NCBI GenBank assembly: GCA_964481895.1
Contig: CAYZUL010000005.1
Coordinates: 942-64,941, forward strand
DNA length: 64,000 bases
Direction of reading: 5' to 3'
DNA from: an uncultured Nitrospirota bacterium
GTDB lineage: Bacteria; Nitrospirota; Nitrospiria; JACRHA01
The notes beneath the pieces are model-generated. The model had not been told where the DNA came from and did not search any database. It saw nothing but the letters and a program-made list of their open reading frames with translations. The translations under genes were made by a program, and so were the position numbers. Positions 1 to 64,000 of this stretch are shown here, one piece after another. Position 1 is the stretch's first letter, and each line of letters begins with the position of its first letter.

Positions 1-343
1 CGCCTGCCTCGAAGAGCACCTGGGCTATGTTGTAAAGGCTATGCTTGGCGCCGCAAGAGACTATTATCTGCGATTTTTCATATTCAAGATTATTGTCCTT
101 TTTGAACTTCCCTATTATTGCATCTTTTAGCTCATCTGTCCCGGATGGCGCTGTATACTTTGTGAAACCTGACCTGATGGCCTTTATTGCCTCCTCTTTT
201 ACATCATCAGGGGTATCAAAATCGGGCTCCCCTACCCCAAAATCTATTACATCCACCCCTTGGGCCTTCATCGCCTTGGCCTTTGCAGACATTGCAAGTG
301 TAGGCGAAGGCTTAATCCTTCCTATCCTTTCAGCTAATTTCAT
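1..343 (-). CDS. Class I aminotransferase (aspartate aminotransferase-like), N-terminal portion; the gene runs off the window start
   Basis: Reverse-strand translation from the ATG at rc 343..341 reads [76 protein letters not shown]..., a typical AspC-family N-terminus. Its start overlaps the coaD stop by 1 nt (ATGA). It is absent from the ORF track because it is partial. Confidence 0.7.
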   Translation of the reverse strand, partial: MKLAERIGRIKPSPTLAMSAKAKAMKAQGVDVIDFGVGEPDFDTPDDVKEEAIKAIRSGFTKYTAPSGTDELKDAIIGKFKKDNNLEYEKSQIIVSCGAKHSLYNIAQVLFEAG

Positions 344-834
344 CAATCTCTCCTCTTGAAAATGTCCTTTAATCTCTTTGCTGCTATTGATGGCACAAGG
401 TCTTTCACCTCCCCGCCATAGCTCGCTACTTCTTTTATAAGACTTGACGTAAGATATGAATACTCCTCGCTTGGCATCATAAAGACCGTCTCAATTGTAT
501 CGGAAAGCTTCCTGTTCATAAGGGCCATCTGGAATTCATATTCAAAATCTGAGACCGCCCTCAAGCCTCTTATAATAGCAATGGCGCCCTTCTGCCTTAT
601 ATAATCCACAAGAAGTCCCTCAAAGGGTTCGATCTCTATATTCTGCATCCCCTTGGTAGCCTCTTCTATCATAAAGATCCTCTCGTTGATATCAAAGAGC
701 GGGGTCTTTTTTGGGTTAGGTGCAACCGCAATTATCACCCTGTCAAAGATCCTGAGGGATCTTTTTATGATGTCAATATGCCCATTTGTTATTGGATCAA
801 ACGTCCCGGGATAGACGGCACTCTTCATCTCCAT
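343..834 (-). CDS. coaD: Phosphopantetheine adenylyltransferase
   Basis: 163 aa; contains [14 protein letters not shown] (the T/HxGH nucleotidyltransferase motif); length and sequence are typical of CoaD. Confidence 0.9.
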
Positions 835-1403
835 TACGCCTCATCATCCTTTCCTGATATATAGAGAGAAAGGAGCGTCTCCCCATATCTATATTCATCT
901 TTTAGCTCCATTTTTCCGGAAACAGGCTCCAATCTTTTCTTAAAAAAATGTTCAACTATAATCATACCACCGGGGGCAAGGATCTCTGCGCCTCCCAGCA
1001 GCGGCCAGATCTCCCTTTCAAGGATATCTGATTTATAGGGCGGATCTAAAAAGATAATATCATATCTCCTCCCCTCTCTTGCTGCCTTCCTTATATACTC
1101 CAAAGCCCCTGATAAAATTATCTCTCCCTTAACCCCGATCCCAAGGAGCGACAGATTCTCCCTGATAATTCTCAGGAACCTGGGATTATTTTCGACAAAT
1201 ATAACCTCCGAGGCCCCCCTGCTTAATGCCTCTATGCCGACACTCCCTGTGCCCGAAAAGAGGTCTAAAAACCTGCTCCCCTCTACTCTGTCCATTATGA
1301 TATTAAAGAGGGACTCCTTTACCCGGTCTGAGGTGGGTCTTAATTCCAACCCCTTTGGGGCCCTGATCCTTCTGCCTCTTGCAATACCGGATATGATCCT
1401 CAT
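834..1403 (-). CDS. rsmD: 16S rRNA (guanine966-N2)-methyltransferase RsmD
   Basis: 189 aa; RsmD-like motifs [19 protein letters not shown] and IFLDPPY; 1-nt start/stop overlap with coaD. Confidence 0.8.
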
Positions 1404-2506
1404 AGCGTTACCTTTGAAGGAGATCTCCTCCTATAAAATGGCCTCCTCACTATAATAGCCGGCACCACCCTGCCCCTTATATCAACAAGAACCTCTATCC
1501 CAGGTTTTGCATATTCTGGCAGGACATAACCGATCCCTATCCCCTTATTCAGCATGGGTGAAATATTACCGCTGGTTACAAGGCCTATCTCCTTACCATC
1601 AGAGAAGATCCTAAAATCCTTTCTTGGGACCCCCTTCTGCAGGAGTTCGAAGAATATCAGTCTCCTTTTGGGGCCATTCTTCTTCTGTTCCAGCATGGCC
1701 GCCTTCCCGATAAAATCATCCTTACTGAAGTCTACTACCCATTCAAGACCTGCCTCAATGGGCGTTGTATCATCATTTATGTCATTTCCATATAATGAAT
1801 AGCCCATCTCAAGCCTTAACGTATCCCGCGCTCCCAGCCCGCATGGTTTGATGCCAAATTCCTTCCCGGAATCCAATAAAATATCCCAGACCTTCCCGGA
1901 ATAGACTCCATCCATTATTATTTCGTATCCAACCTCACCGGTATAACCGGTCATTGATACAAGACAGGGCAGACCCCCGAACTTAACCTCTTTGAGTCGC
2001 CATGGTTTAATAGAGGAGGCAGGGCCTGATATTGCTCTTTCCAGGACAGAAGCGGACATTGGTCCCTGGAGGGAGATCATACCTGTGTCATCTGTAATAT
2101 CTTTTATCTTAAATTCAAACCTGGCGCCATTCTCCATTATCCAGTCTATCACCTTTTCCCTGTTTGCCGCATTTACACAGAGCATGTATCTGTCCTTCTC
2201 CCTCCTCGAAATAAGGATATCATCCATAATCCCGCCGGAAGGCCCGGATATAAGGGTGTATTGGGCTGATCCTGCGGGCATATTCATAACATCCCTTACA
2301 GTAATCATTTGCAGCATAGACCCTGCGTCTTCTCCACGGATCTCAATCCTCCCCATATGCCCTATATCAAAAACGCCTGCACTCTCCCTTACAGTCCTGT
2401 GCTCATCCGTTACTCCGGAATAGGAAAGAGGCATCTCCCAGCCGGAAAAACCGGTGATCCTGGCCCCTAATTTTTTGTGGATCTCAAAAAGATGGGTCCT
2501 CCTCAT
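1400..2506 (-). CDS. gcvT: Glycine cleavage system T protein (aminomethyltransferase)
   Basis: 368 aa; begins THLFEIHKKLGARITGFSGWEMPLSY..., with GcvT-typical sequence across the full length. Confidence 0.85.
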   Translation of the reverse strand: MRRTHLFEIHKKLGARITGFSGWEMPLSYSGVTDEHRTVRESAGVFDIGHMGRIEIRGEDAGSMLQMITVRDVMNMPAGSAQYTLISGPSGGIMDDILISRREKDRYMLCVNAANREKVIDWIMENGARFEFKIKDITDDTGMISLQGPMSASVLERAISGPASSIKPWRLKEVKFGGLPCLVSMTGYTGEVGYEIIMDGVYSGKVWDILLDSGKEFGIKPCGLGARDTLRLEMGYSLYGNDINDDTTPIEAGLEWVVDFSKDDFIGKAAMLEQKKNGPKRRLIFFELLQKGVPRKDFRIFSDGKEIGLVTSGNISPMLNKGIGIGYVLPEYAKPGIEVLVDIRGRVVPAIIVRRPFYRRRSPSKVTL

Positions 2507-3219
2507 GCCGATGCCCTCTCTCCAAGATAGGCCTCTTTCACCTTAGGGTCCTGCAGCAGGATTTCCGCCCTGTCGGTCATGACTATCCTCCCTGTTTCCA
2601 TTACATAGCCACGATTGGCAAGTTCCAGGGCAGCCCTGGCGTTCTGTTCTACAAGCAGGATCGTATTCCCCTCGCTATTTATCTTTCTTATTATCTCAAA
2701 GATCCTTGTTACCATTATAGGCGCAAGACCAAGTGAAGGTTCATCCAATAAAAGCAATCTTGGTTTCGCCATCAATGCCCTTCCGATTGCAAGCATCTGC
2801 TGTTCACCGCCACTCAGTGTACCACCAGCCTGAGCCGATCTTTCCTTTAGTACAGGGAAGTAAGAATAGACCATCTCAATCCGGTTTAACAACTCTTTTT
2901 TATTCTTCACCATATATCCGCCAAGTTCAATATTTTCAAGGATAGTAAGCCCCGGAAATATCCTCCTCCCCTCCGGTACCTGCGATATACCCAACCGGAC
3001 AATCTCATGGGGCTTAAGCCCGTCTATCCTTTTTCCCTTGAACTCTATTAAACCGCTTCTGGCCCTGAGCATCCCTGAGATGGTCATCAACATCGTTGTC
3101 TTTCCCGCGCCGTTGGCACCTATCAGCGCAACAATCTCCCCTTCCTCAACCTCCATGGAAACGGACTTTAGCGCCTCGATAGATCTATAGAAGGTGCGGA
3201 GATCCTTGACCTTAAGCAC
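2503..3219 (-). CDS. livF: Branched-chain amino acid ABC transporter ATP-binding protein LivF-like
   Basis: 238 aa; Walker A GANGAGKTT, ABC signature LSGGEQQ, LivF-like C-terminus; overlaps livG by 8 nt. Confidence 0.8.
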   Translation of the reverse strand: MLKVKDLRTFYRSIEALKSVSMEVEEGEIVALIGANGAGKTTMLMTISGMLRARSGLIEFKGKRIDGLKPHEIVRLGISQVPEGRRIFPGLTILENIELGGYMVKNKKELLNRIEMVYSYFPVLKERSAQAGGTLSGGEQQMLAIGRALMAKPRLLLLDEPSLGLAPIMVTRIFEIIRKINSEGNTILLVEQNARAALELANRGYVMETGRIVMTDRAEILLQDPKVKEAYLGERASA

Positions 3220-3982
3220 CTGTCATCTCTCTGCCCAGATAGGCCTCGATTACCTTTTCATCCCTCTGGATCTGATCAGGCATCCCCTCCGCTATCTTGA
3301 CCCCATGATCGAGCACCACAACCATGTCCGAGATCCCCATTACAAGACGCATATCATGTTCTATCAGGAGGACCGTTATCCCCCTTTCCCTAATTCGCCT
3401 GATTAGGTCCATCAACATCTTGGTCTCCATCGGGTTCATTCCGGCGGCCGGCTCATCAAGTAGAAGGAGTTCAGGATCACTGGCAAGGGCCCTTGCTATC
3501 TCTGCCCTCTTTTGATCCCCATAAGAAAGACCTCCTCCAAGGGTATGCGCCACATTCTTTAACCCGACAAAATCAAGCAGCATCTGTGCTTTATCAAGGA
3601 GATCCCTCTCTTCTCTGATAACCCCTTTTGTTCTGAGGAGTGAACCCAGAAACCCGCCCCTTGTCCGGCAATGGGCCCCCACCATAACATTCTCCGCACA
3701 GGTCATGCCGGCAAAGAGTCTTATCCCCTGGAAGGTTCTCGCAATGCCGCCTTCAGTTATCTTGTGGGGTTTTAGCCCTACGATATCCCTACCCTTAAAT
3801 CTAATCTCCCCTTTTGTAGAGCGATGTACCCCTGTTACACAGTTAAAGAAGGTGGTCTTCCCTGCACCATTTGGGCCTATAAGTCCGGTTATATTCCCTG
3901 ATGATACAGAAAGGTCTATCCCCTCAAGGGCTACAAGCCCGTCAAATGCCTTGGTAAGGCTTTTTGTTTCAAGAAGCGTCAT
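3212..3982 (-). CDS. livG: Branched-chain amino acid ABC transporter ATP-binding protein LivG-like
   Basis: 256 aa; GPNGAGKTT and LSYGDQKRAEIARAL with the LivG-specific insert; no permease or binding-protein genes lie adjacent. Confidence 0.8.
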   Translation of the reverse strand: MTLLETKSLTKAFDGLVALEGIDLSVSSGNITGLIGPNGAGKTTFFNCVTGVHRSTKGEIRFKGRDIVGLKPHKITEGGIARTFQGIRLFAGMTCAENVMVGAHCRTRGGFLGSLLRTKGVIREERDLLDKAQMLLDFVGLKNVAHTLGGGLSYGDQKRAEIARALASDPELLLLDEPAAGMNPMETKMLMDLIRRIRERGITVLLIEHDMRLVMGISDMVVVLDHGVKIAEGMPDQIQRDEKVIEAYLGREMTGA

Positions 3983-4056
3983 ATTTTATGAAGGCAGATC
4001 CTCTTAAAATATCGATAAAATTATACAATATAGCCCAATACTTCTCAATCCTTATC

Positions 4057-4085
4057 TTGACACCCGATGAGGGATTTGATACCCT
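4057..4085 (+). promoter_or_regulatory. Candidate sigma70-type promoter for tRNA-Lys
   Basis: TTGACA at 4057-4062, a 17-bp spacer, then a weak -10 TACCCT at 4080-4085, about 18 nt upstream of the tRNA 5' end. Confidence 0.25.
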
Positions 4086-4102
4086 TCGGAAAGATTGTAA
4101 GT

Positions 4103-4179
4103 GGGCCGCTAGCTCAGCCTGGTAGAGCACCGCCCTTTTAAGGCGGGTGTCGATGGTTCGAATCCATCGCGGCTCACCA
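4103..4179 (+). tRNA. tRNA-Lys (anticodon TTT), CCA encoded
   Basis: Manual cloverleaf fold: acceptor GGGCCGC/GCGGCTC, D-stem GCTC/GAGC, anticodon stem CCGCC/GGCGG with loop CTTTTAA, T-stem GATGG/CCATC, T-loop TTCGAAT, discriminator A then CCA. Confidence 0.9.
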
Positions 4180-4183
4180 AAGA

Positions 4184-5368
4184 TTATCGATTGTTATTCT
4201 CCTTCACAGCAACAAAAAAGAAGATACCTGCAAACAACAGGCCTATACTAAAGAATCCAAAGGCCACACTGTAACCAAAACCAGCCACCAGTAAACCGGC
4301 TACAATTGGACCGCCTGCATGTCCCATATCTGTTATCGTTCCGAACAGGCCATGTGCAGAACCATAATTATGCCTTTTACACAGGTCTGTAATAAGGGGA
4401 GGTGTGGCAGAGATCACAACGGCAACAGCAAGGCCATATATGACAACAAGGGCAATCAGGCCATAAAATATTCTTACATGCGGAATCATCCAGATAATGG
4501 AGGCACCGCATAAAAGGCCGGCAATAATCTGAGGTCTTCTCCCTATCCTGTCCGACATGGCGCCCATTATAGGCCTGGCCATAAGTGTAGAAACGGTCTG
4601 GACCCCAAAGAGAAAACCAATCTGCCATGGTTTAAGCCCTGCCACCTGCTTTGCATAGATAGGTAGAAACCCCTCAATTGCACCTGTTGCAAAAAACTGA
4701 AGCGCCTGGGTTATGCTTGCCCCAAGGATCGACAGGTTGGATACTACCTCCCTGAGACCATCAATAAATCTGCCTTTTACTATCGATAGGTCACCAGTGT
4801 TAGTTTTGTGGATTGTCTCCGGCCACCTGAGGATAGAAATCAAAGCAGCAATCCCGGCAATACCAGACGCCACAAATGGATAGGTGAATCCCCCTGCTGA
4901 TATGAGTATACCTCCCAGCCACGGGCCAATAGTATTTCCTATCATAGCTGCAGAGCTATAAGTTGCAAGCCGCTCCCCGCGTCTCTCCTTCTCGACAATA
5001 TCAGAGATGATAGCAGAGACAACAGGGCCAAATATGGCAGTAGCTGAGCCATGTATAAAACGGATAACAAGCAGCGATATATAGCCATTTACCAATAGAT
5101 ATAGATATGGGGCAAAGGCAAAGACGAGCAAACCCGCGATCAGGAGGCGCCTTCGGCCATATATATCGGAGAGCCCCCCGGATAAAAATTTCCCAAAGAT
5201 GCCGGTTATGGTAGAGGCTGCAACAATCAGACCTATGGCCTTAGGGCCGACACCGAGGCTCTCCGCATATAGCGGGATAACAGGAAATCTGGAAAGGCTA
5301 TAAGATAAGAAGGCCAAAAATCCGGACAGGCATAACCTTAAAAATAACCTCCCCTTCCTATCCTCCAT
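4184..5368 (-). CDS. MFS transporter
   Basis: 394 aa with about 12 predicted TM helices and the MFS loop motif GGLSDIYGRRR between TM2 and TM3. Confidence 0.8.
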   Translation of the reverse strand: MEDRKGRLFLRLCLSGFLAFLSYSLSRFPVIPLYAESLGVGPKAIGLIVAASTITGIFGKFLSGGLSDIYGRRRLLIAGLLVFAFAPYLYLLVNGYISLLVIRFIHGSATAIFGPVVSAIISDIVEKERRGERLATYSSAAMIGNTIGPWLGGILISAGGFTYPFVASGIAGIAALISILRWPETIHKTNTGDLSIVKGRFIDGLREVVSNLSILGASITQALQFFATGAIEGFLPIYAKQVAGLKPWQIGFLFGVQTVSTLMARPIMGAMSDRIGRRPQIIAGLLCGASIIWMIPHVRIFYGLIALVVIYGLAVAVVISATPPLITDLCKRHNYGSAHGLFGTITDMGHAGGPIVAGLLVAGFGYSVAFGFFSIGLLFAGIFFFVAVKENNNR

Positions 5369-5631
5369 TAGTCTATGGATTCAAACTAATTGTCATGGTA
5401 GTCCGCATTATACCTAACAACTTAAGCTATATCCAGAAATTTCACCCAAAATTTTCCCGACGCTGGACTCTTCATCTCTTTCATTATATAATGCCGGTAT
5501 TCATGCTGTTTGAAATGGCAGAACCCATTGACGGACCGATCGCCACATGTTATTCTTTCCGTCATGCGAATATCGTATCTGTCTCTTATCTCATGCACGC
5601 AGCATCCTTTTCTAGTAGAATCAAACTGCTG

Positions 5632-7260
5632 ATGCGTATATTCTTAATCCATATCCGTGATCCACAGTTTTACGCCCTGCCGGCCAAGACCCGCGCCAAG
5701 AACGGGAATATCCGGGTGATGGGCTTTCCTCCCATCGGCATCATGTCGCTCTCCGCCGTGCTCAAACTGGCGGGTCACGAGTGTGTGATGTTCGATCAGG
5801 CAAATCCCGACACACCCAATGACGTTATTATCGAAGAAATCCGCAAGCAGCGCCCCGCGCTTGTCGGCCTTAGTTTCCTGAGCACAACCAGTTATCCTTA
5901 CGCGAAGATCCTGGCCCGTCAGATCCGCGCGACCGATTCGAAAGTTCGGCTGGCGTTCGGCGGCGTCTTCGCCTCGCTCAACGCGCAGTTGGTCAAGCTC
6001 CAATGTCCCGAGGTCGACTTTGTCTGCCGCGGCGACGGCGAGCAGCTCATCCTGGATCTTATTGAGCGGCTCGACGCTCCCGAGACAGTGGAAAGTCTGA
6101 CGTGGGCCAAGGACGGCCAGGTGATGCAGAACCCCAACCGGACAATGGAGCGTCATCTCAATCAGTGGCCGTTTCCCGACCGTGAGGGGCTGCCTCTTGA
6201 CTTTATCGAGTCGATGCCGCTTGATGTGCCGGCGGTATTGTCGATGGAGCGCTTCACGACAATGCAGACCTCCCGCGGCTGTCCATGGCCGTGTATCTTT
6301 TGCGACATCCCGGTATTCAATGAGGGGAAGTGGCGCTCCCGCACTGCCGATCACGTAGTGGAAGAGTTTAAGCATCTCCAGAATCTCGGCTATGGGGCCG
6401 TTTATTTCGTAGACGATCACTTTCTCCTCCAGCCCAAACGGATCGAAGAAATTTGCCGGGGCATCATCGACGCCGGTGTAACAATCGAGTGGGGTGTTGA
6501 GGGGCGGGTCGACTCCGTTTGCCAACATCTCTTCCCAGTAATGGCAAAGGCGCACTGCCGAACGATCATGTTTGGAATCGAGACCGGCAGCCAGAAGGTG
6601 CTCAACCGGCTGAACAAGGAACAGACCCTGGAAGATGTCGAATCGGCGGTGACGACCGCCAAGAAAGCAGGCATCGAGATCGTACACGGCTTCTTCGTAG
6701 TTGGCACCCCGGACGAGACGGTGGAGGATATGCGGGCTACGTTCGACTTTGCGTCACGGCTCAGGCTCGATACCTTTGCGTTCAATCGACTCTGCGTCTA
6801 CCGCGGGACACCCCTGTGGCAGGAATATGTGCAGCGCGGCCTGGTCAATGACGTGACCGACTGGTACAAGTTTTTTAAGTGCTCGGAGATCGACCCCACC
6901 TGTCTGCCCGGTGAGGTCATTAATGCGGAGCGCAACGCGGGTATGCGCCGCCTATTTGTCTACAAACTGACGCATTACCCGATTCAAATCTTTACGTTGC
7001 TGCGCCGCTTCCTCCGCTTTATGCCTGTGCGTGACGTGATATATCTGATTGTCAAGCCGTTTCTGGGAAAAAAGCGGGGACAGACAAAGGCCGAAACACT
7101 GTCACGTGCCGTTGAGCACGGGGCTCACAAGGACACGGCCGCCGAGCTGACGCAGGTGTCGGATGATAAACTCGAATATGTCATCAATGAGTCGAAGGCC
7201 GAGCGCCTTCGCTCTCAGCAAGAGGCGGAAAAATCGGAAGTCACTGGCCAAGGTGCCTGA
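5632..7260 (+). CDS. B12-binding domain-containing radical SAM protein
   Basis: N-terminal cobalamin-binding-like domain followed by the radical-SAM cysteine triad CPWPCIFCD. The ORF-track start at 5395 is probably too far upstream; the ATG at 5632 (MRIFLIHIRD...) begins the conserved part. GC and codon usage are clearly higher than in neighbouring genes. Confidence 0.75.
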   Translation: MRIFLIHIRDPQFYALPAKTRAKNGNIRVMGFPPIGIMSLSAVLKLAGHECVMFDQANPDTPNDVIIEEIRKQRPALVGLSFLSTTSYPYAKILARQIRATDSKVRLAFGGVFASLNAQLVKLQCPEVDFVCRGDGEQLILDLIERLDAPETVESLTWAKDGQVMQNPNRTMERHLNQWPFPDREGLPLDFIESMPLDVPAVLSMERFTTMQTSRGCPWPCIFCDIPVFNEGKWRSRTADHVVEEFKHLQNLGYGAVYFVDDHFLLQPKRIEEICRGIIDAGVTIEWGVEGRVDSVCQHLFPVMAKAHCRTIMFGIETGSQKVLNRLNKEQTLEDVESAVTTAKKAGIEIVHGFFVVGTPDETVEDMRATFDFASRLRLDTFAFNRLCVYRGTPLWQEYVQRGLVNDVTDWYKFFKCSEIDPTCLPGEVINAERNAGMRRLFVYKLTHYPIQIFTLLRRFLRFMPVRDVIYLIVKPFLGKKRGQTKAETLSRAVEHGAHKDTAAELTQVSDDKLEYVINESKAERLRSQQEAEKSEVTGQGA

Positions 7261-7393
7261 GGCCGATCCTCGCATTCTATCCCTCCCTCCATTCAGCACT
7301 TCTTGAACTGGATAGATATATAAGTAAATCCCAATCTGTTGTATAATTAAACGGATCTATATTATAAATAGACCTAAATAAGGAGACGCTTAA

Positions 7394-8644
7394 TTGAAAA
7401 TATATTTATTCCTGATAGTCATTGCATACATCCTGAAAGAGGCATTCAAATATCTCGTCATCTATATGAACTTAAATCACATGATGAGAAAAGGGGATGT
7501 TGTACCGCCTGAATTTGATGGAAAGATCAATAAGGAAGGAATGAAAAAGGCAGGAGATTATCAGTCGGAGAGGGTCCGCTTCGGCATGATCGCGTCCCTA
7601 TTTAACAATATAGTCATAATCGTCTTTATCTTTGGCGGTCTTCTGAGCCTCTATAATAGATGGATCTCATCCTTAAACCTCCCCTTTATCTTTGCCGGGT
7701 GGCTCTTCTTTATACTCCTATTCTATACAAACGAGATCCTCTCCATCCCTTTTGGCCTATATAGCAGTTTTAAGATAGAGGCAAGGTACGGATTCAATAC
7801 AATGACACCCCGCCTCTGGCTCTCTGACTTTCTAAAGTCGATCTCTATCTCTACTGCCATGAACTCCCTCCTGATATTGGCCGGTCTCCTCTTGATTCAA
7901 TGGGCCCCCGATTCCTGGTGGATCTGGGTATGGACTTTTATTTTGGTCTACAGCATATTCTTTATGTATATATCGCCATATGTGATTGAACCCTTATTTA
8001 ATAAATTCGCCCCCATTGATGACGAATCGCTCAGAGAAAGGATCATCAGACTGACAGATAAGGTGGGCATACATGTCGGCAGGATACTAAAGATGGATGC
8101 CTCAAAGAGGAGCAGACATACAAACGCCTATTTCACGGGAATCGGGAAGACAAAGAGGATAGTCCTTTTTGACACCCTCCTGTCAGGCATGGATCAGGAT
8201 GAGATAATAGCTGTCCTTGCCCATGAGATTGGACACTGGAAGGGCAGGCATATCTTGAAGATGATGGTCATATCCGCTATCGTATCGCTTGTAGCCCTCT
8301 TTTTGACCTTCAGATTGACTCAGAGTGATCTCCTTTTGCGGCTCTTTAATATCAGCACAGACACACTCTTTGTAAAGCTGTTTATTATCTCATTCCTTGC
8401 AGGGATTGTAGCCACGCCCTTAAAGTGGTTTATGAGTTGGCTTAGCAGAAGGCATGAGAGGGAGGCCGACAGGACATCGTATGAACTTACATCAGATGGC
8501 GAGAGGATGGTGAGCGCCCTTGTAAAGCTCTCCAAGGAAAACCTCTCAAACCTCTATCCCCACCCCCTCTATGTCGCCATCTATTATTCCCATCCCCCTG
8601 TCCTGGAGAGGATAAGATATATAAGGTCTCTTTTAAAAGCATGA
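7394..8644 (+). CDS. M48-family zinc metallopeptidase (Ste24/CAAX-protease-like), membrane
   Basis: 416 aa with multiple TM helices and the HExxH motif in LAHEIGHWKGRH; TTG start preceded by AGGAGA. Confidence 0.8.
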   Translation: MKIYLFLIVIAYILKEAFKYLVIYMNLNHMMRKGDVVPPEFDGKINKEGMKKAGDYQSERVRFGMIASLFNNIVIIVFIFGGLLSLYNRWISSLNLPFIFAGWLFFILLFYTNEILSIPFGLYSSFKIEARYGFNTMTPRLWLSDFLKSISISTAMNSLLILAGLLLIQWAPDSWWIWVWTFILVYSIFFMYISPYVIEPLFNKFAPIDDESLRERIIRLTDKVGIHVGRILKMDASKRSRHTNAYFTGIGKTKRIVLFDTLLSGMDQDEIIAVLAHEIGHWKGRHILKMMVISAIVSLVALFLTFRLTQSDLLLRLFNISTDTLFVKLFIISFLAGIVATPLKWFMSWLSRRHEREADRTSYELTSDGERMVSALVKLSKENLSNLYPHPLYVAIYYSHPPVLERIRYIRSLLKA

Positions 8645-8729
8645 AGATGTCAGAATCTAAAAGGAGATTCCAGGGGTGGAGGATCTTTTCTGCCCTAAAA
8701 TGTATCTCGTTTGCAGCTATGTGGCAATG

Positions 8730-10970
8730 CTAAGGGTCAATATCCAGGTCAATTCTGATCCCGGAGGTGGATACCTCCGTATTTAGCTCTTCTATTGATC
8801 TCTTGATGATTTCCTGCACGGGGCGGTCTCCTTTTATGATCATCTGCCATCTGTGCCTTCCCCTTAGTGTTTCAGGATACCCCCTGGCCGGCCCAAGTAA
8901 TTCTGTTCCCTTGGCAAGATTCCTGTGCAGGATCTTGCCAAGCCTTTGCGATCTATCCGCGCATCTGTCCAGGTTGCTACCCTCTATCGTTATTATGGCC
9001 ATCGACGAGAAGGGGGGATACTCTAGTTCTTTCCGAAACCCGATTTCCTTCAGGTAAAACCGGTCAAGTCCCATATTTGATGGGTCAGATACTGCCTCTA
9101 TCGCATGGTGGCTGGGGTTATGGGTCTGGATAATCACCTCACCTTTCCCTGCCAGATCGATCAGCCCACGCAAGAGTTTGTATACCCTGTGGGATATGCG
9201 AAAATCAGGAAGGTGTAGACCTGTATCTGCCGAGACAACCCCAACCAATGCAAAGGGACGGTTGCCGGGACTTCTGAGCACGATATCCGTCCCTATGAGA
9301 ATCTCGCCGCCATTGGTATTGGACTCAACATTTGCATTTCCCTCTTTTTTTGTATCGCTATCCAGCCTTACCCTCCTTACATCCGGGAATTTCTTCCGGA
9401 TCTCCTCCTCCACCCGCTCTGTGCCGATACCGACTTCCCTCAATCTGCTTGACCCGCAATCAGTGCATGTATCAGGGACTCCTGCGGATTTATTGCAATA
9501 ATGACAGGAGAGTCTTTTTAAGCCTTTATAGTATGTCATGGATAGGGCGCAGTCCGGGCATCTGAAGGTATAGCCGCAATCCTGACATATAATGCTATTG
9601 GAAAACCCTCTCTTGTTGACAAAAAGAAGCACCCGGTCTCCCTTTGAAATCCTGTTGGCTATTGAAGAATTAAGCTGATCGGAAAGGATGGTCCTCCCAT
9701 TGGCACCCCTCATATCGACAGTCTTTATTGATGCAACATCTCTTACAATATTTTCATCTCCATTACTGTCATCAACCAGGGTTCTGAGCTTGTATATCCC
9801 TGTCTGTCCGTGGTAGAAGTCCTCCACAGACGGCGCGGATGAACCCAGTATTACAGGGATGTTTAATCTCTCTCCTCTCTTTAAGGCAACTCCTTTTGCG
9901 TTATACCGGAGTCCTTTGTCCTGTTTGTAGGATGGGTCATCTTCCTCGTCCACTATTATCATGCCTGGCAGATCAATGGGGGCAAATATGGCAGACCTGG
10001 TTCCGACAATTATGTCTATCTTCCCTTCCCTTATCCGTGAGAGGATGTCAAACCTCCTGCCTTCTGAGATGCGGCTATGAAGAAGGCCTACCCTTCCACT
10101 GAATGTATCCTCCAGGCTTTTTATCAGGAATAAATTTGGTGATATTTCAGGTATCAATAGCAGGACCCCCTTTCCCCTTTCTATGCACAGAGAAATAAGG
10201 TGAAGGTAGATCCTATGCCTTGTATCCTTATTTATGCCGGCAAGGAGGTAAGGGGTATAAATACCCTTATTTATGAGGTCTTTGACCTCATTTACCAGGT
10301 CCGCTTCCCCTCCGTAAAGAGATGGGAGGCTTGCCGGATGCCTGATGTCACTGGCTGTTTTTTTCTTTTTTCTGGAAGGATCCCTTTTCCCGATTATCCG
10401 GATATCTTCATCCAGTATCCCATCCCTCTTCATATTTGACAGTATCTGGGTAAGGCGGCTTTCATTAAAATCAATGTCAATATCTCTTGAAAGTTCCGAT
10501 AACGTCACCCAATCGGACTTACCCTTAAGGACCGATAAGATCCTGCCCTTAGTGCTGTTAGGATTTGCCTTGATCTTGGTGTCCTGATTTTTTAGCTTGA
10601 AATACTCCCTGGTCTTAATATTATTACCTCCTGGTATGGCTGCCCTTATCATCAGACCTAATGGCTGCATATAGTATTCGGAGGCCCATCTCGCAAGTTC
10701 CAATATCTCGTTATTTGTAATAGGTATATCATCAAGGGCTTCAATTATCTCTTTCAGGTTATGGGATCCGTCTTGTACTGATATCCCTATCAGGTAACCG
10801 GTGATCTTTGACCTTCCAAGAGGGACGAGGAGCCTCATTCCAGGTGAGAGCCTTCCGACAAGCCGCTCCGGGATTGCATAGTTGAGGACCTTGTCAAGCC
10901 TCCTTGGTATAGCTACCAGGGCTATTCTTCCCTTTGAGGTGTCGGAAGGAATTTTCACACTTGAAGACAT
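8730..10970 (-). CDS. priA: Primosomal protein N' (replication restart helicase PriA)
   Basis: 746 aa; helicase motifs (LLHGVTGSGKT-like, DEEHD box) and the Cys-rich zinc region CQDCGYTFRCPDCALSMTYY...CHYCN...CTDCGS. Confidence 0.9.
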   Translation of the reverse strand: MSSSVKIPSDTSKGRIALVAIPRRLDKVLNYAIPERLVGRLSPGMRLLVPLGRSKITGYLIGISVQDGSHNLKEIIEALDDIPITNNEILELARWASEYYMQPLGLMIRAAIPGGNNIKTREYFKLKNQDTKIKANPNSTKGRILSVLKGKSDWVTLSELSRDIDIDFNESRLTQILSNMKRDGILDEDIRIIGKRDPSRKKKKTASDIRHPASLPSLYGGEADLVNEVKDLINKGIYTPYLLAGINKDTRHRIYLHLISLCIERGKGVLLLIPEISPNLFLIKSLEDTFSGRVGLLHSRISEGRRFDILSRIREGKIDIIVGTRSAIFAPIDLPGMIIVDEEDDPSYKQDKGLRYNAKGVALKRGERLNIPVILGSSAPSVEDFYHGQTGIYKLRTLVDDSNGDENIVRDVASIKTVDMRGANGRTILSDQLNSSIANRISKGDRVLLFVNKRGFSNSIICQDCGYTFRCPDCALSMTYYKGLKRLSCHYCNKSAGVPDTCTDCGSSRLREVGIGTERVEEEIRKKFPDVRRVRLDSDTKKEGNANVESNTNGGEILIGTDIVLRSPGNRPFALVGVVSADTGLHLPDFRISHRVYKLLRGLIDLAGKGEVIIQTHNPSHHAIEAVSDPSNMGLDRFYLKEIGFRKELEYPPFSSMAIITIEGSNLDRCADRSQRLGKILHRNLAKGTELLGPARGYPETLRGRHRWQMIIKGDRPVQEIIKRSIEELNTEVSTSGIRIDLDIDP

Positions 10971-11120
10971 GAATCGATTCTATCAGGTAAAGATCGGACA
11001 TGACAATAAGAAAGATATCCTTTGACTTTTATATAGGCGTATATATAATAATCAAACTAATACACAGCGACATAAATAGCATCATGATTATACCCCATCC
11101 CCACCAACGCCCCCTCTCCA

Positions 11121-11160
11121 TCAGGGAGAGGGCTGGGGTGAGGGCTGGGGTGAGGGCGGG
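11121..11160. repeat. G-rich tandem repeat (GAGGGCTGGGGT x about 2.7), candidate G-quadruplex
   Basis: gggagagggctggggtgagggctggggtgagggcggg lies in the priA/bluB divergent intergenic region; seven G-runs of 3 or more on the + strand. Confidence 0.5.
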
Positions 11161-11212
11161 TCAATTCGGATTTATGTCGTTATGTATAATACTGAATAAA
11201 TATAATAACTAA

Positions 11213-11983
<771 letters not shown>

Positions 11984-12001
11984 AGGTTTGGCGTATGACC
12001 A

Positions 12002-13069
12002 ATGGCGGAGATCACAACGGAGCAGGGTGCAATGAATGAGACCCTAAAGATAACGAGTTTGATTTTACCTTTGGCACTGATCGCAGGCGGATATCTCATC
12101 GGGATAATCTTTGAGAAGGTTATATTAAACAAACTAAGAAAGATAGCTGTAAAAACAGAATGGGAGGGCTATGAGATTATAGTCTCAGCCCTTTCACGAA
12201 TGATGATCCTCTGGTTTGTCATTGCAGGTATCTATGGGGCCGTAATCAATATCCCAATGAGAGCAACCTACTTAGGTATCCTTCAGAAGACCCTCATTGT
12301 GATCATCATATTTTCAGTTACTGTAGTTCTGGCAAGGATTTCAGTTAGTTTCGTTAGTCTGTATGCAACCCGAGTGAAGGGTGTATTGCCTTCAACATCA
12401 ATCTTTGTAAATTTAACTAAACTTCTGGTCTTTCTTGTTGGTGTTCTGATCATACTTCAGACTCTCGGTATCTCCGTTACCCCTATTCTGACTGCCCTGG
12501 GGATCGGCGGTCTTGCTGTTGCCCTTGCCCTTCAGGATACGCTTTCCAATCTATTCTCCGGCTTGCATATAATAGTCTCAAGACAGGTAAGACCGGGAGA
12601 TTATGTAAGGCTTGACAGCGGTGAAGAAGGTTATGTCGCAGATATAACATGGCGAAATACGACCATCAGGACACTCCCGAATAATATGGTAGTCGTCCCT
12701 AATTCAAAGATGGCATCTTCCGTAGTTACAAACTTTTTCCTTCCGGAAAAAGAGATGGCCCTCTCTATTGAGGTCGGTGTAAGCTATGAATGCGATCTTG
12801 ATAAGGCAGAGCAGGTAACGACTGAGATAGCAAAAGAGGTTATGAAAAAGGTATTGGGTGGCGTTCCCCAATTTGAGCCATTTGTCAGATATCATTCATT
12901 TGGCGACTACGCCGTGAAATTTACTGTAATCCTGCGTGCAAGGGAGTTCACTGACCAGAACCTGATTAAGCATGAATTCATAAAAAGACTCCATGAGCGG
13001 TACAGGAAAGAGGGGATTAAGATCCCATTCCCGACCCGGACTGTATATATGAAGGGAAGGGAAGATTAA
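12002..13069 (+). CDS. Small-conductance mechanosensitive channel (MscS family)
   Basis: 355 aa; N-terminal TM helices and the MscS pore-helix region ALALQDTLSNLFSGLHIIVSRQVRPGDYV. Confidence 0.8.
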   Translation: MAEITTEQGAMNETLKITSLILPLALIAGGYLIGIIFEKVILNKLRKIAVKTEWEGYEIIVSALSRMMILWFVIAGIYGAVINIPMRATYLGILQKTLIVIIIFSVTVVLARISVSFVSLYATRVKGVLPSTSIFVNLTKLLVFLVGVLIILQTLGISVTPILTALGIGGLAVALALQDTLSNLFSGLHIIVSRQVRPGDYVRLDSGEEGYVADITWRNTTIRTLPNNMVVVPNSKMASSVVTNFFLPEKEMALSIEVGVSYECDLDKAEQVTTEIAKEVMKKVLGGVPQFEPFVRYHSFGDYAVKFTVILRAREFTDQNLIKHEFIKRLHERYRKEGIKIPFPTRTVYMKGRED

Positions 13070-13076
13070 CTACCCA

Positions 13077-15671
13077 TCAGTCCCCTTTAACACCAAGTTC
13101 AAGCCATCCTTTGACTTCTGACCCAGGGATCGGCCGGCTTATAAAATATCCCTGGGCCATATCGCACCTAAGAAGGCCAAGCCTCTTCATTATCTCTTTA
13201 TTTTCTACACCCTCGGCTACGACCTTAAGACGGAGACTATGGGCAAGCTCTATTATTGAATGGACTATGGCAATGCTGTGTTCATCTTCCATCATATTTA
13301 TGACAAAAGATTTATCTATTTTAATTTCGTCAACCGGTAATTTTTGAAGATAGCCAAGCGAAGAGTAACCGGTGCCGAAGTCATCGATAGAAAAATGTAT
13401 ATCTATTGCGGCCAGCTGTGCCAGTATATCCATAGAACGTTCAGGATCTCTCATTATGGTACTTTCAGTTAATTCAAGCCTTAAATTATCCGGAGTCACG
13501 CTGGAGGTGGAGAGCAGTACCTTTATCTGTTCCAATAGTTCCGGAACCTGGAGGTTTTGCATCGAGAGGTTCACAGCCACGCAGACCTGAAGGCCTTCCT
13601 GCTTCCAGGCATGGGATTGTCTTAGCGCCTCTTTTATTACCCATAGGGTGAGATCCTTTATCAGACCTGTATGTTCGGCAAGCGCTATAAACTGATTAGG
13701 CGGAATAACCCCAAGTCTTGGGTGTTGCCAACGGACAAGTGCCTCGACACCCACGGGACTGCCGGTTTTGAGGTCTATCTTTGGCTGATAGAGGAGGAAC
13801 ATCTGGTCAGAGTCTATGGAGTGTCTGAGCTCACCTATAAGTGCAAGACGTTCCGGGCTGTACTGGTTATACTGGGGTGAGTAGATGGTCAGTCCGCTTT
13901 TTGTATTTTTTGCCCTATACATGGCCATATCTGCATATTGCATCAGGGTATTGGCATCATCACCGTATCCGGGAAAGGGTACCATGCCGATGCTTGCGTT
14001 GACATTTATCGCTATCCCTTCCAGGGTAAAAGGTTCTTTTAAGCTTTTCATGAAACTGTCTGCTATTCTATTTGCGTTTTCTGCATCTGTATCAGGCAGG
14101 ATCACCGCAAACTCGTCCCCGCCAGTCCGTGCTAATATAGCAGTTTCAGGCAGGGCATTCCGAAGACGAGCCCCTGCCTGCTTTAGTATGATGTCACCGC
14201 TATGGTGGCCAAGGGTATTGTTGATCTCTTTGAAACGGTCCAGGTCCATAACAAGCAGGACAAGGGGTCTATTTGCGGACTTTGCCTCAAATATGGCCTG
14301 TTGCAGGCGGTCATGGAGCAGCGTCCGGTTAGGAAGGCCTGTCAGGACATCATAATACGCCAGATGCTGGATCATCTCTTCTTCGTGTTTGCGTTCAGTG
14401 ATGTCGCGGGCTATTCCTATAACACCTATTACCTTCCCTTCGTGATTCCGGAATGGTCCTTTTGTAGTGAGGTATGTGTGCTTAATGCCAGTAGCTGCCA
14501 CGAGATCTTCTTCGTATGTCCTCGTCACTCCTGAATCTATAATGCTCCTGTCGCCCTCCATAATTTGCCGGGCTGCCTCAGGGACAAATAATTGGGAATC
14601 ATCTTTGCCTATCACCTCTTCCTTTGTCTTTCCAATGAGACGGGCGCCAGGATCGTTGATCAGTAAATAGCGGCCACGAAGGTCCTTTACAAAAATAGCA
14701 TCGATTATCTCGTCAATTACTGTATGCAGGAGATTATAGCTTGTCTTTAGTTCCTCCTCTGCCTGCCTTCGTTCAGTGATGTCGCGAAAGATCTCAAGCT
14801 TGGATATACTACCGTCATAATTATGCAATGGGGTGTCCAACAAGTCATATGTCTTATTGTTTTTAGCGGAATACCATTCCCATCTCACGGTCTTTCCTAC
14901 AAAGACATCAAGGTTCTTGCACCATGAACAAACCTTATCCCTGCCATGAAAATATTCATAGCATTTCCGCCCTTCCACAGGACCAAACTCCCTTTCAATA
15001 ACAGGGTTGATATATTCTATGTCATAAGCCTGGCTTACAATATATACACCATCCTCCATGGATTGCAGGATATTGATGAGCTTGTCCCGCTCCGCCTTCA
15101 CCGCCCCTTCGGCCTTTACGGTCTGGATGACATGGGCAGTTATGCCGGCAAGGCCCTCCAGCATGGCATCCTCTTCAGGGGTGATAGATTGCTTTGAGAA
15201 GAGCGCAAGAACACCTATAGGTTCGCCATCGGTATCTTGAAGCTTATACCCGGCAAATGAGACAAGGCCAAGTCCCCTGGCCCATTCATGATCCATGATC
15301 TGCGGATCATTTACTGCATCGTTGGTGAGGAATTTGCTTATCTTTCCGGCGGCTACCCGACCCAGCTTATACATGCCAAATGGCATCCGGCTATGAGGGC
15401 CCTCTATATGTGTATAGCGGCCGGAGCTTGCGATAAGGTGAAGGCAACGTTCTCGCAAGCGGCATATCTTATCATTTTCCTTGGCCTTGGCGTGAATACA
15501 GACGGAATCGCAGCGGTCCCCAGGCATGCTAAGCCATATACGACAAAAATCGGCATTAAAGATCTCTACAACACCATCCGTGATCTTTTTGAGCTTTTCA
15601 TCGAGACGCCCAGGGCCAAGCAAGGCCTTTTGAAGTTGGTTGAGTCTTTGCAGGCGATCAGCATTAGGCAT
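13077..15671 (-). CDS. Multidomain c-di-GMP signalling protein (GAF/PAS sensors + GGDEF + EAL)
   Basis: 864 aa; GGDEF core RTGGDEFAVILP, EAL motif EALVRWQHP, and the upstream PAS-like block with FRDITERRQAEEEL. Confidence 0.85.
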   Translation of the reverse strand: MPNADRLQRLNQLQKALLGPGRLDEKLKKITDGVVEIFNADFCRIWLSMPGDRCDSVCIHAKAKENDKICRLRERCLHLIASSGRYTHIEGPHSRMPFGMYKLGRVAAGKISKFLTNDAVNDPQIMDHEWARGLGLVSFAGYKLQDTDGEPIGVLALFSKQSITPEEDAMLEGLAGITAHVIQTVKAEGAVKAERDKLINILQSMEDGVYIVSQAYDIEYINPVIEREFGPVEGRKCYEYFHGRDKVCSWCKNLDVFVGKTVRWEWYSAKNNKTYDLLDTPLHNYDGSISKLEIFRDITERRQAEEELKTSYNLLHTVIDEIIDAIFVKDLRGRYLLINDPGARLIGKTKEEVIGKDDSQLFVPEAARQIMEGDRSIIDSGVTRTYEEDLVAATGIKHTYLTTKGPFRNHEGKVIGVIGIARDITERKHEEEMIQHLAYYDVLTGLPNRTLLHDRLQQAIFEAKSANRPLVLLVMDLDRFKEINNTLGHHSGDIILKQAGARLRNALPETAILARTGGDEFAVILPDTDAENANRIADSFMKSLKEPFTLEGIAINVNASIGMVPFPGYGDDANTLMQYADMAMYRAKNTKSGLTIYSPQYNQYSPERLALIGELRHSIDSDQMFLLYQPKIDLKTGSPVGVEALVRWQHPRLGVIPPNQFIALAEHTGLIKDLTLWVIKEALRQSHAWKQEGLQVCVAVNLSMQNLQVPELLEQIKVLLSTSSVTPDNLRLELTESTIMRDPERSMDILAQLAAIDIHFSIDDFGTGYSSLGYLQKLPVDEIKIDKSFVINMMEDEHSIAIVHSIIELAHSLRLKVVAEGVENKEIMKRLGLLRCDMAQGYFISRPIPGSEVKGWLELGVKGD

Positions 15672-15741
15672 AACGCTTCATTTTCCTTAATAAACCTAGG
15701 GATTAAGTCACCCATAATTGTTTATTATAACATAAAATCGA

Positions 15742-16926
15742 TCAATTTACAGTTCTATTGATACAGGAGAGGAACTCTATGGCTATTTGATCAGCAAGAA
15801 GGATCCCTTTACGGGTAAGTCTTATCCTGCCTGAAGAAAGCGTTATTATGTCTGCGGTGATTAACGTATCTATCTCTTTTCTGAATATCAATAACGGATC
15901 AACATTAAAGCGGCTCCTTATATCATACAGGTCTATCCCCTCTGTCTTTCTAAGCCCAAAGATGATGGCATCTGTCAACTGATCCTCCCTTGTGAGTATC
16001 TCCGCGCTGTTATCCGGACATCCTGAATCAATCAGGCTTATATATTCTTCTATGGAATCTGTGTTGCAGAATCTCCTGTTATTGATATATGAGTGAGCCC
16101 CGGCGCCTATGGCAAGATATTCGTCTCTATCCCAATAGAGCAGATTATGTCTGCTTGATCTGCCAGGGAGGCAGAAATTGGAGATCTCATAATGGAAATA
16201 GCCGGCCCCTTCTAACATTCCGGCGGCAGTCAGATACATCTCGATCTGACTTTCCTCGGATAACGGACTGATCTGACCCTTTTTGAGGCGGTCATAAAGG
16301 AGAGTACCTTCATCAATTGTAAGACAATATATAGAGATATGTTCAGGGGAAAGGGAGATTGCCTCCTCGACTGTTAAAAGCCATTCATTGATCTGCTGGT
16401 CCGGGAGGGCATATATAAGATCAAGGCCGATGTTTTTAAACCCTGTTGACCTGCAGGCCTTAAAGATGCAGCGCGCTTTATCAGCATCATGACTCCTGCC
16501 GAGAAGATTAAGGTATCTGTCAGAAAAGGACTGGACACCAAGGCTTATCCTGTTTATACCTATACGGATCAGGCCATCCAGTTTTTCCCTGTCCAGCGAA
16601 TCAGGATTGGCCTCTATAGTTATCTCGATCCCATCTTCCAGATAAAAAATTCTGCCGCATACATCGATTATATCTTTAATAACTGAGGGAGGAAGAATTG
16701 AAGGTGTACCTCCGCCGAAATATATGGTCTTGAGAGAACGGCCTTCAAGCCTGTATTCCCGGGCCCTTATAACTATCTCCCTTCTGATCGCGTCTATATA
16801 TCTCCGGGCCGAATCAGGGTTGTATGGAACAGAGTTGAATGAACAATAGAGGCACTTGCTAAGGCAGAAGGGAAAATGGATGTATAGACCAATAGTCTTT
16901 GTAGGGGCTCGCTGGTTTTTATACAT
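15742..16926 (-). CDS. hemW: Radical SAM heme chaperone HemW / oxygen-independent coproporphyrinogen-III oxidase-like
   Basis: 394 aa; N-terminal radical SAM CxxxCxxC (FCLSKCLYCSF) and a HemN-like C-terminal domain. Confidence 0.8.
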   Translation of the reverse strand: MYKNQRAPTKTIGLYIHFPFCLSKCLYCSFNSVPYNPDSARRYIDAIRREIVIRAREYRLEGRSLKTIYFGGGTPSILPPSVIKDIIDVCGRIFYLEDGIEITIEANPDSLDREKLDGLIRIGINRISLGVQSFSDRYLNLLGRSHDADKARCIFKACRSTGFKNIGLDLIYALPDQQINEWLLTVEEAISLSPEHISIYCLTIDEGTLLYDRLKKGQISPLSEESQIEMYLTAAGMLEGAGYFHYEISNFCLPGRSSRHNLLYWDRDEYLAIGAGAHSYINNRRFCNTDSIEEYISLIDSGCPDNSAEILTREDQLTDAIIFGLRKTEGIDLYDIRSRFNVDPLLIFRKEIDTLITADIITLSSGRIRLTRKGILLADQIAIEFLSCINRTVN

Positions 16927-17108
16927 ATCTGTTTAATTATACTACAGAATGGGATTTAATATCGGTACTCCCAACCATTTTTGTGCTATCATGAAATTCA
17001 ATCGGAATGACTTATTCTCCTTGACTAGATGAGAGGCCAGAAGGTAAGATTATACATTCAATGTGTTACACCCTTCCAGAAGGTGCCTTTTATAATTGAC
17101 AATAAAAA

Positions 17109-20100
17109 ATGGATAACATGGACAATAAAGAGCAATATAAATCCTTTTTAAAGGAGCATTATCCCTTTAATTTAATTCCTGATCAAATTGTTAATGATCT
17201 GATCTCCTGCATCAAGGAAGAGCATTATGGCACAGGCCAGACTATTTACCGAAAGGGTGAAGATGGGGGCATCTTTAGTATTATCCGTACTGGTGAGGTG
17301 TACGAATTAATTACGGACAAGAATGGGGAGGAGATTATCGTTTCGCTTCTCCGCGAGGGGAACTGTTTTGGCGCGATATCTGTATTAACAGGCGAGCCCC
17401 ATTCAGTAACAACAAGGGCAAAGGGGGATGTGGAGCTATTTGTCATAGAAAGGGGGGATCTGGAGGCATTGCTCTCCCGCCATCCCTCCCTCAATAAATA
17501 TCTGACACGGATCCTCACTGAGAAGATAAGAAACCTATTCCTCTTCTTTGAGACAGAAGGGATAAGGGTATTTGAAAAGGCAAGGAGCATAGATGAGAAG
17601 GAGAGGGAGATCTCATTTCTCAACAGGATTACCAACCTGATCGGTTCTAAGGAGGATTATGAAAAGCTCCTTGATACCATAGTCAGCGAGGTCCGGGGAT
17701 ACACGGGTGCAGATGTATGCTCTGTCTATCTGCTGGATCCGATAACAAACGAACTGATTCTGGAGGCGGCAGACGGTGTAGGGGAGGGGATGGTAAGAAA
17801 GATAAAGATGGATCTCTCCCAGGGGATCACCGGATGGGTTATCCGGAATAGCGAGCCCGTTGCAGTATATGATATCCATAAGGATCCCAGGGTGCATATT
17901 ATCTCTGATATCCAGGAGGATAGGTTAAAGTCGCTTTTATCCCTGCCTCTTGTCATAAGGGGGAAAAGCATAGGCGCACTCAACCTGGCTAATGTGAACT
18001 ATAGGGACTATTCATATAATGATATTCAGAGCATGGGGATTATTGCCAATCATATAGCCATGGCTATCTCAAATTTCAGATTGCGGAAGAGGATATTTGC
18101 CGCCACTGGAGTTTCAAGTTCACGATTGGGCGGGCTGGATCATTTTGTCGGTGAAACAAGTTATGTGAGGGGCATAAACAGATTTATAGATCTGAATGCA
18201 CAGTATGACGGGCATGTCCTCTTAAAAGGAGAAGAGGGGACGGGGAAGCATCTCCTGGCATCGCTGATTCATAGAAGGAGCAGGCGGGCAAAGGGGGCTT
18301 TTATAACAGTAGACTGCGAATCAATCCGAAAGGAATCGTGGGGAGAAGAGCTCTTTGGTGATGACCGGGATCCATCATCGGGTGAGATTTCGTTCGGGTT
18401 TCTTGAACTGGCCCATGGCGGGACTATCCTCTTGAGAAATATAGAGTCGCTTAATCAGGCGAATCAGATAGCCATCTACAAGTTCCTGAACGACGGGCGG
18501 TTTGTCCGGGTGCACGGACACGATACGATCTACTCAAACACCAGGGTTATTGCCACTGTTAATGGAGACACAAAGACTGATGACAGGATAGATCTGAACA
18601 AGGAACTTTATGATCTTCTATCAGCAAACTCATTTTCTATGGTACCCCTCAGGAAGATGCGTAAGGACATACCTGTTCTTTCCACACACCTCTTAAAAAA
18701 TATCAATGACGAACTCCATAAAGGGATCATGGAGATATCAGGGAACGCCATGGAGAGACTTTTGAGCTATGACTGGCCGGGGAATGTTCTTGAGCTTGAG
18801 AACGTCTTGAGAAGGGCGGTAATCCTTGCCAATGAGGGAACGATACTCTCCAATCAGATATTTTTCGGCATCCCCAGGATAGAGAAGAGATGGGAGTTTA
18901 ATCTGTTTTCAATAGAACCAATAAAAAGATTTTTCTACACAACTCGCCTTCAAAAGGGGGTCCAGGTCGCAGCCATAATAATCATGTTTTTTGTAATCTA
19001 CTCCCTCATCTCGCATAAAGGGACTGGATATAGTCTCACAAATATCATGCTATGGTCTTTCGGTTGGTTCGGCCTTTTTGTCTCTGCCTTCTCTATCGGG
19101 AGGATATGGTGCGCTGTGTGTCCATTTTCAAGTTTCGGGGAATTTCTTAAAAGGATAAAGCAGAAGAAGATTCCGATCCCAAGCGATGCGGGCAAAAGGA
19201 GCGAGAAATACCTTGTCGGACTGATACTCCTTGTGCTTTTTGCAGAGGGTATCACTGTGATGCCTGCCGTTCCATTCTATACAGGACTGCTTATACTATT
19301 TATACTGATCGGGGCCATAGTATCTTCAATCCTTTATGATAAGAGGGTCTGGTGCCGGTACCTATGCCCGCTTGGCGGATTATTAGGGATCTACTCCCTT
19401 GCGTCCTTTGTAACGATAAAGGCTAACAGAAAGCTCTGTTTGAGTCAGTGCACGACACATGAATGTTATCTCGGCAGGGATGGGATGGAGGGGTGTCCAA
19501 TGCTCCTTCACCCCTATGGTGTTGAAAACAGCCAGAACTGCACCCTTTGCGGCAGTTGCGTCAGGGCATGCGGGCACAACTCGCTTCGCCTTTCCCTCCA
19601 CCTCCCGACTACGGGGGTAGAGGATATAGATATATTCAGCCTCCCCTTTTCATTTCTTGCCTCTGCCCTGGCAGGAATTTTATTGGTAGAGAACGGCTCC
19701 ATACTTTCAAGGACGTCATCCTTGTTTAGATACATAAATGATATAATAAAGATAGATCCAAACATCCTCTATGCAATAGTTTTCATTGGAGTAATGACTC
19801 TCCCTTTTCTGTTAATTATCTCCTTAGACCTATTGATGAACAGATGGTCTAAAGAGGGGATAAAGGAGTACCTTGCCAATCTGCCTTACTCTTTCATGCC
19901 TCTTGCTTTGCTTGGGCATATAGCCCTCTATGGGAAGGAGCTTATCTTAGATCTGCCAAAGATTGGTAATATTGTCATGGAAAGGATAGGGATTACGATG
20001 ATATTCCCGCCTGTAGGCGTAAAAGGTCAGACATGGGTGGAGATATTGCAGGTACTCCTTGTTGTCTTTGGTGCGGCAGAGAGTATATACCTTCTTTTCA

Positions 20101-20219
20101 GGATCTATAAGAAATCAGAACATAAGAACCTGCCAAAGAGGAGGACATTGCCGATCTATGTCGGGATGATATTGTTCTTTGCGGTCATCTATATGGTATC
20201 GTTCCTTGGTATGTCATAA
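17109..20219 (+). CDS. Unusual fusion: cNMP-binding + GAF + sigma54-interaction AAA+ domain (degenerate GAFTGA, no HTH) + NapH/CcoG-like membrane polyferredoxin
   Basis: Single 1036-aa ORF. A CAP-type cNMP-binding domain sits at aa 20-140 and a GAF domain at aa 170-320. The AAA+ domain has Walker A GEEGTGKH, but the loop where GAFTGA is expected reads DPSSGE. The last ~430 aa have about 8 TM helices with two NapH-type CxxCP/CxxxCP motifs (CAVCP, CRYLCP) and 4Fe-4S motifs (CTLCGSCVRAC; CLSQCTTHEC). Confidence 0.8.
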   Translation: MDNMDNKEQYKSFLKEHYPFNLIPDQIVNDLISCIKEEHYGTGQTIYRKGEDGGIFSIIRTGEVYELITDKNGEEIIVSLLREGNCFGAISVLTGEPHSVTTRAKGDVELFVIERGDLEALLSRHPSLNKYLTRILTEKIRNLFLFFETEGIRVFEKARSIDEKEREISFLNRITNLIGSKEDYEKLLDTIVSEVRGYTGADVCSVYLLDPITNELILEAADGVGEGMVRKIKMDLSQGITGWVIRNSEPVAVYDIHKDPRVHIISDIQEDRLKSLLSLPLVIRGKSIGALNLANVNYRDYSYNDIQSMGIIANHIAMAISNFRLRKRIFAATGVSSSRLGGLDHFVGETSYVRGINRFIDLNAQYDGHVLLKGEEGTGKHLLASLIHRRSRRAKGAFITVDCESIRKESWGEELFGDDRDPSSGEISFGFLELAHGGTILLRNIESLNQANQIAIYKFLNDGRFVRVHGHDTIYSNTRVIATVNGDTKTDDRIDLNKELYDLLSANSFSMVPLRKMRKDIPVLSTHLLKNINDELHKGIMEISGNAMERLLSYDWPGNVLELENVLRRAVILANEGTILSNQIFFGIPRIEKRWEFNLFSIEPIKRFFYTTRLQKGVQVAAIIIMFFVIYSLISHKGTGYSLTNIMLWSFGWFGLFVSAFSIGRIWCAVCPFSSFGEFLKRIKQKKIPIPSDAGKRSEKYLVGLILLVLFAEGITVMPAVPFYTGLLILFILIGAIVSSILYDKRVWCRYLCPLGGLLGIYSLASFVTIKANRKLCLSQCTTHECYLGRDGMEGCPMLLHPYGVENSQNCTLCGSCVRACGHNSLRLSLHLPTTGVEDIDIFSLPFSFLASALAGILLVENGSILSRTSSLFRYINDIIKIDPNILYAIVFIGVMTLPFLLIISLDLLMNRWSKEGIKEYLANLPYSFMPLALLGHIALYGKELILDLPKIGNIVMERIGITMIFPPVGVKGQTWVEILQVLLVVFGAAESIYLLFRIYKKSEHKNLPKRRTLPIYVGMILFFAVIYMVSFLGMS

Positions 20220-20239
20220 TAAGACAGACTTCGTGAGAA

Positions 20240-20641
20240 TTATATGGGAACGACAGAAGGTTCCATATGCCGCCTCATGAAATATTCCCAGTCCTGATAT
20301 CTCCCCAGAACTCTTCCTTCAAAAACAATTCGTGATTCTTCATCTTTATTTAAAATAAGCATACCTTTACTTATGATCTCAAAGCCTAAAAGCGGGTTAT
20401 CAAGGCTATTTAATACAATAGTCTCTACAGAATCTGTCTTTAGGATGACAGAGATCTCATTCTCTATTTTGAATTTTTGCCAGATGGGATTTTTCTCAAG
20501 AAGTTCATCCCTGATATAGATGGCAATATCCCAATCGCTCATTTCAGATACCTTTCCGCTGACCCTGGAACCGAAGAGGTATGCAAAAGAAACCAGCGGG
20601 TCCTTGAAAAGGATAGATTTAATGGCCTCAATTTCAGTCAT
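20240..20641 (-). CDS. mntA: Minimal nucleotidyltransferase (MntA-type antitoxin)
   Basis: 133 aa; pol-beta NTase motif FGSRVSGKVSEMSDWDIAIY (GS...DxD); ATGA overlap with the upstream HEPN gene. Confidence 0.7.
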   Translation of the reverse strand: MTEIEAIKSILFKDPLVSFAYLFGSRVSGKVSEMSDWDIAIYIRDELLEKNPIWQKFKIENEISVILKTDSVETIVLNSLDNPLLGFEIISKGMLILNKDEESRIVFEGRVLGRYQDWEYFMRRHMEPSVVPI

Positions 20642-21045
20642 CCCTTCTCCTCTATCAGACGTAAAAACCTTTCCACGTCAGCCAGCTTAATATTTAAGAA
20701 GTCCTCAAGGGTGGGGATAGTTTCCTTGAGGTACTCATGGGCCAGGAAATTTCTTAGACCAGCAATGTAAACAAAATTATAAGCAAAATCTTCAGGAATA
20801 ATCTTAAACTCTCCCAAATCATGTATAGCCTCTCTATATGTGGCTGGCTTTGGAAAACCACGTTTTACAATAATAAGGTCGGCAATATCCAATACCATCT
20901 CGGCACATAAGAAAACTGACCTTTCCACTATTTTCCTGTTATCAATAGAGCTCCTTATTCCCTTAAGGAATCTATCCCTATTTGCTTTTAAATAGAGTAC
21001 CTCCTCTTTAAGTCTTTGAACCTTTTGAAATAAAACATTACCCAT
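20638..21045 (-). CDS. hepT: HepT-type HEPN toxin (DUF86)
   Basis: Rx4HxY motif RNFLAHEY. Start trimmed to the internal ATG at 21045, which has an upstream GGGAGAAGG RBS; the track ORF extends to 21153 through an AT-rich, non-coding-looking stretch. Confidence 0.7.
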   Translation of the reverse strand: MGNVLFQKVQRLKEEVLYLKANRDRFLKGIRSSIDNRKIVERSVFLCAEMVLDIADLIIVKRGFPKPATYREAIHDLGEFKIIPEDFAYNFVYIAGLRNFLAHEYLKETIPTLEDFLNIKLADVERFLRLIEEKG

Positions 21046-21238
21046 AATAGAAGCCTTCTCCCTAGTATCTCTTCTTCGTATACTTAGGAAAGATGATAGC
21101 AGAATGGAAAAGGATAAAACAAGATAAAATTTGTTAATTGTCTCGCTCAGCAACGGATGGCAAATCAGTAATGATTTTCTCTATCTTCCCCTCACAGTTA
21201 TGACAAATCATGATATCCACATTTCGACAAAAACCTTC

Positions 21239-22216
21239 TTATAAATAGCACACCCTCTTCACCGCCTCGATAACACGCTCCTTGCTGGGGAGAATGGCCT
21301 GTTCTAAGTTCCTTGCATAAGGCATGGGAAGGTCAAGGCTTGTAACCCGCTCAACGGGTGCATCGAGATCGGAAAAGGCATTATCATAGATAATATTGGC
21401 TATCTCCGCCCCAACACCTCCAAAGCGCCATCCCTCCTGAACAATTACTGCCCTCCCAGTCTTCTTTACAGAATCAACTATGGTCTTTACATCAAGCGGC
21501 CTTATGGTCCTTGGGTCTACTACCTCTGCATCTATGCCCAGAGTTTCAAGCTCCTTTGCTGCATCCAATGCCAGGTGGAGCATCTTGGAGTATGCAATTA
21601 TCGTTATGTCCTTTCCTTTGCGTTTTACATCGGCAACACCGATCGGGACAATATATTCTTCTTCGGGGACCTCGCCCTTGAGGCCATACATAAGCTCCGC
21701 CTCGATAAATATAACGGGATTATCATCCCGGATGGCGCTTTTTAAGAGCCCCTTTGCATCATAAGGCGTAGAGGGGATTATCACCTTTAGGCCGGGGATA
21801 TGGGCAAAGTATATCTCGAGGGACTGGGAGTGCTGGGCGCCAAGCATATGTGCTGCCCCTCCAGGTCCCCTGATTACCATCGGGACTTTAAATTGCCCGC
21901 CTGACATATACCTTATCTTTGCGGCATTGTTTAAGATCTGATCCAGCGCAAGGATGGAGAAGTTAAAGGTCATCACCTCAATGATCGGCCTTAGCCCAAC
22001 CATGGCCGCCCCGATGCCGACACCTACAAAGCCGAGTTCAGTTATAGGCGTATCTACCACCCGCGTGGTGCCAAATTCCTCAAGGAGGTTTTTGCTTACC
22101 TTGTAGGCCCCCTGGTAGAAGCCTACCTCCTCACCGATGAGGAATACATGCTCATCCCGACGCATCTCCTCCCTCATCGCCTGATTTAGGGCCTCTCTAA
22201 GGTTTATCAAAGGCAT
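21239..22216 (-). CDS. pdhB: 2-oxoacid (pyruvate/acetoin) dehydrogenase E1 component beta subunit
   Basis: 325 aa; transketolase-like E1-beta sequence (VFLIGEEVG...YKVSKNL..FG..RVVDTPI.E.GF.G.GIGAA). Confidence 0.85.
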   Translation of the reverse strand: MPLINLREALNQAMREEMRRDEHVFLIGEEVGFYQGAYKVSKNLLEEFGTTRVVDTPITELGFVGVGIGAAMVGLRPIIEVMTFNFSILALDQILNNAAKIRYMSGGQFKVPMVIRGPGGAAHMLGAQHSQSLEIYFAHIPGLKVIIPSTPYDAKGLLKSAIRDDNPVIFIEAELMYGLKGEVPEEEYIVPIGVADVKRKGKDITIIAYSKMLHLALDAAKELETLGIDAEVVDPRTIRPLDVKTIVDSVKKTGRAVIVQEGWRFGGVGAEIANIIYDNAFSDLDAPVERVTSLDLPMPYARNLEQAILPSKERVIEAVKRVCYL

Positions 22217-22225
22217 GAATAGTCC

Positions 22226-23218
22226 TTAAACGTATAGGTCATCATATACTGATTCAATAGGAGGGAATGGAGATGAGTCTGCAAATGCGACCGCCTCGGC
22301 CACAATCTTCTCGATCTCGACTCCAATGGCCTTGACCATATTATCATCCAGCAGGCCTTCAGATCTCAGCCTCTCCTGGATAAAATTGATCGGATCAGAT
22401 TTCTTCTGCTCTGTCAGCTCTTCCCTTGTCCTGTAATGCCCATGGGCAGGATCAGCCATAGAGTGCCCCATAAACCTATAGGTCCTGATCTCAATAAATG
22501 TGGGAAGGCTCTTCTCCCGCGCCCTGTCCACGGCCTTCTTGACATGCTCCCTGACCTCGTTGAAATCGGCCCCATCTATGTGTTCGTGTTCCATGTCGTA
22601 TGCAGAGCCCCTTTGTGAGATGTCGTATATGGCAGACGCCCTCTCAATTGGTGTGCCCATGCCATAACGGTTATTCTCGCATATGAATATCACGGGAAGT
22701 TTCCAGAGGGCCGCCATGTTGAGCGACTCATGGAATGCCCCCGCATTTACCGCCCCCTCGCCAAAGAAACAGAGGCAGACCTTGTCTTCCTTGCGATACT
22801 TAATCGCAAAACCCACGCCTGTTGCCAGGGGTATATGCCCACCGACAATTGCAAAACCTCCAAGGAGGTTTTTCTCCTTATTAAAGAGGTGCATAGAGCC
22901 GCCTTTTCCCTTGCAGATACCTGTTGCCTTGCCAAAGAGCTCCGCCATCACCAGTTTCGGGTCTGTCCCTATAGCCAGGGCATGGCCATGATCCCTGTAT
23001 GCAGTGATCACATAGTCGTCCTTCCTTATGGCTGCCAACGCCCCAACAGCAACTGCCTCCTGGCCTATATAGAGGTGACAAAAACCTCCAATCTTGCCAA
23101 GGGTATACATCTCCGCCGCCTTCTCCTCAAAGCGCCTGATAAGGAGCATGTCCTTGTAGTATTTTATTAGTGTGTCATTATCCATATTTGGCTTAGGTAT
23201 TAAGCACAAGATCGCCAT
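22226..23218 (-). CDS. pdhA: 2-oxoacid dehydrogenase E1 component alpha subunit (TPP-binding)
   Basis: 330 aa; YRDHGHALA and GKGGSMH motifs. The start is ambiguous (23218 or 23185); 23218 overlaps the leuD end by 26 nt. No E2/E3 genes are adjacent. Confidence 0.8.
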   Translation of the reverse strand: MAILCLIPKPNMDNDTLIKYYKDMLLIRRFEEKAAEMYTLGKIGGFCHLYIGQEAVAVGALAAIRKDDYVITAYRDHGHALAIGTDPKLVMAELFGKATGICKGKGGSMHLFNKEKNLLGGFAIVGGHIPLATGVGFAIKYRKEDKVCLCFFGEGAVNAGAFHESLNMAALWKLPVIFICENNRYGMGTPIERASAIYDISQRGSAYDMEHEHIDGADFNEVREHVKKAVDRAREKSLPTFIEIRTYRFMGHSMADPAHGHYRTREELTEQKKSDPINFIQERLRSEGLLDDNMVKAIGVEIEKIVAEAVAFADSSPFPPIESVYDDLYV

Positions 23219-23696
23219 GATTTTTCAGGTACTCTATCATCCCGCCCTCGTTCAGGATTGTTGTCATAATCGTCGGAAGTGGAGGGAATGTGAAACTAGT
23301 CCCCTTTGTGGCATTAAGCAAGACACCCTTTTGAAGATCAAGCTCCAGGATATCCCCATCATCTATCTTATCTGTATCCACCTCGATCACAGGGAGGCCG
23401 ATATTAATGCAGTTCCTGAAAAAGATCCGGGCAAAGCTCTTTGCAATTACCGCAGATGTCCCGCACAACTTAATTATAATGGCGGCATGCTCCCGGCTGG
23501 ACCCAAGGCCAAAGTTCCTGCTCCCAACTACAAAATCACCCCTCTTTACATTGGGCGCAAAATCGGCCCTTGCATCTTCCAGGGTGTGCTTTGCAAGCTC
23601 AGGCAGATTTGACCTCAGGTGGGCATACCTCCCCGGTGCAATCAGGTCTGTACTGATATTGTCATTAAACTTCCATGCCCTCCCTTTCTGTATCAT
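23193..23696 (-). CDS. leuD: 3-isopropylmalate / (R)-2-methylmalate dehydratase small subunit
   Basis: LeuD-like (MIQKGRAWKFNDNISTDLIAPGRY...). Start moved to the internal ATG at 23696, directly abutting the leuC stop. Confidence 0.8.
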   Translation of the reverse strand: MIQKGRAWKFNDNISTDLIAPGRYAHLRSNLPELAKHTLEDARADFAPNVKRGDFVVGSRNFGLGSSREHAAIIIKLCGTSAVIAKSFARIFFRNCINIGLPVIEVDTDKIDDGDILELDLQKGVLLNATKGTSFTFPPLPTIMTTILNEGGMIEYLKNHGDLVLNT

Positions 23697-24952
23697 ATGA
23701 ACCTCCTTGGATCTGTTATCTTTCCTGTTATCGCAGATATGGCACACACTGCAGGGCTTGCAAGATAGATAAATGAATTGGGGTTCCCCATTCTTCCCTT
23801 AAAATTCCTGTTCATGGTGGAAAGGCACCTCTCGCCGTCTCCCAGTATCCCTGTTTGGGCACCAGGGCAGGCACCGCAACCTGGGCTGTTTACAGCCCCT
23901 CCAGCCTCGACAAATATATCAAGGAGACCGGCCCGCATTGCCTTTTGATATATGTCCTTTGATCCCGGTGTTATGACCAGTCTTGTCCCCTCTTTGACAT
24001 GCCTTCCTTTTAGGATATCGGCAGCTACCTTGAGATCCTCAAACCTGCCATTTGTGCAGGTGCCGATATATACCTGATCGATATTGACGTCGGCGCAGTC
24101 AGGATGCGAGATTGCCCTGACATTATCTACTGTATGGGGAAAGGCGATTATCGGTTCAAGTATTGATGCGTCTATCTCAATCTTTCTTTCGTATACAGCA
24201 TCAGGATCAGGCGCTATCTCTTTATAATCCCCCTCCCTCCCATATTCTGCAAGATAGGCCTTTGTTTTAATATCTGAAGGGAATATCCCGCATTTTGCCC
24301 CTGCCTCGATGGCCATATTTGCCAAAACCAGCCTCTCATGCATCGGGAGATTCTCTGTTGTCTCGCCTACAAATTCCAAGGACTTATAAGACGCTCCGTC
24401 AGCGCCGATCTTACCGATGAGATACAGCATCAGGTCCTTGGCATAGACACCTTTCTGGAGCTTACCCTTAACCTCTACCTTGATAGCATCAGGTACCTTA
24501 AGCCATGTCTTGCCGAACGCTATCGCAACCGCAACATCCGTGGAGCCCATCCCCGTTGCAAGGGCGCCAAATGCGCCACCCATACATGTATGTGAATCCG
24601 CTCCGATTATAAGGTCCCATGGCCTTGCAAGCTTCTCTGCAACAATTACATGGCATACGCCTGATCCGACATCAAAGAGTTTACATCCTGTATTCCTGGC
24701 AAACTCCCTTAATCCTATATGGGATGTAGCTATCTCCTTGGCTGAGCTTGGGGAGGAGTGGTCAATGAATATGGCAACCCTGTCCGGATGCTTTAGCTCC
24801 TTGAAACCCATCTCCCTGATCTGGCTTATCGCAAGAGGGCCTGTCCAGTCCTGGACATAAGCGAGATCAACATCAACAATCGCGAGCTCACCCGCCACAA
24901 CCTCCTTGCCGGCATGTCTTCCAATGATCTTCTCCACCATCGTCTTACCCAT
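23693..24952 (-). CDS. leuC: 3-isopropylmalate dehydratase large subunit (archaeal-type, 419 aa)
   Basis: Aconitase-family sequence with the Fe-S cysteine ligands (CTNGR, GCGAC). Confidence 0.85.
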   Translation of the reverse strand: MGKTMVEKIIGRHAGKEVVAGELAIVDVDLAYVQDWTGPLAISQIREMGFKELKHPDRVAIFIDHSSPSSAKEIATSHIGLREFARNTGCKLFDVGSGVCHVIVAEKLARPWDLIIGADSHTCMGGAFGALATGMGSTDVAVAIAFGKTWLKVPDAIKVEVKGKLQKGVYAKDLMLYLIGKIGADGASYKSLEFVGETTENLPMHERLVLANMAIEAGAKCGIFPSDIKTKAYLAEYGREGDYKEIAPDPDAVYERKIEIDASILEPIIAFPHTVDNVRAISHPDCADVNIDQVYIGTCTNGRFEDLKVAADILKGRHVKEGTRLVITPGSKDIYQKAMRAGLLDIFVEAGGAVNSPGCGACPGAQTGILGDGERCLSTMNRNFKGRMGNPNSFIYLASPAVCAISAITGKITDPRRFI

Positions 24953-24960
24953 TTACCCTC

Positions 24961-25806
24961 CTAGTTCGCAAGTCCCCTTAATGTTTTGAGATTAACTACA
25001 TCTTCCTGCATATCTTCACCCTTCGGCGTCTCAAGCACTTTTGGTATATCAGAAAACCTCCCGTCATTCATAATCAGTCTGAACCCCTCTCTGCCTATGA
25101 ATCCCTCCCCTATATGCTGGTGCCTGTCTACCCTGCTTGAATATGCCTTCAAGGAATCGTTCAGGTGGAAAAGCTTAATCTTTTTAATCCCGATAATTTG
25201 ATCAAACTCATCAAAGGTCTTATTATATGCCCCTTTGTCTCTTATATCATATCCTGCGGCGAATATATGGCATGTATCAAGGCAGATGCCTATGCTTTCC
25301 GGGACATTCAACTGATCTATTAAACTCCTGATCTGCTCAAATCGATAACCAAGACCCGTTCCCTGGCCGGCAGTGGTCTCGATCAGTATCATCATCTTAA
25401 AGCCTGTTGTCCTTTCATGAAGGATATTAAGGGCCCTGGCTATCTTCTTAATGCCTGTCTCCTCACCGGAGTCCTTATGCGAACCAGGATGGGTTACAAG
25501 GTATGGGATGCCTAATGTCTCGGTCCTGACCATCTCCTGATGGAAGGCCTCAATAGATTTTTCCCATAACGTCTCATCCGGCGATGCGAGATTAATCAGG
25601 TAGGAATCATGTACCGCTATAGCCTCTACCCCTGTCTTGTCTCGAGTTTCTTTGAAAAGCGCAGCCTCTTCTTCTTTTATAATCCTCTCTTTCCACTGGG
25701 TAGAGTTCTTTGTGAAGAGCTGTATTACATCACATCCAACTGCCTTGCCTCTTTCAAGGGAAAGATGCAGACCTCCTGATATCGACATATGGGCGCCTAA
25801 CCTCAT
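24961..25806 (-). CDS. nfo: Endonuclease IV (apurinic/apyrimidinic endonuclease)
   Basis: 281 aa; MRLGAHMSISGGL..., a TIM-barrel AP endonuclease 2 sequence with conserved His/Glu/Asp metal ligands. Confidence 0.85.
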   Translation of the reverse strand: MRLGAHMSISGGLHLSLERGKAVGCDVIQLFTKNSTQWKERIIKEEEAALFKETRDKTGVEAIAVHDSYLINLASPDETLWEKSIEAFHQEMVRTETLGIPYLVTHPGSHKDSGEETGIKKIARALNILHERTTGFKMMILIETTAGQGTGLGYRFEQIRSLIDQLNVPESIGICLDTCHIFAAGYDIRDKGAYNKTFDEFDQIIGIKKIKLFHLNDSLKAYSSRVDRHQHIGEGFIGREGFRLIMNDGRFSDIPKVLETPKGEDMQEDVVNLKTLRGLAN

Positions 25807-25809
25807 ACA

Positions 25810-26358
25810 TTACTCCATCGACTCCATTGTAAACTCAGGAAAATCGCACCAGTACCCTGAATTGCTCAATGAGTCATATTCTGCGTTTAGGATGGTGAGA
25901 TGCTTTCCCTCCATCTCCACAAGTTTGGAATAGAGGATCTTTCCCTGCGGATCACTGGTCTTCATGCCTGCATCTCTATAAAATACCTGTGCCTCTTCTT
26001 CCTGGCTTATAGCCAGCCTCAATGCGCCAATATCATCTGTATCTTTGCCTATCTGGTTATGTCCTTTTTTATGTTTTTTAACTGGTTTAGTGAAGACCTC
26101 CTTCTGTCTTTTTATCTCTTGCGGATCGACCCCCTTTAATATCTCGTTGTATGGGATCCAGCCTCCTTTTTCCTTCAACGAATTGTATTGGGCGATAAGA
26201 AGGTTGGCATGCCTTGTCTCATCTTTGGCAAGCTGGCTAAAGAGGGCCTTCCCCTTTATATTTTTTGTCCTTTTTCCCGTCCTTTCGTAAAAATCGTGGC
26301 CTTCGATCTCGAACTGTATCGCCTTCGCTAGGATCTCAATAGATGTTCCCTTGTCCAT
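25810..26358 (-). CDS. Ferritin-like diiron protein (rubrerythrin family, no rubredoxin domain)
   Basis: 182 aa; two E...ExxH half-sites (EIEGHDFY..DETRH and EEEAQVFY..EMEGKH). Confidence 0.55.
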   Translation of the reverse strand: MDKGTSIEILAKAIQFEIEGHDFYERTGKRTKNIKGKALFSQLAKDETRHANLLIAQYNSLKEKGGWIPYNEILKGVDPQEIKRQKEVFTKPVKKHKKGHNQIGKDTDDIGALRLAISQEEEAQVFYRDAGMKTSDPQGKILYSKLVEMEGKHLTILNAEYDSLSNSGYWCDFPEFTMESME

Positions 26359-26505
26359 AACTCTCCATTCTTAATATTTTAGCATACATGTGAATATCCT
26401 TTAAGACCTTATTAATTCTAGGAAAACTGCCTTAAAAAAATTATATTTCAAGATCATGCAGGGAGTCAAAGATAATTTTTAAGGATGGTTGGATAGGATG
26501 TTATA

Positions 26506-26997
26506 TTACTCCTGCTTAGGTTTCACTCTCCGCTGCTCTGTCTCGATCTCAAGCTGTTGAAGCCTTAAGAGGCTCTCTTCCAATTGTTTTGTCTTGGCCT
26601 GCTCGTCGATGAGCTGCTGCTTTTGTGCAAGCAGCGACGAAAGAAGAGAGATCATGTTTTCCGACTCCCTGCGGTATGGTGACTTCGGGTATCTGGATGC
26701 TGCCTTCTGGTACTCCTTCAGTGATGCGGCATAATCCTGTTGGGGATTTTTATAATAACATAAGGTGAAGGCCAGGAGGTACTGCGCTTCTGCTGCCTCT
26801 GGTTCGGGTGGCGTCTCTTTCAGGATCTTCCTGTAAGCTTCGGCAGCCTCAGAATATTTTCCTGACTTAAAAAGTGACTCTGCCTGTTCAAGTGCAGGGC
26901 CTCGTACGTCTATGCGTATGGCAGGGAAGTTATTGCAGCCCGAGACAATAGAAAAGACAAGAAGTAAGACTGACGCACATTTAGTTGTCTTTGTCAT
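26506..26997 (-). CDS. TPR-like lipoprotein
   Basis: Lipobox FSIVSGC after the signal peptide; helical TPR-like N-terminal half and a coiled-coil C-terminus; 17-nt overlap with the upstream GGDEF gene. Confidence 0.5.
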   Translation of the reverse strand: MTKTTKCASVLLLVFSIVSGCNNFPAIRIDVRGPALEQAESLFKSGKYSEAAEAYRKILKETPPEPEAAEAQYLLAFTLCYYKNPQQDYAASLKEYQKAASRYPKSPYRRESENMISLLSSLLAQKQQLIDEQAKTKQLEESLLRLQQLEIETEQRRVKPKQE

Positions 26998-28342
26998 CTT
27001 GGGGCCCCTTATGGACTACATAGGCGCTCCGGTGAAGGCTCTTGGCATATTGCTTGAGTTGTGCAGCGATCACTGCTACTTCTGACGGTTCGCGGAGAGG
27101 GGTCTGCTCGTTGGTTATCACTGCTATTGAGATCGTCATGATAGGGAAGGAATCCACATTATCCTTCCTGTCTTTTGAGATGATGTATCCCCTTCCCCTG
27201 TCTTCTTCATCGTAATAAGAGGGGATTGCCTGATCAAACTCCTTTATCACCCTTTCGCTCAATGTCTGGATATATCGGGGCTCGGTGATCAGAACAAAGT
27301 CATCCCCGCCAATGTGACCCACGAAATCATCCGGATTGCCGAATATCTGTACAGCCTCTACCAGTATCTGCGAGACTAACATGATGACTTCGCTTCCTTT
27401 TGAAAAACCATAGCGGTCCCCAAAGGCCTTGAAGTCTTTAAGGTCTATGTAGCAAAAGGCGAAGATGTCCTGACCCCGGAGCCTTTTTATGAGCTCGCGT
27501 TCCACGGCAATGGTTCCGGGAAGCTGCGTAAGGGGATTAGCGTCAAGCTTCATCTCTCCTATTTCTTTGAGCTGTTTGGTCATCCATCGGATCGAATCGC
27601 CAAGGCTCCTTGTAACATAATCGGTCTCCAAAGGAGGAAGACGGTCAAATTCGCCTTGCCCGATTCTTCTCGTAGCCTCACTTAGCTGTTGGACAGAACG
27701 GCTGATCCTGTGGGCGGCAAAGGATGCAAAACCAAGACCAAGGGCAAGACTGGCAAGGGAGATTATGAGGGCAATCTTCCAGCTCTCTTCGCTCCTGCGG
27801 TTTGTGAGCATGAGCTTCTGTTGTTGATCATCCCTGGCCTGCTGTTCCAGTTGGCGGAGAAGCCGGAGCTGTTCATCCATATTCATCTGAAGCGGGGCAC
27901 TTAAGGATTCTGTAAATGCGAGCCCCCCTTTTTTAAGGGTGGTTAATGCCAACTCCTGTTTAAAGATATTATTGTACTCATCATGAAGCCGTGTCAGCCT
28001 TTCCCTGAGGTGAGTGTAGCCGCCTTTTATGAAGGCAGGGTTGGAGATCTGCTGTTCAAATTCTGTGCTGCGGCCCCAGAAAAGAGTCTCCGTGTAATTA
28101 TCTTTTAAGATCGCATATTTCCTTGCATATATGTCCTGGGCTGTCAGGGTCTCGATCATGGCATGTGACGCCTCTATCAGAGGGAGATCGACCTCCACTA
28201 TCCCCTTATTTATCTGTCTTAGCTCATTGAGACTGATAATGGCATATACGCCAACAAAGACAGTAAGGGCCACCATGATTAGATATCCGAGAAAAAGCCT
28301 TTGGGTAAGGGTGGGTTTATTTCTAGATTGTTTTGAACCCAT
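26981..28342 (-). CDS. Membrane sensor protein with HAMP-like linker and GGDEF domain (variant motif GGDDF)
   Basis: 453 aa; two TM helices flank a periplasmic region; the GGDEF-domain block reads PLTQLPG...DLKDFKAFGDRYGFSKGSEV...HIGGDDFVLI. Confidence 0.7.
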   Translation of the reverse strand: MGSKQSRNKPTLTQRLFLGYLIMVALTVFVGVYAIISLNELRQINKGIVEVDLPLIEASHAMIETLTAQDIYARKYAILKDNYTETLFWGRSTEFEQQISNPAFIKGGYTHLRERLTRLHDEYNNIFKQELALTTLKKGGLAFTESLSAPLQMNMDEQLRLLRQLEQQARDDQQQKLMLTNRRSEESWKIALIISLASLALGLGFASFAAHRISRSVQQLSEATRRIGQGEFDRLPPLETDYVTRSLGDSIRWMTKQLKEIGEMKLDANPLTQLPGTIAVERELIKRLRGQDIFAFCYIDLKDFKAFGDRYGFSKGSEVIMLVSQILVEAVQIFGNPDDFVGHIGGDDFVLITEPRYIQTLSERVIKEFDQAIPSYYDEEDRGRGYIISKDRKDNVDSFPIMTISIAVITNEQTPLREPSEVAVIAAQLKQYAKSLHRSAYVVHKGPQDDKDN

Positions 28343-28441
28343 GTCAGCCTGAACTCTATCAGGAACGGTTTTGGGTTGTCAATAAAAGGAGCTGCTTGAT
28401 CTCCTTGACTATATCTACCTAAGATCATAAGATATATTAAA

Positions 28442-29608
28442 ATGGAGTCGAGGCCAGATCCTATGGATTTTGAACTCACCGAGGAACAAAAACTATTACA
28501 GAAGACAATAAGGGATTTTGCAGGGGACAAGGTAGCACTTGACGCTAGGGAGAGGGATGAGAAATCGATATTCCCCTCTGATATAATTAGGGAGCTTGCA
28601 GGTCTTGGTATCATGGGGGCAATTATCCCGTCTGAATATGGCGGATCGGGACTTGACTACATTAGTTATGCAATCATCATCGAAGAGATTGCAAGGATAG
28701 ACGCATCGGTTGCGATCATAATATCCTCACATAATTCACTCTGCACAAACCATATATACACATTCGGAACAGAAGAACAACGCAAAAGATATGTCATCCC
28801 CCTGGCAAAGGGGGAGAAGCTTGGCTGCTGGGCGAATACCGAACCCGGGGCCGGGAGCGATGCCGGAGGTATAGAAACCACAGCAACATTAAAGAACGGT
28901 GAGTGGATCCTTAAGGGGACAAAGCTATTCGCGACACAAGGTTCTGTTGCCGATGTTATTGTAATCATGGCTGTAACAGACCCCTCGAAGGGGAGCAAGG
29001 GGATCTCGGCCTTTATAGCGGAAAAGGGGACTCCGGGTCTCCGTCCGGGAAAGAGGGAGGATAAGCTTGGTTTTAGATCGAGCGACACCTCGGAGCTGAT
29101 ATTGGATGATGTAAGGATACCGGACGGAAACCTTCTTGGAAAGGTAAATGAAGGGTTTAAAGATGTAGTAAAGATACTGGAGGGTGGGCGGATAGGGATA
29201 GGTTCTATGGCAGTCGGCATTGCCAGGGGAGCATTTGAAGAGGCGACAAGGTACGCAAAAAAGAGGATGCAGTTCGGAACAAGGATAGCCGAGTTCCAGG
29301 CTATTCAATGGATGCTATCCGATATGGCTACTGGCATTGACGCGGCAAGACTCCTTGTCTATCATGCCGCATTTTTGAAAGATCACGGTGAGAGATGCTC
29401 AAAGGAGGCATCTATGGCCAAGCTCTTTGCCTCTGAGGTGGCGATGAATGCGACAACAAAGGCGATCCAGATCTTTGGCGGCCATGGATATATCAAGGAC
29501 TACCCTGTTGAAAGATACTTCAGGGATGCAAAACTCTGTGAGATAGGGGAGGGGACGTCAGAAATACAAAGGTTGATCATAGCAAGAGAGACACTCGGAA
29601 GGGAATAA
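28442..29608 (+). CDS. Acyl-CoA dehydrogenase (short/branched-chain type)
   Basis: 388 aa; canonical ACAD N-terminus MDFELTEEQ..., the catalytic-base region near the C-terminus ([23 protein letters not shown]) and FAD-binding segments. Confidence 0.85.
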
Positions 29609-30547
29609 ATGGATCTTGTCGATATGGTCTTAAAAGGTAATACCCGTTCTGTATCAAGGCTGATTAGTCTTGTAGAGGATAATTCCCCAGATGCATACGC
29701 ACTACTTAAGATCCTCTATATGCATACAGGCATGGCATACAGGATAGGTATAACAGGTATGCCGGGAAGCGGAAAGTCTACCATAATAGACAGGATGATT
29801 GAGGGTTTCAGGGAAAGGGGTATCAGCGTCGGGGTAATAGCTGTCGACCCATCGAGTCACATCACATCGGGCAGTCTTCTCGGTGACAGGATAAGGATGC
29901 AGAGGCATGCAATAGACGAGGGAGTCTTTATAAGGAGCATGTCAACGAGGGGACATCTGGGCGGGATAGCAAGGGCAACAAGGGATGTGGTGAATATCCT
30001 GGATGCAGCGGGTAAAGAGACCATAATAGTTGAGACTGTAGGTGTTGGTCAGGACGAGGTGGATATCGCCTCAATCGTTTATACCACTGTGGTTATCCTG
30101 ACCCCTGATTTTGGAGATGAACTTCAGACACTAAAGGCAGGGTTATTTGAGATAGGGGATATATTTGTTATAAACAAGAACGACCTTGGCAGGGCGGATG
30201 AACTTGAGCAAGACATAAATGGGGCCCTTGATATTACAGGCCAAAGGGATGGATGGCGGCCTGTTATTGTTAAGTCCTCTGCCTTAAAAGATGAAGGGAT
30301 CAATGAGATAACAGCCGGGATAGAGAAGCATAAGGCCTATCTATACGAGTCTGACAGGATCTCCCGGAAGAAGGAGGAGATAAGCGAAGGGGAGATCAGG
30401 AATATTTTTGGGGATATTATCCGGGAGAGGGCATTCAAGAAGATCTATAAAAAGGAGATCTTTGGGGAATATCTTAAGATGGCGGCAAAAAGGGAGATCG
30501 ATCCCTACTCTGCCGCGGAAGATATGGTAAAAAAGGCCGGCTTTTAG
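29609..30547 (+). CDS. meaB: Methylmalonyl-CoA mutase-associated G-protein MeaB/ArgK
   Basis: 312 aa; P-loop [12 protein letters not shown] and the typical MeaB sequence; starts immediately after the ACAD stop. Confidence 0.85.
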
Positions 30548-30582
30548 GGGCTGTTTTAGGATACGCAGAAAAAGGAAGGAAT

Positions 30583-32127
30583 ATGTCGGATCAGAAAGAA
30601 AGATTAAAGAGGCTAAAGGAAGAGGCCCTGGATGGGGGAGGAAAAGAGAAGATCAGGCAGCAGCATGAAAAGGGAAAGCTTACTGCAAGGGAAAGGATCG
30701 GGCTGCTCCTTGATGAAGGCTCTTTCCAGGAACTTGACATGCTTAAGACCCACAGATCCCATGAGTTCGGGATGGCGAAAAAGATTATAGCCGGTGATGG
30801 TGTTGTAACCGGATATGGCACCATTAGCGGGACAAAGGTCTGTATATATTCTCAGGATTTTACCGTCTTTGGCGGGGCATTAGGTGAGGCCCACGCAGAA
30901 AAGATTTGCAAGGTAATGGACCTTGCCATGAAGACAGGGGTGCCAATAATAGGCCTCAACGACTCCGGAGGCGCAAGGATACAGGAGGGAGTCATAAGCC
31001 TTGGGGGTTATGCCGAGATTTTTTTAAGAAACACTATGGCCTCAGGGGTTATACCTCAGATCTCTGCTGTTATGGGTCCATGCGCAGGCGGGGCAGTATA
31101 CTCACCTGCCCTTACAGACTTTGTCATTATGGTGGATCATACAAGCCATATGTTCCTGACAGGGCCTGCAGTAGTAAAGGCAATGACAGGAGAGGATGTC
31201 AGTTTCGATAAGCTTGGGGGGGCAGAGGTCCATGGGATGAAATCCGGGGTAGCCCATCTTATTGCAAAAAATGAGAAGGAGGCATTCTACTATATCAGGC
31301 GGCTTTTGAGCTTTATCCCGTCGAATAATACGGAGCAGCCCCATGAAGGGGATTGCAGGGATGACCCCGGCAGGACTGAACTTGCCCTTGACCGGATCAT
31401 CCCGGAAGATCCGAAAAAACCATATGACATGAAGGAGGTTATCAGGCTCATTGCTGATGACGGGGATTTCTTTGAGATACATCCCGGTTTTGCCGGGAAT
31501 ATCATTGTGGGATTTGCAAGGTTAAAGGGGATGAGTGTCGGCATCGTTGCAAACCAACCTCTCTCCCTTGCCGGGAGCCTCGATATTGGTGCATCTGTCA
31601 AGGGCGCAAGGTTTGTAAGATTCTGCGATGCCTTTAATATCCCAATCATCACCTTCGTAGATGTACCCGGTTTTCTTCCCGGGACTGCCCAGGAGCACAA
31701 GGGGATAATCCTGCATGGCGCAAAGCTCCTTTATGCCTTCTGCGAGGCAACAGTGGCAAAGATTACAGTGATTACACGCAAGGCATATGGAGGCGCATAT
31801 GATGTGATGAGCAGCAAACATATAAGGACAGATATAAATTATGCCTGGCCTACAGCAGAGATAGCAGTCATGGGATCTGAGGGTGCGGCCGAGATCATAT
31901 TCAAAAAAGAGATCGAGGCGTCGGAAGACCCAAAGAAGACCCTGACAGAGAAGGTTAGTGATTACCGGGAAAAATTCGCCAATCCCTATATTGCCGCAAA
32001 GATGGGATATATAGACGAGATAATCGAGGCCTCGAATACAAGGCCGAAACTGATATCAGCACTTGAGCTCCTGAAGAATAAGCGAGATTCAAACCCTCCA
32101 AAAAAGCACGGGAATATGCCCCTTTAA
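30583..32127 (+). CDS. pccB: Acyl-CoA carboxylase carboxyltransferase subunit (propionyl-CoA carboxylase beta / methylmalonyl-CoA carboxyltransferase)
   Basis: 514 aa; PccB/MmdA-family sequence throughout ([12 protein letters not shown]..., GGARIQEG, two carboxyltransferase halves). Confidence 0.85.
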
Positions 32128-32136
32128 TTGGAGATA

Positions 32137-32200
32137 TTCGAGGCTGTTGAGCCGGAAAAAAGATAAATCGGAAAGAGAGGAGGAACTAAGGTAAGATCCG
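32137..32200 (+). repeat. 64-nt conserved leader element, copy A (upstream of uspA-A); copy B is at 54452..54515
   Basis: ttcgaggctgTtgagccggaaaaaagataaatcggaaagagaggaGgaactaAggtaaGatccg matches 54452-54515 at 60/64 positions. Both copies are intergenic and lie 5' of stress genes (uspA here, ftsH there). Confidence 0.6.
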
Positions 32201-32261
32201 ACATAAATTAATAACAAATATTTTTGCAACTTAGTGCTAGTTAACGGGGAAGGGGGTTGAT

Positions 32262-32714
32262 ATGAAGGGGCAAAAGAGGAAGTTATTGAGTATCAGGAAG
32301 ATCATGGTCCCTACCGATTTTACAACATATTCAGACCATGCGATTGAATATGCAATCATGGTTGCCAGGAAATTCAAGGCAAAGATGCTGCTTGTCCATG
32401 TGATCGAACCGCTAGCTTATAGTGTAACTGATACTATGCAAGTTTTTGATCATTATACGGCATTAAAGACAGTCGCCAAACCGATCCTGGAAAACCTTCA
32501 AAAGAGGTTGTTAAAAAAAGGCCTTAAGGTAGACAGTATCCTTCTCGATGGGAATCCCTATCTTGAGATAGTCAAAAAATCCCGCGAGGCTGGGGTGGAT
32601 CTGATTATCATGGGGACCCATGGCCGTACGGGCATCGAGCATATCCTTATGGGGAGTGTGGCTGAGCGGGTCGTCCGCCTGGCATCGTGTCCTGTGGTGA
32701 CTGTGAGGGGATGA
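32262..32714 (+). CDS. uspA: Universal stress protein (UspA family), paralog A
   Basis: 150 aa; USP fold motifs (ILVPTDFT..., GTHGRTG...GSVAE); about 80% aa identity to the ORF at 56454..56906. Confidence 0.8.
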   Translation: MKGQKRKLLSIRKIMVPTDFTTYSDHAIEYAIMVARKFKAKMLLVHVIEPLAYSVTDTMQVFDHYTALKTVAKPILENLQKRLLKKGLKVDSILLDGNPYLEIVKKSREAGVDLIIMGTHGRTGIEHILMGSVAERVVRLASCPVVTVRG

Positions 32715-32814
32715 TTAATAGAAGTTCTTTATGGGAGATCCGGTTTGGAAAAAGCAGATAAAAAATTCCCCTTAGTCTTTTGACAAAAAAAGGAGGAAAG
32801 AGTAAGCTAATTTT

Positions 32815-33183
32815 ATGGGGAGCAAGAAACCGTTTTTTCTTTTATTTCTAATCTTATCGTTTTCCATCTGGCTGATCTGCCCATGGAATAATCTATCCCT
32901 GGAGGCCTCATCATACGCTTCAACTCATACAGCCCATGGCCATCCTTCTGCCCACGAGGATGAGTCTCATCATGCCTCTAAAGGCATTGATCATGGCTGC
33001 ACGAACCCATTTTCCTACAGCAAGGAGGATACATCTTCTAAGATCTCATCGTCCTATATCGAAGCCCTGGAGATCGAGTCCTCCACTCATCAGGCAACAA
33101 CTGTCACAATTCAACTCTTCGATCCCCATCCCCCAAAGTTTCTTATCCATTTATACCAGATATATTCAGTCTATCTTCTTTGA
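32815..33183 (+). CDS. Hypothetical small secreted His-rich protein (uncertain)
   Basis: Signal-peptide-like N-terminus then a His/Ser-rich segment (THTAHGHPSAHEDESHHASKGIDH). RBS spacing is poor (18 nt), so this may not be a real gene. Confidence 0.25.
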   Translation: MGSKKPFFLLFLILSFSIWLICPWNNLSLEASSYASTHTAHGHPSAHEDESHHASKGIDHGCTNPFSYSKEDTSSKISSSYIEALEIESSTHQATTVTIQLFDPHPPKFLIHLYQIYSVYLL

Positions 33184-33269
33184 TTTTCATATCTTAATTT
33201 AAGCCTTAGATAATAGAAAGCCTGCTGGAATCTTATTGCAGGATAATTACAAGATATTGAGGATCAGAG

Positions 33270-34364
33270 ATGAACTGCAAAAAATTATTTAAATATTCCA
33301 TAACATCCATTTGTCTGCTCATTTCCATTTTCATCACGACCAATGTAATGGCCCATGAGAAGAGGGATCGTATCTTCTATCTTCCAGGGGAATACAACTT
33401 CGCCTTCTACAATAAACACCCTAAGGTCTATGGCACGGTGGGCGCTGATCACTATATCCACGCCATAGCCTTTGAGATCCTGTTTAGGTATGGGAGTGAG
33501 AATGACCTGCTTGAAAAAGAGATTTATGATAATGCGATTAGAGTCTGGTCTCATCCGCCAAAGTTTGGACTTACCATGGAGCTTATCTCCCCTGAATTCT
33601 CAAAGCTTGTCTGGAAGGCGACTAATATCTTTGACTGGGCAGACGCGCTCCATGAGCAGCTTTACGATATCCTGGCAGATGAGAGGATCAAGGATAAAAA
33701 GAAGGCATATGAGGAGGCTATTGCCTATTACCTTTCAGTGCCTGACCTTGCGCTATCGCCGGAACCGATCCCCATGGATGTTATGGACAACCAGTACTAT
33801 TCCGGCGCCTTCCGTATCAATTACCCCAAATTCAATGCCCTCCTTTGGGCATTTCATTGGCTTGAGCCTGTCTTCTATGAGGGGCTCTTTCTATTCGACG
33901 ACCCTGCTAAAAGGGAAAAGATATTGCAGATGTGGATAGAGGAGAATAATGACTGGTTTAAGAACCCGACCCAGAGGATGCCCCTTATGCGTGATTCTGC
34001 CTTCCAGTGGTCTAAGTTTGCCCCTGCAGCGGCAAACATATTCGACAATGTCCACACCCTGCACGGGATGATAGCCGATATTATGGCCTCCCCGAAGGTA
34101 AATGATAAGCAGGCAGAGATAACCAGGGCTATCAAGCTAATGCAGACACTGCCGGGATCGGATTCTAACAACAGGATGACCAAATTCCTTCCTTTAAGAC
34201 GTGATGGTAGCTACTGGAAGGATACATCTATGATGCAAGAGATGTTGAAGATGGGTCATGACCCGGTGGCCCAGATGCGCCAGGAGATGGAGGAGGAGAT
34301 GAAGAAGATGGAAGAGAATGCAGAAAGGATAAAAAAGATACCATACATTGAAAAAGGAGAATGA
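33270..34364 (+). CDS. Secreted protein of unknown function (Met-rich C-terminal tail)
   Basis: 364 aa with a good RBS (GAGGA, 7-nt spacing) and an N-terminal signal peptide. I recognised no family. The C-terminus reads MMQEMLKMGHD...QMRQEMEEEMKKMEE. It overlaps the next gene (ATGA). Confidence 0.55.
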   Translation: MNCKKLFKYSITSICLLISIFITTNVMAHEKRDRIFYLPGEYNFAFYNKHPKVYGTVGADHYIHAIAFEILFRYGSENDLLEKEIYDNAIRVWSHPPKFGLTMELISPEFSKLVWKATNIFDWADALHEQLYDILADERIKDKKKAYEEAIAYYLSVPDLALSPEPIPMDVMDNQYYSGAFRINYPKFNALLWAFHWLEPVFYEGLFLFDDPAKREKILQMWIEENNDWFKNPTQRMPLMRDSAFQWSKFAPAAANIFDNVHTLHGMIADIMASPKVNDKQAEITRAIKLMQTLPGSDSNNRMTKFLPLRRDGSYWKDTSMMQEMLKMGHDPVAQMRQEMEEEMKKMEENAERIKKIPYIEKGE

Positions 34365-35164
34365 CGATGGGATCGAAGATCTTTACGATTTTACTGATAT
34401 TGCTTACTTGTTGGCCCTTGTCATTATCTGCACAGGTAGATTTCAGGAATTCTGACCGGGGGAGGCCTATATTAATTGAGGATGCGTACCCTATAGAGTA
34501 TTTAGCCTTTGAACTGCAAGGCGGAATTCAATATGAGAGAAGAGAGGGAGAGAATGGGTTAGGTTTTAAGCCTGAGTTCAGGTTTGGGGGCTATAAGAAT
34601 CTACAGATAGGGGTTGAGGCTGACTATAATAGCCTGTGGAATGAAAAAAGCAGATCAGGCATCTCCGATACCATTGTTCATCTCCTCTACAACTTTAATC
34701 AGGAGGGGCTTAATGTCCCCGCCCTGGCGGTCAGGCTTGATGGAGGGTTGCCAACAGGGGGACTTGGAACCGATAATTTTCATGCAAGCGGCGCCGTCCT
34801 GGCAACCAAGACATTAGGATACTTAAGGCTCCATTCAAATCTATCCTATACCCTGGGCCCAACGTCCTCAGAGGGCCAGGGATTGGATATCTCCAGATAT
34901 TTTTATGGTATAGGCTTTGACTATACCTGGCCCTTGAGATTTATCATGATAATGGGGGATGTTGTGGCAAAGAAACCTATTGATGGCGAAAAGGCTGAGG
35001 TAGCACTGGAGTTCGGGACAAGGATGCAGTTCCATCCTAAGTTCGTATTTGATGTTGGGATCGGAACAGGCGCCCTTAGGGAAGATGGAAGCAATGTCAT
35101 TGCCACAGTAGGGCTAACGTACATCTTTGGGGTCAGGAGGGTCTCATTGGGTAGCATAAAATGA
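34361..35164 (+). CDS. Predicted outer-membrane beta-barrel-like protein (family uncertain)
   Basis: 267 aa; signal peptide (LLTCWPLSLSAQ) and alternating hydrophobic beta-strand patterns; translationally coupled to the preceding secreted protein. The C-terminus does not end in an aromatic residue, so the outer-membrane-protein call is tentative. Confidence 0.45.
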   Translation: MTMGSKIFTILLILLTCWPLSLSAQVDFRNSDRGRPILIEDAYPIEYLAFELQGGIQYERREGENGLGFKPEFRFGGYKNLQIGVEADYNSLWNEKSRSGISDTIVHLLYNFNQEGLNVPALAVRLDGGLPTGGLGTDNFHASGAVLATKTLGYLRLHSNLSYTLGPTSSEGQGLDISRYFYGIGFDYTWPLRFIMIMGDVVAKKPIDGEKAEVALEFGTRMQFHPKFVFDVGIGTGALREDGSNVIATVGLTYIFGVRRVSLGSIK

Positions 35165-35262
35165 TGGGCTGTGGCCGGGTTGGATATCGGGTGGTATACT
35201 TGCTTTAGGATTTATAACTATCCTTACTAACCTAAAGATCTGCAAGCAAAAGTGGTGGCTCC

Positions 35263-36393
35263 ATGGACAAAATGGATCAACCTATAGAAATAGTAGGCGC
35301 CGGACCTTCAGGCCTGGTAGCCGCCATTACCCTGGCGCATCATGGGTACAGCGTGGTGGTGTATGAAGAGAGGTCAGATGTGGGACACCGCTTCCATGGG
35401 GATTTTCAGGGACTTGAGAACTGGAGCAGCGAAGAGGATATTACCAACCTCCTCTCCGGGATGGGGATCAAGATCAATTTCTTCTGTCAACCTTATGCGG
35501 AAGGCGATCTGTATGGACCTAATCTTCGAAGGGTTCCTGTCCGATCTCCCTTACCCCTTTTCTATCTCGTCCGCCGGGGTAGCGGGCAAGGGACATTGGA
35601 CTATGGCCTGAAGGCCCAGGCCGTTGAGGCAGGCGTGAAGTTCCTCTTTGGAAGCCGAAAGGAAAAGCTTCCTGACAGAGGGATTATCGCAATCGGCCCA
35701 AAGGTGGCAGATGCGATAGCAAAGGGGATGCTCTTTGAGACCAGACTGCCGGACATGGCAGCGGTCATCTGGGATGACAGCCTGGCACCAAAAGGATACG
35801 CCTATCTCCTGGTACATGAGGGGCACGCTACGCTGGCAACCGTACTATTCAGGTATTATAGAGATGAGCGTTATTATTTTAACCGGACATTGGAGACATT
35901 TCAAAGACTTTATCCCTTTCAGATGAAATCGCCAAGAGAATTTGGCGGTTTCGGGAACTTCTCGATCAGGTCAACAGGATATCATGGAGGAAAACTTTAT
36001 GTAGGAGAGGCAGCCGGGTTCCAGGACGACCTGTTCGGGTTCGGGATGCGCTATGCAATGACCTCCGGCTATTTTGCGGCCCGGTCAATCATCGAGGGTA
36101 TAGACTATGATAAGTTATGGAAGAGAGAACTCCTGTCGCTGCTTAGGGCTTCGACGGTGAATCGCCTTATCTTTGAGTTTATCGGGAATAGGGGCTATAA
36201 ATTTCTGGTTCGAAGGATATCGTATGCCAGAGACGTTAGGGCCTGGATGCAATGGTTTTACCGGCCATCGATCAGTAAGTCTATTTTGTACCCATTTGCA
36301 GCGCTGATGGGGCGGTACCGGTTGCATTTTAAGGATTATAGTTGCAGTCATGAGGATTGTGATTGCGTCTGGTGCCGCTGCCAACGGGAATAG
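35263..36393 (+). CDS. FAD-dependent oxidoreductase (geranylgeranyl-reductase-like) with Cys-rich C-terminus
   Basis: N-terminal dinucleotide-binding motif IVGAGPSGLVAAITLA; C-terminal tail CSHEDCDCVWCRC. Confidence 0.7.
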   Translation: MDKMDQPIEIVGAGPSGLVAAITLAHHGYSVVVYEERSDVGHRFHGDFQGLENWSSEEDITNLLSGMGIKINFFCQPYAEGDLYGPNLRRVPVRSPLPLFYLVRRGSGQGTLDYGLKAQAVEAGVKFLFGSRKEKLPDRGIIAIGPKVADAIAKGMLFETRLPDMAAVIWDDSLAPKGYAYLLVHEGHATLATVLFRYYRDERYYFNRTLETFQRLYPFQMKSPREFGGFGNFSIRSTGYHGGKLYVGEAAGFQDDLFGFGMRYAMTSGYFAARSIIEGIDYDKLWKRELLSLLRASTVNRLIFEFIGNRGYKFLVRRISYARDVRAWMQWFYRPSISKSILYPFAALMGRYRLHFKDYSCSHEDCDCVWCRCQRE

Positions 36394-36421
36394 AAATTTG
36401 AAGAAATATCTTGGGTCTTCT

Positions 36422-37216
36422 ATGGGTTTGCAGGGCAAAGAGATTTCATCAATGAAGGCCGCAGTAAAGGCGTGCCATTTGTGTGGGGCCTCTATTACCG
36501 GTCTCCCCTTTGTCCGCAAAGGGGAGGTCTGCTGTTGCGAAGGGTGCCTCCTTAAGGAAAAAGAATTCCGGGCGATCAAGGCTGAGAGGGACAACGCCTA
36601 TTTAGCCCTGGCAGAGGCCCTGGTGGCGGCCTTGGATACCAGGGAGCATGAGACAGGCCTCCATTCCAAACGTGTTGCCTGTCATACGCTGGTGCTTGCA
36701 AGACGGTTCATAAGTGAGCAAGACATCTTGCGTCAGGTTTACTGGGGCGCGCTGCTGCACGATATAGGCAAGATTGGTATCCCGGATACGATCCTCATGA
36801 AGGAGGGGTCTCTGACTGACAGTGAGTGGATAGAGATGAGGAGGCACCCTGAGATCGGCTACGATATTCTGAAGCCCGTCCCGTTCCTGACCGGGGCAGC
36901 GGAGATGGTAATAACTCATGAAGAGCGGTACGATGGCGCAGGCTATCCTCGCGGCCTTAAAGGGGAGGGCATCCCTTTTGGGGGCCGGCTCTTTGCTGTT
37001 ATTGATGCTCTGGATGCCATGACCTCAGATCGGCCTTACCGGAGGGGTTTGTCCTTTGATACGGCCAAAATGGAGATTCTCCGCATGTCCGGTACCCAGT
37101 TTGATCCAAAGGCAGTGGAAGCCTTCCTTGCGGAAGAGCCTACCCTCCGGGAAATGGTAGACTTAAAGTGCGGGGATGTGCAGCTTGATCCCGGAATATC
37201 TAAGAAGGGAGGATGA
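36422..37216 (+). CDS. HD-GYP domain c-di-GMP phosphodiesterase with N-terminal Cys-cluster (TRASH/YHS-like) domain
   Basis: HD ([12 protein letters not shown]) and GYP ([14 protein letters not shown]) motifs; the N-terminal cluster reads [25 protein letters not shown]. Start set to the internal ATG at 36422 because the track ORF start (36350) overlaps the upstream gene. The stop overlaps the copA start. Confidence 0.7.
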
Positions 37217-39546
37217 TTATGGCCATAGATCCTGTATGCGGCATGACAGTGGATGAGGAAAAGGCAGTGGGCAGGTCCATTCATGAAGGGACTACCTATT
37301 ACTTCTGTTCCACGCAATGTCTTGGCAAGTTTGAGGCCAATCCCTCCGGTTTTACCCTGTCAGCATCGCATTTGGCAAAGGCGAAGGAGGGAATCCATAC
37401 TATGCCGGTAACAGAGGCCAAATCCTCCAGGGGGATGGCCAAGGATCCCATTTGTGGCATGGTGGTCGATAAGGCGACCGCGCTCAAAACAGAGCAGGGC
37501 GGCCGTACCTATTATTTCTGCAGCGTAGGATGCCTGCACACCTTTGAATCCCCTGAGGCTGAGCTTAAGTCAATGCGGAGACGCGTAATGATTGCCCTTA
37601 CAGGGGTCCTTGCCCTGGCAATATTACGGGCCGCCGCCTTCCTGGCGCTGGCGGCCGGAGCCACAATCGTCACCTGGGCGCCCATTCCACAACTCCCCTG
37701 GTTCACATGGGGGATGTGGCTTTTTATCCTGGTAACACCAGTTCAGTTTATCGGTGGCTGGTCTTTCTACGTAGGAACATGGAATGCTATTCGCACCAGG
37801 ACAATTAATATGGACTTCCTGATCGCCCTTGGTACGACCGTTGCTTACATTTATAGCGTGGCCGTAATATTTTTTCCCTGGGTCTTGCCGATCAAGGTTG
37901 AGGAGCGTGATGTCTATTTCGAGGTCTCTGCCGTCATTATTGCTTTTGTACTCCTGGGTAAATACATGGAGGAGATAATCAAGAAACGCTCCTCTGCGGC
38001 CGTTAGAAAGCTCTTGGATTTAAAACCGGCCACGGCCCGGGTGATCCGGAATAATACTGAGATGGAGATTCCTGCGGAGACCCTGATGGTGGATGAGATC
38101 GTTGTTGTGCGCCCTGGGGAGAAGATTCCGACTGATGGGGTCGTCCAGGAAGGGTCCTCCTCAGTGGACGAATCGATGCTGACCGGCGAATCAATGCCAG
38201 TGGAAAAAAGGCCTGGGATAGAGGTAATCGGCGGCACGCTGAACAGGACGGGTATGTTCCGGTTTAGGGCTACCAGGGTGGGGGCAGATACGGCCCTGGC
38301 CCAGATCATTAAAATGGTAGAGGAGGCGCAGGCCAGCAGTGCGCCGATCCAGCGGCTTGCCGATCAGGTTACCGGCTATTTTGTTCCGGCCGTGGTAGGG
38401 GTGGCCTTCCTTTCCTTTGTCATCTGGTGGCTCCTGGGCAATTTTCCCCAAGGTCTCCTCTCCTTTATTGCGGTGCTCATCATATCATGCCCATGTGCCT
38501 TAGGCATTGCCACGCCGGCAGCGCTCATGGTTGGTGTCGGCAAGGGCGCCGAAGGGGGCATCCTAATCCGGGGCGGTGAGGTGTTGGAACGTGCCCAGAA
38601 GCTAACAGCAGTGGTCTTCGACAAGACCGGGACATTAACCCGCGGGGAACCTGATGTTACCGATATTATCCCGTTTTCTGAATTTCCTGAATCTGAAATT
38701 CTAAAGTCTGCTGCTGCCGTTGAGGCAGGCTCGGAGCATCCACTGGGTGAGGCGATTGTCCGAATGGCCAACCACAGGGGACTTGATCTTTCAAAAGTTA
38801 TTGAGTTCGAGGCCCTCCCTGGCCATGGTATCAAGGGGGTGATTGATGGTCATCGAATTCTCTTGGGCAACCGGCGACTGTTCAGAAAAGAAGGTATCGA
38901 ACTTACAAAAGCGGAAGAAATAATGACGCGCCTTGAATCGGAGGGGAAGACCGCCATGCTGGTGGGCCGAGAGGGTAAATTGATTGGCGTCATTGCAGTT
39001 GCTGATACCCTCAAGCCTGAAGCAAAGGAGGCCGTTGCTTCCCTCCGGGACGAAGGGGTAGAAGTCATTCTCCTTACCGGCGATAACCAGCGTACTGCCA
39101 ATGCCATAGCGAAGGAACTCGGGATCAAACTGGTCATTGCCGAAGTCCTGCCGGGCGACAAGGCGCAGGTTGTAAAGGATCTTCAGAGGCAGGGCAAGAT
39201 CGTAGCCATGGTAGGAGATGGCGTTAACGACGCCCCGGCGCTGGCGGCAGCCGATATTGGTATTGCCATAGGCTCCGGTTCAGATGTAGCCAAAGAGACA
39301 GGAGGGATAATTTTAATCAGGAATGATGTGCGTGATGTGGTGTCCGGCATACGCCTCTCCCGCGCCACCATGCGAAAGATCAGACAGAACCTCTTCTGGG
39401 CCTTTATTTATAATAGCGTGTCTATTCCGGTGGCGGCCCTCGGTTTTTTAAACCCGATCATAGCCGCAGCAGCGATGGCTTTAAGTTCGCTCTCCGTGAT
39501 TGTAAACTCGGCGTTATTGAAGCGGTTAAAGTTTTCTGCAATGTGA
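37213..39546 (+). CDS. copA: Copper-translocating P1B-type ATPase with two N-terminal YHS/TRASH domains
   Basis: 777 aa; two YHS motifs (DPVCGMTVD...YYFCSTQC and DPICGMVVD...YYFCSVGC), the CPC transmembrane metal site ([11 protein letters not shown]) and DKTGTLT / GDGVNDAP motifs. Confidence 0.9.
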
Positions 39547-39596
39547 AAATACGTGCCGATTTATACTTTATCTTTCTAAGATGGGGAGGATAGAAA

Positions 39597-41450
39597 TTGG
39601 AAATAAAAGAGCAGCAGCTCTCCCTCTGGTACTTCCTGGTTGCCTTCTTGATCCTGTTGACCATACAGAATTTTCTTTTAACGCCTCACCTTGAAAACCT
39701 CTCTTATAGTGATTTCAAGGTTCTCCTGAAGGCTGGGAAGGTGGATAATCTGACCCTTAAGCAGCGTGTTATCTCAGGTACGCTGAAAAAGGAAGGACTG
39801 GAAGATATCCTTCCTAAAGAGAAGATTGAAGAGCTTCAAAGGATTAGTAAGGGGGAGCATCGCTTTATCACGGTCAGGGTGGATGACCCATCCTTAATCC
39901 AGGAACTTGAGGCAGCTAAAGTGCGCTTTGCCGGCCAGGTGGAGAGCACCTGGTTTTCGACCATCCTCTCCTGGGTTATCCCAGCCGTTATCTTCTTTGC
40001 ATTATGGATCTTGCTAATGAAAAGGATGGGGGCAGCCAGCGGCATCATGGAGATAGGCAAAAGTAAGGCCAAGGTCTATATGGAAAAGCAGACAGGGGTG
40101 TCCTTTAATGATGTTGCTGGGGTGGATGAGGCGAGAGCTGAGTTGATGGAGGTGGTGGAATTCCTGAAGAACCCTCAGCGCTATCGACGCCTGGGCGGGA
40201 AGATCCCGAAAGGGGTCCTCCTGGTAGGTGCACCTGGGACAGGGAAGACCCTCATGGCCAAGGCAGTGGCCGGAGAAGCGGGGGTTCCCTTCTTTAGCAT
40301 AAGCGGGTCGGAATTTGTAGAGATGTTCGTAGGCGTTGGTGCGGCGCGGGTACGGGACCTTTTCGCCCAGGCCGAAGGAAAGGCCCCTTGCATCATATTT
40401 ATTGATGAGCTTGATGCCCTAGGCAAGGTGCGCGGATTTAATCCAGTTGGCGGGCATGATGAGCGGGAGCAGACATTAAACCAGCTATTGGTAGAGATGG
40501 ATGGGTTTGATACAAACAAGGGGGTCATCATAATGGCTGCAACCAACAGGCCGGAGATCCTGGACCCGGCCCTGCTCCGGCCCGGGCGATTTGACCGGCA
40601 CGTTGCCCTTGACAGGCCGGATCTAAAAGGAAGGGAAAAGATCCTCCATGTCCATAGTAAAGCCGTTAAGCTATCGCCAAAAGTCGATCTCTCTGTCATT
40701 GCCGCCAGGACCCCGGGGTTTGTAGGGGCGGATCTTGCCAACCTTGTCAATGAGGCCGCATTGTTAGCTGCCCGCAAAGGTAAGGATGCAGTAGAGATGG
40801 TTGATTTCGATGACGCGATAGACCGGATCATTGCAGGACTAGAGAAAAAGACGCGGGTGATGAATCCGAAGGAGAAGGAGACCGTTGCCTATCACGAGGC
40901 TGGTCATGCCATAATTGCCGAATCCCGTCCGCACGTAGACCGGGTTTCAAAGATCTCCATCATTCCCCGTGGTGTTGCCGCATTGGGGTATACACAGCAG
41001 CTTCCCACGGAGGACAGATATCTTCTTAAGAGGACAGAACTGCTTGATCGGCTCGATGTGCTTCTTGGAGGCAGGGTGGCCGAGGAGATTGTTTTCGGTG
41101 ATGTCTCTACCGGGGGCCAGAATGACCTCCAGCGGGCCACAGACTCGGCGCGCCATATGGTAACACAGTATGGGATGAGCGAGCGCCTTGGCTTGGCCAC
41201 ATTTGAAGAGCCGCGCACCTCTCCCTTTTTAAATATCCCTATGCCCCAGGGCCAGAGGGAATACAGTGAAAGGACAGCCCAGGCTATCGATGAAGAGATC
41301 CAAAAGCTCTTAAAGGAATCCCACGCGCGCGTCAACGAGACATTGATTTCAAAACGCTCTATGATGGATTCCCTGGCAAAACTTCTCCTTGAAAAGGAGG
41401 TGGTCGACCGGCTAACCCTGGATAAACTAATGGAAACAGATAGAGAATGA
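39597..41450 (+). CDS. ftsH: ATP-dependent zinc metalloprotease FtsH, paralog A
   Basis: 617 aa; AAA Walker [12 protein letters not shown] region, HEAGH zinc motif; TTG start with a GGGGAGGA RBS. Confidence 0.9.
40108..41326 (+). repeat. 1,219-bp block 100% identical to 55066..56284 (ftsH paralog core)
   Basis: Direct comparison of the two ftsH copies: the flanks are about 80-85% identical, the central block is perfect, and one SNP marks each boundary (40107/55065 and 41327/56285). Confidence 0.85.
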
Positions 41451-41493
41451 GACTGACGCCAGGAGTTGAATTTCTATTTCAAGAGGTTTTTGC

Positions 41494-42309
41494 ATGCGTA
41501 ACTTAGTATGGCTTTGCATTTATTTAATGCTGGGGTTTGCAATAGCTATCCAGGCGCTATGGGGCGTTTCTGTCTGGACAGCCATTATTGTAGCCCTCCT
41601 GCTGGTCTGTCCGATAATCATGATATGGGGGGCGATAAAGGTGATGCGTCATCCTGCGGAGCTGCCATTGGAATCTGTTCCAGAGACCCGCGGTATGTCC
41701 CTGAACTGGATGGCCCCTTTTTATGATTGGCTGTGCTTGCGCTTCGGGCTAGGTACACCTTTTCGGAAGGAGACCTTACGTTTTGCGGCGTTGCAGGCCG
41801 GTGAGATGATCCTTGATGTGGGGTGTGGTACGGGCGTCCTGACGCGTATGGCGTCAGAGATAGTTGGTCCGACAGGGAAGGTGATCGGGATCGATCCTGC
41901 GCCAAGGATGATCGGCATTGCGAGAAAGCATGCCGCTCTCTCTGGTAATCAAGCAGAATTCAGGCTGGCAGTCATAGAGCACCTCCCATTTGACGATGAA
42001 ACCTTTGATGCAGTTTTATCGAGCGCCATGATCCATCACCTGCCTTCTGATTTGAAACATGCAGGTTTGCTGGAGGTAAAACGTGTGTTAAAACCAGGAG
42101 GACGTCTGGTTGTGGTGGATCTCGACCGGCCTGCCAATCTTCTATGGTGGTTTCTCGTATGGCCGCTATTGATAATGCCTTCGACCCGCGACCACCTGGC
42201 TGGTCGATTGGTCTCATATTTTATAAAGGCCGGGTTCGACCCGGCAAACAAGGTGGGAGGCTGGCGGGGACTTTTGAGCTTCTGGCTGTTATGCAAACCA
42301 AAAAAATAA
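41494..42309 (+). CDS. Class I SAM-dependent methyltransferase with N-terminal TM helices
   Basis: 271 aa; motif I VLDVGCGTGVLT and a Methyltransf_11-like core; two N-terminal hydrophobic helices. Confidence 0.7.
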   Translation: MRNLVWLCIYLMLGFAIAIQALWGVSVWTAIIVALLLVCPIIMIWGAIKVMRHPAELPLESVPETRGMSLNWMAPFYDWLCLRFGLGTPFRKETLRFAALQAGEMILDVGCGTGVLTRMASEIVGPTGKVIGIDPAPRMIGIARKHAALSGNQAEFRLAVIEHLPFDDETFDAVLSSAMIHHLPSDLKHAGLLEVKRVLKPGGRLVVVDLDRPANLLWWFLVWPLLIMPSTRDHLAGRLVSYFIKAGFDPANKVGGWRGLLSFWLLCKPKK

Positions 42310-42349
42310 ACAGGTGTACCAGGGAAACAATAAACAATAGGAGGGTCAA

Positions 42350-43078
42350 ATGAATACCAGAATGATAGGCGTTTTGTTTTTGGCATTGATGCTTTTGGTC
42401 GGTCCAGTAACCTCTGCGCAGATGATGGGTGATGGGATGATGAAGGGCGGCCAGAAGGAGATGGAGAAAAAGGAAGAGGGCCGGATGCCGATGATGCATA
42501 AAATGATGGATGAGATGATGGAGATGATGAAAGAGATGATGGAGGGAATGAAGGGCATGGCCCAGGATCAGCCGACCAAACAGAAGATGGAAGAGATGAT
42601 GAAAAAAATGGATGAGATGATGAAGCAGCATGATTCCATGATGGGAGGGATGATGGGTGGTTCCGGGATGGGATCCTCTGGGATGAAACCCTCCAAGGAG
42701 GGGGCAGCAGCTTCGTCTCTTGCCACTCAGAAAAACAGTGGTGGTGGTGTTACAGTGGAGGCGACCCTGCTAAATCCGAAAACCATCGGAGAGAAGATAT
42801 CCTTACAGATTAAGCTCGATACCCATAGCGTGAACCTCGATCAGTATGATCTGTCCGGGATTTCAAGGCTTCGGGACGACGAGGGAAAAGAATTCTCAAA
42901 ACCAACACTGGAAAAGCCTGAAGGTGAAGGCCATCACAAAGGCGGGATACTTGCATTCTCCAATAAGGATAAAGATGGTAAGCCTATAGTGACGGCAAAT
43001 ACGAAATATATTGAGCTTATCGTAAAGGATGTGGCAGGTGTGGCCGAGCGGACATTCAGGTGGGAGCTTACCAGATAG
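42350..43078 (+). CDS. Met-rich periplasmic protein, putative Cu/Ag-binding (paralog A)
   Basis: 242 aa; signal peptide then dense MxxM/MMxxMM repeats (MPMMHKMMDEMMEMMKEMMEGMKGM) and a C-terminal beta-rich domain. A paralog begins at 63368. Sits in the copper island. Confidence 0.65.
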   Translation: MNTRMIGVLFLALMLLVGPVTSAQMMGDGMMKGGQKEMEKKEEGRMPMMHKMMDEMMEMMKEMMEGMKGMAQDQPTKQKMEEMMKKMDEMMKQHDSMMGGMMGGSGMGSSGMKPSKEGAAASSLATQKNSGGGVTVEATLLNPKTIGEKISLQIKLDTHSVNLDQYDLSGISRLRDDEGKEFSKPTLEKPEGEGHHKGGILAFSNKDKDGKPIVTANTKYIELIVKDVAGVAERTFRWELTR

Positions 43079-43111
43079 AATTTTAGGTCTTCGTTAACCT
43101 GGAGGATCAGC

Positions 43112-43462
43112 ATGAAAATGATTTTGGCGATCGTACGAAGTGAATGCCTGGAAAAGCTGGAGAAAACACTCCTTAAGATTGGAGAAAAAGGTTTCTCGGT
43201 AAACAAGATCCAGGGCATGGGAGAGCTACGTGAATATGGCTACATAATATTTGACCTGGTGAGTCACATCAGGATCGAGATTATTACTTCAGAGGATCGG
43301 GTAGCTGAAATAAAGGACGCTATTGTTGAGGCCGGCTGGACAGGTTACGCTGGTGATGGGCTGATCGCAGTCCTGCCTGTAGATGAGTTTACCAAGATCC
43401 GTACTGCAAAAAGGGTTGATCCTCCGCGCAAAAAGCGGATAAGTAGGAAAAAAGGGCCGTAA
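43112..43462 (+). CDS. P-II (GlnB)-like family protein
   Basis: 116 aa; ferredoxin-like beta-alpha-beta pattern resembling P-II (ILAIVRSE...FSVNKIQGMGE...). P-II-like genes commonly accompany metal-efflux loci. Confidence 0.55.
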   Translation: MKMILAIVRSECLEKLEKTLLKIGEKGFSVNKIQGMGELREYGYIIFDLVSHIRIEIITSEDRVAEIKDAIVEAGWTGYAGDGLIAVLPVDEFTKIRTAKRVDPPRKKRISRKKGP

Positions 43463-43600
43463 TGCATAGTGAAAATATTTCTAACGCTTAGATGGCTGCT
43501 GTGATGATCATTTGACTACTTGAAGGCGACAAAGAATGCTCAAAGACACTGTCTGCGCGATGTATCTGGATGAGAAGTTGATAATTGGAGGATCGAAGAG

Positions 43601-44680
43601 ATGAAGAGATATTTAAAATTATCTATTAGTTTTATATGGGTATTGTCCTTGTTTTTATGTCTTTATCCAGAAACACTCCTCGCCCTTTCGCAGGAGGAAG
43701 AGGGCAATATCAAGGTCTATGAAGGATCGAGCCCTGGTGTGGTAAACATCATTAATACGGCTGTATCTTATGATTTCTTCTTTAACCCTGTCCCTGAAGG
43801 GGGAACTGGTTCCGGTTCTATCATCGATAAGAAAGGGAATATCCTGACAAATTACCATGTGGTTGAAGGGGCTCAGAGGCTCGATGTCACCCTCTCTGAT
43901 GGGAGCAAATGGGAGGCAAAGGTCGTTGGGGCAGATCCCAGCAATGACCTGGCTGTTATCAGGATAGATGCGCCGCAGGACAAATTAAGGATAATACCCT
44001 TCGGAGATTCAGGCGGATTAAAGGTGGGGCAAAAAGTCCTTGCCATAGGCAATCCCTTTGGACTGGAGAGGACACTCACTATCGGGATAGTGAGTTCTCT
44101 CGGTAGGACAATGAGGGCTACCAATGGCAGGCTTATGAGAGAGATTATCCAGACCGATGCAGCCATAAATCCTGGAAACTCCGGCGGCCCTCTTCTAGAT
44201 AGTAACGGAAAGATGATAGGAGTTACTTCTGCTATATTTAGTCCTGTAGGGGCCAATGTGGGTGTCGGTTTTGCAGTTTCTATAAATGTTGTAAAGAAGG
44301 TTGTCCCCCAGTTGATAGAAAAAGGCCGTGTCATAAGACCCTGGCTTGGTATTACGGGCCAGGATATAGATCCTGAGCTTGCGAAGCTATTAAAGCTACC
44401 ATCAGAAGGGATCCTAATTGCAGAGGTTGTTAATGGGAGTCCTGCTGATAAGGCAGGTATCAGGGGAGGGAAAAAAGTTATATCGATAGGCAACCTCCAG
44501 ATTGCAACAGGGGGCGATATGGTGCTGGCTATCAATGGAAAGGCTGTAAAAACTATGGATGAACTGACAGAGGACTTAGAATCGAGGGCAATAGGCCAGT
44601 CTGTTGATATTGATCTTTTAAGGGATGGTAAAAAGAAGGCAGTAAAGATATTGCTTTCAGAAATGCCGCCCGGGCAATAA
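43601..44680 (+). CDS. Periplasmic serine endoprotease DegP/HtrA family (single PDZ)
   Basis: 359 aa; catalytic-triad contexts (TNYHVV, DLAVI, GNSGGPL) and a C-terminal PDZ domain. Confidence 0.85.
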   Translation: MKRYLKLSISFIWVLSLFLCLYPETLLALSQEEEGNIKVYEGSSPGVVNIINTAVSYDFFFNPVPEGGTGSGSIIDKKGNILTNYHVVEGAQRLDVTLSDGSKWEAKVVGADPSNDLAVIRIDAPQDKLRIIPFGDSGGLKVGQKVLAIGNPFGLERTLTIGIVSSLGRTMRATNGRLMREIIQTDAAINPGNSGGPLLDSNGKMIGVTSAIFSPVGANVGVGFAVSINVVKKVVPQLIEKGRVIRPWLGITGQDIDPELAKLLKLPSEGILIAEVVNGSPADKAGIRGGKKVISIGNLQIATGGDMVLAINGKAVKTMDELTEDLESRAIGQSVDIDLLRDGKKKAVKILLSEMPPGQ

Positions 44681-44734
44681 TCTACTTTCTGCTCTTATTA
44701 CCAGGCTTATATCAGTTGAGGAGGGTACGGATCT

Positions 44735-44986
44735 ATGGATCAAAAAAAGCAGTCCCAGGAAAATGGCTTGTTTAAACAACTTAGGAGTATTGCGCTGCTA
44801 GGGCTTTTTGCTATTATTGCCTTCTTCCTCTTTACTGAGCATAGGGCGCACCTCTTTGGTGTCTTACCATACATTCTGCTTCTGCTTTGCATACTTTTTC
44901 ACCTTTTTGGTCATGGGGGAGAGGGACATACGCCTAAAAGGGATGATAAGGATATCCTATCGGGACCGGGAGGGAAACAATCATGA
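44735..44986 (+). CDS. DUF2933-like small His-rich membrane protein
   Basis: 83 aa; two TM helices; motif LLLLCILFHLFGHGGEGH resembles the DUF2933 C/H motif found in metal-resistance loci; 4-nt overlap with the next gene. Confidence 0.5.
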   Translation: MDQKKQSQENGLFKQLRSIALLGLFAIIAFFLFTEHRAHLFGVLPYILLLLCILFHLFGHGGEGHTPKRDDKDILSGPGGKQS

Positions 44987-45630
44987 ACGACGCACCGGCC
45001 TATGGTCTCTGGATGTTGGTTATCATCAACTCGCTTGTATTTATCATCTTTGCCTTCAGCTTTACGCACCCGCGTACCAGACGGGACTGGCGATCATTCG
45101 GCGCCTTTTCGGCCTTTATTGTAGCGCTATTTACCGAGATGTATGGTTTCCCACTCACCATCTACCTGATCTCGGGTTGGCTGCAAAATCGGTATCCGGG
45201 CCTGGATCCATTCTCCCACAACAGCGGCCACCTCTGGGAAACTCTTTTAGGCTGGAAGGGAGATCCCCACTTTAATCCGATGCATATACTCAGTAATATC
45301 TTCATCTTTGGGGGTTTTATCCTCCTTTCATCTGCCTGGAAGGTGCTCTATGATGCACAGCGAAAACATACGCTTGCGGTTACCGGTCCTTATGCGAGAA
45401 TACGTCATCCGCAGTATGCGGGTTTTGTGCTAATAATGTTCGGCTTCCTGCTCCAGTGGCCTACGCTTCTTACATTGATCATGTTCCCCATACTAATCAT
45501 GATGTATACCCGGCTGGCACATCGCGAAGAACGGGAGGTCCTGGCGGAATTTGGTGAAGAATACGCGCGCTATGCGGCTAATACACCCTCTTTCTTCCCG
45601 CGCTTTGGAACAAGAGAGAAGATGGACTGA
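44983..45630 (+). CDS. Isoprenylcysteine carboxyl methyltransferase (ICMT/PEMT)-family membrane methyltransferase
   Basis: 215 aa with multiple TM helices and the C-terminal motif RHPQY...EE. Confidence 0.65.
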   Translation: MNDAPAYGLWMLVIINSLVFIIFAFSFTHPRTRRDWRSFGAFSAFIVALFTEMYGFPLTIYLISGWLQNRYPGLDPFSHNSGHLWETLLGWKGDPHFNPMHILSNIFIFGGFILLSSAWKVLYDAQRKHTLAVTGPYARIRHPQYAGFVLIMFGFLLQWPTLLTLIMFPILIMMYTRLAHREEREVLAEFGEEYARYAANTPSFFPRFGTREKMD

Positions 45631-45636
45631 ATTTGC

Positions 45637-46407
45637 ATGGAACCGAATAAGAATAGAAAGGTAGTTGGCATTGCCTTTGTTCTTTGGTTTTTTGCTCTTA
45701 CCATTAGCCCGGCCCAGGAGCTTACAGGCCGTGAGATCCTGGGCCGGGTAGAGAGGCTCCTATGGGGCCGGACAAGTCAAGGTCTATCTGAGATGACTAT
45801 TATTACTCCACGCTGGCAGCGGACGCTCCTTATGCGCATCTGGATGGAGCGGCCTGATAAGACCTTCGTCCGGATACTCTCCCCCGCAAAAGAGGCAGGG
45901 ATCGGGTCGCTCAGGATCAAGTCCGAGATGTGGAACTATCTCCCAAACATAGAGCGGGTTATAAAGGTCCCTCCCTCCATGATGCTTCAGCCCTGGATGG
46001 GGTCGGACTTTACCAATGACGACCTTGTAAAGGAGAGCAGCATTGTCAATGACTATACCCATGCAATCCTTGGGATCGAGGAGATGGAAGGGGCACAGGT
46101 TTATAAGATAGAGGCGATTCCGAAACCGGATGCACCTGTGGTCTGGGGGAAACTTATCTATTGGGTCAGGAAGAAAGATCTGATCCCCCTAAAGCAGGAT
46201 TTCTACAACGAGCGTGGGGAGATTATCAAGGTTATGACCTTTACTGATATTAGGCAGATGGGGGGACGCATAATCCCCACCCGTTGGGAGATGCGTTCAA
46301 TGAAAAAAGAGGGGAATGTCACAATAGTCGTCCTAAAAGAGATGGTCTTTGACAAGCCCATCAATCAGGAGATTTTTACCTTGAGGAATCTCCAGAAGAT
46401 CGAGTGA
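45637..46407 (+). CDS. LolA-like outer-membrane lipoprotein-sorting/carrier family protein
   Basis: 256 aa; signal peptide; sequence typical of the LolA-like proteins encoded beside FtsX-type ABC exporters. Confidence 0.55.
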   Translation: MEPNKNRKVVGIAFVLWFFALTISPAQELTGREILGRVERLLWGRTSQGLSEMTIITPRWQRTLLMRIWMERPDKTFVRILSPAKEAGIGSLRIKSEMWNYLPNIERVIKVPPSMMLQPWMGSDFTNDDLVKESSIVNDYTHAILGIEEMEGAQVYKIEAIPKPDAPVVWGKLIYWVRKKDLIPLKQDFYNERGEIIKVMTFTDIRQMGGRIIPTRWEMRSMKKEGNVTIVVLKEMVFDKPINQEIFTLRNLQKIE

Positions 46408-46417
46408 GAGTTCGCCT

Positions 46418-47098
46418 ATGATCATCCTAAGGACCGAAAGGCTGACAAAGATTTATCAGCAGGATAGTGTTTCTGTCCATGCCCTTAATGAGGTTGACCT
46501 TGAGATTAAAAAGGGGGAGTTTATGTCAATTGTGGGGCCTTCCGGATCAGGAAAGACCACACTCCTCAATATGATCGGCGGGCTTGATTCCCCTACATCC
46601 GGCAATATCTGGGTAGGAGATCAGGAGATTGGGGGCCTGTCAAAGGGAAGACTTTCAGAAATACGGCTCAGAAGGATCGGTTTTGTCTTTCAGGAGTATA
46701 ACCTTATCCCTGTCTTAAGTGCGCTTGAAAACGTCGAGTATGTGATGCTCCTCCAGGGGGTGCCTGACAAAGAAAGACGTGAGCGATCCCTGGCGATCCT
46801 GAAAGAGGTCGGCCTTGAAGGGCTTGAGCACCGGAGGCCCAGGGAACTATCAGGCGGGCAGCAGCAGAGGGTCGCTGTGGCACGGGCTATTGTGTCGGAA
46901 CCGATGATCGTCCTGGCTGATGAACCTACGGCCAACCTTGATTCCAATACCGGCGCTTCTTTGCTTGATCTCATGCGCGACCTCAATGAGAAGAGAGAGA
47001 TGACATTTGTCTTTTCCACACATGATCCGAAGGTAATGGAGCGGGCAAAAAGGACTATCCTGCTAAAGGATGGAAGGATCATAGATGAAATTCCTTAA
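46418..47098 (+). CDS. ABC transporter ATP-binding protein (LolD/MacB type)
   Basis: 226 aa; Walker A GPSGSGKTT, signature LSGGQQQRVAVARA, Walker B ILADEPT. Confidence 0.85.
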   Translation: MIILRTERLTKIYQQDSVSVHALNEVDLEIKKGEFMSIVGPSGSGKTTLLNMIGGLDSPTSGNIWVGDQEIGGLSKGRLSEIRLRRIGFVFQEYNLIPVLSALENVEYVMLLQGVPDKERRERSLAILKEVGLEGLEHRRPRELSGGQQQRVAVARAIVSEPMIVLADEPTANLDSNTGASLLDLMRDLNEKREMTFVFSTHDPKVMERAKRTILLKDGRIIDEIP

Positions 47099-49595
47099 GC
47101 TGGCATGGCGGAATATCTTTCGAAATTACAGGAGGTCTTTGATCACTTCCTTTACCATTATAGTAGGGGTGTCTGCTCTGATCTTTATCTGGGGTTATGT
47201 GGACGGGATCAATGAGCAGATGATCGAAAACTCCACCCGTTACCTCTCAGGGCACCTCCAGATCCATCAAAAGGGATACCATGAAGAGAGGGCCCTCTAT
47301 CTGGCATTAGAGTATACCGATGACATTCGCACCATGCTGCTTAAAGAGCCGCATCTTGAATCAATAGCCCCCAGGCTTGAGGATAAGGCCCTTATCAGCA
47401 GGGGAGATAAATCTATGGGGATCATAGTTGTAGGCATCGATCCTGAAGAGGAGGCAAAGATCACAACCCTTTCTCTTACAGTCAAAAAGGGTAAATACCT
47501 CGCTTCAGGGGATAAGGATGCCATTCTCCTGGGGGATAAAACAGCTAAGATCCTGAATGCTTCTATCAATGATGAGGTGGTGTTGATTACCCAGGCGTCG
47601 GATGGCTCTATCGGGGCAGGTCGCTACAGGGTTAAGGGGGTCTTTGATACCGGGATAGACATGATAGATGGGGCCTATGTATTTTTGCCCATCAATACAG
47701 CACAGGAACTCTATGTGCTGCCTGGACGTGTGACAGCCCTTGCTGCCCGGCTTGATAGCCGTCAGGCCTCCTCAGAGGTATCTGCACGTCTTGGAGTCCA
47801 ATTAGGCCCCTCCTACGAGGTATTAGGTTGGAAAGAGCTGCTCCCCTCTGTTGTGGCAAGCGCCGAGTTGCATGAGGTTGTCGCATATATAATTCTGATA
47901 GTGGTCTTTCTGGTGGTAGGGGTTGGTATTACAAATACAATCCTTATGGCGGTAATGGAGCGGACCCGAGAATTCGGCGTTATGATGGCGCTTGGAACCA
48001 AAAGGGGTCAGATCATTCTCATTGTCCTCTATGAAGCCATGCTCCTGGGTCTCTTCGGCCTTCTCCTTGGCAATATAATCGGGGTCACAATCCTCCTCTA
48101 CTTTGCAAAAGAGGGGATTGATCTTGGCCAGTATGTCCGTGCCATGGAGACGATGCCTGGCCTCTCCGGCCTTGTCTACCCCCTCCTCCGGATTGATCGC
48201 CTTCTGGTGATATCCGGTCTGGTCTTTATAGTCGGTCTTGCCGCATCCTTTTATCCTGCCTGGAGGGCCTCAAGATTACGGCCTGTTGAGGCGATCCGCG
48301 GGATTGAACGGACAATGAGGATTTCGAGGCCCTACAGATCTAAAAAGGAGGCTGTATGGCATACCAGGCATGTCTTCTTAAAGATTTCTGTCAGGGCCAT
48401 TGCCAGGAATCCGCGGCGCTCCATCCTTGCGGTCTCTGCTATGACCCTCGGACTTGGCTCTTTCCTCTTTCTTTATGCCTTTGCTGACGGTTTTTTTGAG
48501 CAGATGATCGAGACATCAACGGGCTACATCACCGGCCACCTTCAGATCCAGCACAAAAGGTTTCAGGAGGAGATCTCCCCGGAGTTTTCAATCTCCGAAC
48601 CGGGCGGCCTTTTGGCCAGGATCCGCCTTGATCCCCGCGTTCTTGCCGCGGCGCTCAGGGTAGAGGCAAAGGCAATGGTGAGCAGTCCGGTCAAGTCTGA
48701 AGGCATTCACCTGTTTGGTATTGATCCTGTTGAGGAACAGAAGATCACCATCCTTCATCGTGCCATTAAGAAGGGAAGATACCTGATGCCTGGCAACGAC
48801 AGGGAGATCCTCCTCGGACGAAAGTTAGTTGAAAGATTAGGGATAGAGCTCGGCGAGAAGGTTGTTGTGCTGGTTCAAGCGTCAGATGGCACATTGGGAT
48901 CTGCTGCCTTTATAGTAGGAGGTATTTTCGAGACAGAGAATCAGCTTTTTGACGGGTCCATCGGGTTTACAACCCTTAAGGCAGGACAGGCCCTTCTTTC
49001 TTTAGGAGGGCAGGCATCTTCCATTGTGGTTAAGTTAAGAGAGAGGGAGGAGGTGGAACTGGCCGCGGCCTCCCTAAAGGGTATGCTGTCAGGATCCCCT
49101 TATGTCCTGATTACCTGGAAGGGGCTCCTCCCGGAGGTTGTTCAGATGATGGAGTTATCCAGGATGAACATCAATGTAATACTAATGATTGTGTTCGTTG
49201 TTGTGGCGCTTGGTGTGATGAACACACTCCTCATGTCGGTCATGGAGAGGACAAGGGAGTTCGGGGTTATGATGGCCCTTGGAACCAGGCCCTCCCAGAT
49301 CCTAAAGCTTGTCTTATATGAGTCGATGTTCCTGGGTCTTATAGGGATGGCTGCGGGTTATGCTATGGGTGCGGCATTTATATATTATCTGGGATCGAGC
49401 GGCATAGATCTTTCGGTCTATACAGAGCGTAACGTGACCATTCCAGGCCTGACCGGGGTCATCTATCCCCGCCTCATACCGGCCCATGTCCTGATCCCGT
49501 CGCTTATACTATTTTTGACAAGTATTGCTGCCGCCATTTATCCGGCCCTGAGGGCGGCCCGGTTGGCGCCTGTCAGCGCAATCCGGCATGTTTAG
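47085..49595 (+). CDS. ABC transporter permease with duplicated FtsX/MacB-type domains
   Basis: 836 aa; two repeats, each with an N-terminal TM, a large periplasmic domain and a 3-TM FtsX bundle; the two halves share obvious internal similarity (MERTREFGVMMALGT appears twice). Confidence 0.8.
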   Translation: MKFLKLAWRNIFRNYRRSLITSFTIIVGVSALIFIWGYVDGINEQMIENSTRYLSGHLQIHQKGYHEERALYLALEYTDDIRTMLLKEPHLESIAPRLEDKALISRGDKSMGIIVVGIDPEEEAKITTLSLTVKKGKYLASGDKDAILLGDKTAKILNASINDEVVLITQASDGSIGAGRYRVKGVFDTGIDMIDGAYVFLPINTAQELYVLPGRVTALAARLDSRQASSEVSARLGVQLGPSYEVLGWKELLPSVVASAELHEVVAYIILIVVFLVVGVGITNTILMAVMERTREFGVMMALGTKRGQIILIVLYEAMLLGLFGLLLGNIIGVTILLYFAKEGIDLGQYVRAMETMPGLSGLVYPLLRIDRLLVISGLVFIVGLAASFYPAWRASRLRPVEAIRGIERTMRISRPYRSKKEAVWHTRHVFLKISVRAIARNPRRSILAVSAMTLGLGSFLFLYAFADGFFEQMIETSTGYITGHLQIQHKRFQEEISPEFSISEPGGLLARIRLDPRVLAAALRVEAKAMVSSPVKSEGIHLFGIDPVEEQKITILHRAIKKGRYLMPGNDREILLGRKLVERLGIELGEKVVVLVQASDGTLGSAAFIVGGIFETENQLFDGSIGFTTLKAGQALLSLGGQASSIVVKLREREEVELAAASLKGMLSGSPYVLITWKGLLPEVVQMMELSRMNINVILMIVFVVVALGVMNTLLMSVMERTREFGVMMALGTRPSQILKLVLYESMFLGLIGMAAGYAMGAAFIYYLGSSGIDLSVYTERNVTIPGLTGVIYPRLIPAHVLIPSLILFLTSIAAAIYPALRAARLAPVSAIRHV

Positions 49596-50772
49596 CAGTC
49601 TGATAAAAAAGGCCATCTGCTTAGTGCTTGGCTGCGGTCTATTCCTGTATGGTTTATCTGCAAGAGTAGCAGGTGCGGCAGATATTTGGCAGCAAGGAGA
49701 CTCTTCTCTGAAGCTTACAGGCTACTACAAGAATCTCCTGTTCAGCTCAGAGACGTTCTTTCCTGGAACTGAGCAATTTACAGTCGATCTAAACCGCCTC
49801 AGGTTGAAACTGCAGGGAAGGGCAAGGGACTGGGCGGCCCTGGACATCCAGTATGATCATGAGGCCTTCCTTGGGAGTTTTCTTAAGACGGGTCTGTTCA
49901 ATATACAGAAGAATCAAGAACCAGATACCTATCTTGACCTTGAAAATGCCTACTTAGACCAGAACAGAATCTTTGCGCGCCACCGGCTCTACAGGGGATA
50001 TCTGACAATTTATTCTCCCTATGCCGATCTGACAATAGGGCGTCAGAGGATCGCCTGGGGCACGACCCGCTTCTGGAACCCGACAGACCTGCTAAATCCC
50101 TTTAATCCGATCCAACTTGAGCGTGAGGAGAGAAGCGGGGTAGATGCCATTCTGACCGATGTGAATCTGGGGTCACTGTCAAAGCTGAGCCTGGTATATG
50201 CGCCGCAAGATTCCTGGGAGGAATCGAGTTCTGCGGCCCGCCTGCGAACCAACATTTCAGGTTTTGATCTCTCTGTGATGGGTGGATTGTTCAGGAAAGA
50301 CCAGGTTGTGGGGTTTGATTTTGCAGGGGCGATAAAAGATATAGGTGTTCGGGGTGAGGCTACCTACACCTCAGCAGACTTGGAGGATAATTTTATCAGG
50401 GCTGTCTTAGGCGCCGACTATACCTTACCGAACACATTCTCTATTATGATTGAGTATTATTACAATGGCGAGGGCAAGGCCGATGAGAAAGACTATAATT
50501 TTCAGAGGATCTTCTCAGTGGAACTTCTGAGCCTGGCGCGCCATTACATTGGGATCAGTATCGGATACGACCTTACACCCCTTTTAAGATGGGACAACTA
50601 TGCCATTCTCAATCTCAATGACAAAAGCCTCTTCTTCAGCCCCAACCTTACCTATTCGGTCATTGCTGATCTGGACTTGTCATTGGGCATCCAGATATTT
50701 GAAGGATCTGACAGGAGCGAGTATGGAGCTTTACATAATTTATACTATACCCAGCTACAATGGTTTTTCTGA
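49588..50772 (+). CDS. Outer-membrane beta-barrel protein (alginate-export-like family)
   Basis: 394 aa; signal peptide; motif TIGRQRIAWGTTRFWNPTDLLNP; C-terminal aromatic ...QLQWFF typical of outer-membrane beta-barrels; 8-nt overlap with the permease gene. Confidence 0.55.
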   Translation: MFSSLIKKAICLVLGCGLFLYGLSARVAGAADIWQQGDSSLKLTGYYKNLLFSSETFFPGTEQFTVDLNRLRLKLQGRARDWAALDIQYDHEAFLGSFLKTGLFNIQKNQEPDTYLDLENAYLDQNRIFARHRLYRGYLTIYSPYADLTIGRQRIAWGTTRFWNPTDLLNPFNPIQLEREERSGVDAILTDVNLGSLSKLSLVYAPQDSWEESSSAARLRTNISGFDLSVMGGLFRKDQVVGFDFAGAIKDIGVRGEATYTSADLEDNFIRAVLGADYTLPNTFSIMIEYYYNGEGKADEKDYNFQRIFSVELLSLARHYIGISIGYDLTPLLRWDNYAILNLNDKSLFFSPNLTYSVIADLDLSLGIQIFEGSDRSEYGALHNLYYTQLQWFF

Positions 50773-51031
50773 ATAGAAAGCAGTCATTGCGAGCACCCTA
50801 AGGGTGTGTGGCAATCGCAAAGACAATTTCTATATCGGAATCGGGGATGAAGATTTTGCTGTTTTATTTGACATAGGCAATCAGATATGGTAGTTATACC
50901 ATCATTCTATAATTAGTCTATCCCAATGTTGTTGTGAGGAGAAGGCGAAACTGTTTCGTAAAATGCAATGTGAAATAAGGTTATACTGGTGCTGATCGGA
51001 CATTGAAGTATTCAAAGGGTCAAATAGATAG

Positions 51032-51445
51032 ATGAATAGAAGTGATTTAAAACTACTATCACTCATCAGGCTTAGAGAAGCACGGGTACTATTAAAAAAT
51101 AAAAATTATGAAGGAGCTTATTATCTTTGCGGCTATGTTATTGAATGTGGGCTGAAGGCTTGTATTGCAAAGAAAACTAAGAGATATGATTTTCCAGACA
51201 AAAAAGCTGTCAATGATAGTTACTGTCATAATCTTGCAACACTTGTTAATACAGCCGGTCTTAGCATAGAATTAGATAAAGAAAAGAAAAGCTATTCAAT
51301 ATTTGAAAGTAATTGGAGTACCGTTAAAGACTGGTCACAAGTGAGTCGTTATGAAAAACATACTGAGAAAGAAGCGCAAGATCTTTTTTATGCAATCACA
51401 GATAAAAGACATGGAGTTTTGAAATGGTTAAAGCGGCATTGGTAG
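51032..51445 (+). CDS. HEPN domain protein
   Basis: 137 aa; helical HEPN pattern (REARVLLKNKNYEGAYYLCGYVIECGLKACIAKK...SRYEKH); lies in an AT-rich islet. Confidence 0.55.
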   Translation: MNRSDLKLLSLIRLREARVLLKNKNYEGAYYLCGYVIECGLKACIAKKTKRYDFPDKKAVNDSYCHNLATLVNTAGLSIELDKEKKSYSIFESNWSTVKDWSQVSRYEKHTEKEAQDLFYAITDKRHGVLKWLKRHW

Positions 51446-51490
51446 AATAAGATATACAAGAGCCAGTTCAAGTTCAGGAGGCAGTTCAAA

Positions 51491-51880
51491 ATGTTTGTTA
51501 AAGCTGCATTGGTAAAAGAAGATTTACACGATGGCAAGAGATTAATTGAAGCGTTGGATAAAGCAAACTTTAAAGTCCAAGCCGCGCTATGGTTCTACTT
51601 GGCTGATTCTGATGAATGGCGGCTTTATATTTCTTCCCCATTTGTAGAAAAAGAAGGGCCTAGAAAATCTTATAATTTTATTCAAAAAATCTTGGCAAGG
51701 CTTGCGCCACCTTCTAGTTTCTCTTTAACAGACATTACAGTTCTAAGTCCTTCTAGCAATTTGGTTAAACTAATGAGAGTAGCGGTCCGGACTGGGCCTG
51801 GCATATCGGGCATCCGATTTACTCGAAATGTTATAAATAATACTTTGATAGAGGATGCATATATTTATCGTATTGTGTGA
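51491..51880 (+). CDS. Hypothetical protein, partner of the HEPN gene (no recognisable motif)
   Basis: 129 aa, same strand, 45 nt downstream of the HEPN gene. It lacks the GS..DxD nucleotidyltransferase motif expected of an MNT partner. Confidence 0.4.
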   Translation: MFVKAALVKEDLHDGKRLIEALDKANFKVQAALWFYLADSDEWRLYISSPFVEKEGPRKSYNFIQKILARLAPPSSFSLTDITVLSPSSNLVKLMRVAVRTGPGISGIRFTRNVINNTLIEDAYIYRIV

Positions 51881-52227
51881 ACCATTTTAATGCTACTTTT
51901 CACAACACACGTTTAATGATTGGTCTTGCGTGATCCTTTTATTTAGTGTAAAAATCTTGTCCTGTTATAGTCACCTCACATCTGTCTCTTAAGATATTCT
52001 ATGGCATCCTCTCTCGTAGTCAATATACCTAAGATCTGTTTTTCCCTTAAGTCGGCAAGGGGTAAAGGGAGGGGGTAAAGGGGACGGTTCTCGTTAATTT
52101 ACAAAAGTGACGGGAGAGGATAGATTTTAAGCATGCCTAGCATAAGTAGGGACTATAATTTATAGGGACAGCGACCATTTAAGAAGAATTTCTGCTCACA
52201 ACGGTAGATAGCAGAATCTTAACAACC

Positions 52228-52533
52228 TCATGCAATATCATCTAAATTTCGTGACCCATGAACAACTCGGTGAATTTCGATAATTTTACTGCGGACTATG
52301 TAAAATACAAGGTAGGATTCAATCACGAGGATGCGATAGCCTGAATTTTTAAGCTTGTCATCTTTCGGTACCCGGCCAAGAAACGGGTGGGATTTAAGGC
52401 TGCCAATGTGATGATTGAGTTTATCAATAAAAATTGCGGCATTGGCCGGACTGACATTTCCAATCCAGTCTAAGATCGAGACAAGATCGTCAACGGCAAC
52501 AGGAAGGTAACGAAGGGTGTATCTATTAGCCAT
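52228..52533 (-). CDS. parE: ParE/RelE-family type II toxin
   Basis: 101 aa; ParE-like pattern (...YRILVIESYLVFYIVRSKIIEIHRVVHGSRNL); 8-nt overlap with the upstream antitoxin gene. Confidence 0.7.
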   Translation of the reverse strand: MANRYTLRYLPVAVDDLVSILDWIGNVSPANAAIFIDKLNHHIGSLKSHPFLGRVPKDDKLKNSGYRILVIESYLVFYIVRSKIIEIHRVVHGSRNLDDIA

Positions 52534-52792
52534 GCAAGTGTTGCATGAGTTTTTTCATCACTTGCGAATGGGTAAGCCCTTTTTCTCCGCTGGCGGCCTG
52601 GGCCTGAGCAACAGCGAGTTTTTCGAAAAGCTCGACCCTTGCCTTTAGCCTTTCATAGTGTTCGATGCTCATTACAACAAGGTCGCCCTCGCCATTAGTT
52701 GTCAGATAAACAGGTTCATCCTGTTCATGGCACAATGAGGCAATATCTCTTGTTTTATTACGAAGACTTGAGATAGGTTTTATTATCGGCAT
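52526..52792 (-). CDS. phd: Phd/YefM-family type II antitoxin
   Basis: 88 aa; Phd/YefM N-terminal fold pattern (IIKPISSLRNKTRDIASLCHEQDEPVYLTTNGEGDLVVMSIEHYERL). Confidence 0.7.
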   Translation of the reverse strand: MPIIKPISSLRNKTRDIASLCHEQDEPVYLTTNGEGDLVVMSIEHYERLKARVELFEKLAVAQAQAASGEKGLTHSQVMKKLMQHLHG

Positions 52793-52981
52793 AGGTTCTC
52801 CTCTAAATGGATAGTATAGAGATAAATTATCACCTAATTATGATAAAATCAAGAACGAATTATGTGACACATTTTCAGGCGACCGGGTGCGTATAAAAAA
52901 TCAGGCAATTTATTTTTCCGGGTGATATACTATTTTAAGGAAAAAGGATTGAGTCGATAGGTAGCTTCTACAGTCACGACC

Positions 52982-53047
52982 TTAAGCTTCTTACCATTAA
53001 TTGTAAACTCAGTCCTATTGAAGTGGTTAAGGTTTCCTGCTTGTTGA
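52982..53047 (+). pseudogene. Remnant of a copA-like P-type ATPase 3' end
   Basis: 52998-53040 aligns at about 80% with the last 43 nt of copA coding sequence (39488-39531), and the same frame reads ...LSFLPLIVNSVLLKWLRFPAC* versus copA ...[20 protein letters not shown]. There is no upstream coding continuity. Confidence 0.5.
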
Positions 53048-53069
53048 ACACAGATATTTTGAGGAGATC

Positions 53070-54428
53070 ATGATGGAGATCGCTTTTCTTGGTGCAACAG
53101 GTACTGTGACAGGGTCGAAGTATTTACTTGCAATTGGATCTAAGAAGATATTGGTGGACTGCGGCTTGTTTCAGGGATTCAAACAGTTGAGGCTGAGAAA
53201 CTGGGCGCCGCTTCCAGTCGACACGACGGAAATTGACGCAGTCATACTGACACATGCACATCTGGATCATAGTGGTTATCTGCCTCTCCTGGTCAAGGAC
53301 GGCTTCGCAGGCAAGGTGTATTGCAGTCATTCCACACGCGACCTCTGCGCAATCCTGCTGCCGGACAGCGGGCACCTCCAGGAAGAAGAGGCAGAATATG
53401 CCAACAGACATAAATATTCCAAACATGCCCCTGCGCTTCCCCTTTATACCAAAGCGGATGCCGAACATGCGCTGCGCCAACTTTTACCGGTTGATTTTGA
53501 GACCGACATTGATCTGGGTGGAGACGTGACCCTGCGATTCTTACCCGCCGGACATATCCTTGGTTCGTCCTTTGTTTTACTGAGGAATGCCGGTACTGCC
53601 ATTCTTTTTTCCGGAGACCTAGGCCGCCCAAAAGATCTCATTATGAGTGCCCCGGCCTCAATCCATAGGGTGGATTATCTGGTTGTCGAGTCCACCTATG
53701 GAAACCGCCGCCACGACCCTTCAGATTCAAAGGCGGCCCTGGCTGTAATCATCAACCGTACGGTTGAACGTGGCGGGATAATTGTAATACCCGCTTTTGC
53801 CGTCGGTCGCGCCCAGGCGCTCCTTTTTCTTATTTACCGGCTCAAGATTGAAGGTGCTATCCCAGACATTCCGGTCTTTCTTAACAGCCCTATGGCGGCC
53901 GAAGCAACCTATCTTTACTGCAACCATCGGAGCGAACATAGGCTTACCGCCGATGAGTGCCGGGCAATGTGCCGCGCCGCGCATATGATCAACAGCGCGG
54001 AGGAATCCAAAAAGGTCAACAGACTCAGAGATCCAATGATCTTGATCTCGGCAAGCGGTATGGCAACAGGGGGACGCGTACTGCACCATCTCAAGGCCTT
54101 TGCCCCCGATCCGCGCAACACCGTCCTCTTTGTTGGCTTTCAGGCCGGCGGAACCCGGGGCGCAGCCATGGTAAATGGCGTTAAAACGATCAAGATCCAT
54201 GGGGAATACATTCCCGTGCATGCAGAGGTAGCGGTCATGGAAAATCTCTCTGCCCACGCGGACTATACCGAGATAATGGATTGGTTGAGCCATTTCGACT
54301 CACCGCCAACGAAAACTTTTATCACCCATGGCGAGCCTGCTGCTGCTGATGCGCTGAGGCACCGGATTGAGGAGAAGCTGGGTTGGCGCTGCCTTGTTCC
54401 TGAATACCTGGAAAGGGTTTCACTTTAG
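53070..54428 (+). CDS. MBL-fold beta-CASP family RNA-metabolising hydrolase
   Basis: 452 aa; metallo-beta-lactamase motif ILTHAHLDHSGYLP, beta-CASP motifs and a C-terminal RNA-specificity region; GC is higher than in the flanking islet. Confidence 0.8.
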   Translation: MMEIAFLGATGTVTGSKYLLAIGSKKILVDCGLFQGFKQLRLRNWAPLPVDTTEIDAVILTHAHLDHSGYLPLLVKDGFAGKVYCSHSTRDLCAILLPDSGHLQEEEAEYANRHKYSKHAPALPLYTKADAEHALRQLLPVDFETDIDLGGDVTLRFLPAGHILGSSFVLLRNAGTAILFSGDLGRPKDLIMSAPASIHRVDYLVVESTYGNRRHDPSDSKAALAVIINRTVERGGIIVIPAFAVGRAQALLFLIYRLKIEGAIPDIPVFLNSPMAAEATYLYCNHRSEHRLTADECRAMCRAAHMINSAEESKKVNRLRDPMILISASGMATGGRVLHHLKAFAPDPRNTVLFVGFQAGGTRGAAMVNGVKTIKIHGEYIPVHAEVAVMENLSAHADYTEIMDWLSHFDSPPTKTFITHGEPAAADALRHRIEEKLGWRCLVPEYLERVSL

Positions 54429-54451
54429 CGGTTAATGCACGCGTAATGATG

Positions 54452-54515
54452 TTCGAGGCTGCTGAGCCGGAAAAAAGATAAATCGGAAAGAGAGGATGAA
54501 CTATGGTAAAATCCG
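54452..54515 (+). repeat. 64-nt conserved leader element, copy B (upstream of ftsH-B)
   Basis: 60/64 identical to 32137-32200. Confidence 0.6.
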
Positions 54516-54554
54516 CTCAAGAGATCCGGCTGGGAAAGAGGGCAGAATAGAAAG

Positions 54555-56435
54555 ATGGAAAAGAAACAGAAGGAGTTTTCGCTCTGGTACTTCGTAATCG
54601 CCTTCCTGATCCTGATAGCCATTGAGAATTTTCTGTTGTCCTCCCACCTTGAAAACCTCTCTTATAGCGATTTTAAGGTACTATTAAAGGCAGGAAAGGT
54701 GGAGGATCTAACCATTAGAGAAAAGGTTATATCGGGAAAGCTGAAGAAGGAGGAGCTAGAGGGGCTCCTCCCTAAAGAGAAGGTAGAGGAACTTCAAAGA
54801 CTCGGTAAAGGGGAGTATCACTTTATTTCGGTCCGGGTGGATGACCCTTCGTTAATACAGGAGTTGGAGGCAGCGAAGGTGCGCTTTGCCGGTCAGGTGG
54901 AGAGCACCTGGTTCGGGAGCCTCATGTCGTGGGTTTTGCCCGCAGTAATCTTCTTTGCCCTCTGGATCTTTTTTATGAAACGGATGGGTGCGGCAAGCGG
55001 TATTATGGAAATTGGCAAGAGTAAGGCCAAGGTATATATGGAAAAGCAGACAGGGGTGTCCTTTGATGATGTTGCTGGGGTGGATGAGGCGAGAGCTGAG
55101 TTGATGGAGGTGGTGGAATTCCTGAAGAACCCTCAGCGCTATCGACGCCTGGGCGGGAAGATCCCGAAAGGGGTCCTCCTGGTAGGTGCACCTGGGACAG
55201 GGAAGACCCTCATGGCCAAGGCAGTGGCCGGAGAAGCGGGGGTTCCCTTCTTTAGCATAAGCGGGTCGGAATTTGTAGAGATGTTCGTAGGCGTTGGTGC
55301 GGCGCGGGTACGGGACCTTTTCGCCCAGGCCGAAGGAAAGGCCCCTTGCATCATATTTATTGATGAGCTTGATGCCCTAGGCAAGGTGCGCGGATTTAAT
55401 CCAGTTGGCGGGCATGATGAGCGGGAGCAGACATTAAACCAGCTATTGGTAGAGATGGATGGGTTTGATACAAACAAGGGGGTCATCATAATGGCTGCAA
55501 CCAACAGGCCGGAGATCCTGGACCCGGCCCTGCTCCGGCCCGGGCGATTTGACCGGCACGTTGCCCTTGACAGGCCGGATCTAAAAGGAAGGGAAAAGAT
55601 CCTCCATGTCCATAGTAAAGCCGTTAAGCTATCGCCAAAAGTCGATCTCTCTGTCATTGCCGCCAGGACCCCGGGGTTTGTAGGGGCGGATCTTGCCAAC
55701 CTTGTCAATGAGGCCGCATTGTTAGCTGCCCGCAAAGGTAAGGATGCAGTAGAGATGGTTGATTTCGATGACGCGATAGACCGGATCATTGCAGGACTAG
55801 AGAAAAAGACGCGGGTGATGAATCCGAAGGAGAAGGAGACCGTTGCCTATCACGAGGCTGGTCATGCCATAATTGCCGAATCCCGTCCGCACGTAGACCG
55901 GGTTTCAAAGATCTCCATCATTCCCCGTGGTGTTGCCGCATTGGGGTATACACAGCAGCTTCCCACGGAGGACAGATATCTTCTTAAGAGGACAGAACTG
56001 CTTGATCGGCTCGATGTGCTTCTTGGAGGCAGGGTGGCCGAGGAGATTGTTTTCGGTGATGTCTCTACCGGGGGCCAGAATGACCTCCAGCGGGCCACAG
56101 ACTCGGCGCGCCATATGGTAACACAGTATGGGATGAGCGAGCGCCTTGGCTTGGCCACATTTGAAGAGCCGCGCACCTCTCCCTTTTTAAATATCCCTAT
56201 GCCCCAGGGCCAGAGGGAATACAGTGAAAGGACAGCCCAGGCTATCGATGAAGAGATCCAAAAGCTCTTAAAGGAATCCCACGCCCGTGTCAAGGAGACA
56301 TTGATCTCAAAACGCTCCATACTGGAATCCCTGGCAAAGCTCCTCCTTGAAAAGGAGGTGATTGACCGTGCGACGCTTGACCATCTGCTGGAGACACAGA
56401 GGAATGCTGTCGTGATAACAAAAAAAGGAGTCTAA
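54555..56435 (+). CDS. ftsH: ATP-dependent zinc metalloprotease FtsH, paralog B
   Basis: 626 aa; same motifs as paralog A; the central 1,219 bp are identical to paralog A, while the N- and C-terminal regions are diverged. Confidence 0.9.
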
Positions 56436-56453
56436 GGAGAGGAAGGAGATAAG

Positions 56454-56906
56454 ATGAAGGAACAAAAAAGAAAGTTTTTGCCGATCAAGAAGATCCTTGT
56501 GCCGACTGATTTTACAGTCTATTCAGATCATGCAATTGAATATGCAATTATGGTTGCCAGGAAATTCGAGGCAAAAATCCTGCTTATCCATGTAATCGAA
56601 CCGTTTGCTTATAGCGTAACTGATACAGTCCAAATAATTGATCATTATACGGCATTAAAGACAGTGGCACGGCCTATCCTGGACAACCTGCAAAAGAGGT
56701 TGTTAAAAAAAGGCATTAAGGTAGACTGTACCCTTCTCGATGGGAATCCCTATCTTGAGATAGTCGAGAAATCCCGTCAGGCAGGTGCGGATCTGATTAT
56801 CATGGGGACCCATGGCCGTACGGGCATCGATCATATCCTTATGGGGAGTGTGGCTGAGCGGGTTGTACGCCTGGCGCCATGCCCTGTATTAACAGTAAGG
56901 GGCTGA
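56454..56906 (+). CDS. uspA: Universal stress protein (UspA family), paralog B
   Basis: 150 aa; about 80% identical to the uspA at 32262. Confidence 0.8.
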   Translation: MKEQKRKFLPIKKILVPTDFTVYSDHAIEYAIMVARKFEAKILLIHVIEPFAYSVTDTVQIIDHYTALKTVARPILDNLQKRLLKKGIKVDCTLLDGNPYLEIVEKSRQAGADLIIMGTHGRTGIDHILMGSVAERVVRLAPCPVLTVRG

Positions 56907-56987
56907 TGCCCCCAATGTCTGCGGAACATCGCAGGTATTTTGTATTGCATTTTCTAATAAATTACAAACTCATACTGCAAGGGAGGA

Positions 56988-57326
56988 GTGATAAGCATGA
57001 AGAGATCAATCATGTTTTGTTTTATGGGAATAGTCCTTATTGGCATGGCAGAATGCACGTTAGTGCTTGCCGCAGGACCTGAGACTGAAAAGGGAAAGAT
57101 GTTATACGAAGGGAAAAAATGTGGTCTTTGCCATGCCATTAATGGAAAGGGCGGCAAGAAAGGTACTGATCTATCTGATACTGGTAACAAAAGGGACGCG
57201 GGATGGCTGATGAAGTACTTGAAAGATCCAAAAGGGACCTTGCCTGGCGCTAAGATGATGCCTGTTAAGGCCTCTCCGGAAGAACTATCGGCGCTTATTG
57301 ATTACATGTTATCGCTTAAGAAATAG
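56988..57326 (+). CDS. Periplasmic monoheme cytochrome c (class I)
   Basis: 112 aa; signal peptide, CGLCH heme-binding motif, distal Met candidates (KMMPVK). Confidence 0.75.
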   Translation: MISMKRSIMFCFMGIVLIGMAECTLVLAAGPETEKGKMLYEGKKCGLCHAINGKGGKKGTDLSDTGNKRDAGWLMKYLKDPKGTLPGAKMMPVKASPEELSALIDYMLSLKK

Positions 57327-57375
57327 GAGAGACTTACCGATTTATATAAAAGACACTATAGAGCGGAGGTTACAA

Positions 57376-58596
57376 ATGGACGTACGATTTCTTTCCAAGG
57401 GTTTATTATGGTTTTATGTGTTCATTTTTATTTCCATATTTTTTGAGGCCTTATATCCCGCCAAGGCCCATGCCATTCCGGCCTTTACCAGAAAATATAA
57501 TGCAGACTGCTCTATGTGCCACTATCCAAATCCACCCAGACTTAATTCCTTTGGACAGGAATTTCGCCGGGCAGGCTTCAGGACACCGGATGAATTCAAT
57601 AAAGATCAGGACATTTCCAAGGTCGGGGACTTCTTGTCTGTTCGTGGCAGGGCCCGCTATGAATATGTAAACCCTGAAGGAAAGCCCGTCGAGAGCCAGT
57701 TTAAATGGAATGACACTACATTCTTTTATGCAGGGGCCTTGACCAAAAATCTAACCTCTTTTACTGAATTAGAAGTTGCGCCAGAAGGAAAGGAAACTGA
57801 GGTGGAGTTGGTGGCCTCCATCGGAGGGGTCTTCGGACAGCCGGATCATTACTCTACTTTCAGAGTGGGACAGTTCCATGCTTTGACACGGGTAGGTTTT
57901 GGGGGGTTCGATCGGCCAACAGGGATCAGCACGGCCTCTGCCCTCTCTTCAGATCTCACCACAGGAGGTGTCCCTTTTAAGATCAACACAGACCAGAGGG
58001 GACTGGAATTAACCCATGTCTTCAAAAAATCCAGGATGATCGCCCAGATCCTAAATGGAATAGATGAGGGGGGGAAGGGGACGGTGGATGACACCAATAC
58101 TGCCAAGGATTATTCCATTGCCTATGAAAGGATCTTAGATGACCTGGCATCAGGCTTTACCATCTATGGTTACTGGGGTAGCTGGTTTAATAACGATGAC
58201 CCAGCACTAGGCCAGAGGGCCGGGTTTGCACGGTATGCATTAACGGGAAACAAGATCTTCCCTGGTATCCTCGCCGGAAATTTTGAGGTAATGGCAGGTT
58301 ATGTGCGAAGCCAGGATGCTGCGCCTTCTTCACTCGGCGGGAATGTCCAGGGCAATGCCTTCTTTGTGGAAATCGAGGATTATTTTGAGCCTCATAATTT
58401 TACTCTCCTTGTCAGATACGATTTCATTGATCCCGAAGATGATACCGGAAATGACAGGAAGGAGAAATGGACTATAGGTTATGTCCGGACATTTCAAAGT
58501 TACTTGAGGCTGGCAGTGGAGGCAAATACATCACGAGACGACAAAAAAGATACAACTGATTACGGCGTAACAGGGGAGCTTATGATTAACTTTTGA
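57376..58596 (+). CDS. Cyc2-like fused monoheme cytochrome c / outer-membrane porin
   Basis: Start set at the ATG at 57376, which has a GGAGG RBS at 6-nt spacing; the track start at 57298 overlaps the upstream gene. Signal peptide ...PAKAHA, then a CxxCH (ADCSMCH) about 15 aa into the mature protein. The remaining ~370 aa show an amphipathic beta-strand pattern and end ...GELMINF. Confidence 0.6.
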   Translation: MDVRFLSKGLLWFYVFIFISIFFEALYPAKAHAIPAFTRKYNADCSMCHYPNPPRLNSFGQEFRRAGFRTPDEFNKDQDISKVGDFLSVRGRARYEYVNPEGKPVESQFKWNDTTFFYAGALTKNLTSFTELEVAPEGKETEVELVASIGGVFGQPDHYSTFRVGQFHALTRVGFGGFDRPTGISTASALSSDLTTGGVPFKINTDQRGLELTHVFKKSRMIAQILNGIDEGGKGTVDDTNTAKDYSIAYERILDDLASGFTIYGYWGSWFNNDDPALGQRAGFARYALTGNKIFPGILAGNFEVMAGYVRSQDAAPSSLGGNVQGNAFFVEIEDYFEPHNFTLLVRYDFIDPEDDTGNDRKEKWTIGYVRTFQSYLRLAVEANTSRDDKKDTTDYGVTGELMINF

Positions 58597-58639
58597 CAGA
58601 AGTTAGCGTTCGTCCACTTATGAAAGTTCGGAGGGAGGC

Positions 58640-59359
58640 ATGAACTTAAGGACTCAGGGTCTGCCCGTTAAGATCCTCTTTACCTGTTTTCTCGGCACCA
58701 TCGGGATCGCTTATCTCTCTGCCATTACCTATCTCTTTTTAATAGATATTGAGCCGCATGCCAAAGGTAATTTGGGTATAGTCCACGCCGTGATTATCAA
58801 GTATTATGGTCAAAGGGGGACTACCCGGCTGGAAGCAGCCCTGGATGGGGGCATGGGTGAAAATATCACCCCTGCCCAGAAAAAACAGATCTCTGAATGG
58901 ATCCGTAAAGGGGCGCTTCCATCAGGTTTTGAATCGATAAAACCAATCTTTCTTAATAACTGCACTGTTTGCCACAGCAAGGAGTCGGGCATGCCCATTT
59001 CTCCACTTACCAGCTTTGATGAGGTGGCCGCCTATACCCAGATTGATATAGGCCAATCAGTAAAAAGCCTGGTGCGCGTATCACATATACATCTCTTCGG
59101 GATGAGCTTTCTCTTCTTGCTTACAAGCTGGATCTTTGTACTGAGTGAAATTGCCGTCAAATGGCGCGCCATCCTGGTATCGGTCCCTTTTGCAGCCATC
59201 TGGATAGATATAGGATCATGGTGGTTTACAAAATTTGAGCCCCTTTTTGCCTATTCAGTAATCGCCGGAGGTGCCTTGATGGGTCTCTCTCTGGCAGCGC
59301 AGATCATAATTTCACTCTGGGAGATGTGGCTTAAGGAAGGGAAAATAATAGAGGTCTAG
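58640..59359 (+). CDS. Four-TM membrane protein with a c-type heme-binding loop (CTVCH)
   Basis: 239 aa; TM1 then a soluble loop containing NNCTVCHSKESGMP, then three further TM helices. No family recognised. Confidence 0.5.
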   Translation: MNLRTQGLPVKILFTCFLGTIGIAYLSAITYLFLIDIEPHAKGNLGIVHAVIIKYYGQRGTTRLEAALDGGMGENITPAQKKQISEWIRKGALPSGFESIKPIFLNNCTVCHSKESGMPISPLTSFDEVAAYTQIDIGQSVKSLVRVSHIHLFGMSFLFLLTSWIFVLSEIAVKWRAILVSVPFAAIWIDIGSWWFTKFEPLFAYSVIAGGALMGLSLAAQIIISLWEMWLKEGKIIEV

Positions 59360-59394
59360 CCGGCTAAAAACATCGGTCTCGTGGGATTGGATTT

Positions 59395-59889
59395 TTATTT
59401 ATGAATATGCTCCTCTGCTTTTCCCCCATGGGAGAAGGTATGGGTATAGGCGATCACCTTCCAGATCTGATCTTCTTTGAGTTTCCCCTTCCATGGCGTC
59501 ATCGGGGTTTGCGGCACTCCTTCTGCGGTCCGCCAATACATATAACTATCTGTCATCTTACTTACATATTCTGCATCCCTGAGATCACGCGTACCAGTCA
59601 GAAGAGGCCTTCCATCACGTCCATGGCATGCAGCACATACCACATCCGGATCTACCATCCCATCATAGATCTTTTTCCCTTCAGTGATCACCTTGGGATC
59701 TGTCCACCATCCTTTCGGCATATGTTTGTCCTCGTATTCCTTAGGAATCTTGTCCAATGCCGGCATCTTGGGCTTCTCGCCGAACGCCACCATCATTGTA
59801 AAAAAGACAATCAGAAAAGATATTCCGATCATACATAGGTTTCGCATCTGTCGCCCCCTTTTATAAAAAGCCCATTTTAAAGACCTCAT
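59395..59889 (-). CDS. Membrane-anchored monoheme cytochrome c
   Basis: 164 aa; N-terminal signal anchor and a CAACH heme motif. The alternative start at 59847 has a better RBS (GGGGG). Confidence 0.7.
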   Translation of the reverse strand: MRSLKWAFYKRGRQMRNLCMIGISFLIVFFTMMVAFGEKPKMPALDKIPKEYEDKHMPKGWWTDPKVITEGKKIYDGMVDPDVVCAACHGRDGRPLLTGTRDLRDAEYVSKMTDSYMYWRTAEGVPQTPMTPWKGKLKEDQIWKVIAYTHTFSHGGKAEEHIHK

Positions 59890-59914
59890 TTTTTCTCTTA
59901 TTTTCTAAAATTCT

Positions 59915-60709
59915 TTAGTTTCCCTCTTTTTTGGGTGGAAAGATAGGTTTTGGCGAATTTCCTGCCGGATCTTTAAGGGACATGAGATATGCTACTAGTG
60001 CGTCCCGCTCCACTTCGCTCATAAGTCTAGGATAATTTTCCGGCATCACCACCTTCTTGTACTCATTTTCAAACCCTTCGGCATACCATGCCATGGGGTC
60101 CCAGAGTTTATCTTTTAATTGCCCGGCCATAAGCAGATTGCCGATATTGTCCAGCGCAGGCCCCCGGCGCTTCACTCCCCCTTTTCCGCCAACCTTGTGG
60201 CAATTATAACACTCATAGTCTTTGTACACCTGTTTTCCAAAGGCGATCTGTTTTGCAACGTTTTCTGCTAGAGCAGGCCCGCCGGGGGGAATCTTTTTGG
60301 TCGCTCGGGTCATACCTTCCTTTTCCAATTCTGCAAGGAGTTCTTTCTTGGCGGCCTCGACTGCTTCGGTTATGGCCGTTTTTTCCTTCTCTTTCTCCTG
60401 CTCGATAGTCATATGCTGGATCCGCCGGATTTTTTCTATCTCGATCCCTGGATCATACTGTGGGAGCAACATACCTGCAAGGGTTATTATGAACGATGCG
60501 GCGAGAAAGAAGGTGGCGATTGCAAGAATAGGGCTTTTCGGCAGGCGCATGGCCTTAGCATCAAGGAGCAAAAAGAATGAAAACCCCAACAGCACATAAC
60601 CTACGAAGAAGATCCTGAAGATAACAGGGAAACCAACCCAACTGCTGCCCGACCATACTACTGTACTCAAAATCAGGGTCCAGACGAGTTTGTATCTCAA
60701 CCTCTTCAT
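59915..60709 (-). CDS. Membrane-anchored (3 TM) monoheme cytochrome c
   Basis: 264 aa; three N-terminal TM helices, a coiled-coil linker (EQEKEKEKTAITEAVEAAKKELLAELEKE) and a C-terminal cytochrome-c domain with CYNCH. Confidence 0.7.
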   Translation of the reverse strand: MKRLRYKLVWTLILSTVVWSGSSWVGFPVIFRIFFVGYVLLGFSFFLLLDAKAMRLPKSPILAIATFFLAASFIITLAGMLLPQYDPGIEIEKIRRIQHMTIEQEKEKEKTAITEAVEAAKKELLAELEKEGMTRATKKIPPGGPALAENVAKQIAFGKQVYKDYECYNCHKVGGKGGVKRRGPALDNIGNLLMAGQLKDKLWDPMAWYAEGFENEYKKVVMPENYPRLMSEVERDALVAYLMSLKDPAGNSPKPIFPPKKEGN

Positions 60710-60720
60710 AAGAGTATCCT

Positions 60721-62280
60721 TTACGAATCGCCGCCTTCAATTCGCACCTTTAATGCTTTTGTCCTTCCAAGACCCAGACTGATCCAGATGCAGAATCCGA
60801 TCATCAGGAAGAATAAAAGGGAGATCAAAGTCACCAAGAGGCTGGACCATGCAAGGGTTGGTGTGTAAGCATCCGGGGTCATATCCTTCATGAGGATATA
60901 GATATGGAAATGCTTTCTTCCCAGGGAGCGGACAGCTCCCATAAGGCCCATAGTCCAGATTGCGGCAAAGGCAAGGAAGATCAAGGCATACTGCGATGCC
61001 GGGTCAATTTTACCCCATTGGATGGTCCCCCGTCTGATGGAAACTCTATACAATATATAACTCATCAAGACCACTGCAATGCTCAATCCAGCAGCTATAT
61101 TTTTGATCGGCATCAGCGCCATAAAACCTAGATGAGAGGGGAGTTCCATCTGTGTTACGTACTTGTCGGGATCTGCACCTTCCGGAAGGGCTCCTGGATC
61201 CAATATCATGGTGGCAAAGAAATGCCTTGGTGTCATCCAGATGGCATTGCAGATCAGGATCAGCACAAACCCGGCCCTGATAAGGGGTGCAAAGCGTTCC
61301 GCACCGGTGATCCTTTTCATAGAGAGCCAGATATAGTAGTTGCCGGCAAGATACATAAGACCGATTAGAATCCCCTGCATCTCATAGAACATTGAAAGCC
61401 TGTCGGACATCATATAGATCCCCAGGGAGGCATCATATTGATAAATTTCATAGCCATAGAGATAGCCTGGAAAAGCCAGAAGCATGAAGGTAACAAGACC
61501 GATCAGGTTGCCTATAAATCCCATCCAATCATAGAAGATCCGATCTTCATCGGTCTTAGATGTCATGTACATTACGGCAGCGATTAGACAGACAATGAAT
61601 CCACCGAAGGCCACATTGGATATAAAGCGGTGGATGTTAAGCGGCCACCAGGTAAAATTGTTCATCAACTCCCACAGTGTGGCCTTTTCATAATCTTTTA
61701 CCGGTGTATTCATAAAGCTGGTGACGGCATTCATGAGGAACATTACGGCTGTCCCAGTGATATTCAGTAATACCCCGATGGCAATATGAAAACCTTTACG
61801 GTATTTAAGCACATCCCAACTGTATAAATATGTGTACATCAATAGTGACTCTACTATGAATAAAATTGGATAGAAGATAATCCAGAGGGGGAAAAAGTAG
61901 GTCATGAGAAATGTGGAAAGCTTCGGATAAAGGGCAATTAGCAGCAGCGTAAAGAGCCCTCCGGTCAGGGCGGTAAGGCTGTAAGCCACAGCGGTGACCC
62001 TCGTAACCTCCCTGGCCAGGCGCTCATATCGATGATCCTTTTTCTTATAACCGATATATTCGCATATTACCACAAAGATGGGGGCACCTAAGATGAAGGC
62101 AGCAAAATTGAGCATTAGTTGGGCAGCAATCCAGATCACGGTTCGATTACTCACGTAGGGAAGGGTAACCTCTTTGTATTGAATTACCTCTTCTGCTCCA
62201 TAAACAACCGTAGTGGTTGCGGCCAGTGAAATCACTGCCAGTAAAATGGCCGGTTTGCGCAGAGATATCAACGATGCCAT
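60721..62280 (-). CDS. Cytochrome bd-like oxidase subunit (CydA homolog, no Q-loop, no adjacent cydB)
   Basis: 519 aa with about 14 TM helices; collinear with CydA helices. The conserved Glu region reads FPILFIVESLLMYTY, and NITGTAVMFLMNAVTSFMNTP corresponds to N..SALWILVANGWMQNP. The canonical heme His ligands are not all conserved. Confidence 0.65.
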   Translation of the reverse strand: MASLISLRKPAILLAVISLAATTTVVYGAEEVIQYKEVTLPYVSNRTVIWIAAQLMLNFAAFILGAPIFVVICEYIGYKKKDHRYERLAREVTRVTAVAYSLTALTGGLFTLLLIALYPKLSTFLMTYFFPLWIIFYPILFIVESLLMYTYLYSWDVLKYRKGFHIAIGVLLNITGTAVMFLMNAVTSFMNTPVKDYEKATLWELMNNFTWWPLNIHRFISNVAFGGFIVCLIAAVMYMTSKTDEDRIFYDWMGFIGNLIGLVTFMLLAFPGYLYGYEIYQYDASLGIYMMSDRLSMFYEMQGILIGLMYLAGNYYIWLSMKRITGAERFAPLIRAGFVLILICNAIWMTPRHFFATMILDPGALPEGADPDKYVTQMELPSHLGFMALMPIKNIAAGLSIAVVLMSYILYRVSIRRGTIQWGKIDPASQYALIFLAFAAIWTMGLMGAVRSLGRKHFHIYILMKDMTPDAYTPTLAWSSLLVTLISLLFFLMIGFCIWISLGLGRTKALKVRIEGGDS

Positions 62281-62302
62281 CGTTATTCCTTTTAAAACTG
62301 TT

Positions 62303-62863
62303 TTAGAAGAGGGGATGAAATGCTACGCCGAATTGGCCAGGTTCAATAGACTCTGTATCATGTCCGAAGATCTTCCATTCCCCCTCTTCATGGATCAGAT
62401 AATGAACCTCATCGACCCAACCATCAATCCGCTCCTTCTTTCCGGTGCGTGTATTTATGCCGAATACTAAACCGGTACACACAATATATGCCATACGTTT
62501 GGACCGATCAATATGGATCCGATTGAAGGTATGGCCTATAAGTAGTTCCTTATAATCCTGGAAAAGCCTGGTCCAGACCTTTCTTATTTCATTCCGGTCT
62601 GCCCCTAGGTGGGCATAGTTCTTTGAATATGAATTCATCAGCCCATTGAGATTCTTTGATTGGATAGCTTTGTCCGACTTCTCAAAGGTTGACATAAGTT
62701 CCTTAACCTCTTCCGGGAGGGCATGTATCTCGGCATTCTTACCTATGACTGTTTCGGCCATCAGAGGCCCAATAGACCAGAGAATTAGAAATAAAATAAA
62801 AAGTATAATAAAGAATGACCTGCCGGTCGTAAGGCAGGAATTAGGTTTAACATCTAATGTCAT
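62303..62863 (-). CDS. Membrane-anchored hypothetical protein (NTF2/SnoaL-like fold suspected)
   Basis: 186 aa; N-terminal TM anchor; co-directional with and 23 nt upstream of the bd-like oxidase gene. Confidence 0.4.
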   Translation of the reverse strand: MTLDVKPNSCLTTGRSFFIILFILFLILWSIGPLMAETVIGKNAEIHALPEEVKELMSTFEKSDKAIQSKNLNGLMNSYSKNYAHLGADRNEIRKVWTRLFQDYKELLIGHTFNRIHIDRSKRMAYIVCTGLVFGINTRTGKKERIDGWVDEVHYLIHEEGEWKIFGHDTESIEPGQFGVAFHPLF

Positions 62864-62903
62864 CGGGCTTATCCTTTATCAGAATGTCGCATAATCTCAA
62901 CCT

Positions 62904-63104
62904 TTATTTAAACGTCTTAATATAAGCGATCAGATCTTCCATGTCCGTCTTTTTAAGAACACCTACATTCAATCTCGAAGTGCAACATATGCAACCTCGA
63001 GGGGCGTTTTGTAGTCCTGGCATTGACGCCTCCTTACTTACTTTTAATATTATCCCATGAATTAGATTAATACAACCTGGAGCAAGATCTCCACATCTTT
63101 TCAT
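62904..63104 (-). CDS. Hypothetical small Cys-containing protein (uncertain)
   Basis: 66 aa ORF with four Cys (CINL...CICC); no family recognised and coding status uncertain. Confidence 0.2.
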   Translation of the reverse strand: MKRCGDLAPGCINLIHGIILKVSKEASMPGLQNAPRGCICCTSRLNVGVLKKTDMEDLIAYIKTFK

Positions 63105-63367
63105 TAATTTAACAGGTTAAGATTAGTTACCCTAAAGGTCTTTTTACCTGAGATCCTGGCAGCAAAATATCCCACCTGACAGACTCAAAAATATCTTCAA
63201 TATTTCAAAGGATTAGCATCTGTGAAGACCCCTTCTTTGTGGCAGGTCTATATATCTGGTGCTATACTTTCTTTGGGAACTAGTAGCGACTCCCTGATAC
63301 ATTTATTAATTATTTTAGGGAAAGTTTTGTAGATGGCCATAAATAACATAAATAATAGGAGGTTCAA

Positions 63368-64000
63368 ATGAACGTTAAAGTAATTGGAGTTTTGTTATTA
63401 GCATTGATGTTTTTAGTCAGTCCTGTAATCTATGCCCAGATGATGGGTGATGGGATGATGAAGGGTGGCCAGATGGCGGCCGAAGGGGAAGAAGAGGGTC
63501 AGATGCCCCAGATGCCGATGATGCATGGGATGATAAATCGGGTGATGGAGATGATGCAGGAGATGATGGAGGGCATGAGAGGTATGGCCCAGGATGAACC
63601 GACAAAGGAAAAGATGGATGGGATGATGATGGAGATGGACGAGATGATTAAACAGCATGAGGCGATGATGGAAGGGATGATGTCTGGTTCAATGATGGGA
63701 CGCTCTGATGAGATGAAGCCTGTCGAAAAGATGAAAGGGACTATGTCTTCTGCGACACAGAAAAATAGCGGCGGCGGGGTGACAGTAGAAGCGACCCTGC
63801 TAAATCCAAAGGATATTGATGAGAGGGTCACCTTCAGTCTTAAGTTCGATACGCACAGTGTAAACCTCGATGAATATGACCTGGCAAACATCTCACACCT
63901 TAGGGATGACCTTGGAAGGGAACTGCATGGGCCTGTCCTTGAAAAAGCTGAAGGAAGCGGACATCATCGGAGCGCGATAATATCCTTCTCAAATAAGAAT
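63368..64000 (+). CDS. Met-rich periplasmic protein, putative Cu/Ag-binding (paralog B), partial at window end
   Basis: ATG at 63368 with an AGGAGG RBS; the translation MNVKVIGVLLLALMFLVSPVIYAQMMGDGMMKGGQ...MPMMHGMINRVMEMMQEMMEGMRGMAQD...GGGVTVEATLLNPK... parallels the 42350 ORF. It is absent from the ORF track because it runs off the window. Confidence 0.7.
   Translation, partial: MNVKVIGVLLLALMFLVSPVIYAQMMGDGMMKGGQMAAEGEEEGQMPQMPMMHGMINRVMEMMQEMMEGMRGMAQDEPTKEKMDGMMMEMDEMIKQHEAMMEGMMSGSMMGRSDEMKPVEKMKGTMSSATQKNSGGGVTVEATLLNPKDIDERVTFSLKFDTHSVNLDEYDLANISHLRDDLGRELHGPVLEKAEGSGHHRSAIISFSNKN

Follow-up and report, generated by a model that had tools for sequence, protein, structure and literature searches.

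Within a 64,000-nt stretch of DNA from an uncultured Nitrospirota bacterium (hereafter, the window), a 68-nt sequence was present twice as a direct repeat, at positions 32133-32200 and 54448-54515, with 63 of the 68 nucleotides identical. The explanation that we favored, with a probability of about 0.7, was that this sequence forms the beginning of the intergenic spacer behind the carboxyltransferase (CT) gene of a narrow group of Nitrospirota, and that this border became duplicated when two versions of the locus recombined. Judging from the sequence comparisons, the repeat appeared to be the scar of a rearrangement, rather than a shared element with a demonstrated role in regulation. We judged it to mark an island or indel junction of an ordinary kind, situated in a variable locus.

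The repeat was slightly longer than the 64-mer reported in a preliminary description of this DNA, where the shared leader started at 32137 and 54452 (60/64 identical); the observation itself was confirmed and extended. All features given below were located on the plus strand. The left copy (leader A) adjoined the CT gene, and the right copy (leader B) was near-identical to the single copies of relatives L001 and L003. Leader A was distinct from leader B, L001, and L003 at repeat positions 4, 15, 50, and 55. A 45-mer pattern derived from the repeat matched the window only at the two repeat copies, with 0 matches expected from 100 shuffles. Copies were also sought in 185,579 species genomes, 241 million metagenome contigs, and viral contigs. 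The 20-mer core of the leader occurred once in each of two species-representative genomes (genome_contigs), both times at the orthologous site, with 0 matches in JGI metagenome contigs and 0 in viral contigs; the left half of the leader likewise had 0 matches in metagenome contigs. Thus, the leader was a rare sequence as far as these collections reach, rather than a generic repeat scattered over many unrelated sites, which was the outcome that the preliminary description had named as contradicting its proposal.

What the leader belonged to became apparent from its position in the relatives. The CT gene (30583-32127) encoded a methylmalonyl-CoA carboxyltransferase (Pfam Carboxyl_trans, E 5e-197; NCBIfam mmdA-like). 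The leader started 5 nt past the CT stop codon, and it was a single-copy sequence in every relative that had it (L001/L004, L003, L011, and L012). The gene behind the leader was not constant among them: two arrangements occurred, with either ftsH or usp in this place. Namely, the nearest relative, L001 (GCA_016234185.1), had one leader between CT and ftsH in the simplest order found among the relatives, which was CT, leader, 39 nt, ftsH, and usp. In L003, L011, and L012, the single leader was followed by the 39 nt, another 33 nt, a usp upstream region, and an A-type usp gene. The 39-nt segment, which was the rest of the CT-ftsH intergenic region, was located at 54516-54554 behind leader B, was found in L001 and L003, and was missing behind leader A. 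There, the leader was directly followed by the upstream region of the A-type usp (32201-32261), which was common to L003, L011, and L012 but placed 72 nt further from the leader in these genomes.

The next relatives out (L002, L010, and L013) lacked the leader. Close relatives were few, with about five protein clusters in all exceeding 87% CT identity. In L002 (FtsH 88% and CT 91% identical), a cytochrome c gene started 17 nt after CT. L010 and L013 (CT 87-89%) had a common post-CT segment of about 105 nt that was unlike the leader, and the genes behind it differed (PrpD in one and cytochrome c in the other). Since the same segment preceded different genes, the post-CT sequence seemed to travel with CT and the locus border and not with the stress genes. 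We found no leader-like sequence upstream of ftsH in the FtsH subfamily members L005, L006, and L007 or upstream of the ftsH-A gene of the window.

Comparison with L001 also defined an indel between the two leaders. Positions 1-9961 of L001 aligned with 22307-32200 of the window, and positions 9893-12457 then aligned with 54448-57010, so that 32200 was joined to 54448 and the block at 32201-54447 (22,247 bp) was absent. The earlier proposal of a duplication followed by island insertion or recombination therefore stood in that accessory DNA had been gained or lost between the leaders; the direction of this event, insertion or deletion, could be either. No relative was found to carry the same block, and no copy of it was found elsewhere. 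Its genes included usp-A, several unknown genes, a copper ATPase, ftsH-A, a methyltransferase, a Met-rich protein, P-II, HtrA (43601-44680), DUF2933/ICMT, a LolA-like/MacB ABC set, HEPN and ParE/Phd toxin-antitoxin genes, and a beta-CASP metallo-beta-lactamase nuclease. The latter was the last gene of the block (53070-54428) and ended 19 nt before leader B. The preliminary description had assigned a copper-homeostasis gene set to the part between usp-A and ftsH-A. This held for the Cu-type P1B ATPase with N-terminal YHS domains at 37213-39546 (614.5 bits for TIGR01511, the NCBIfam model of copper-translocating P-type ATPases, whose cut-off is 397; Pfam E1-E2_ATPase and YHS). Otherwise, the genes encoded a flavoprotein, a protein with an HD domain, and three products without a known family (32815-33183, 33270-34364, and 34361-35164), the last of which had only a sub-threshold match to Phenol_MetA_deg.

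The two sets of usp, ftsH, and Met-rich genes noticed earlier were indeed present and proved to be diverged paralogs. Both usp-A (32262-32714, 150 aa) and usp-B (56454-56906, 18 nt after ftsH-B) encoded universal stress proteins (Pfam Usp, E 1e-33 each) with 84% protein and 85.7% DNA identity. The usp alleles displayed a mosaic pattern, and usp-A was 90.7% identical in nucleotides to the usp of L003, and usp-B was 96.5% identical to that of L001. An exact-sequence lookup of usp-A returned no record. Full FtsH architecture (FtsH_ext, AAA, AAA_lid_3, and Peptidase_M41) was found in both ftsH-A (39597-41450, 617 aa, TTG start) and ftsH-B (54555-56435, 626 aa), whose products were 91% identical; ftsH-B passed the FtsH family model TIGR01241 with 819.7 bits against a cut-off of 600 and was orthologous to the L001 ftsH (98% aa). 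The secreted Met-rich proteins A (42350-43078) and B (63368-64000, running off the window end) were clear paralogs with 74% DNA identity. For protein A, neither Pfam, NCBIfam, nor PDB sequence searches returned a family. The upstream sequence that the two genes were said to share was a stretch of only some 20 nt surrounding the ribosome-binding site. Copy A was not simply copy B split by the copper genes, as had been suggested, because the gene order was inverted (usp then ftsH in A, ftsH then usp in B), ftsH-A, which had no leader, was separated from the preceding ATPase gene by a short region of its own (50 nt), and the genes behind usp-A (32773-35983) were located in this neighborhood in L002 as well.

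Leader A was about 93% identical to the L001 leader, a value inside the range observed for the left flank (90-98%), and leader B with the right flank was 96-97% identical to L001. The identity of 93% between the leaders thus equaled the allelic divergence of the flanks, and the usp and ftsH copies, at 74-86%, were older. Since the leaders were about as diverged as the flanks were from L001, the leader identity required no additional constraint, and the leaders were more alike than the genes because the leader was a recent duplicate at the level of alleles (about 7% divergence) located beside old paralogs. Only four near-identical versions of the leader were available (window A, window B, L001, and L003, the latter the same as L011 and L012); with these three counted as one among four independent versions, the statistics left room for some constraint on the leader. 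We also compared the left flank with L001 in 400-nt bins as a test for an imported, more diverged tract. Identity varied from 74% to 98%, which was suggestive at best of a left flank uniformly more diverged than the right one.

This explanation of the leader identity bore directly on the earlier interpretation of the leader as a promoter/operator or a 5'-UTR RNA. In the form that we considered, such an element (as an RNA, for example, a thermometer, riboswitch, or leader-peptide attenuator) would be kept upstream of the two stress genes by selection and would co-regulate usp-A and ftsH-B/usp-B. Both leaders did precede stress genes, and their 93% identity exceeded that of the adjacent coding paralogs; this excess was, however, accounted for by allelic age. 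Moreover, the leader was confined to one narrow clade, where it invariably came right behind the CT stop codon, and it was absent from L002, L010, L013, and other members of the FtsH subfamily. We therefore considered a cis-regulatory origin of the repeat unlikely, and the claim of a conserved regulatory element was not supported, since the sequence followed the CT stop codon in all other genomes that had it.

By eye, an extended -10-like site could be seen at the 3' end of the leader (54501-54509 in copy B), reading TGGTAAAAT in copy B and TGGTAAGAT in L001 and L003; copy A had AGGTAAGAT. A consensus scan for sigma-70-type promoters (-35/-10 with 16-18 nt spacing) detected none in or beside either copy. 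Inspection of the region upstream of usp-A for CIRCE-like or sigma-54-like motifs revealed nothing convincing. A scan for intrinsic terminators found none in the repeat, where a GGCT-N4-AGCC hairpin was followed by an A run and not a T run. With regard to the RNA-motif search that had been proposed earlier, the only gathering-level match of Rfam 15 in the window was a tRNA at 4103-4176, and matches around both copies at E <= 10 were at the noise level (8-16 bits against cut-offs of 40-96). The 68-mer folded no better than its shuffles on either strand of either copy (z = -0.26 for A and -0.20 for B). The full 5' region of copy B folded somewhat better than shuffles (z = -2.0), whereas that of copy A did not (z = +0.76), and the pairing in B needed the 39-nt extension at 54516-54554 that copy A lacked. 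A Shine-Dalgarno sequence with a 15-codon uORF, ending 5 nt before the ftsH ATG, was present in copy B, L001, and L003. We rejected a leader peptide as a shared feature: both ATGs were lost in copy A, and both differences among the uORF orthologs were non-synonymous. The leader may still contain a promoter of whichever gene follows, and it would then be partly regulatory in the sense of the preliminary description, but this would not be the reason for its repetition.

Next to the border duplication, a site-specific origin had to be weighed, in which the 68-nt copies would be attL and attR of a 22-kb genomic island integrated after CT and excisable as a 22,315-bp circle. Imperfect direct repeats exactly bounded a block that was present or absent among close relatives, the crossover apparently lay at a sharp repeat edge, and the cargo included accessory resistance genes, with ParE/Phd and HEPN toxin-antitoxin genes in a low-GC stretch near one block end. 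On the other hand, Pfam and NCBIfam searches of all ORFs of 32201-54447, with lenient thresholds for the unassigned ones, revealed no recombinase domain, and integrase, recombinase, excisionase, and transposase domains were likewise not detected across the ORFs of 30-64 kb. The only tRNA of the window adjoined an MFS transporter gene and not an integrase, and the block was found in a single place. Furthermore, the block opened with usp-A, whose upstream region belongs natively to this locus in L003; this argued for recombination internal to the locus and not for a foreign element. Altogether, an integrated island with att sites seemed quite unlikely.

In the border-duplication model, a hypervariable accessory locus, with FtsH/Usp and metal-stress genes, would have its left border at the position after CT. 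A 22.2-kb block placed between a CT-leader arrangement and a leader-ftsH-usp arrangement would leave the border sequence present twice as a direct repeat, with the block opening with a second, diverged usp and its own upstream region. The two leaders would then derive from a single chromosomal site as alleles that are about 7% apart, beside much older paralogs, and would have been put in tandem when two versions of the locus recombined. Since the four A-specific differences spanned positions 4-55, any crossover must have been at the outermost left end of the repeat. Such a position would be easier to reconcile with an illegitimate or site-specific join than with simple homologous crossing over inside the repeat, and the most likely route would be homologous pairing on one side, with leader B joined illegitimately at its left edge. 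Once formed, the repeat could allow RecA to delete the block, recreating the L001 state.

A separate observation, absent from the preliminary description, was that the two ftsH genes were 100% identical over 1,219 nt (40108-41326 and 55066-56284, 0 mismatches). Outside this tract, they differed at 111 of 511 positions before it and at 32 of 124 after it, leaving the gene ends 74-78% identical. Since L001 was 96.2% identical to the tract, the tract was a B-lineage sequence. It could be explained either by gene conversion or by a collapsed repeat in the assembly; the source contig was from a metagenome-assembled genome, and short reads make it difficult to assemble perfect repeats of 1.2 kb. From this tract and the mosaic usp alleles, the usp/ftsH modules appeared to be still exchanging sequence: paralogs that share one genome would recombine, with 1.2 kb of ftsH-B overwriting ftsH-A.

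The same features raised the possibility that the tandem arrangement itself was an artefact, with two strain variants or a separate replicon threaded into one contig. Apart from the metagenomic source and the perfect internal repeat, which was beyond the short-read span, an independent k-mer assembly broke at the leader. This was contig L008 from a Logan assembly of run SRR4343435, which ended within the identical core of the repeat, as a true repeat predicts, and which contained the same junction between the beta-CASP gene and leader B. Mis-threading through shared k-mers predicts hybrid leaders, but leader A had all four A-variants and leader B all four variants of the B/L001 type. There was no homology left of leader B to support a false join, and ftsH-B was colinear with L001 across the identical tract. 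Thus, we regarded an assembly artefact as highly improbable.

A more speculative proposal was that the post-CT sequence acts as a dedicated docking site, recombinase-independent or served in trans, where cassettes with FtsH, Usp, and metal-stress genes are swapped and stacked and where the 68-mer is both the junction and a portable promoter. By analogy, its logic would resemble that of the integron attI/Pc, a hotspot of cassette exchange. This proposal was compatible with the sharp left-edge junction, with either ftsH or usp located behind the same leader, and with the second lineage having its own post-CT segment before different genes. Nevertheless, we considered it very unlikely.

If the border was duplicated as we propose, the locus provides a caution, since a short sequence upstream of two genes that seemed to be a regulatory motif would really be the duplicated border of an indel. 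It would also illustrate how uncultured groundwater Nitrospirota build tolerance to metal and proteotoxic stress at one variable chromosomal site. Diverged FtsH-Usp modules would be stacked there with copper export and envelope-protease genes and then homogenized by gene conversion.

Among known systems, the window resembled island and indel junction repeats (attL/attR, Campbell-type, and homology-facilitated illegitimate recombination) in that an imperfect repeat of tens of nucleotides bounded the 22-kb block, the nearest relative without the block had a single repeat copy, and the cargo comprised resistance and toxin-antitoxin genes. It differed from them in having no integrase or transposase, no tRNA target, and a first gene, usp, native to the locus. 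Of the features expected of integrative elements, direct repeats at both ends and presence or absence among relatives were observed; an element-encoded tyrosine or serine recombinase was not, and the target was the intergenic site after CT. Unlike a transposon or IS, the window had a 68-nt imperfect duplication exceeding the 2-15 bp of a target duplication and no transposase domain. The sharply bounded 1,219-nt tract, matching the lineage of one copy, was similar to homogenization of the tuf/rrn type, although its perfect identity may be inflated by the collapse of near-identical repeats in metagenome assembly. The ftsH2 island PACGI-1/TLPQC-1 (tLST) of Pseudomonas aeruginosa clone C (PMC6629908, PMC8290217) similarly has more than one ftsH in a variable, horizontally exchanged region, with further protein-quality-control genes beside it (HtrA and Usp in the window). 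In contrast to that island, the window was from a Nitrospirota metagenome-assembled genome, its partner genes were metal-related (YHS, Cu ATPase, and Met-rich), and no domain of the tLST core (sHSP20/HSP20 or ClpK/ClpG Clp ATPase), which in tLST accompanies the ftsH xenolog, DegP, and further genes, was found among the ORFs of 29.6-64 kb. The nearest plasmid-borne FtsH relatives (72% aa) were on Cupriavidus and Ralstonia megaplasmids, where the neighboring genes matched the partners in the window (DUF2933, an ICMT-family methyltransferase, an MBL-fold hydrolase, and UbiB). The co-occurrence of the same subfamily and partner genes on these megaplasmids suggests that this FtsH subfamily forms with its partners a widely exchanged module.

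The window, from a 65.8-kb contig of a Nitrospirae metagenome-assembled genome, contained a 68-nt direct repeat (the leader) at 32133-32200 (copy A) and 54448-54515 (copy B). The copies were identical at 63 of 68 positions, and the 64-mer originally noted matched at 60 of 64. A 45-nt pattern derived from the repeat occurred only at the two leader copies in the window, where no site was expected by chance. Family matches and paralog identities also confirmed the gene pairs of the preliminary description. Namely, usp-A (32262-32714) and usp-B (56454-56906) encoded Usp-family proteins (84% protein and 85.7% DNA identity), ftsH-A (39597-41450) and ftsH-B (54555-56435) encoded complete FtsH proteases, and the secreted Met-rich proteins encoded at 42350-43078 and from 63368 to the window end were paralogs (74% DNA identity). 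The proposed copper gene set was reduced to one demonstrable copper gene, a P1B ATPase with a YHS domain that passed the copper-translocating P-type cut-off. The remaining genes were not demonstrably related to copper; they encoded an HD-domain protein, a flavoprotein and three proteins without family (32815-33183, 33270-34364 and 34361-35164, the last with a sub-threshold Phenol_MetA_deg match only).

The nearest relative found was a groundwater Nitrospirae genome (L001/L004, GCA_016234185.1). L001 was colinear with the window over 22307-32200, then directly over 54448-57010 and then over 58557-61597, and it had one leader only, between the methylmalonyl-CoA carboxyltransferase gene (CT; 30583-32127, plus strand, in the window) and ftsH. 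Compared with L001, the window had 22,247 additional bases (32201-54447) with a leader copy at each border. This synteny supported and sharpened the earlier suggestion of a mosaic layout with an island. L003, together with Logan contigs L011 and L012, which were identical to it, represented a second population. Here CT was followed by the leader, the 39-nt continuation seen in L001, a further 33 nt and then an A-type usp preceded by the upstream region of usp-A; ftsH was not present in this arrangement. The leader was absent from relatives further out. In L002 (CT 91%, FtsH 88%), a cytochrome c gene lay 17 nt after CT, and the ftsH-usp pair sat downstream, behind another gene. L010 and L013 (CT 87-89%) had a common post-CT segment of about 105 nt (9546-9664 and 2593-2732, respectively), which was different from the leader and after which one had prpD and the other cytochrome c. 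This parallel to the 68-mer suggests that the site after CT was a recurrent breakpoint. Irrespective of the downstream gene, the leader started 5 nt past the CT stop in every known instance except copy B of the window. Sequences upstream of ftsH-A, and of ftsH at three loci with other members of the same subfamily (L005-L007), were unrelated to it. Since the leader followed the CT stop and was missing upstream of other ftsH genes and in the outer relatives, it was evidently part of the CT flank rather than attached to the stress genes, and it bordered a variable locus on the left.

The idea that the shared leader was a conserved regulatory element was accordingly not supported: it was tied to CT, had no Rfam match, folded no better than shuffled sequence (z about -0.2) and gave nothing in consensus promoter and terminator scans. 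By eye, its 3' end resembled an extended -10 in copy B (TGGTAAAAT) and in L001 and L003 (TGGTAAGAT); the corresponding end of copy A was AGGTAAGAT. A 15-codon uORF was found in copy B, L001 and L003, and its start codons were lost in copy A. Such features leave room for a promoter of the next gene within the leader, without turning it into a conserved element common to both copies. Of 185,579 species-representative genomes, two had a 20-nt leader core, each as a single occurrence at the orthologous site. The core was found in none of 241 million JGI metagenome records or the viral contigs, and a search of the JGI records with the leader's left half was likewise negative. This rarity ruled out a dispersed repeat or widespread motif located at many unrelated sites.

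The two ftsH genes had exchanged sequence or appeared to have done so. Positions 40108-41326 of ftsH-A equaled 55066-56284 of ftsH-B at all 1,219 positions, a perfect identity that repeat collapse might exaggerate in a short-read metagenome assembly, although the contrast with the gene ends (74-78% identical) stands regardless. The tract was preceded by 111 differences in 511 nt and followed by 32 in 124 nt. Either the middle of ftsH-A was replaced by B-lineage sequence through gene conversion, or near-identical repeats were collapsed in assembly. A B-lineage origin of the tract is indicated because L001 matched it (96.2%) to the same degree as the remainder of ftsH-B. Moreover, the usp alleles of the window, L001 (11900-12352), L002 and L003 (1954-2406) were mosaics of A-type and B-type segments. 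The two states alternated in blocks in L003, and usp-B of the window had a private patch where the remaining alleles all agreed with usp-A.

Leader A and the L001 leader shared about 93% identity, no different from the left flank around copy A (90-98% across 400-nt bins), and leader B and the right flank were 96-97% identical to L001. Two alleles with such distances from L001 are expected to share about 90% identity, and 93% was observed between A and B. On the other hand, the usp and ftsH copies were 74-86% identical outside the converted tract and are therefore paralogs or xenologs of much greater age. For the N- and C-terminal parts of ftsH-A, the 120 best database matches included no relative nearer than the B lineage (78%). 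Allele-level leaders beside older gene copies give the picture of two versions of one variable locus set in tandem rather than of a module duplicated in situ together with its regulatory leader.

Copy A had the complete set of four A-specific differences (at positions 4, 15, 50 and 55 of the repeat), and copy B had the L001/L003 states there. Since copy A had all of these states and copy B none, the recombination joint must lie where the repeat begins, at its far left edge. The CT end had no homologous counterpart to the left of copy B. A left-edge joint would fit a homologous exchange at one border combined with an illegitimate join at the other, and also a site-specific event; domains of recombinases, transposases or excisionases were not found in the 22-kb block. 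The only tRNA in the window (4103-4176) adjoined a minus-strand 394-aa ORF (4184-5368), an integrase candidate by position, which proved to be an MFS efflux transporter gene. The event could be a gain in the window or a loss in L001 by recombination between the repeats. The junction between the beta-CASP nuclease gene, the last of the block, and leader B was recovered in an independent Logan assembly (run SRR4343435), in which a contig was 100% identical to 49070-54492 and ended within the repeat core that is identical in both copies, which speaks against a mis-join. Close to its right end, the block had a low-GC stretch (35-41%; 51032-52792) with a HEPN-domain gene, then a 129-aa gene without assigned family, possibly the HEPN partner, and, on the other strand, a ParE/Phd toxin-antitoxin pair.

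Beyond the modules, a 1.16-kb segment (57395-58556) was missing from L001 and L002, and mobile-element features were not seen in it. The ORF at 57298-58596 (probable start near 57373) encoded a protein with a signal peptide and a CXXCH motif in its N-terminal part, and its last residues, MINF, were an ending typical of outer-membrane beta-barrels; it had no Pfam or NCBIfam match. The intergenic block 63189-63293, upstream of the second Met-rich gene, was 84% conserved in L002 (18093-18198), where it preceded a small YHS gene. It contained a promoter-like site (63239-63268; GTGGCA-18 nt-TATACT with TG), whose long spacer included an AT-rich quasi-palindrome. This block is a better candidate than the 68-mer for a shared metal-responsive promoter/operator.

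In other Nitrospirota metagenome-assembled genomes, this FtsH subfamily again stood with the same partners, which were YHS/TRASH proteins, DUF2933, ICMT/PEMT methyltransferases, beta-CASP MBL nuclease, UbiB kinase and Aq_1264_TM. Cupriavidus and Ralstonia megaplasmids encoded the same subfamily at 72% protein identity with the same partners adjoining. A set of DUF2933, ICMT-family methyltransferase, MBL-fold/beta-CASP hydrolase, HMA/YHS and UbiB kinase recurred across phyla, at L005, L007 and the Ralstonia pickettii plasmid pRp12D0 locus (L009; NZ_CP104383.1, 217601-237451). The subfamily and its partners look like a horizontally exchanged, apparently uncharacterised module. Overall, the locus was a repeat-bounded indel in a hypervariable stress/metal locus, with gene conversion between paralogs, and represented a fresh instance of already known phenomena. 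The nearest described analogue was ftsH2, an accessory gene on the TLPQC-1/tLST stress island of Pseudomonas aeruginosa (PMC6629908, PMC8290217). However, that island is defined by an sHSP20-ClpK/ClpG core, and since this core was missing here, the window locus was not a member of TLPQC-1/tLST.

Follow-up and report, generated by a model that had tools for sequence, protein, structure and literature searches.

A predicted HD-GYP phosphodiesterase with a TRASH/YHS-like cysteine module, encoded next to copA, as a candidate copper sensor

Among c-di-GMP phosphodiesterases, the HD-GYP proteins are the less well understood class, with few known input signals. Likewise, the link from cytoplasmic copper stress to bacterial lifestyle decisions is largely obscure. 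HD-GYP active sites, such as those of PmGH and TM0186, are iron-dependent and redox-sensitive. DgcZ of Escherichia coli, a CZB-GGDEF protein, senses zinc and its CZB domain is built of four helices; in CopY, a DNA-binding repressor, a CxCx4CxC motif forms a Zn(II)/Cu(I) exchange switch. The TRASH motif has the form C-x2-C-x19-22-C-x3-C. Cys4 treble clefs are mostly structural Zn sites, and two such folds, the zinc-binding domain of ClpX and the LIM domain, serve in protein interaction or dimerisation. Both TRASH and YHS domains are classed as treble clefs (PMC4999995). Copper activates an adenylyl cyclase of Mycobacterium phlei via its YHS domain (Linder 2015, PMC4626032), and PA14_37690 is a copper-binding CHASE4 GGDEF-EAL protein whose CHASE4 domain is periplasmic (PMC13277305). 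In the literature library searched, nothing was found linking HD-GYP proteins to copA, copper resistance, TRASH or YHS domains.

The locus described here lies in a 64,000 nt stretch of DNA from an uncultured Nitrospirota bacterium (the window), in which a predicted HD-GYP gene immediately precedes copA. The features are as follows:

33270..36393, + strand: upstream island genes, encoding a 364-aa protein of no assigned function, an outer-membrane channel (Phenol_MetA_deg-like) and an FAD oxidoreductase with a Cys-rich tail (Pfam and NCBIfam)
36422..37216, + strand: predicted HD-GYP phosphodiesterase gene, 264 aa from ATG 36422 (open reading frame, Pfam HD_5, PDB relatives, AlphaFold2)
36473..36547, + strand: Cys module C18-x2-C21-G-x15-C37-C38-C39-E-G-C42, TRASH-like and of predicted treble-clef type (alignment, hhalign, Foldseek)
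36539..36643, + strand: predicted continuous 35-residue helix, residues 40–74, leading from the second Cys pair to E75/E77/H81, the first catalytic ligands (AlphaFold2 model, DSSP)
36632..37111, + strand: HD-GYP catalytic domain (Pfam, residues 71–230), ligands E77, H81, H113-D114, H142, H166 and D195/D198
36680..36682, + strand: invariant, family-specific Cys87 in RVACH (56/56 homologs)
37169..37171, + strand: family-specific C-terminal Cys250 in an LKCG motif, beyond the Pfam domain (53/56 homologs)
37207..37212, + strand: Shine–Dalgarno sequence GGAGGA for copA, within the 3′ end of the HD-GYP gene (sequence)
37213..37216, + strand: ATGA, in which the HD-GYP stop codon and the first in-frame copA ATG overlap (sequence)
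37219..39546, + strand: copA, predicted P1B-1 Cu(I)/Ag(I)-exporting P-type ATPase (open reading frame from 37213; TIGR01511, E1-E2_ATPase and Hydrolase domains)
37225..37344, + strand: CopA YHS domain 1 (IDPVCGM...YYFCSTQC; PF04945, with TRASH_HVO_1752_C on residues 8–42)
37441..37563, + strand: CopA YHS domain 2 (KDPICGM...YYFCSVGC; best PF04945 stretch, residues 77–117)
41494..45630, + strand: downstream island genes, encoding a UbiE-type methyltransferase, a Met-rich protein, a P-II-like protein, a DegP-like protease, DUF2933 and ICMT (Pfam)

That the protein upstream of copA belongs to the HD-GYP class, as the first-pass annotation had it, is clear from its sequence. HD_5 (PF13487) matches residues 71–230 with an E value of 5e-33 (114.6 bits against a cut-off of 27.2), and both motifs of the name are present: H113-D114 and G174-Y175 occur in 56/56 aligned homologs and P176 in 55/56. 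Among solved structures the protein matches V-cGAP3 (5z7c, 3e-36), PmGH (4mcw, 6e-35) and PA4781, in a range from 1e-25 to 3e-36. The best match, V-cGAP3, is a cGAMP-specific enzyme, which weighs against a firm assignment; the substrate here would most probably be c-di-GMP. Seven of the eight PmGH metal-ligand positions (E, H, HD, H, HH, D) are conserved, so that the full set of eight is absent. The canonical HHE motif reads HEE at 36917–36925, and E167, which aligns with the latter histidine of the PmGH HH pair, is found in 53/56 homologs. A glutamate at this position could yet coordinate metal, but the replacement of a catalytic ligand would weigh against taking the activity of the predicted phosphodiesterase for granted. 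Additionally, the position of Cys87 is Leu, Val or Arg in the solved HD-GYPs.

The CopA protein scores 614.5 bits against the Cu-ATPase model TIGR01511 (cut-off 397) and carries the CPC, YN and MxxSS motifs that, with DKTGT, make up the P1B-1 signature. Its N-terminus bears two YHS domains where HMA domains might be sought, as first read: PF04945 matches in two stretches at 87.3 bits (cut-off 30.3), and no HMA match was found in Pfam at E≤1. At the junction, the earlier reading of a stop overlapping the copA start at 37213–37216 stands at the level of the open reading frames, where the HD-GYP stop TGA (37214–37216) overlaps an ATG at 37213–37215. As a statement about the genes it holds less well. 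GGAGGA at 37207–37212 abuts the ATG at 37213, while a second ATG at 37219 (MAIDPVCGM), 2 nt past the HD-GYP stop, has suitable spacing to this Shine–Dalgarno sequence and agrees with MARDPVCGM, where copA is annotated to begin in the closest relative. The true start is therefore probably 37219 rather than 37213. Nor is the ATGA overlap conserved; a 95%-identical relative has a 16-bp gap. The string AGGAGGATGATTATGGCC is also present in the relative L089. The two genes thus overlap or stand 2 nt apart, with the Shine–Dalgarno sequence of the second inside the first, which by sequence is the geometry of a coupled pair. A promoter and terminator scan of 32–46 kb gave counts no higher than in shuffles, so that the operon is not delimited by such signals, and an Rfam scan of the whole window returned a tRNA alone, without any c-di-GMP riboswitch.

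The physical link to copper export that had been proposed for this one locus extends well beyond it. Relatives of the HD-GYP protein occur in 547 species genomes, and one or more copper genes are present in 67 of 80 loci examined and in 41 of the 43 that span at least 15 kb, counting as such CopA, CusCBA/F, multicopper oxidase, DUF411, small YHS proteins and MerR. The commonest neighbour is a same-strand CopA of the YHS type: a P1B-1 ATPase lies on the same strand as the HD-GYP homolog in 56/80 loci, at a median of +321 bp, and nearly all of these ATPases have one or two YHS domains and the CPC/YN/MxxSS motifs. Genes like those at 33270..36393 also flank the homologs in L089, L007 and L001, and ICMT, DUF2933 and methyltransferase genes recur beside HD-GYP homologs. 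Copper islands with the HD-GYP gene are found in Nitrospirota and in Beta-, Gamma- and Deltaproteobacteria. Members of the family are frequent among nitrifiers, iron and sulfur oxidisers, Accumulibacter and methylotrophs, and cultured carriers include Geopsychrobacter electrodiphilus and strains of Nitrosomonas and Novimethylophilus. As part of the best explanation, and with a likelihood that falls a little short of even, the subfamily would be a widespread, horizontally spread accessory gene of copper/silver-resistance islands. In the plasmid collection searched no full-length family member was found; the best match was on the Azoarcus plasmid pAZKH. This homolog keeps the catalytic core, is without the Cys module and lies outside a copper context, so the module is an add-on that folding does not require.

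The Cys module, CHLC-x15-CCCEGC, is present at 36473–36547 exactly as initially described, and it lies within the protein. The open reading frame on the + strand spans 36350..37216 and the preceding gene stops at 36393; the usable starts are therefore ATG 36422 and ATG 36452 (254 aa, beginning MKAAVKAC...), both of them 5′ of the cluster. A start 3′ of the cluster was ruled out: between the cluster and the catalytic domain no ATG is in frame, and the homologs inspected keep the cluster. Four cysteines and a glutamate (C18, C21, C39, C42 and E40) are found in 56/56 aligned homologs, C38 in 54/56 and G22 in 51/56; the C37 position is mostly Tyr or Phe. The Cys pattern is kept in ~120 homologs inspected, at 61–95% identity, and such a module is beyond chance as judged by alignment. 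Variants include FCGEGC in one homolog (C38 kept, the C39 neighbour pattern lost) and YCEAC in others (C39 alone kept), as would be expected of a flexible ligand sphere. A profile search of 1.84 billion proteins with the module gave 60 matches at E≤1e-3. Nearly all inspected prokaryotic single-domain matches were members of the HD-GYP family or fragments of it, and the remaining matches were repeat zinc-ribbon or LIM-like proteins. The CxxCG...CCxGC motif is reminiscent of the N-terminal domain of CcoI/FixI ATPases (PF12156). A relation to this domain was rejected: only 3/59 members match, at E≥0.22, and the exhaustive profile search returned no ATPase-length protein.

The proposed likeness to TRASH/YHS domains survives as remote similarity and fails against the curated profiles. 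Both Cys pairs are present (C18-x2-C21-x16-C38-x3-C42), with a spacer of 16 against the 19–22 of TRASH. The module falls below the thresholds of the curated YHS and TRASH Pfam profiles; the whole protein has no YHS match at E≤1 and no TRASH match, and the isolated module does best in Pfam with Arc_trans_TRASH, at E 0.12 and 13 bits where the cut-off is 27. Profile–profile alignment by hhalign with 71 YHS domains, on the other hand, gave 83% probability, P 9e-6 and a score of 24.3, above all of 200 column shuffles (mean 8.7, sd 2.0, maximum 20.2) and above the reversed alignment (7.9). It pairs C18 with the YHS Asp, C21 with the YHS Cys and C38-x3-C42 with FCSxxC, and the YHS domains have 5 extra residues. 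In the AlphaFold2 model (mean pLDDT 90.9) two beta-hairpins are followed by a helix, 40–74, that begins at C39-x2-C42. The model indicates a treble-clef finger leading via one helix to the first catalytic ligands. The best Foldseek matches are treble-clef zinc fingers, namely the ClpX zinc-binding domain and LIM domains (TM 0.70–0.76, none at E<0.2), and a PDB sequence profile search with the module found only LIM and Fpg fingers, at E≥0.015. The module is as similar to these generic fingers (LIM, ClpX zinc-binding domain) as to TRASH/YHS.

On its architecture, conservation, remote YHS similarity and linkage to copper genes, all of which are established, and on its predicted fold type, the protein is a candidate cytoplasmic copper sensor, for which we infer the metal, the direction of regulation, the substrate and co-transcription with copA. 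The favoured reading, to which somewhat under an even chance is given, is that of a soluble one-component enzyme that couples Cu(I) to cyclic-dinucleotide turnover through a Cys4(+1) input of TRASH/YHS ancestry. This treble-clef module of ~30 residues would be the sole input domain and a cyclic-dinucleotide phosphodiesterase, most probably acting on c-di-GMP, the output; the gene and copA would most likely share a transcript. When cytoplasmic Cu(I) rises, it would be bound by the thiolate site C18, C21, C38/C39 and C42, entering directly, or taking the place of Zn(II) held at rest, in the manner of a CopY-type switch, or alternatively being passed on by YHS proteins or by CopA through its YHS domains. 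The second Cys pair would cap the N-terminus of the long helix, at the other end of which stand the first catalytic metal ligands, so that metal occupancy may be relayed mechanically to the active site and alter phosphodiesterase activity. Copper stress would thus be tied to c-di-GMP-controlled motility, biofilm formation and dispersal while copper is exported.

Co-expression with copA would also be able to connect c-di-GMP and copper without allosteric sensing, and the strongest alternative builds on this. It holds that the module is a structural zinc finger for folding or for dimerisation of the long helix, that the copper link is purely transcriptional, and that the enzyme is constitutive, c-di-GMP dropping through co-induction with copA by the island regulator. 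Such a reading is unlikely. In its favour are a predicted Cys4 treble-clef geometry with its best fold matches in LIM and the dimerising ClpX zinc-binding domain, weak sequence matches to LIM and Fpg fingers, missed TRASH and YHS thresholds, close same-strand spacing to copA here and at most loci, and a CueR-like MerR gene just upstream in 15–16 loci. Against it stand the profile similarity to YHS above all shuffles, the fifth conserved Cys (54/56), which is superfluous for a Zn(Cys)4 site, and the Azoarcus homolog, in which the module is dispensable. Additionally, the HMMER search of 1.84 billion proteins found the module almost confined to the copper-linked HD-GYP family, and HD-GYP–YHS fusions occur.

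Those fusions, of which there are two, independent and in frame, could be taken as a ‘Rosetta stone’ hint that the module interacts with YHS domains. The module would then be a docking or metal-receiving partner of the YHS domains of CopA or of small YHS proteins, bringing the phosphodiesterase to the pump so that it signals locally, or allowing Cu(I) ligand exchange between like-folded domains. The common ancestry with YHS suggested by hhalign is consistent with this, as are the adjoining ATPases, almost always of the YHS and not the HMA type, and the small YHS proteins that recur as neighbours in two clusters of 15 loci each. The reading is improbable; against it, the pump downstream in L090 is of the HMA type and 24/80 loci have no ATPase within the flank covered. 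Slightly less probable still is that the module senses copper-induced oxidative or thiol stress and not copper, as a redox, sulfide or iron site, whether through a rubredoxin-like Fe(Cys)4 centre or a thiol switch. For this speak a first knuckle of rubredoxin type (CxxCG, G22 in 51/56), further conserved thiols (C87, 56/56; C250, 53/56) and the iron-dependent, redox-sensitive active sites of HD-GYPs. Against it, rubredoxin and Fe-S families are absent among the weak Pfam matches of the module, the second Cys pair in the model sits on a helix N-terminus (treble clef) and not in a second knuckle, and the neighbourhood is copper-specific, not oxidative-stress-specific.

Returning to the copper-sensing phosphodiesterase, a bolder form of the proposal can be put forward only tentatively. 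The protein would be the first cytoplasmic metal-sensing HD-GYP, in which a divergent TRASH-type thiolate module reads Cu(I)/Ag(I), possibly from YHS partners, and switches c-di-GMP hydrolysis allosterically via a single helix; C87/H88/C250 and the HEE motif might add another layer of copper sensitivity at the active site, and the islands would carry a behavioural output of their own. If true, mobile copper-resistance islands would carry signalling cargo (dispersal or biofilm) alongside detoxification. Being small (about 250 aa), soluble and made of two modules, proteins of the subfamily are amenable to metal titration and phosphodiesterase assay, and would open TRASH/YHS-class domains to experiment, there being scant biochemistry behind the role of such domains in metal sensing.

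By analogy, the nearest functional analogue is the YHS-domain adenylyl cyclase of M. phlei, in which a domain of the TRASH/YHS class is likewise fused directly to a cyclic-nucleotide enzyme. The YHS domain of the cyclase is C-terminal, matches PF04945, has a D+3C ligand set and belongs to an enzyme that makes cAMP, whereas the module described here is N-terminal, has C for D and a shorter loop, misses PF04945 and is joined to an enzyme predicted to degrade a cyclic dinucleotide. With TRASH (Ettema et al. 2003; PF08394) and YHS (PF04945) domains it shares the Cys-x2-Cys ... Cys-x3-Cys arrangement, heavy-metal trafficking genes nearby and, by prediction, the treble-clef class; it differs in an extra adjacent Cys (CC-x2-C) and a spacer of 16 instead of 19–22. 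DgcZ and PA14_37690 resemble the protein in having a metal ion as the input of a c-di-GMP turnover enzyme, but their sensor folds and catalytic domains are different and neither lies within a copper-export operon. CopY offers a possible working analogy for the Cys4+1 site, as a Cys-rich site, perhaps holding Zn at rest, that is remodelled by Cu(I); there is no sequence relationship between the two. The HD-GYPs with N-terminal sensors (RpfG, REC-HD-GYP; PmGH, 4MCW; PA4781, 4R8Z; V-cGAP3, 5Z7C) share the catalytic domain and a common logic, an N-terminal input joined by a helix to that domain. In contrast to these, the input here is a 30-residue Cys4(+1) module, predicted to be a treble clef, outside every Pfam model, the HH(E) pair is H-E(E) in 53/56 members, and there are an additional invariant C87/H88, a C-terminal KCG motif and a home in copper islands.

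A single reading frame directly before copA encodes an HD-GYP protein whose only database annotation is 'HD-GYP domain-containing protein'. Its features are as follows, with residues counted from ATG 36422, the start chosen in the first-pass annotation.

36350–37216, + strand: HD-GYP ORF (the preceding gene ends at 36393)
36473–36547, + strand: Cys cluster C18-H-L-C21, 15 residues, C37-C38-C39-E-G-C42
36680–36685: C87/H88 in RVACH, just past the first ligand His (C87 in 56/56, H88 in 55/56 family members)
36917–36925: HEE in place of the HHE ligand motif, family-wide
37166–37174: Cys250 in the C-terminal LKCG (K-C-G) motif, 53/56
37207–37212, + strand: Shine-Dalgarno GGAGGA, abutting ATG 37213 and at the right spacing for a second ATG at 37219 (MAIDPVCGM)
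37214–37216, + strand: HD-GYP stop TGA, overlapping ATG 37213

Because the preceding gene ends where it does, the usable starts are ATG 36422 and ATG 36452; the latter resembles those of many homologs, whose starts fall 6–8 residues ahead of the first Cys. The HD_5 (HD-GYP) domain occupies residues 71–230 (Pfam, E 5e-33, 114.6 bits; cut-off 27.2). The Cys cluster reads exactly as first annotated, and two doubts raised at that stage, that it might be unconserved in orthologs or that the true start might lie downstream of it, find no footing: the ORF has no in-frame ATG between cluster and catalytic domain, and the cluster is conserved. Across 5.8 billion protein clusters, 7,538 HD-GYP relatives were retrieved, and among the best 120 (61–95 % identity over ~90 % of length; 240–330 aa) all but 3 carry the pattern C-x2-C-G-x-x-I-x11-12-[YF]-C-C-E-x-C-[FY]-L-K. 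In a full-length alignment of 56 family sequences C18, C21, C39, E40 and C42 are each present in 56/56, C38 in 54/56 and G22 in 51/56; C37, the first C of the window's 'CCC', is usually Tyr or Phe in homologs. Some homologs retain C39 alone (YCEAC) and one retains C38 alone (FCGEGC), thus either Cys can pair with C42.

The likeness of this module to TRASH/YHS domains, proposed from the sequence, finds support in profile-to-profile comparison and fails against the curated families. Neither the YHS nor the TRASH profile of Pfam matches the whole protein at E≤1, and no Pfam or NCBIfam model spans the module. Scanned singly, 59 isolated modules gave weak sub-threshold matches only, spread over many zinc-finger families and including LIM, zf-FCS, prokaryotic metallothionein and ATPase-cat_bd; the window's own module matched Arc_trans_TRASH at E 0.12, its best score of 13 bits standing against a threshold of 27. 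The module profile found LIM and Fpg fingers among PDB sequences, at E≥0.015. When the module alignment was compared by hhalign with an alignment of 71 YHS domains from ATPases and small proteins of related loci, the score was 24.3 (probability 83 %, P 9e-6), whereas shuffling the YHS columns 200 times gave an average of 8.7 (sd 2.0, maximum 20.2) and the reversed alignment scored 7.9. C18-x2-C21-G pairs with YHS D-P-V-C-G, and G-x-x-[YF]-C38-C-E-x-C42-x-L-K with YHS G-x-x-Y-x-F-C-S-x-x-C-x-x-K, the YHS domain having five extra loop residues. The module therefore carries a TRASH-type Cys-x2-Cys where YHS has Asp-x2-Cys, together with a C-x3-C pair; its spacer is 16 residues, compared with 19–22 in TRASH. 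When the module profile was run exhaustively with HMMER over 1.84 billion representative proteins, only 60 matches reached E≤1e-3; the prokaryotic single-copy matches inspected were nearly all members or fragments of this HD-GYP family, and the remainder inspected were repeat zinc-ribbon or LIM-like proteins.

AlphaFold2 gives confident models of the full-length protein (pLDDT 90.9) and of the module alone (81.8). Both have a pair of short hairpins leading into a helix that starts at C39-x-x-C42, which is a treble-clef arrangement in the predicted structure. The top Foldseek matches in the PDB were the ClpX zinc-binding domain (TM 0.70–0.76) and LIM domains, at E≥0.23, non-significant for such a small query. 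TRASH, YHS, FCS and L24e have been grouped as one treble-clef family (PMC4999995). We take the module to be a divergent form, specific to this family, of the TRASH/YHS treble clef, one that resembles the class in its workings yet falls outside both curated families. In the model, a single unbroken helix (residues 40–74) connects the second Cys pair with the loop bearing E75, E77 and H81, a plausible mechanical path from metal site to active site.

The solved relatives of the protein are V-cGAP3 (3e-36), PmGH (6e-35) and PA4781 (2e-25). Aligned with PmGH, 7 of 8 metal-ligand positions are conserved, and the second His of the HHE motif is Glu here (T-H166-E167-E168), as it is in 53/56 family members. 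Solved HD-GYPs also lack C87/H88 and the C-terminal Cys250 motif. Together, the HEE, C87/H88 and K-C-G departures might make up another metal or thiol site.

The gene that follows encodes a copper-class heavy-metal P-type ATPase (TIGR01511, 614 bits; cut-off 397) with CPC, YN and MxxSS signatures. As first annotated, its YHS domains number two (PF04945, 87.3 bits, matched in two stretches), and Pfam finds no HMA domain in it. The stop/start overlap noted at 37213–37216 is present in the sequence; however, the functional junction probably lies elsewhere. In the island of the closest relative (L089, HD-GYP protein 95 % identical) the same AGGAGGATGATTATGGCC string occurs, yet the ATPase start is called at the second ATG (MARDPVCGM) and the HD-GYP gene ends 16 bp earlier, so the overlap is not conserved. 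From the overlapping ATG, the Shine-Dalgarno spacing and this comparison, the two genes are closely packed, with a predicted 2-nt gap or 4-nt overlap and the Shine-Dalgarno sequence within the upstream gene, and they would presumably be co-transcribed.

Relatives of the HD-GYP protein are encoded in 547 of 185,579 species genomes in one scan, with named hosts among Nitrospirae, Nitrospinota, Deltaproteobacteria and many Beta- and Gammaproteobacteria (Nitrosomonas, Thiobacillus, Gallionellaceae, Sulfuricella, Accumulibacter, Methylophilaceae, Acidiferrobacterales). Unbiased clustering of all ORFs in the best 80 loci gave these neighbours.

P1B-1 ATPase: 56/80 loci
ICMT: 30/80 loci, the second commonest
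CusF-like: 29/80 loci
DUF2933-like: 25/80 loci
SHOCT: 24/80 loci
CusA and CusC: 22/80 loci each
CusB: 19/80 loci
DUF5676: 18/80 loci
Multicopper oxidase: 17/80 loci
DUF411: 17/80 loci
Small YHS proteins, two clusters: 15 + 15 of 80 loci
MerR-type regulator: 15/80 loci

The ATPase lies on the same strand in 59/62 copies, a median of 321 bp downstream, and nearly all copies have 1–2 YHS domains and the CPC/YN/MxxSS motifs. A search with representative queries placed at least one copper gene in 67/80 loci, and in 41/43 loci of ≥15 kb, bearing out the physical link to copper export first suggested for the window. Since a genome carries only about 1–3 copA genes (our own estimate of the background, not a computed value), the linkage is far beyond chance. 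The window's CopA is 76–82 % identical to those of Nitrospirae, Thiobacillus, Sulfuricella and Novimethylophilus loci, which suggests that the island has spread horizontally.

Two independent homologs, P0072 (locus L091, 348–1313) and P0117 (locus L090, 3516–4502), are natural in-frame fusions of HD-GYP to a C-terminal YHS domain, the latter with an HMA-type CopZ/CopA pair 1.1 kb further downstream. Plasmid pAZKH of Azoarcus sp. KH32C encodes a 68 %-identical homolog (L092, 7738–8570) that is without the N-terminal Cys module but retains HEE, C87 and the Cys near the C-terminus; as an input domain, the module is thus separable. This homolog is surrounded by formaldehyde/C1-metabolism genes, not copper genes, and is preceded by a 68-aa Met-rich mini-protein, stop and start overlapping.

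Within the window, the genes at ~32.2–50.8 kb all share the + strand and are separated by short gaps. Their order is as follows.

32262–32714: Usp
32815–33183: small His-rich secreted protein, hydrophobic N-terminus
Next: 364-aa protein, then outer-membrane channel
35263–36393: FAD-dependent oxidoreductase, geranylgeranyl-reductase-like, Cys-rich tail CSHEDCDCVWCRC
HD-GYP gene, then copA
39597–41450: FtsH
Next: UbiE-type methyltransferase
42350–43078: 242-aa protein, long Met-rich stretch (MMxxMM repeats)
43112–43462: P-II-like protein
Next: DegP-like protease
44735–45630: DUF2933 and ICMT/PEMT-family methyltransferase, stop and start overlapping
45637–50772: LolA-like protein, ABC ATPase, MacB-type FtsX permease (836 aa), 394-aa protein

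Promoter and terminator consensus scans of the island gave counts no higher than shuffled expectation, and a riboswitch search found none. The FtsH copy, inserted between copA and the methyltransferase, is absent from the L089 island; it is 93 % identical to a paralog at 54555–56435, which immediately precedes a Usp gene (56454–56906) 84 % identical to the first. Homologs of the FAD oxidoreductase adjoin the HD-GYP family in 13/80 loci and in Geopsychrobacter. The His-rich and Met-rich proteins match no Pfam family above threshold and have the look of soft-metal binders of the periplasm; Met-rich proteins are also encoded in 16 related loci. The P-II-like protein (PF00543, 3e-14) weakly resembles the cyclic-di-AMP receptor family (PF06153, 1.5e-4, below threshold) and is possibly a nucleotide-binding effector near the phosphodiesterase; similar genes occur in L089 and 4/80 loci. 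The LolA-like/ABC/MacB-type set closes the island; in L078 it likewise comes after the HD-GYP gene, and L021 and L089 have part of it there. A HAMP-GGDEF diguanylate-cyclase-like protein is encoded 8 kb upstream (26981–28342, − strand), thus the host has c-di-GMP synthesis capacity near the island.

The best-supported reading is that the HD-GYP protein is a one-component sensor enzyme. Its thiolate treble-clef module, of TRASH/YHS ancestry, would bind a soft metal, for which the copper-gene neighbourhood makes Cu(I) or Ag(I) the most plausible choice, and may carry Zn(II) at rest or get Cu(I) from YHS partners. Metal occupancy would be relayed via helix 40–74 to the HD-GYP active site, and levels of the putative cyclic-dinucleotide substrate would shift, in one direction or the other, while CopA exports the metal. 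In the main rival, the finger would be a Zn site that serves structure or dimerisation, linked to copper through co-expression only; the zinc-binding folds among the weak matches would suit this view. As a lesser alternative, the module may be a docking or metal-transfer partner of YHS proteins, consistent with the small YHS neighbours and the YHS fusions. A redox or iron site, for which the conserved thiols might serve, is likewise a lesser rival in a copper-gene setting.

Full-text searches found no paper that ties HD-GYP enzymes to TRASH, YHS, copA or copper-resistance islands. Catalytic domain and metal-module class are each known, but here they are joined in a combination that is undescribed and widespread, in a consistent copper context; though short of categorically new, it would come as a surprise to specialists in c-di-GMP and metal homeostasis. 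The protein is small and soluble, and the copper-sensing idea is directly testable. Copper binding has been reported for the periplasmic CHASE4 domain of a GGDEF-EAL protein (PMC13277305). The closest functional precedent is the adenylyl cyclase of M. phlei, in which a YHS domain renders the enzyme copper-activated (PMC4626032).

Follow-up and report, generated by a model that had tools for sequence, protein, structure and literature searches.

Two ftsH genes of an uncultured Nitrospirota bacterium from groundwater share a block of 1,219 identical base pairs in the middle of otherwise diverged sequences, and a recent interlocus (ectopic) gene conversion between these diverged genes probably produced this identity and is the best explanation overall. 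Such a recent intragenomic conversion had been proposed in the first-pass annotation of the window (the whole stretch of 64,000 nucleotides that was analysed), and the proposal is supported by the synonymous identity of the two copies, by their discordance with the orthologous loci and by the exact alignment of the pair.

The identical tract and its flanks

The two genes and their parts are the following.

39597..41450, + strand: ftsH-A, open reading frame of 617 aa with a TTG start and a GGAGG ribosome-binding site 5' of it; probable conversion recipient
39597..40107, + strand: A-specific 5' flank, containing TM1, the periplasmic domain, TM2 and the linker; 78.3% nucleotide and 79% amino acid identity to B
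40108..41326, + strand: conversion tract, ftsH-A copy, codons 171-576; equal to 55066-56284
41327..41450, + strand: A-specific 3' flank (C-terminal tail); 75.8% nucleotide identity to B
54555..56435, + strand: ftsH-B, open reading frame of 626 aa with an ATG start; probable donor, with positional orthologues in related genomes
55066..56284, + strand: conversion tract, ftsH-B copy; equal to 40108-41326

Judged by their domains and motifs, both genes are intact members of the FtsH (AAA+/M41 membrane metalloprotease) family. The translations scored 817 bits (ftsH-A) and 820 bits (ftsH-B) against the NCBIfam FtsH equivalog TIGR01241, the cutoff of which is 600, the full-length Pfam order was FtsH_ext - AAA - AAA_lid_3 - Peptidase_M41 in both, and the best PDB matches were the FtsH chains 7tdo, 2ce7 and 7vhp, with E values down to 1e-182. 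The Walker A (GxxGxGKT) and Walker B (DExD) motifs, the FVG pore loop, the second region of homology with the Arg fingers and the HEXXH motif (HEAGH) were all found in the translations, and every one of these catalytic motifs lies within the shared tract, hence they are the same in A and B. The dN/dS ratio between the flanks of the two genes was 0.1-0.2 (approx. 0.1 in the 5' flank), which indicates that both copies are under purifying selection.

In a string comparison the segments 40108-41326 and 55066-56284 showed 0 mismatches over 1,219 bp, while the bases bordering them on both sides mismatched. The perfect identity described in the first-pass annotation was thereby confirmed to the base, as were the two reading frames and their distance of about 15 kb (the genes are in direct orientation and separated by 14,958 bp), and the exact alignment revealed no scattered differences inside the tract. 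The next-longest identical run within the pair is 30 bp. The homology between the two loci begins 19 nt before the start codons and fades approx. 40 nt short of the ftsH-A stop; the tract makes up 66% of the gene and occupies its middle part only. The flanks are somewhat more diverged than the 80-85% identity first given for them: the 5' flank (511 nt) is 78.3% identical, and the 3' flank gave 75.8% across 124 alignable nt, with the last approx. 40 nt unalignable. Sharp borders had been described at both ends of the tract. The 3' edge is indeed abrupt, with mismatches at 41327, 41330, 41336 and 41348; at the slightly softer 5' edge they stand at 40107, 40076 and 40061 and become denser beyond. 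The homogenised region had been outlined as the AAA core and the start of the protease domain, and of this the AAA core stands; the tract comprises the whole AAA+ module with the lid and continues into the M41 domain, of which it takes in about 157 of approx. 190 residues, HEAGH among them, and so goes beyond the start of the protease. The transmembrane/periplasmic N-termini and the C-termini are distinct, as had been stated: the two proteins differ at 36 of the N-terminal residues 1-170 (79% amino acid identity), and their C-terminal tails are 75% identical, that of B being 9 aa longer. The membrane-cytoplasmic linker has the same protein sequence in A and B.

The synonymous divergence between A and B, calculated by the Nei-Gojobori method, amounted to a pS of 0.60 in the 5' flank and 0.45 in the 3' flank, and it was 0 in the tract, which holds about 296 synonymous sites. 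Synonymous changes in the flanks are close to saturation. When identical runs were simulated 10,000 times, the longest one averaged 26 (maximum 60) at 78% identity and 44 (maximum 104) at 87% identity; at the latter level 1,219 identical bases correspond to a log10 P of about -72. Chance is thus ruled out as the source of the 1,219-bp identity. Other paralog pairs revealed in the window by self-BLAST are 74-86% identical and contain no long identical runs.

Orthologous loci, age of the event and rival explanations

Orthologues occupying the position of ftsH-B, with a carboxyltransferase gene on one side and a Usp gene on the other, were present in three related sequences: L161, a related 'Nitrospirae bacterium' MAG (GCA_016234185.1) which is approx. 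91-96% identical in the neighbouring DNA; L081 (ERZ1292645, Hainich H14), a groundwater contig of 2.4 kb that shares the junction upstream of ftsH-B; and L162, a more distant relative that served as outgroup and stands on one contig with L164 (GCA_040960765.1). The orthologue in L161 is, like ftsH-B, 626 aa long. Compared with it, ftsH-B was 97.5%, 96.2% and 97.4% identical in the 5' flank, the tract and the 3' flank, respectively, while the corresponding values for ftsH-A were 79.5%, 96.2% and 76.6%. Over the flanks, then, B clusters with the L161 orthologue, far from A, and over the tract it clusters with A (100% vs. 96.2%). Such a tract, in which B matches its paralog better than its orthologue, is the hallmark of interlocus gene conversion. 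The first-pass annotation had pointed to orthologous loci as a check, and the discordance expected there is present for B (97.5/97.4% to L161 in the flanks, 96.2% in the tract), in a test that compares B with its orthologue only; no orthologue of ftsH-A was found by scanning genomes and metagenomes with the A N-terminus or by a search of 5.8 billion proteins. In the tract B and L161 differ at 37 synonymous sites; their synonymous divergence there, 0.139, is double the 0.062-0.076 measured in the flanks. To the outgroup L162, ftsH-B is 87.3% identical in the tract.

Since no difference was found over approx. 296 synonymous sites, the last event falls at a dS below about 0.01, as compared with the flank divergence of approx. 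0.065 from L161. By this estimate the last event would have an age below about one sixth of that of the L161 divergence.

The proposed event is a non-reciprocal homologous recombination between two directly oriented ftsH genes lying 15 kb apart on one chromosome. Strand invasion of the RecA type may have been seeded in the better-conserved AAA+/protease core, and the tract would end where the divergence climbs toward the approx. 22% of the flanks. In the large event B would have overwritten the middle of A. Before this large B-to-A event a short exchange from A (or from another source) to B probably took place, or several sub-tracts were swapped in both directions. An origin of the 1,219 bp from a mobile or IS element was considered and rejected, as the tract is in-frame FtsH coding sequence that has homologous counterparts in all the relatives. 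Selection alone was also rejected as the cause, the synonymous sites in the tract being identical too.

Within the protein, conservation is highest in the AAA+ and M41 domains, with core identities of 82-94% among members of the clade, and it could be argued that no conversion took place, the middle of FtsH being merely conserved or the genes being very recent duplicates with fast-diverging ends. The absence of any difference at approx. 296 synonymous sites, compared with 37 in orthologues that are 96-97% identical in their flanks, speaks against this, as does the 87% core identity of a pair with similar flank divergence (B and L162); moreover, a flank pS of 0.6 cannot build up quickly, and we regard an origin without conversion as extremely improbable. 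An error of assembly or polishing, in which both genes exist and an assembler or a short-read polisher swapped or merged cores that differ in the organism, has in its favour that the window comes from a 65.8-kb MAG contig, that no independent assembly contains ftsH-A and that an exact 1.2-kb repeat is a known assembly hazard. A collapsed de Bruijn node or unitig cannot be traversed twice without spanning information. Both copies stand here in a single gap-free contig (there is no N in the window), and each of the 5' and 3' flanks runs into the neighbour predicted by independent assemblies; the repeat was thus probably resolved by spanning data. These distinct and independently corroborated contexts also show that the pair is no trivial duplication of a single gene by the assembly. 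Furthermore, merging requires paths that are already approx. 95% or more identical, which would imply conversion anyway, given the 22% divergence of the flanks, and the related contig L081 is independently mosaic in its ftsH, which shows that the gene does undergo exchange in this lineage. An artefact as the source of the identity is in our judgement unlikely. It is possible that a polisher or bubble-merger erased a handful of differences, in which case the true identity would be 99% or more and the interpretation would not change.

Direction of the exchange and origin of ftsH-A

The direction of the conversion was approached by counting lineage-specific differences with L161, L081 and, as outgroup, L162. 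Differences specific to L161 are spread evenly over the gene (approx. 1.0-2.0%). Those specific to the window amount to 1.2% in the B flanks and to 0.9% in the tract outside one short patch.

40789..40946 (55747-55904 in B; alignment columns 1193-1350), + strand: patch in the tract, where the states of the window differ from all three B-type orthologues

The patch-free tract is as close to L161 as the B flanks are, and this means that the tract is mostly B-lineage sequence and favours transfer from B to A. On these counts B was probably the donor and A the recipient of the large event. The patch itself (approx. 160 bp, 158 columns) holds 14 of the 24 window-specific differences of the tract, that is 8.9% (permutation p<5e-5). 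Its states at columns 1193, 1295 and 1299 agree with 5-6 of 6 non-B lineages, columns 1272 and 1212 likewise carry states of non-B ftsH genes where the B group shares derived bases, and the encoded residues are those of other members of the FtsH clade. We infer that the patch was imported and is, most simply, a remnant of ancestral A-type sequence. A non-B patch inside the tract indicates at least two exchanges, with flow in both directions. In the preferred explanation the tract synonymous divergence of 0.139 between B and L161 requires this patch as an added hypothesis. GC and GC3 content failed to separate A-type from B-type sequence.

Some 100 differences are private to the core of the L081 gene and cluster in columns 1392-1676 (approx. 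20% divergence), and no closer source of this divergent block was found among the ftsH loci compared. The block suggests a separate exchange in that lineage. An A-to-B direction, which could be read from L081 alone, was overturned by the comparison with L161, where the core of L081 and not that of the window turned out to be discordant. The patch in the window tract and the separate, approx. 20% divergent block in L081 are hints of recurrence, while both copies occur together in this genome only.

The genes next to ftsH-A were compared with those of L164.

37213..39546, + strand: YHS-domain heavy-metal P-type ATPase (Pfam), directly 5' of ftsH-A; its orthologue in L164, P0122, is 94% identical in amino acids
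39540..41484, + strand: single-gene indel of 1,945 bp relative to L164, carrying ftsH-A
41494..42309, + strand: SAM-dependent methyltransferase (Pfam), directly 3' of ftsH-A, in synteny with L164
43438-44731: DegP/HtrA gene, a second single-gene indel relative to L164

L164 positions 7952-12321 correspond to window positions 35172-39539, and L164 12330-14321 to window 41485-43437; in L164 the stop of the ATPase gene and the start of the methyltransferase gene are 10 bp apart. By this alignment ftsH-A is a lineage-specific single-gene insertion, relative to L164, between the P-type ATPase and methyltransferase genes. L161 and L081 provide B only, at the ftsH-B site, and L164 is without ftsH-A. 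The collection of 5.8 billion proteins contained no relative of the A N-terminal flank above 81% amino acid identity; the best match, at 81%, was the B-type orthologue P0003, and the protein cluster of ftsH-A has one member. The GC3 and GC contents of the A flanks equal those of B. The gene may be an old duplicate or may have been transferred from an unsampled relative. ftsH-A was seen in one contig only, no unconverted A core was found in the collections searched, and the direction of the large event is one that we infer. The ATPase match in the Logan contig L165 stops inside the ATPase.

Two further readings accept a homologous exchange and place it differently. In the reverse direction, ftsH-A would have been the donor of the last event, its core having been homogenised with the B type before the split from L161, in a long-running concerted evolution. 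The non-B patch shows that some sequence did enter B, B and L161 are twice as diverged at synonymous sites in the tract as in the flanks, and L081 demonstrates that B-type genes receive foreign blocks. However, 0.9% window-specific differences in the tract as compared with 1.2% in the flanks is what is expected of an untouched B, and this order of events needs an additional, earlier homogenisation; we hold it to be rather doubtful. The other reading is that ftsH-A was born chimeric, a foreign ftsH having recombined with a copy of B upon its insertion between the ATPase and methyltransferase genes. Such a birth would fit the precise single-gene indel relative to L164 and the orphan flanks of A, and the FtsH clade does move between phyla, as relatives with 70-72% amino acid identity stand next to the same ATPase cluster on Cupriavidus and Ralstonia megaplasmids. 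Yet the A flanks share the GC and GC3 of B, suggesting long residence, and the patch needs flow into B as well, which makes this reading very unlikely; it would in any case still be a homologous exchange with B, different in its timing only.

Relatives of the pair and functional meaning

The Cupriavidus and Ralstonia ftsH genes on these megaplasmids lie beside a heavy-metal P-type ATPase, YHS, DUF2933 and DUF5676, and comparable clusters were seen in other Nitrospirota MAGs. The closest N-termini are distributed in a patchy manner over Pseudomonadota, Methylomirabilota, Rokubacteria and Nitrospirota. Judged from gene content and distribution, the FtsH clade of A and B is accessory and mobile, being carried in a horizontally mobile stress cluster across distant taxa. 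P0124 lies in a further metal cluster, the sequence obtained around it containing no ftsH, and nothing specific on the ATPase-YHS-DUF2933-FtsH cluster was found in the literature.

A short repeated element and a Usp gene accompany ftsH-B, and both have a second copy in the window.

32133-32200: E1, second copy of the 68-nt element, 93% identical to E2
32262-32714: Usp1, paralog of Usp2, 85.7% identical to it
54448..54515, + strand: E2, 68-nt non-coding element 5' of ftsH-B, a 93% identical direct repeat of E1
56454..56906, + strand: Usp2, universal stress protein, 18 nt after ftsH-B

The 68-nt element is single-copy in L161 and L081. Its region gave no match in Rfam, its fold was not significant (z = -1.4), and scans for sigma-70 promoters and terminators gave background-level scores near both ftsH starts. 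Usp1 and Usp2 have an even identity of 86%, without a signal of conversion.

The gene ftsH is among the 26 prokaryotic genes with recurrent concerted evolution, the ftsH case having been described in Deinococcales (PMC6053082). The pair studied here resembles tufA/tufB and the other concerted paralogs of that set in that the copies stand in different contexts, synonymous sites are homogenised, each paralog resembles the other more than it does its orthologues and the protein is homo-oligomeric. Unlike in those cases, only the middle 1,219 bp is homogenised here and the ends are approx. 22% diverged. The present case also differs from the PMC6053082 set in that a single genome has both copies, so recurrence across species is not demonstrated, and in that it concerns Nitrospirota and an accessory FtsH clade tied to a metal-stress cluster. 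Internal segments moved non-reciprocally between dispersed copies, with mosaic patterns as the outcome, are likewise known from Neisseria pilE/pilS or from amoA/haoA, but here there are no silent cassettes and no sign of programmed variation, and both copies are intact and under purifying selection. What we describe adds an example to a known process and reveals no new mechanism; it stands out only in that the tract is partial and domain-shaped and in that there are hints of recurrence. It is a clean and datable partial-gene conversion in an uncultured Nitrospirota bacterium, the tract of which follows the domain architecture of the protein.

In Pseudomonas aeruginosa clone C, FtsH1 and FtsH2 are a core copy and an island-borne xenologue (PMC6629908, PMC10850787), and hybrids of the two have shown that the N-terminal region through the linker sets FtsH1 vs. 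FtsH2 function, while the AAA+/protease modules can be swapped (PMC10850787). As there, two FtsH genes occur here in one genome, at least one of them in a horizontally mobile stress cluster; the Pseudomonas pair, however, is highly diverged and has no reported conversion, whereas both of the present copies belong to one clade. The linker of ftsH-A and ftsH-B is glycine-poor like the FtsH2 type of PMC10850787, which is a resemblance only.

The A and B proteins have the same ATPase/protease engine and differ in the transmembrane/periplasmic N-terminus and in the C-terminal tail. The conversion thus spared the N-terminal determinant region known from Pseudomonas, with the exception of the linker, whose protein sequence A and B share. 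By analogy, the pair would be a natural counterpart of the Pseudomonas hybrids and would support a specialisation of the paralogs in their membrane-proximal part. As a tentative extension, which we consider possible but less than probable, the catalytic engine of the accessory FtsH clade may be kept uniform by recurrent, bidirectional and domain-restricted conversion, with the membrane/periplasmic module left free to diverge and with sister lineages such as L081 behaving independently alike. If this were true, one ATPase/protease core, possibly in mixed hexamers, would serve two membrane sensors in two operon contexts. The finding also carries a warning for annotation and binning, as an exact direct repeat of 1.2 kb can collapse assemblies, and in the cell the same direct repeat can mediate deletion of the intervening 15 kb.

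A recurring FtsH cluster and two quality-control proteases

L168, Cupriavidus pinatubonensis plasmid p2 (NZ_CP080769.1, 572426-592267): recurring FtsH cluster
L166, L163 and L169: loci with the same cluster
Window 43438-44731: single-gene indel relative to L164, DegP/HtrA ORF at 43601-44680

One cluster was found in Nitrospirota MAGs as well as on betaproteobacterial megaplasmids. It combines a dedicated FtsH gene with genes for a YHS heavy-metal P-type ATPase, small YHS and DUF2933/DUF5676 proteins, methyltransferases of the PEMT/ICMT type, MetK and an HD_5 protein. This recurrence, together with the cross-phylum identities of 70-72% for FtsH and 77-80% for the ATPase, suggests that the cluster is a mobile module linked to metal stress and equipped with an FtsH of its own. 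A paper describing the ATPase/YHS/DUF2933/FtsH cluster was not found in the literature search.

In the window the Do-family serine protease gene is located between the P-II-like gene and DUF2933, while at this site just about 100 bp separate these two genes in L164, a locus of a more distant relative (GCA_040960765.1). This is the second single-gene indel of the window relative to L164. Since FtsH and DegP/HtrA are both indels in this comparison, two quality-control proteases were gained or lost in one metal-stress cluster.

The segment between the 68-nt direct repeats

32201-54447: 22.2-kb segment
32133-32200 and 54448-54515: 68-nt direct repeats bounding it, 93% identical to each other
50800-52800: low-GC stretch (0.405) with small genes
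51032-51445: HEPN-domain protein, inside this stretch
52526-52792, minus strand: Phd-family antitoxin, adjoining a 101-aa ORF

The segment contains, in order, the universal stress protein gene Usp1, the ATPase gene, ftsH-A, DegP, the LolA/ABC/FtsX set and the beta-CASP gene. Two close relatives, the 'Nitrospirae bacterium' MAG locus L161 (GCA_016234185.1) and the Hainich groundwater contig L081 (ERZ1292645), are without it at the corresponding site, and there the carboxyltransferase gene is followed by one copy of the 68-nt element and directly by ftsH-B; about 200 bp of additional sequence separates the element from the ftsH start in L081. In the more distant relative (L162 and L164, same contig) the genes of the segment are placed downstream of ftsH-Usp instead. 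The presence or absence of the segment would fit either integration or deletion via recombination within the 68-nt element.

The low-GC stretch looks like a toxin-antitoxin islet. It lies close to the right end of the segment and also holds unannotated ORFs.

Divergent parts of the ftsH-B orthologues

L081 460-2340: ftsH-B orthologue, divergent blocks at alignment columns 1392-1676 and 543-618

The flanks of this orthologue are 96-97% identical to ftsH-B and to L161, and its protease-domain blocks are about 20% divergent from both. No closer source of the divergent blocks was present among the 169 fetched loci. On the alignment, they are read as an independent mosaic or recombination event.

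In L162 the positional orthologue is only 78% identical to ftsH-B over its 5' third (10001-10510 versus window 54555-55064; dS 0.88), the neighbouring genes and the ftsH 3' end being 85-91% identical to their window counterparts. The N-terminal TM/periplasmic part seems to be fast-evolving or frequently replaced.

Other repeats and the tRNA gene

42330-43078 and 63348-64000: paralog pair, 242-aa protein, 74.5% identical in nucleotides
47896-48052 and 49186-49339: weak (70%) internal repeat within the 836-aa MacB/FtsX-type permease gene
4103-4176: single tRNA gene, Rfam match

The 242-aa protein had no Pfam or NCBIfam match, and no gene conversion signal was present between its two copies, the first of which adjoins the P-II-like gene. 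The permease repeat probably mirrors the two FtsX halves of the protein. The tRNA gene was the sole Rfam match across the window.

Follow-up and report, generated by a model that had tools for sequence, protein, structure and literature searches.

Adjacent Cyc2-type and bd-like operons of an uncultured Nitrospirota bacterium as a possible composite of two respiratory modules

Cyc2 iron oxidases, such as A. ferrooxidans Cyc2, Mariprofundus Cyc2 PV-1 and Leptospirillum Cyt572, share a signal peptide, a single N-terminal CXXCH and a P-x-L motif (PMC8406198), together with an AxPxF-R-K-Y motif located three residues before the heme cysteine, a length of ~400 aa and a 16-strand OprP/OprO-like barrel. 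By the published criteria (Keffer 2021, PMC8406198), a member of the family has a signal peptide and a single CXXCH followed by P-x-L, exceeds 365 aa and contains a 16-strand barrel. In cyc2-cyc1 loci, a gene for a small periplasmic cytochrome c adjoins. Fe(II) oxidation was shown for a Nitrospirota Cyc2 (PMC13647500); what Cyc2 homologues do in clades other than those of known iron oxidisers was expressly called uncertain (PMC8406198). On the oxidase side, the OR-N proteins of Nitrospirota (Nitrospira NIDE0901 and bd-like_1-4, Manganitrophus TO_1-TO_4; Murali et al. 2021; Mundinger et al. 2019; Yu et al. 2022) have a CydA-like four-helix core without Q-loop or CydB, more transmembrane (TM) helices than canonical CydA, and membrane-bound c-type cytochromes encoded alongside; O2 reduction has been biochemically demonstrated for none of them. 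The two families meet in the Mn(II) lithotrophy hypothesised for 'Ca. Manganitrophus', where Cyc2 and a bd-like terminal oxidase complex (TO) were proposed to carry metal-derived electrons to O2 (PMC9040806).

The locus described here belongs to an uncultured Nitrospirota bacterium, a member of the same phylum, from groundwater. It occupies positions 56,997-62,863 of the window, i.e. the whole 64,000-nucleotide stretch of DNA that was analysed, and consists of two convergent operons: g1, g2 and g3 on the plus strand (module A) and g7, g6, g5 and g4, in that order, on the minus strand (module B). Genes inside either strand group are separated by 11-49 nt, and a 35-nt gap lies between g1-g3 and g4-g6 (Table 1). 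A preliminary description of this DNA had listed six redox genes, the last three convergent to the first three. All six were found in place with the parts and orientation described, and the list was extended by a seventh gene, g7, which lies 22 nt upstream of g6 and is probably the first gene of its operon. Since the two halves are separate convergent operons, their co-expression is not to be assumed. The Usp gene directly 5' of the Cyc2 operon, separated from g1 by a terminator-like hairpin, is a recurrent neighbour of Cyc2-like genes (L008/L093, L011, L012 and L021 among the loci from other genomes, which are numbered L) and no redox component. The surroundings have a metal-stress flavour, with Usp, FtsH, a YHS-domain P-type ATPase and a Met-rich periplasmic protein.

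Table 1 Features of the locus and of the window (positions in the window; strand as +/-).
Feature	Positions	Strand	Description
bluB	11225-11983		TIGR02476, 261 bits (cut-off 150)
Usp	56454-56906	+	Universal stress protein; PF00582, E = 1.7e-34
Hairpin	56914-56939		Terminator-like
g1	56997-57326	+	Small exported class-I monoheme cytochrome c, 109-112 aa (also readable from GTG at 56988); PF00034 at 40 bits; CGLCH at 57120-57134
g2	57376-58596	+	Cyc2-family fused monoheme cytochrome-porin, outer membrane; 406 aa, signal peptide; CSMCH at 57508-57522
g3	58640-59359	+	Inner-membrane 4-TM monoheme cytochrome c, PF27139 (Aq_1264_TM), uncharacterised; 239 aa; CTVCH at 58961-58975
g4	59395-59889	-	Monoheme cytochrome c, N-terminal signal or anchor; PF13442/PF00034; 164 aa, or 150 aa from Met15; CAACH at 59623-59637
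g5	59915-60709	-	Cytochrome c, two N-terminal TM helices as anchor; PF00034 at 43 bits; 264 aa; CYNCH at 60197-60211
g6	60721-62280	-	CydA-like 'bd-like' (OR-N type) heme membrane protein; 519 aa, signal peptide, about 12 TM helices; PF01654 at 71.5 bits
Met56 codon of g6	62113-62115	-	Position of axial heme ligand His19 (E. coli) / His21 (Geobacillus)
g7	62303-62863	-	Exported NTF2/SnoaL-like protein; 186 aa, weak SnoaL_3 match, E = 0.006

For g2, the start is most likely the ATG given in Table 1 and not the listed TTG at 57298. The protein has no Pfam match, and its sole heme motif (residues 45-49) lies inside AIPAFTRKYNADCSMCHYPNPPRL. All features named by Keffer 2021 were found, with the P-x-L four residues past the CXXCH, and the AlphaFold2 model (pLDDT 86.5, pTM 0.82) consists of a short helical heme domain followed by 16 β-strands, matched in Foldseek by 16-strand porins including OprP (2o4v) and OprO (4rjw). 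The upstream motif reads PAFTRKY, compared to the consensus PxFAR[Q/K][T/Y], and the strict PAFARKY is present in the g2 orthologues P0123 and L003. As modelled, g2 thus fits Cyc2 as defined in the literature by structure and motifs, bar one Ala-to-Thr change. Its relatives spread over Nitrospirota, Acidobacteriota, Gemmatimonadota and Omnitrophota in our genome scan, a distribution that, compared to the known iron oxidases, suggests a poorly understood, Cluster-3-like part of the family.

This placement bears on the donor. It is unlikely, in our view, that g2 is no Fe(II) oxidase and serves instead in Mn(II) oxidation, outward electron exit, metal detoxification or redox sensing. Such functions would fit the nearest named homologues, which include those of Manganitrophaceae (46-48% identity), where Cyc2 is a candidate Mn(II) oxidase (PMC9040806), the occurrence of the family in nitrite-oxidising Nitrospira and many phyla not known for iron oxidation, and the metal-stress genes around the locus. 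In addition, Cyc2 Cluster 3, home of Leptospirillum Cyt572, was flagged as functionally uncertain (PMC8406198), and Cyt572 reportedly comes from within a dense group of homologues of Nitrospira and Acidobacteria, the same mix of taxa as in the g2 genome scan. However, every Cyc2 tested oxidised Fe(II) (A. ferrooxidans, Leptospirillum Cyt572, PV-1 and a Nitrospirota Cyc2), and a small pore with an inner heme, as predicted for Cyc2, suits Fe2+ in solution.

The remaining genes of module A encode candidate partners of g2. With its signal-like N-terminal segment, g1 is a candidate periplasmic shuttle in a Cyc1-like role, and similar cytochrome genes adjoin the Cyc2-like gene in 15 of 79 Cyc2-like loci from other genomes. 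The third gene, g3, is an extra conserved partner that has no place in the classical Cyc2 model. Its PF27139 assignment comes from a match precomputed for P0241, which is 98% identical; the protein has four hydrophobic helices and invariant H40, M72, C108/C111/H112, H149 and H151, and such genes come after Cyc2 and cytochrome c genes in L005-L008, L012, L016, L045 and L093. The g1/g2/g3 combination is found repeatedly in Nitrospirota, and in L093 it is flanked by an MtrCAB-like EET complex and a Rieske/cytochrome b complex.

In module B, the central protein g6 was rejected as a canonical bd oxidase. The window contains no cydB-like ORF, none follows g6, and comparison with E. coli CydA gave a BLASTP E-value of 4.3. 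In a neighbour-joining (NJ) tree, E. coli CydA is a far outgroup to g6, which nests in the Nitrospirota-type OR-N clade and groups with P0001-P0003, beside members linked to Mo enzymes or Aio. The PF01654 match is restricted to residues 51-282, and the alignment with Geobacillus CydA spans the first four helices only; no quinol-binding Q-loop is recognisable. The AlphaFold2 model (pLDDT 84.5) retains the N-terminal helix fold of canonical CydAB(X) (E. coli, Geobacillus, Mycobacterium): its top ten PDB fold matches are all CydA, with Foldseek TM-scores of 0.45-0.53 and 13-15% identity. Unlike canonical CydA, g6 has a signal peptide and about 12 TM helices, lacks CydB and CydX, and has cytochrome c partners instead of quinol. 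The preliminary description was therefore right to set this gene apart from the quinol oxidases and to expect no cydB nearby: g6 is a non-canonical, Nitrospirota-type OR-N bd-like protein. Identity to OR-N members of the Nitrospira clade is 47-56%. It differs from the known OR-N systems by the absence of a second CydA-like subunit, periplasmic cytochrome b, MrpD or ACIII partner, and belongs to a distinct subclade whose members sit after TAT-exported Mo enzymes or AioBA.

A further difference concerns the heme ligands. At the column of His19, which coincides with the heme-ligating His in three solved CydA structures and is occupied by His in 115 of the 119 family members aligned, g6 carries Met56; in the alignment, Met is confined to the window protein and P0001-P0003, and it also occurs in L083, so that g6 shares it with its four closest relatives. 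There is no His in TM1 of g6, and the His19 ligand is retained in all CydA paralogues according to Murali et al. 2021. We infer that Met56 still ligates heme. The equivalent of E. coli Glu99 is Tyr137 throughout the clade, and the equivalents of His186 (H217) and Glu107 (E144) are retained.

The partners of g6 are c-type cytochromes. Its homologues have a g5 gene immediately downstream in all relatives examined (directly 3' of the bd-like gene in L001, L002, L082, L083, L085, L087, L089, L090 and L096), and the TM peaks of g5 lie at residues 29-47 and 61-79. For g4, the last gene of the operon, which together with g5 always comes after the bd-like gene, orthologues in L001 and L002 are 69-70% identical. 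In L085, L087 and L089, the g5 homologue continues C-terminally into the g4 homologue (the diheme proteins of L087 and L089 have 390-395 aa), and in L090 the fused gene runs past the contig end; this fusion into one diheme protein is a trait of the closest g6 relatives of the His type. Membrane anchors had been proposed for both cytochromes, which holds for g5, whereas the single N-terminal hydrophobic segment of g4 may instead be a signal peptide that is cleaved off. The product of g7 has a hydrophobic N-terminal segment, L083 is collinear with the g7-g6-g5-g4 order, and g7-like genes adjoin both module types, flanking Cyc2-like genes in L003 (twice), L029, L054 and L094.

Relatives with 52-83% identity to g6 sit after TAT-exported Mo enzymes with their own Sec-exported monoheme cytochrome c, as do the closest ones (65-83%). 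One such enzyme is a bona fide AioBA (TIGR02693, 1061 bits; TIGR02694, 160 bits), in L089 part of an aioBA, bd-like and dicytochrome operon. Clusters homologous to module B also occur in anammox bacteria, including a 52%-identical g6 homologue inside an Anammoxibacter Mo-enzyme/multiheme cluster. These neighbourhoods tie module B to periplasmic dehydrogenases that reduce cytochrome c and, like the partners of g6, fit a role with cytochrome c as input and a membrane sink as output. Whether that sink is O2 may be questioned on sequence grounds by the missing His19 ligand. Module B might instead be a cytochrome-c:quinone (or other) oxidoreductase or a membrane anchor and no oxygen reductase, i.e. 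an 'uphill' branch of reverse electron transport in which metal-derived electrons enter the quinone pool for CO2 fixation. We regard this as improbable: the Met at the position of the O2-site heme ligand, the clade-wide Tyr137 and the Anammoxibacter homologue speak for it, but a recognisable Q-loop is lacking, the L089 operon is more easily understood as leading from As(III) to O2, and transfer uphill from a high-potential Rieske protein or cytochrome c would need an energy input for which the cluster has no visible source. The bluB gene, reported earlier and confirmed, likewise implies O2 in the habitat and indicates O2 exposure.

The preliminary description had read the genes as one respiratory chain. 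This reading is only partly supported: the identities of the parts, the non-canonical g6 and its c-type partners agree with it, and the independent inheritance of the halves does not. A search of ±10 kb around the Cyc2-like gene in 79 loci of other genomes found no bd-like gene (flank of at least 5 kb on one side in 61 of them), and no Cyc2 gene adjoins the bd-like gene in the six annotated neighbourhoods most similar to g6. In Manganitrophaceae, Cyc2 and TO are described as separate gene clusters, beside PCC porin-dodecaheme complexes, whereas the pair in the window is physically adjacent, with neither PCC nor multicopper oxidase in the window. A sister MAG with 91-96% nucleotide identity has lost g2 and the heme-binding part of g1 at this site and keeps g3-g6 (91-98% amino-acid identity). 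The two halves are thus inherited independently, as modules. In favour of a link between them in this lineage, the junction of the modules recurs in two independent assemblies, L091 and L092.

It is accordingly conceivable, though doubtful, that the modules are chance neighbours in a rearrangement-prone region, both functional in different pathways, with module B draining other periplasmic dehydrogenases and Cyc2 feeding another oxidase or a bc complex elsewhere. The lack of co-localisation in the 79 loci, the binding of g6 relatives to Mo/Aio operons, the loss of g1 and g2 in the sister strain and the Rieske/cytochrome b complex that takes the place after the Cyc2 module in L093, without a bd-like gene, all point this way. 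A 22-kb segment of the window (32.2-54.4 kb), with duplicated FtsH and Usp genes and toxin-antitoxin genes, is missing from the sister contig, and local plasticity is therefore high. On the other hand, module B has no Mo enzyme in the window to serve, g7-like genes accompany both module types, and in anammox contig L095, the one partial exception to the lack of co-localisation, a Cyc2-like gene, seen as its N-terminus, lies ~7.5 kb from the bd-like cluster. Moreover, Cyc2 may flank the other side of the operon in the sister MAG as well: L003, which holds the second Cyc2 copy, begins exactly at the g6 start and L091 ends within g6, which would allow for a second Cyc2 operon that diverges from g7.

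On balance, we see about an even chance that two separately inherited respiratory modules make up the locus as a composite, A for uptake of metal electrons and B as a sink fed by cytochrome c. In such a composite, g2 would oxidise dissolved reduced metal in the outer membrane, most likely Fe2+ and alternatively Mn2+, and pass the electron to soluble periplasmic g1, which could donate to g3 in the inner membrane; g4 and g5 would feed the b-type hemes of g6, which, with neither Q-loop nor CydB, would most probably reduce O2. Modules A and B could thereby form a full path from the outer membrane through the periplasm to the inner membrane, in which A presumably feeds B, with Fe(II) as donor and O2 as acceptor; the coupling of the closest bd-like relatives to Mo enzymes, not Cyc2, argues against such a chain.

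Cyc2 operons and bd-like operons are each already known in Nitrospirota. What is specific to this lineage is their side-by-side position, which was seen in no other locus compared. Because the 79 Cyc2-like loci of other genomes come without a bd-like gene within ±10 kb, the sister MAG has lost the Cyc2 part and relatives of g6 follow molybdoenzymes, g6-g5-g4 is a portable sink for cytochrome-c electrons, placed here beside a metal-oxidation front end.

ORF listing, Pfam and NCBIfam scans and hydropathy analysis of the locus bore out every gene that the preliminary description had named and added one that it had omitted, the exported NTF2-like protein g7. The plus strand carries a small cytochrome c (g1), a Cyc2-like cytochrome-porin (g2) and a 4-TM monoheme cytochrome (g3), hereafter module A, and the minus strand carries g7, a CydA-like bd-like protein (g6) and two cytochromes c (g5 and g4), hereafter module B. 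Since the same-strand gaps are short (49 and 43 nt in the plus group; 22, 11 and 25 nt in the minus group), the genes of both groups are preceded by Shine-Dalgarno-like sequences and the two groups converge with 35 nt between them, we regard the locus as two operons, g1-g2-g3 and g7-g6-g5-g4. A terminator scan of the 35-nt convergent gap yielded none, and promoter-like sites were no more frequent than expected by chance in the promoter scan. An assembly chimera at the junction between g3 and g4 was ruled out, as this junction is seen independently in two assemblies of a sister strain, the contig JACRHA010000180 (L091) and L092.

Features of the window and of homologous loci in other genomes (positions without a locus name refer to the window; percentages are identities to g6, and Met or His is the residue at the position of Met56 of g6)
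Feature	Position	Strand	Description
g1	56997-57326, or from GTG at 56988	+	Exported class-I cytochrome c, CGLCH
g2	57376-58596	+	406 aa, signal peptide, single CSMCH at residues 45-49, no Pfam match
g3	58640-59359	+	Four hydrophobic helices; CTVCH in loop after helix 1
g4	59395-59889	-	Cytochrome c domain, CAACH, N-terminal signal or anchor
g5	59915-60709	-	Cytochrome c domain, CYNCH, two N-terminal TM helices
g6	60721-62280	-	519 aa; PF01654 confined to residues 51-282
g7	62303-62863	-	Exported, weakly SnoaL/NTF2-like
66-aa ORF	62904-63104	-	Upstream of g7; N-terminal part conserved in L003
Met-rich exported protein gene	63383-64000, off window end	+	No family match
BluB	11225-11983	+	TIGR02476, 261 bits, equivalog level
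HemW-type radical-SAM heme chaperone	15742-16926	-	
Usp copies	56454-56906 and 32262-32714		
Toxin-antitoxin pairs in ~22-kb segment	51032-51880; 52228-52792		
Stretch 1, missing from L091	32200-54448 (32.2-54.4 kb)		
Stretch 2, missing from L091 and L092	57,010-57,188		Includes heme-binding part of g1
Stretch 3, missing from L091 and L092	57,394-58,557		Nearly all of g2
L001	1255-8467		83%, Met; TAT Mo enzyme (879 aa), FeS subunit, 158-aa protein, ArsR, TorD/NarJ-like chaperone, bd-like, g5 homologue, then Rieske/cytochrome b, more cytochromes c including g4 homologue, TatA
L002	33-4492		80%, Met; L001 core without bc genes
L087 (L087/L088)	3659-10713		69%, His; Mo enzyme, FeS, small protein, chaperone, bd-like, 390-aa cytochrome c
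L090	3040-9935		68%, His; L087 order; g5/g4-type cytochrome c gene off contig end
L089	4753-10687		66%, His; aioXSR-like regulators, AioB, AioA, bd-like, 395-aa cytochrome c
L095 (Anammoxibacter)	756-8515		52%, His; Mo/FeS/small-protein core with multiheme cytochromes
L003 (JACRHA010000171.1)	20-3412		g7 (88% aa), divergent g1' and g2' (76%), g7 paralogue, YHS protein, HtrA
L094 (GCA_040960765.1)	9596-19456		Less closely related genome with synteny to window 23-32 kb
L093 (Nitrospirota MAG OFTM244)	1978-12637		MtrC/OmcA-like, MtrA-like, MtrB/PioB, Usp, Cyc2-like, cytochrome c, Aq_1264_TM, Rieske, cytochrome b/c fusion

Cyc2 proteins are defined by a signal peptide, one CXXCH preceded by AxPxFAR[Q/K][T/Y] and followed four residues later by P-x-L, a length of at least 365 aa and a 16-strand OprO/OprP-like barrel (PMC8406198, Keffer et al. 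2021). The length of g2 lies above this minimum, a hydrophobic helix spans its residues 3-25, and its sole CXXCH stands in the sequence AIPAFTRKY-NAD-CSMCH-YPNP-PRL. Its only departure from the definition is Thr for Ala, the one mismatch to the strict PxFAR[Q/K][T/Y]; the orthologue P0123 (75% identical) and the one encoded on L003, a further contig of the sister strain (76%), have PAFARKY. P-x-L is present in g2, and P54, R55 and L56 are invariant across the Cyc2-like alignment. The AlphaFold2 model of g2 (pLDDT 86.5, pTM 0.82; 43 homologues as input) has exactly 16 β-strands behind a short helical heme domain, and a Foldseek search with this model matched 16-strand porins including OprP (2o4v) and OprO (4rjw). 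The Cyc2-like family profile retrieved 3,041 cluster representatives at E ≤ 0.001. Among the best 150 of these, 139 have a CXXCH within the first 140 residues, of which 133 are monoheme, 34 carry the strict and 64 the relaxed motif; of these 64, 63 have three residues between motif and cysteine and one has four. Homologues from Manganitrophaceae MAGs, 46-48% identical to g2, have been named Cyc2, and the family is widespread in Nitrospirota (PMC9040806). Because of the motifs, the 16-strand model and these homologues, we regard g2 as a Cyc2-family cytochrome-porin. The g2-type family occurs in Nitrospirota, Acidobacteriota, Gemmatimonadota and Omnitrophota, a spread that resembles the 'dense cluster' around Leptospirillum Cyt572, the part of the Cyc2 tree regarded as functionally most uncertain (PMC8406198). 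A substrate other than Fe(II) would be compatible with such a placement; Fe(II) oxidation was demonstrated for a Nitrospirota Cyc2 (PMC13647500), and we consider another substrate for g2 improbable and infer that Fe(II) is the donor.

The Cyc2-like alignment was scanned against 185,579 species-representative genomes, and the neighbours of the resulting 79 loci were scored by tblastn with all window proteins. A g1-like cytochrome c adjoins the Cyc2-like gene in 15 of the 79 loci, a g3 homologue lies ≤2 kb downstream in seven, all of them from Nitrospirota, and a g7-like gene is present in three. A bd-like gene within ±10 kb was found at none of the 79 loci, 61 of which extend 5 kb or more beyond the Cyc2-like gene on one side, so that this comparison lends no support to the idea that the genes form a conserved operon dedicated to iron oxidation. 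The Nitrospirota locus L093 places the Cyc2 module squarely in an extracellular-electron-transfer context linked to a bc complex; two different systems of this kind and the bc complex stand in this one locus. As for g3, a direct Pfam scan returned no family; PF27139 (Aq_1264_TM) is a precomputed match in P0241, a protein 98% identical to g3, and in all 120 homologues listed, and g3 is by this homology a putative member of this uncharacterised family. Besides the CXXCH, its invariant residues comprise H40 just after TM1 and H149-x-H151 at the start of TM2, all three His facing the periplasmic side of the membrane, as well as M72, W194 and W195; a second site for heme or a metal may be built from these residues.

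The resemblance of g6 to CydA is restricted to a part of the protein. When solved structures were searched by sequence and by profile, g6 matched no more than the first four helices of CydA from Geobacillus and mycobacteria (residues 8-157 of 5doq_A), and the Pfam and PDB sequence matches of g6 end at about residues 190-282. In the AlphaFold2 model (pLDDT 84.5), a signal-like helix at the N-terminus precedes about 12 long membrane helices, and the ten best fold matches of this model in the PDB are all CydA subunits at 13-15% identity. A canonical bd quinol oxidase (CydAB) was rejected for g6: E. coli CydA gave a non-significant BLASTP match (E = 4.3), homology over the full length or the Q-loop is lacking, E. 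coli CydB found no CydB-like ORF in a tblastn search of the whole window (best E = 3.5), and the gene downstream of g6 encodes a membrane-anchored cytochrome c instead of cydB. The preliminary description had named a canonical affiliation together with a nearby cydB as the evidence that would speak against it; g6 is not of this type, since a neighbour-joining tree separates it from E. coli CydA, a distant outgroup, and CydB is missing from the window. In this tree g6 groups with its homologues P0001-P0003, next to which come P0004/P0009 and P0014, apart from both the clade of 575-590-aa Nitrospira proteins and the anammox/Nitrospinae clade. There are 1,760 full-length homologues at E ≤ 0.001. 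The 120 of them that were listed, for the most part 47-83% identical, belong to Nitrospirota, Methylomirabilales, Anaerolineae, anammox bacteria and Nitrospinae. A metagenome scan for close relatives gave five loci, most of them short. The OR-N family was described as lacking the quinol site and as encoded in operons with alternative electron donors, with 10 TM helices in N3-N5 and 14 in N1/N2 (Murali et al. 2021). Judged by its CydA-like four-helix core, its cytochrome c neighbours and its place among these homologues, g6 belongs to this bd-like family, and its operon with a single CydA fits the description of OR-N2.

In CydA, an active-site heme is axially ligated by E. coli His19, or Geobacillus His21, a residue reported to be kept by all CydA paralogues (Murali et al. 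2021). In the alignment of 119 family members, this column holds His in 115 sequences and Met in g6 (Met56) and P0001-P0003; the bd-like protein of L083, a locus from Hainich groundwater, has Met as well. In 5doq_A, 9r2g_A and 7nkz_A the residue aligned with Met56 is the ligand His, and TM1 of g6 is devoid of His; the Met clade is an exception to the retention of His19. Changing a His codon into a Met codon takes at least two nucleotide substitutions. Because of this, because the five Met-type sequences are 77-83% identical among themselves, and because all other invariants are kept in g6 (among others H165, H217 ≡ His186, E144 ≡ Glu107 and H459), we take Met56 to be an old and selected state and reject both sequencing error and pseudogene as explanations. 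Heme can have Met as a ligand, usually with a raised potential as the result; Met56 would presumably still bind heme, and the switch could either tune the site to high-potential donors or abolish O2 chemistry. The state of the residue does not track the neighbourhood, since the Met variants follow Mo enzymes in L001 and L002 and g7 in the window and L083. A tentative reading, to which we give limited credence, is that g6 stands for a small bd-like clade in which the superfamily-wide ligand His19 has been stably replaced by Met, and hence for a ligand-switched enzyme if Met56 ligates the active-site heme. Such an enzyme could be an O2 reductase tuned to donors of very high potential, e.g. Fe(II), Mn(II) or As(III), and could equally be an ex-oxidase that serves as a high-potential electron-transfer module driven by cytochrome c.

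The genes most closely related to g6 (52-83% identity) stand immediately behind those of molybdopterin enzymes that have an FeS subunit and carry RRxFLK twin-arginine signals. These Mo enzymes are usually accompanied by a TorD/NarJ-like chaperone, in place of which a multiheme cytochrome is found in L095, and the 143-177-aa 'small proteins' next to them are Sec-exported monoheme cytochromes c. Only L089 encodes, as judged by the NCBIfam scores, a bona fide arsenite oxidase (AioB, TIGR02694, 160 bits; AioA, TIGR02693, 1061 bits). Arx/Arr-type arsenic enzymes were suspected in L001 and L090 because of the adjoining ArsR and TorD/NarJ-like genes, and were rejected since the Mo enzymes score below every NCBIfam equivalog cut-off (ArrA 125 vs 1600 bits) and thus stay unclassified. 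A 402-aa gene of L001 without Pfam match was likewise considered and dismissed as a Cyc2, as it had no tblastn match to g2 and consists of β-propeller repeats according to NCBIfam. No published Aio-bd-like operon was found in the literature searched, an absence that is no proof of novelty.

The 390-395-aa proteins of L087 and L089 are diheme and align with g5 and then with g4, and are for this reason best described as g5-g4 fusions. Because of this fusion and of the uniform gene order in the relatives, g6-g5-g4 is regarded as one functional unit, in which g5 and g4 act together with g6; in L083, g7-g6-g5-g4 is collinear with the window. That this unit serves as a sink for electrons from cytochrome c is best supported by its location after periplasmic dehydrogenases with cytochrome c as acceptor, and it is strongly supported that module B takes electrons originating from periplasmic cytochrome c. 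O2 would be the natural sink for an Aio-type arsenite oxidase, and O2 is also the probable acceptor of module B. The alternative that module B is not an O2 reductase agrees with a switch at Met56 that abolishes O2 chemistry, and the oxygen affinity of OR-N 'still remains unknown', O2 reduction having been biochemically demonstrated for no member (PMC12342949). The anammox example and the Nitrospira literature on the bd-like_3 cluster, in which contact to the quinone pool and reverse electron transport were proposed, keep a quinone-directed role of module B alive. Set against the arsenite oxidase of L089, we hold the absence of O2 reduction to be distinctly unlikely.

The window is 91-96% nucleotide-identical to contig JACRHA010000180 of MAG GCA_016234185.1 ('Nitrospirae bacterium NC_groundwater_1765_Pr3_B-0.1um_46_13'), and the relatives of its single genes are overwhelmingly uncultured Nitrospirota/Nitrospiria, including Manganitrophaceae. 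Three stretches of the window are missing from L091; the two that affect g1 and g2 are missing also from L092, which was assembled independently from SRR12113407 and is too short to cover the large gap. Since remnants of g1 and g2 are left, both genes were, on this evidence, ancestrally present and have since decayed in the sister strain, in which g3, g4, g5 and g6 are kept at 91-98% amino-acid identity. The cyc2 gene thereby constitutes a natural presence/absence polymorphism between near-identical strains. The sister MAG has a second, divergent and intact Cyc2 copy on L003. As the first position of L003 corresponds to the start codon of g6 in the window and L091 breaks off within g6, these contigs may abut, which would place an intact Cyc2 operon on the opposite side of this bd-like operon. 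Modules A and B are juxtaposed in this lineage only, in a region of high plasticity. Both facts would suit the view that the modules are accidental neighbours; their junction is shared by the sister strain, which may have a Cyc2 operon on the opposite flank as well, and we rate mere accident as rather unlikely.

Plasticity is also seen in the surroundings. The segment of about 22 kb that is absent in the sister contig between carboxyltransferase and FtsH genes carries the second Usp, a YHS/TRASH-domain P-type ATPase, the second FtsH, an ArsM/UbiE-like methyltransferase, HtrA, LolA-like and MacB-like ABC genes, an outer-membrane protein and toxin-antitoxin pairs; GC falls to 0.405 at 50-52 kb, and the HtrA part adjoins the second Cyc2 copy in the sister MAG. 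In the more distant genome of L094, g1 and g3 homologues without Cyc2 lie between the carboxyltransferase and FtsH-Usp genes, and the Usp gene is followed by a Porin_5 porin, an unclassified Mo enzyme with FeS subunit, a 40-residue Cyc2-like C-terminal remnant and a g7-like gene. Respiratory modules thus appear to have been swapped repeatedly at this chromosomal site. Usp genes repeatedly adjoin Cyc2-like genes in Nitrospirota (L008/L093, L011, L012, L021, L094). The remaining genes of the 64-kb window serve housekeeping and stress, including rubrerythrin, two FtsH, two Usp, the YHS-domain P-type ATPase and toxin-antitoxin pairs, and neither a molybdoenzyme nor a further oxidase was found in it. 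BluB, the O2-dependent 5,6-dimethylbenzimidazole synthase already noticed in the preliminary description, was confirmed at equivalog level. The exported protein encoded at the window end is extremely Met-rich (MMGDGMMKGGQM...MMHGM...MMEGM...), as Cu(I)-binding proteins of the periplasm typically are; the His-rich ORFs at 63413-63891 are an antisense frame of its gene. The C-terminus of the 66-aa ORF upstream of g7 (...DLIAYIKTFK) resembles that of a cytochrome c; the ORF has no CXXCH and may be the remnant of a decayed cytochrome c gene.

Taken together, the parts would allow the following electron path. The heme of g2 in the outer membrane would oxidise dissolved Fe2+, with Mn2+ as a less likely donor, and pass the electron to the soluble cytochrome c g1, which would hand it on to the membrane cytochromes, i.e. 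g3 and/or g4 and g5; that g1 feeds g4 and g5 is what we infer. From g4 and g5 the electron would reach the b-hemes of g6, where O2 would be reduced at the periplasm-facing heme pocket and energy would be conserved by charge separation across the membrane, as in bd oxidases. While the identity and architecture of g1-g7 are firm, we see the arguments for and against the full chain from g2 via g1 and the membrane cytochromes to g6 and O2 as evenly balanced. The readings in which the modules are accidental neighbours, module B does not reduce O2 or Cyc2 has another substrate can hold together, and their likelihoods are not exclusive. The concept of such a chain is not new, because Cyc2, bd-like oxidases and the Manganitrophus chain have already been described in Nitrospirota: in Manganitrophus, Cyc2 and the bd-like TO complexes were joined on paper as a metal-to-O2 chain, albeit encoded in separate gene clusters (PMC9040806), whereas they are physically adjacent in the window. 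As far as the literature searched shows, the new elements are the lineage-specific adjacency of the Cyc2 and bd-like modules, the His19-to-Met clade, and the recurrent link of the g6 subclade to AioBA and other TAT-exported Mo enzymes, together with the g5-g4 fusion.

By its gene content alone, the locus is as now expected of this type of Nitrospirota genome. It sharpens the question, about 15 years old, of whether the bd-like oxidases of Nitrospirota, Nitrospinota and anammox bacteria reduce O2, as well as that of the role of Cyc2 homologues outside the classical iron oxidisers. Work on metal oxidation in groundwater, by metatranscriptomics or enrichment, could make use of the cyc2 polymorphism. 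The bd-like/dicytochrome-c unit presents itself as a portable sink behind varied periplasmic electron sources, namely arsenite oxidase, unclassified Mo enzymes and, in the lineage of the window, a Cyc2 front end, a pattern which argues for a role of bd-like proteins in accepting cytochrome c electrons. The locus also makes natural His and Met variants of a key heme ligand available for comparison. If the ligand-switch reading of g6 is true, the Met clade and the Mo/AioBA-bd-like operons would provide the first genetically tractable handle on the function of OR-N complexes.
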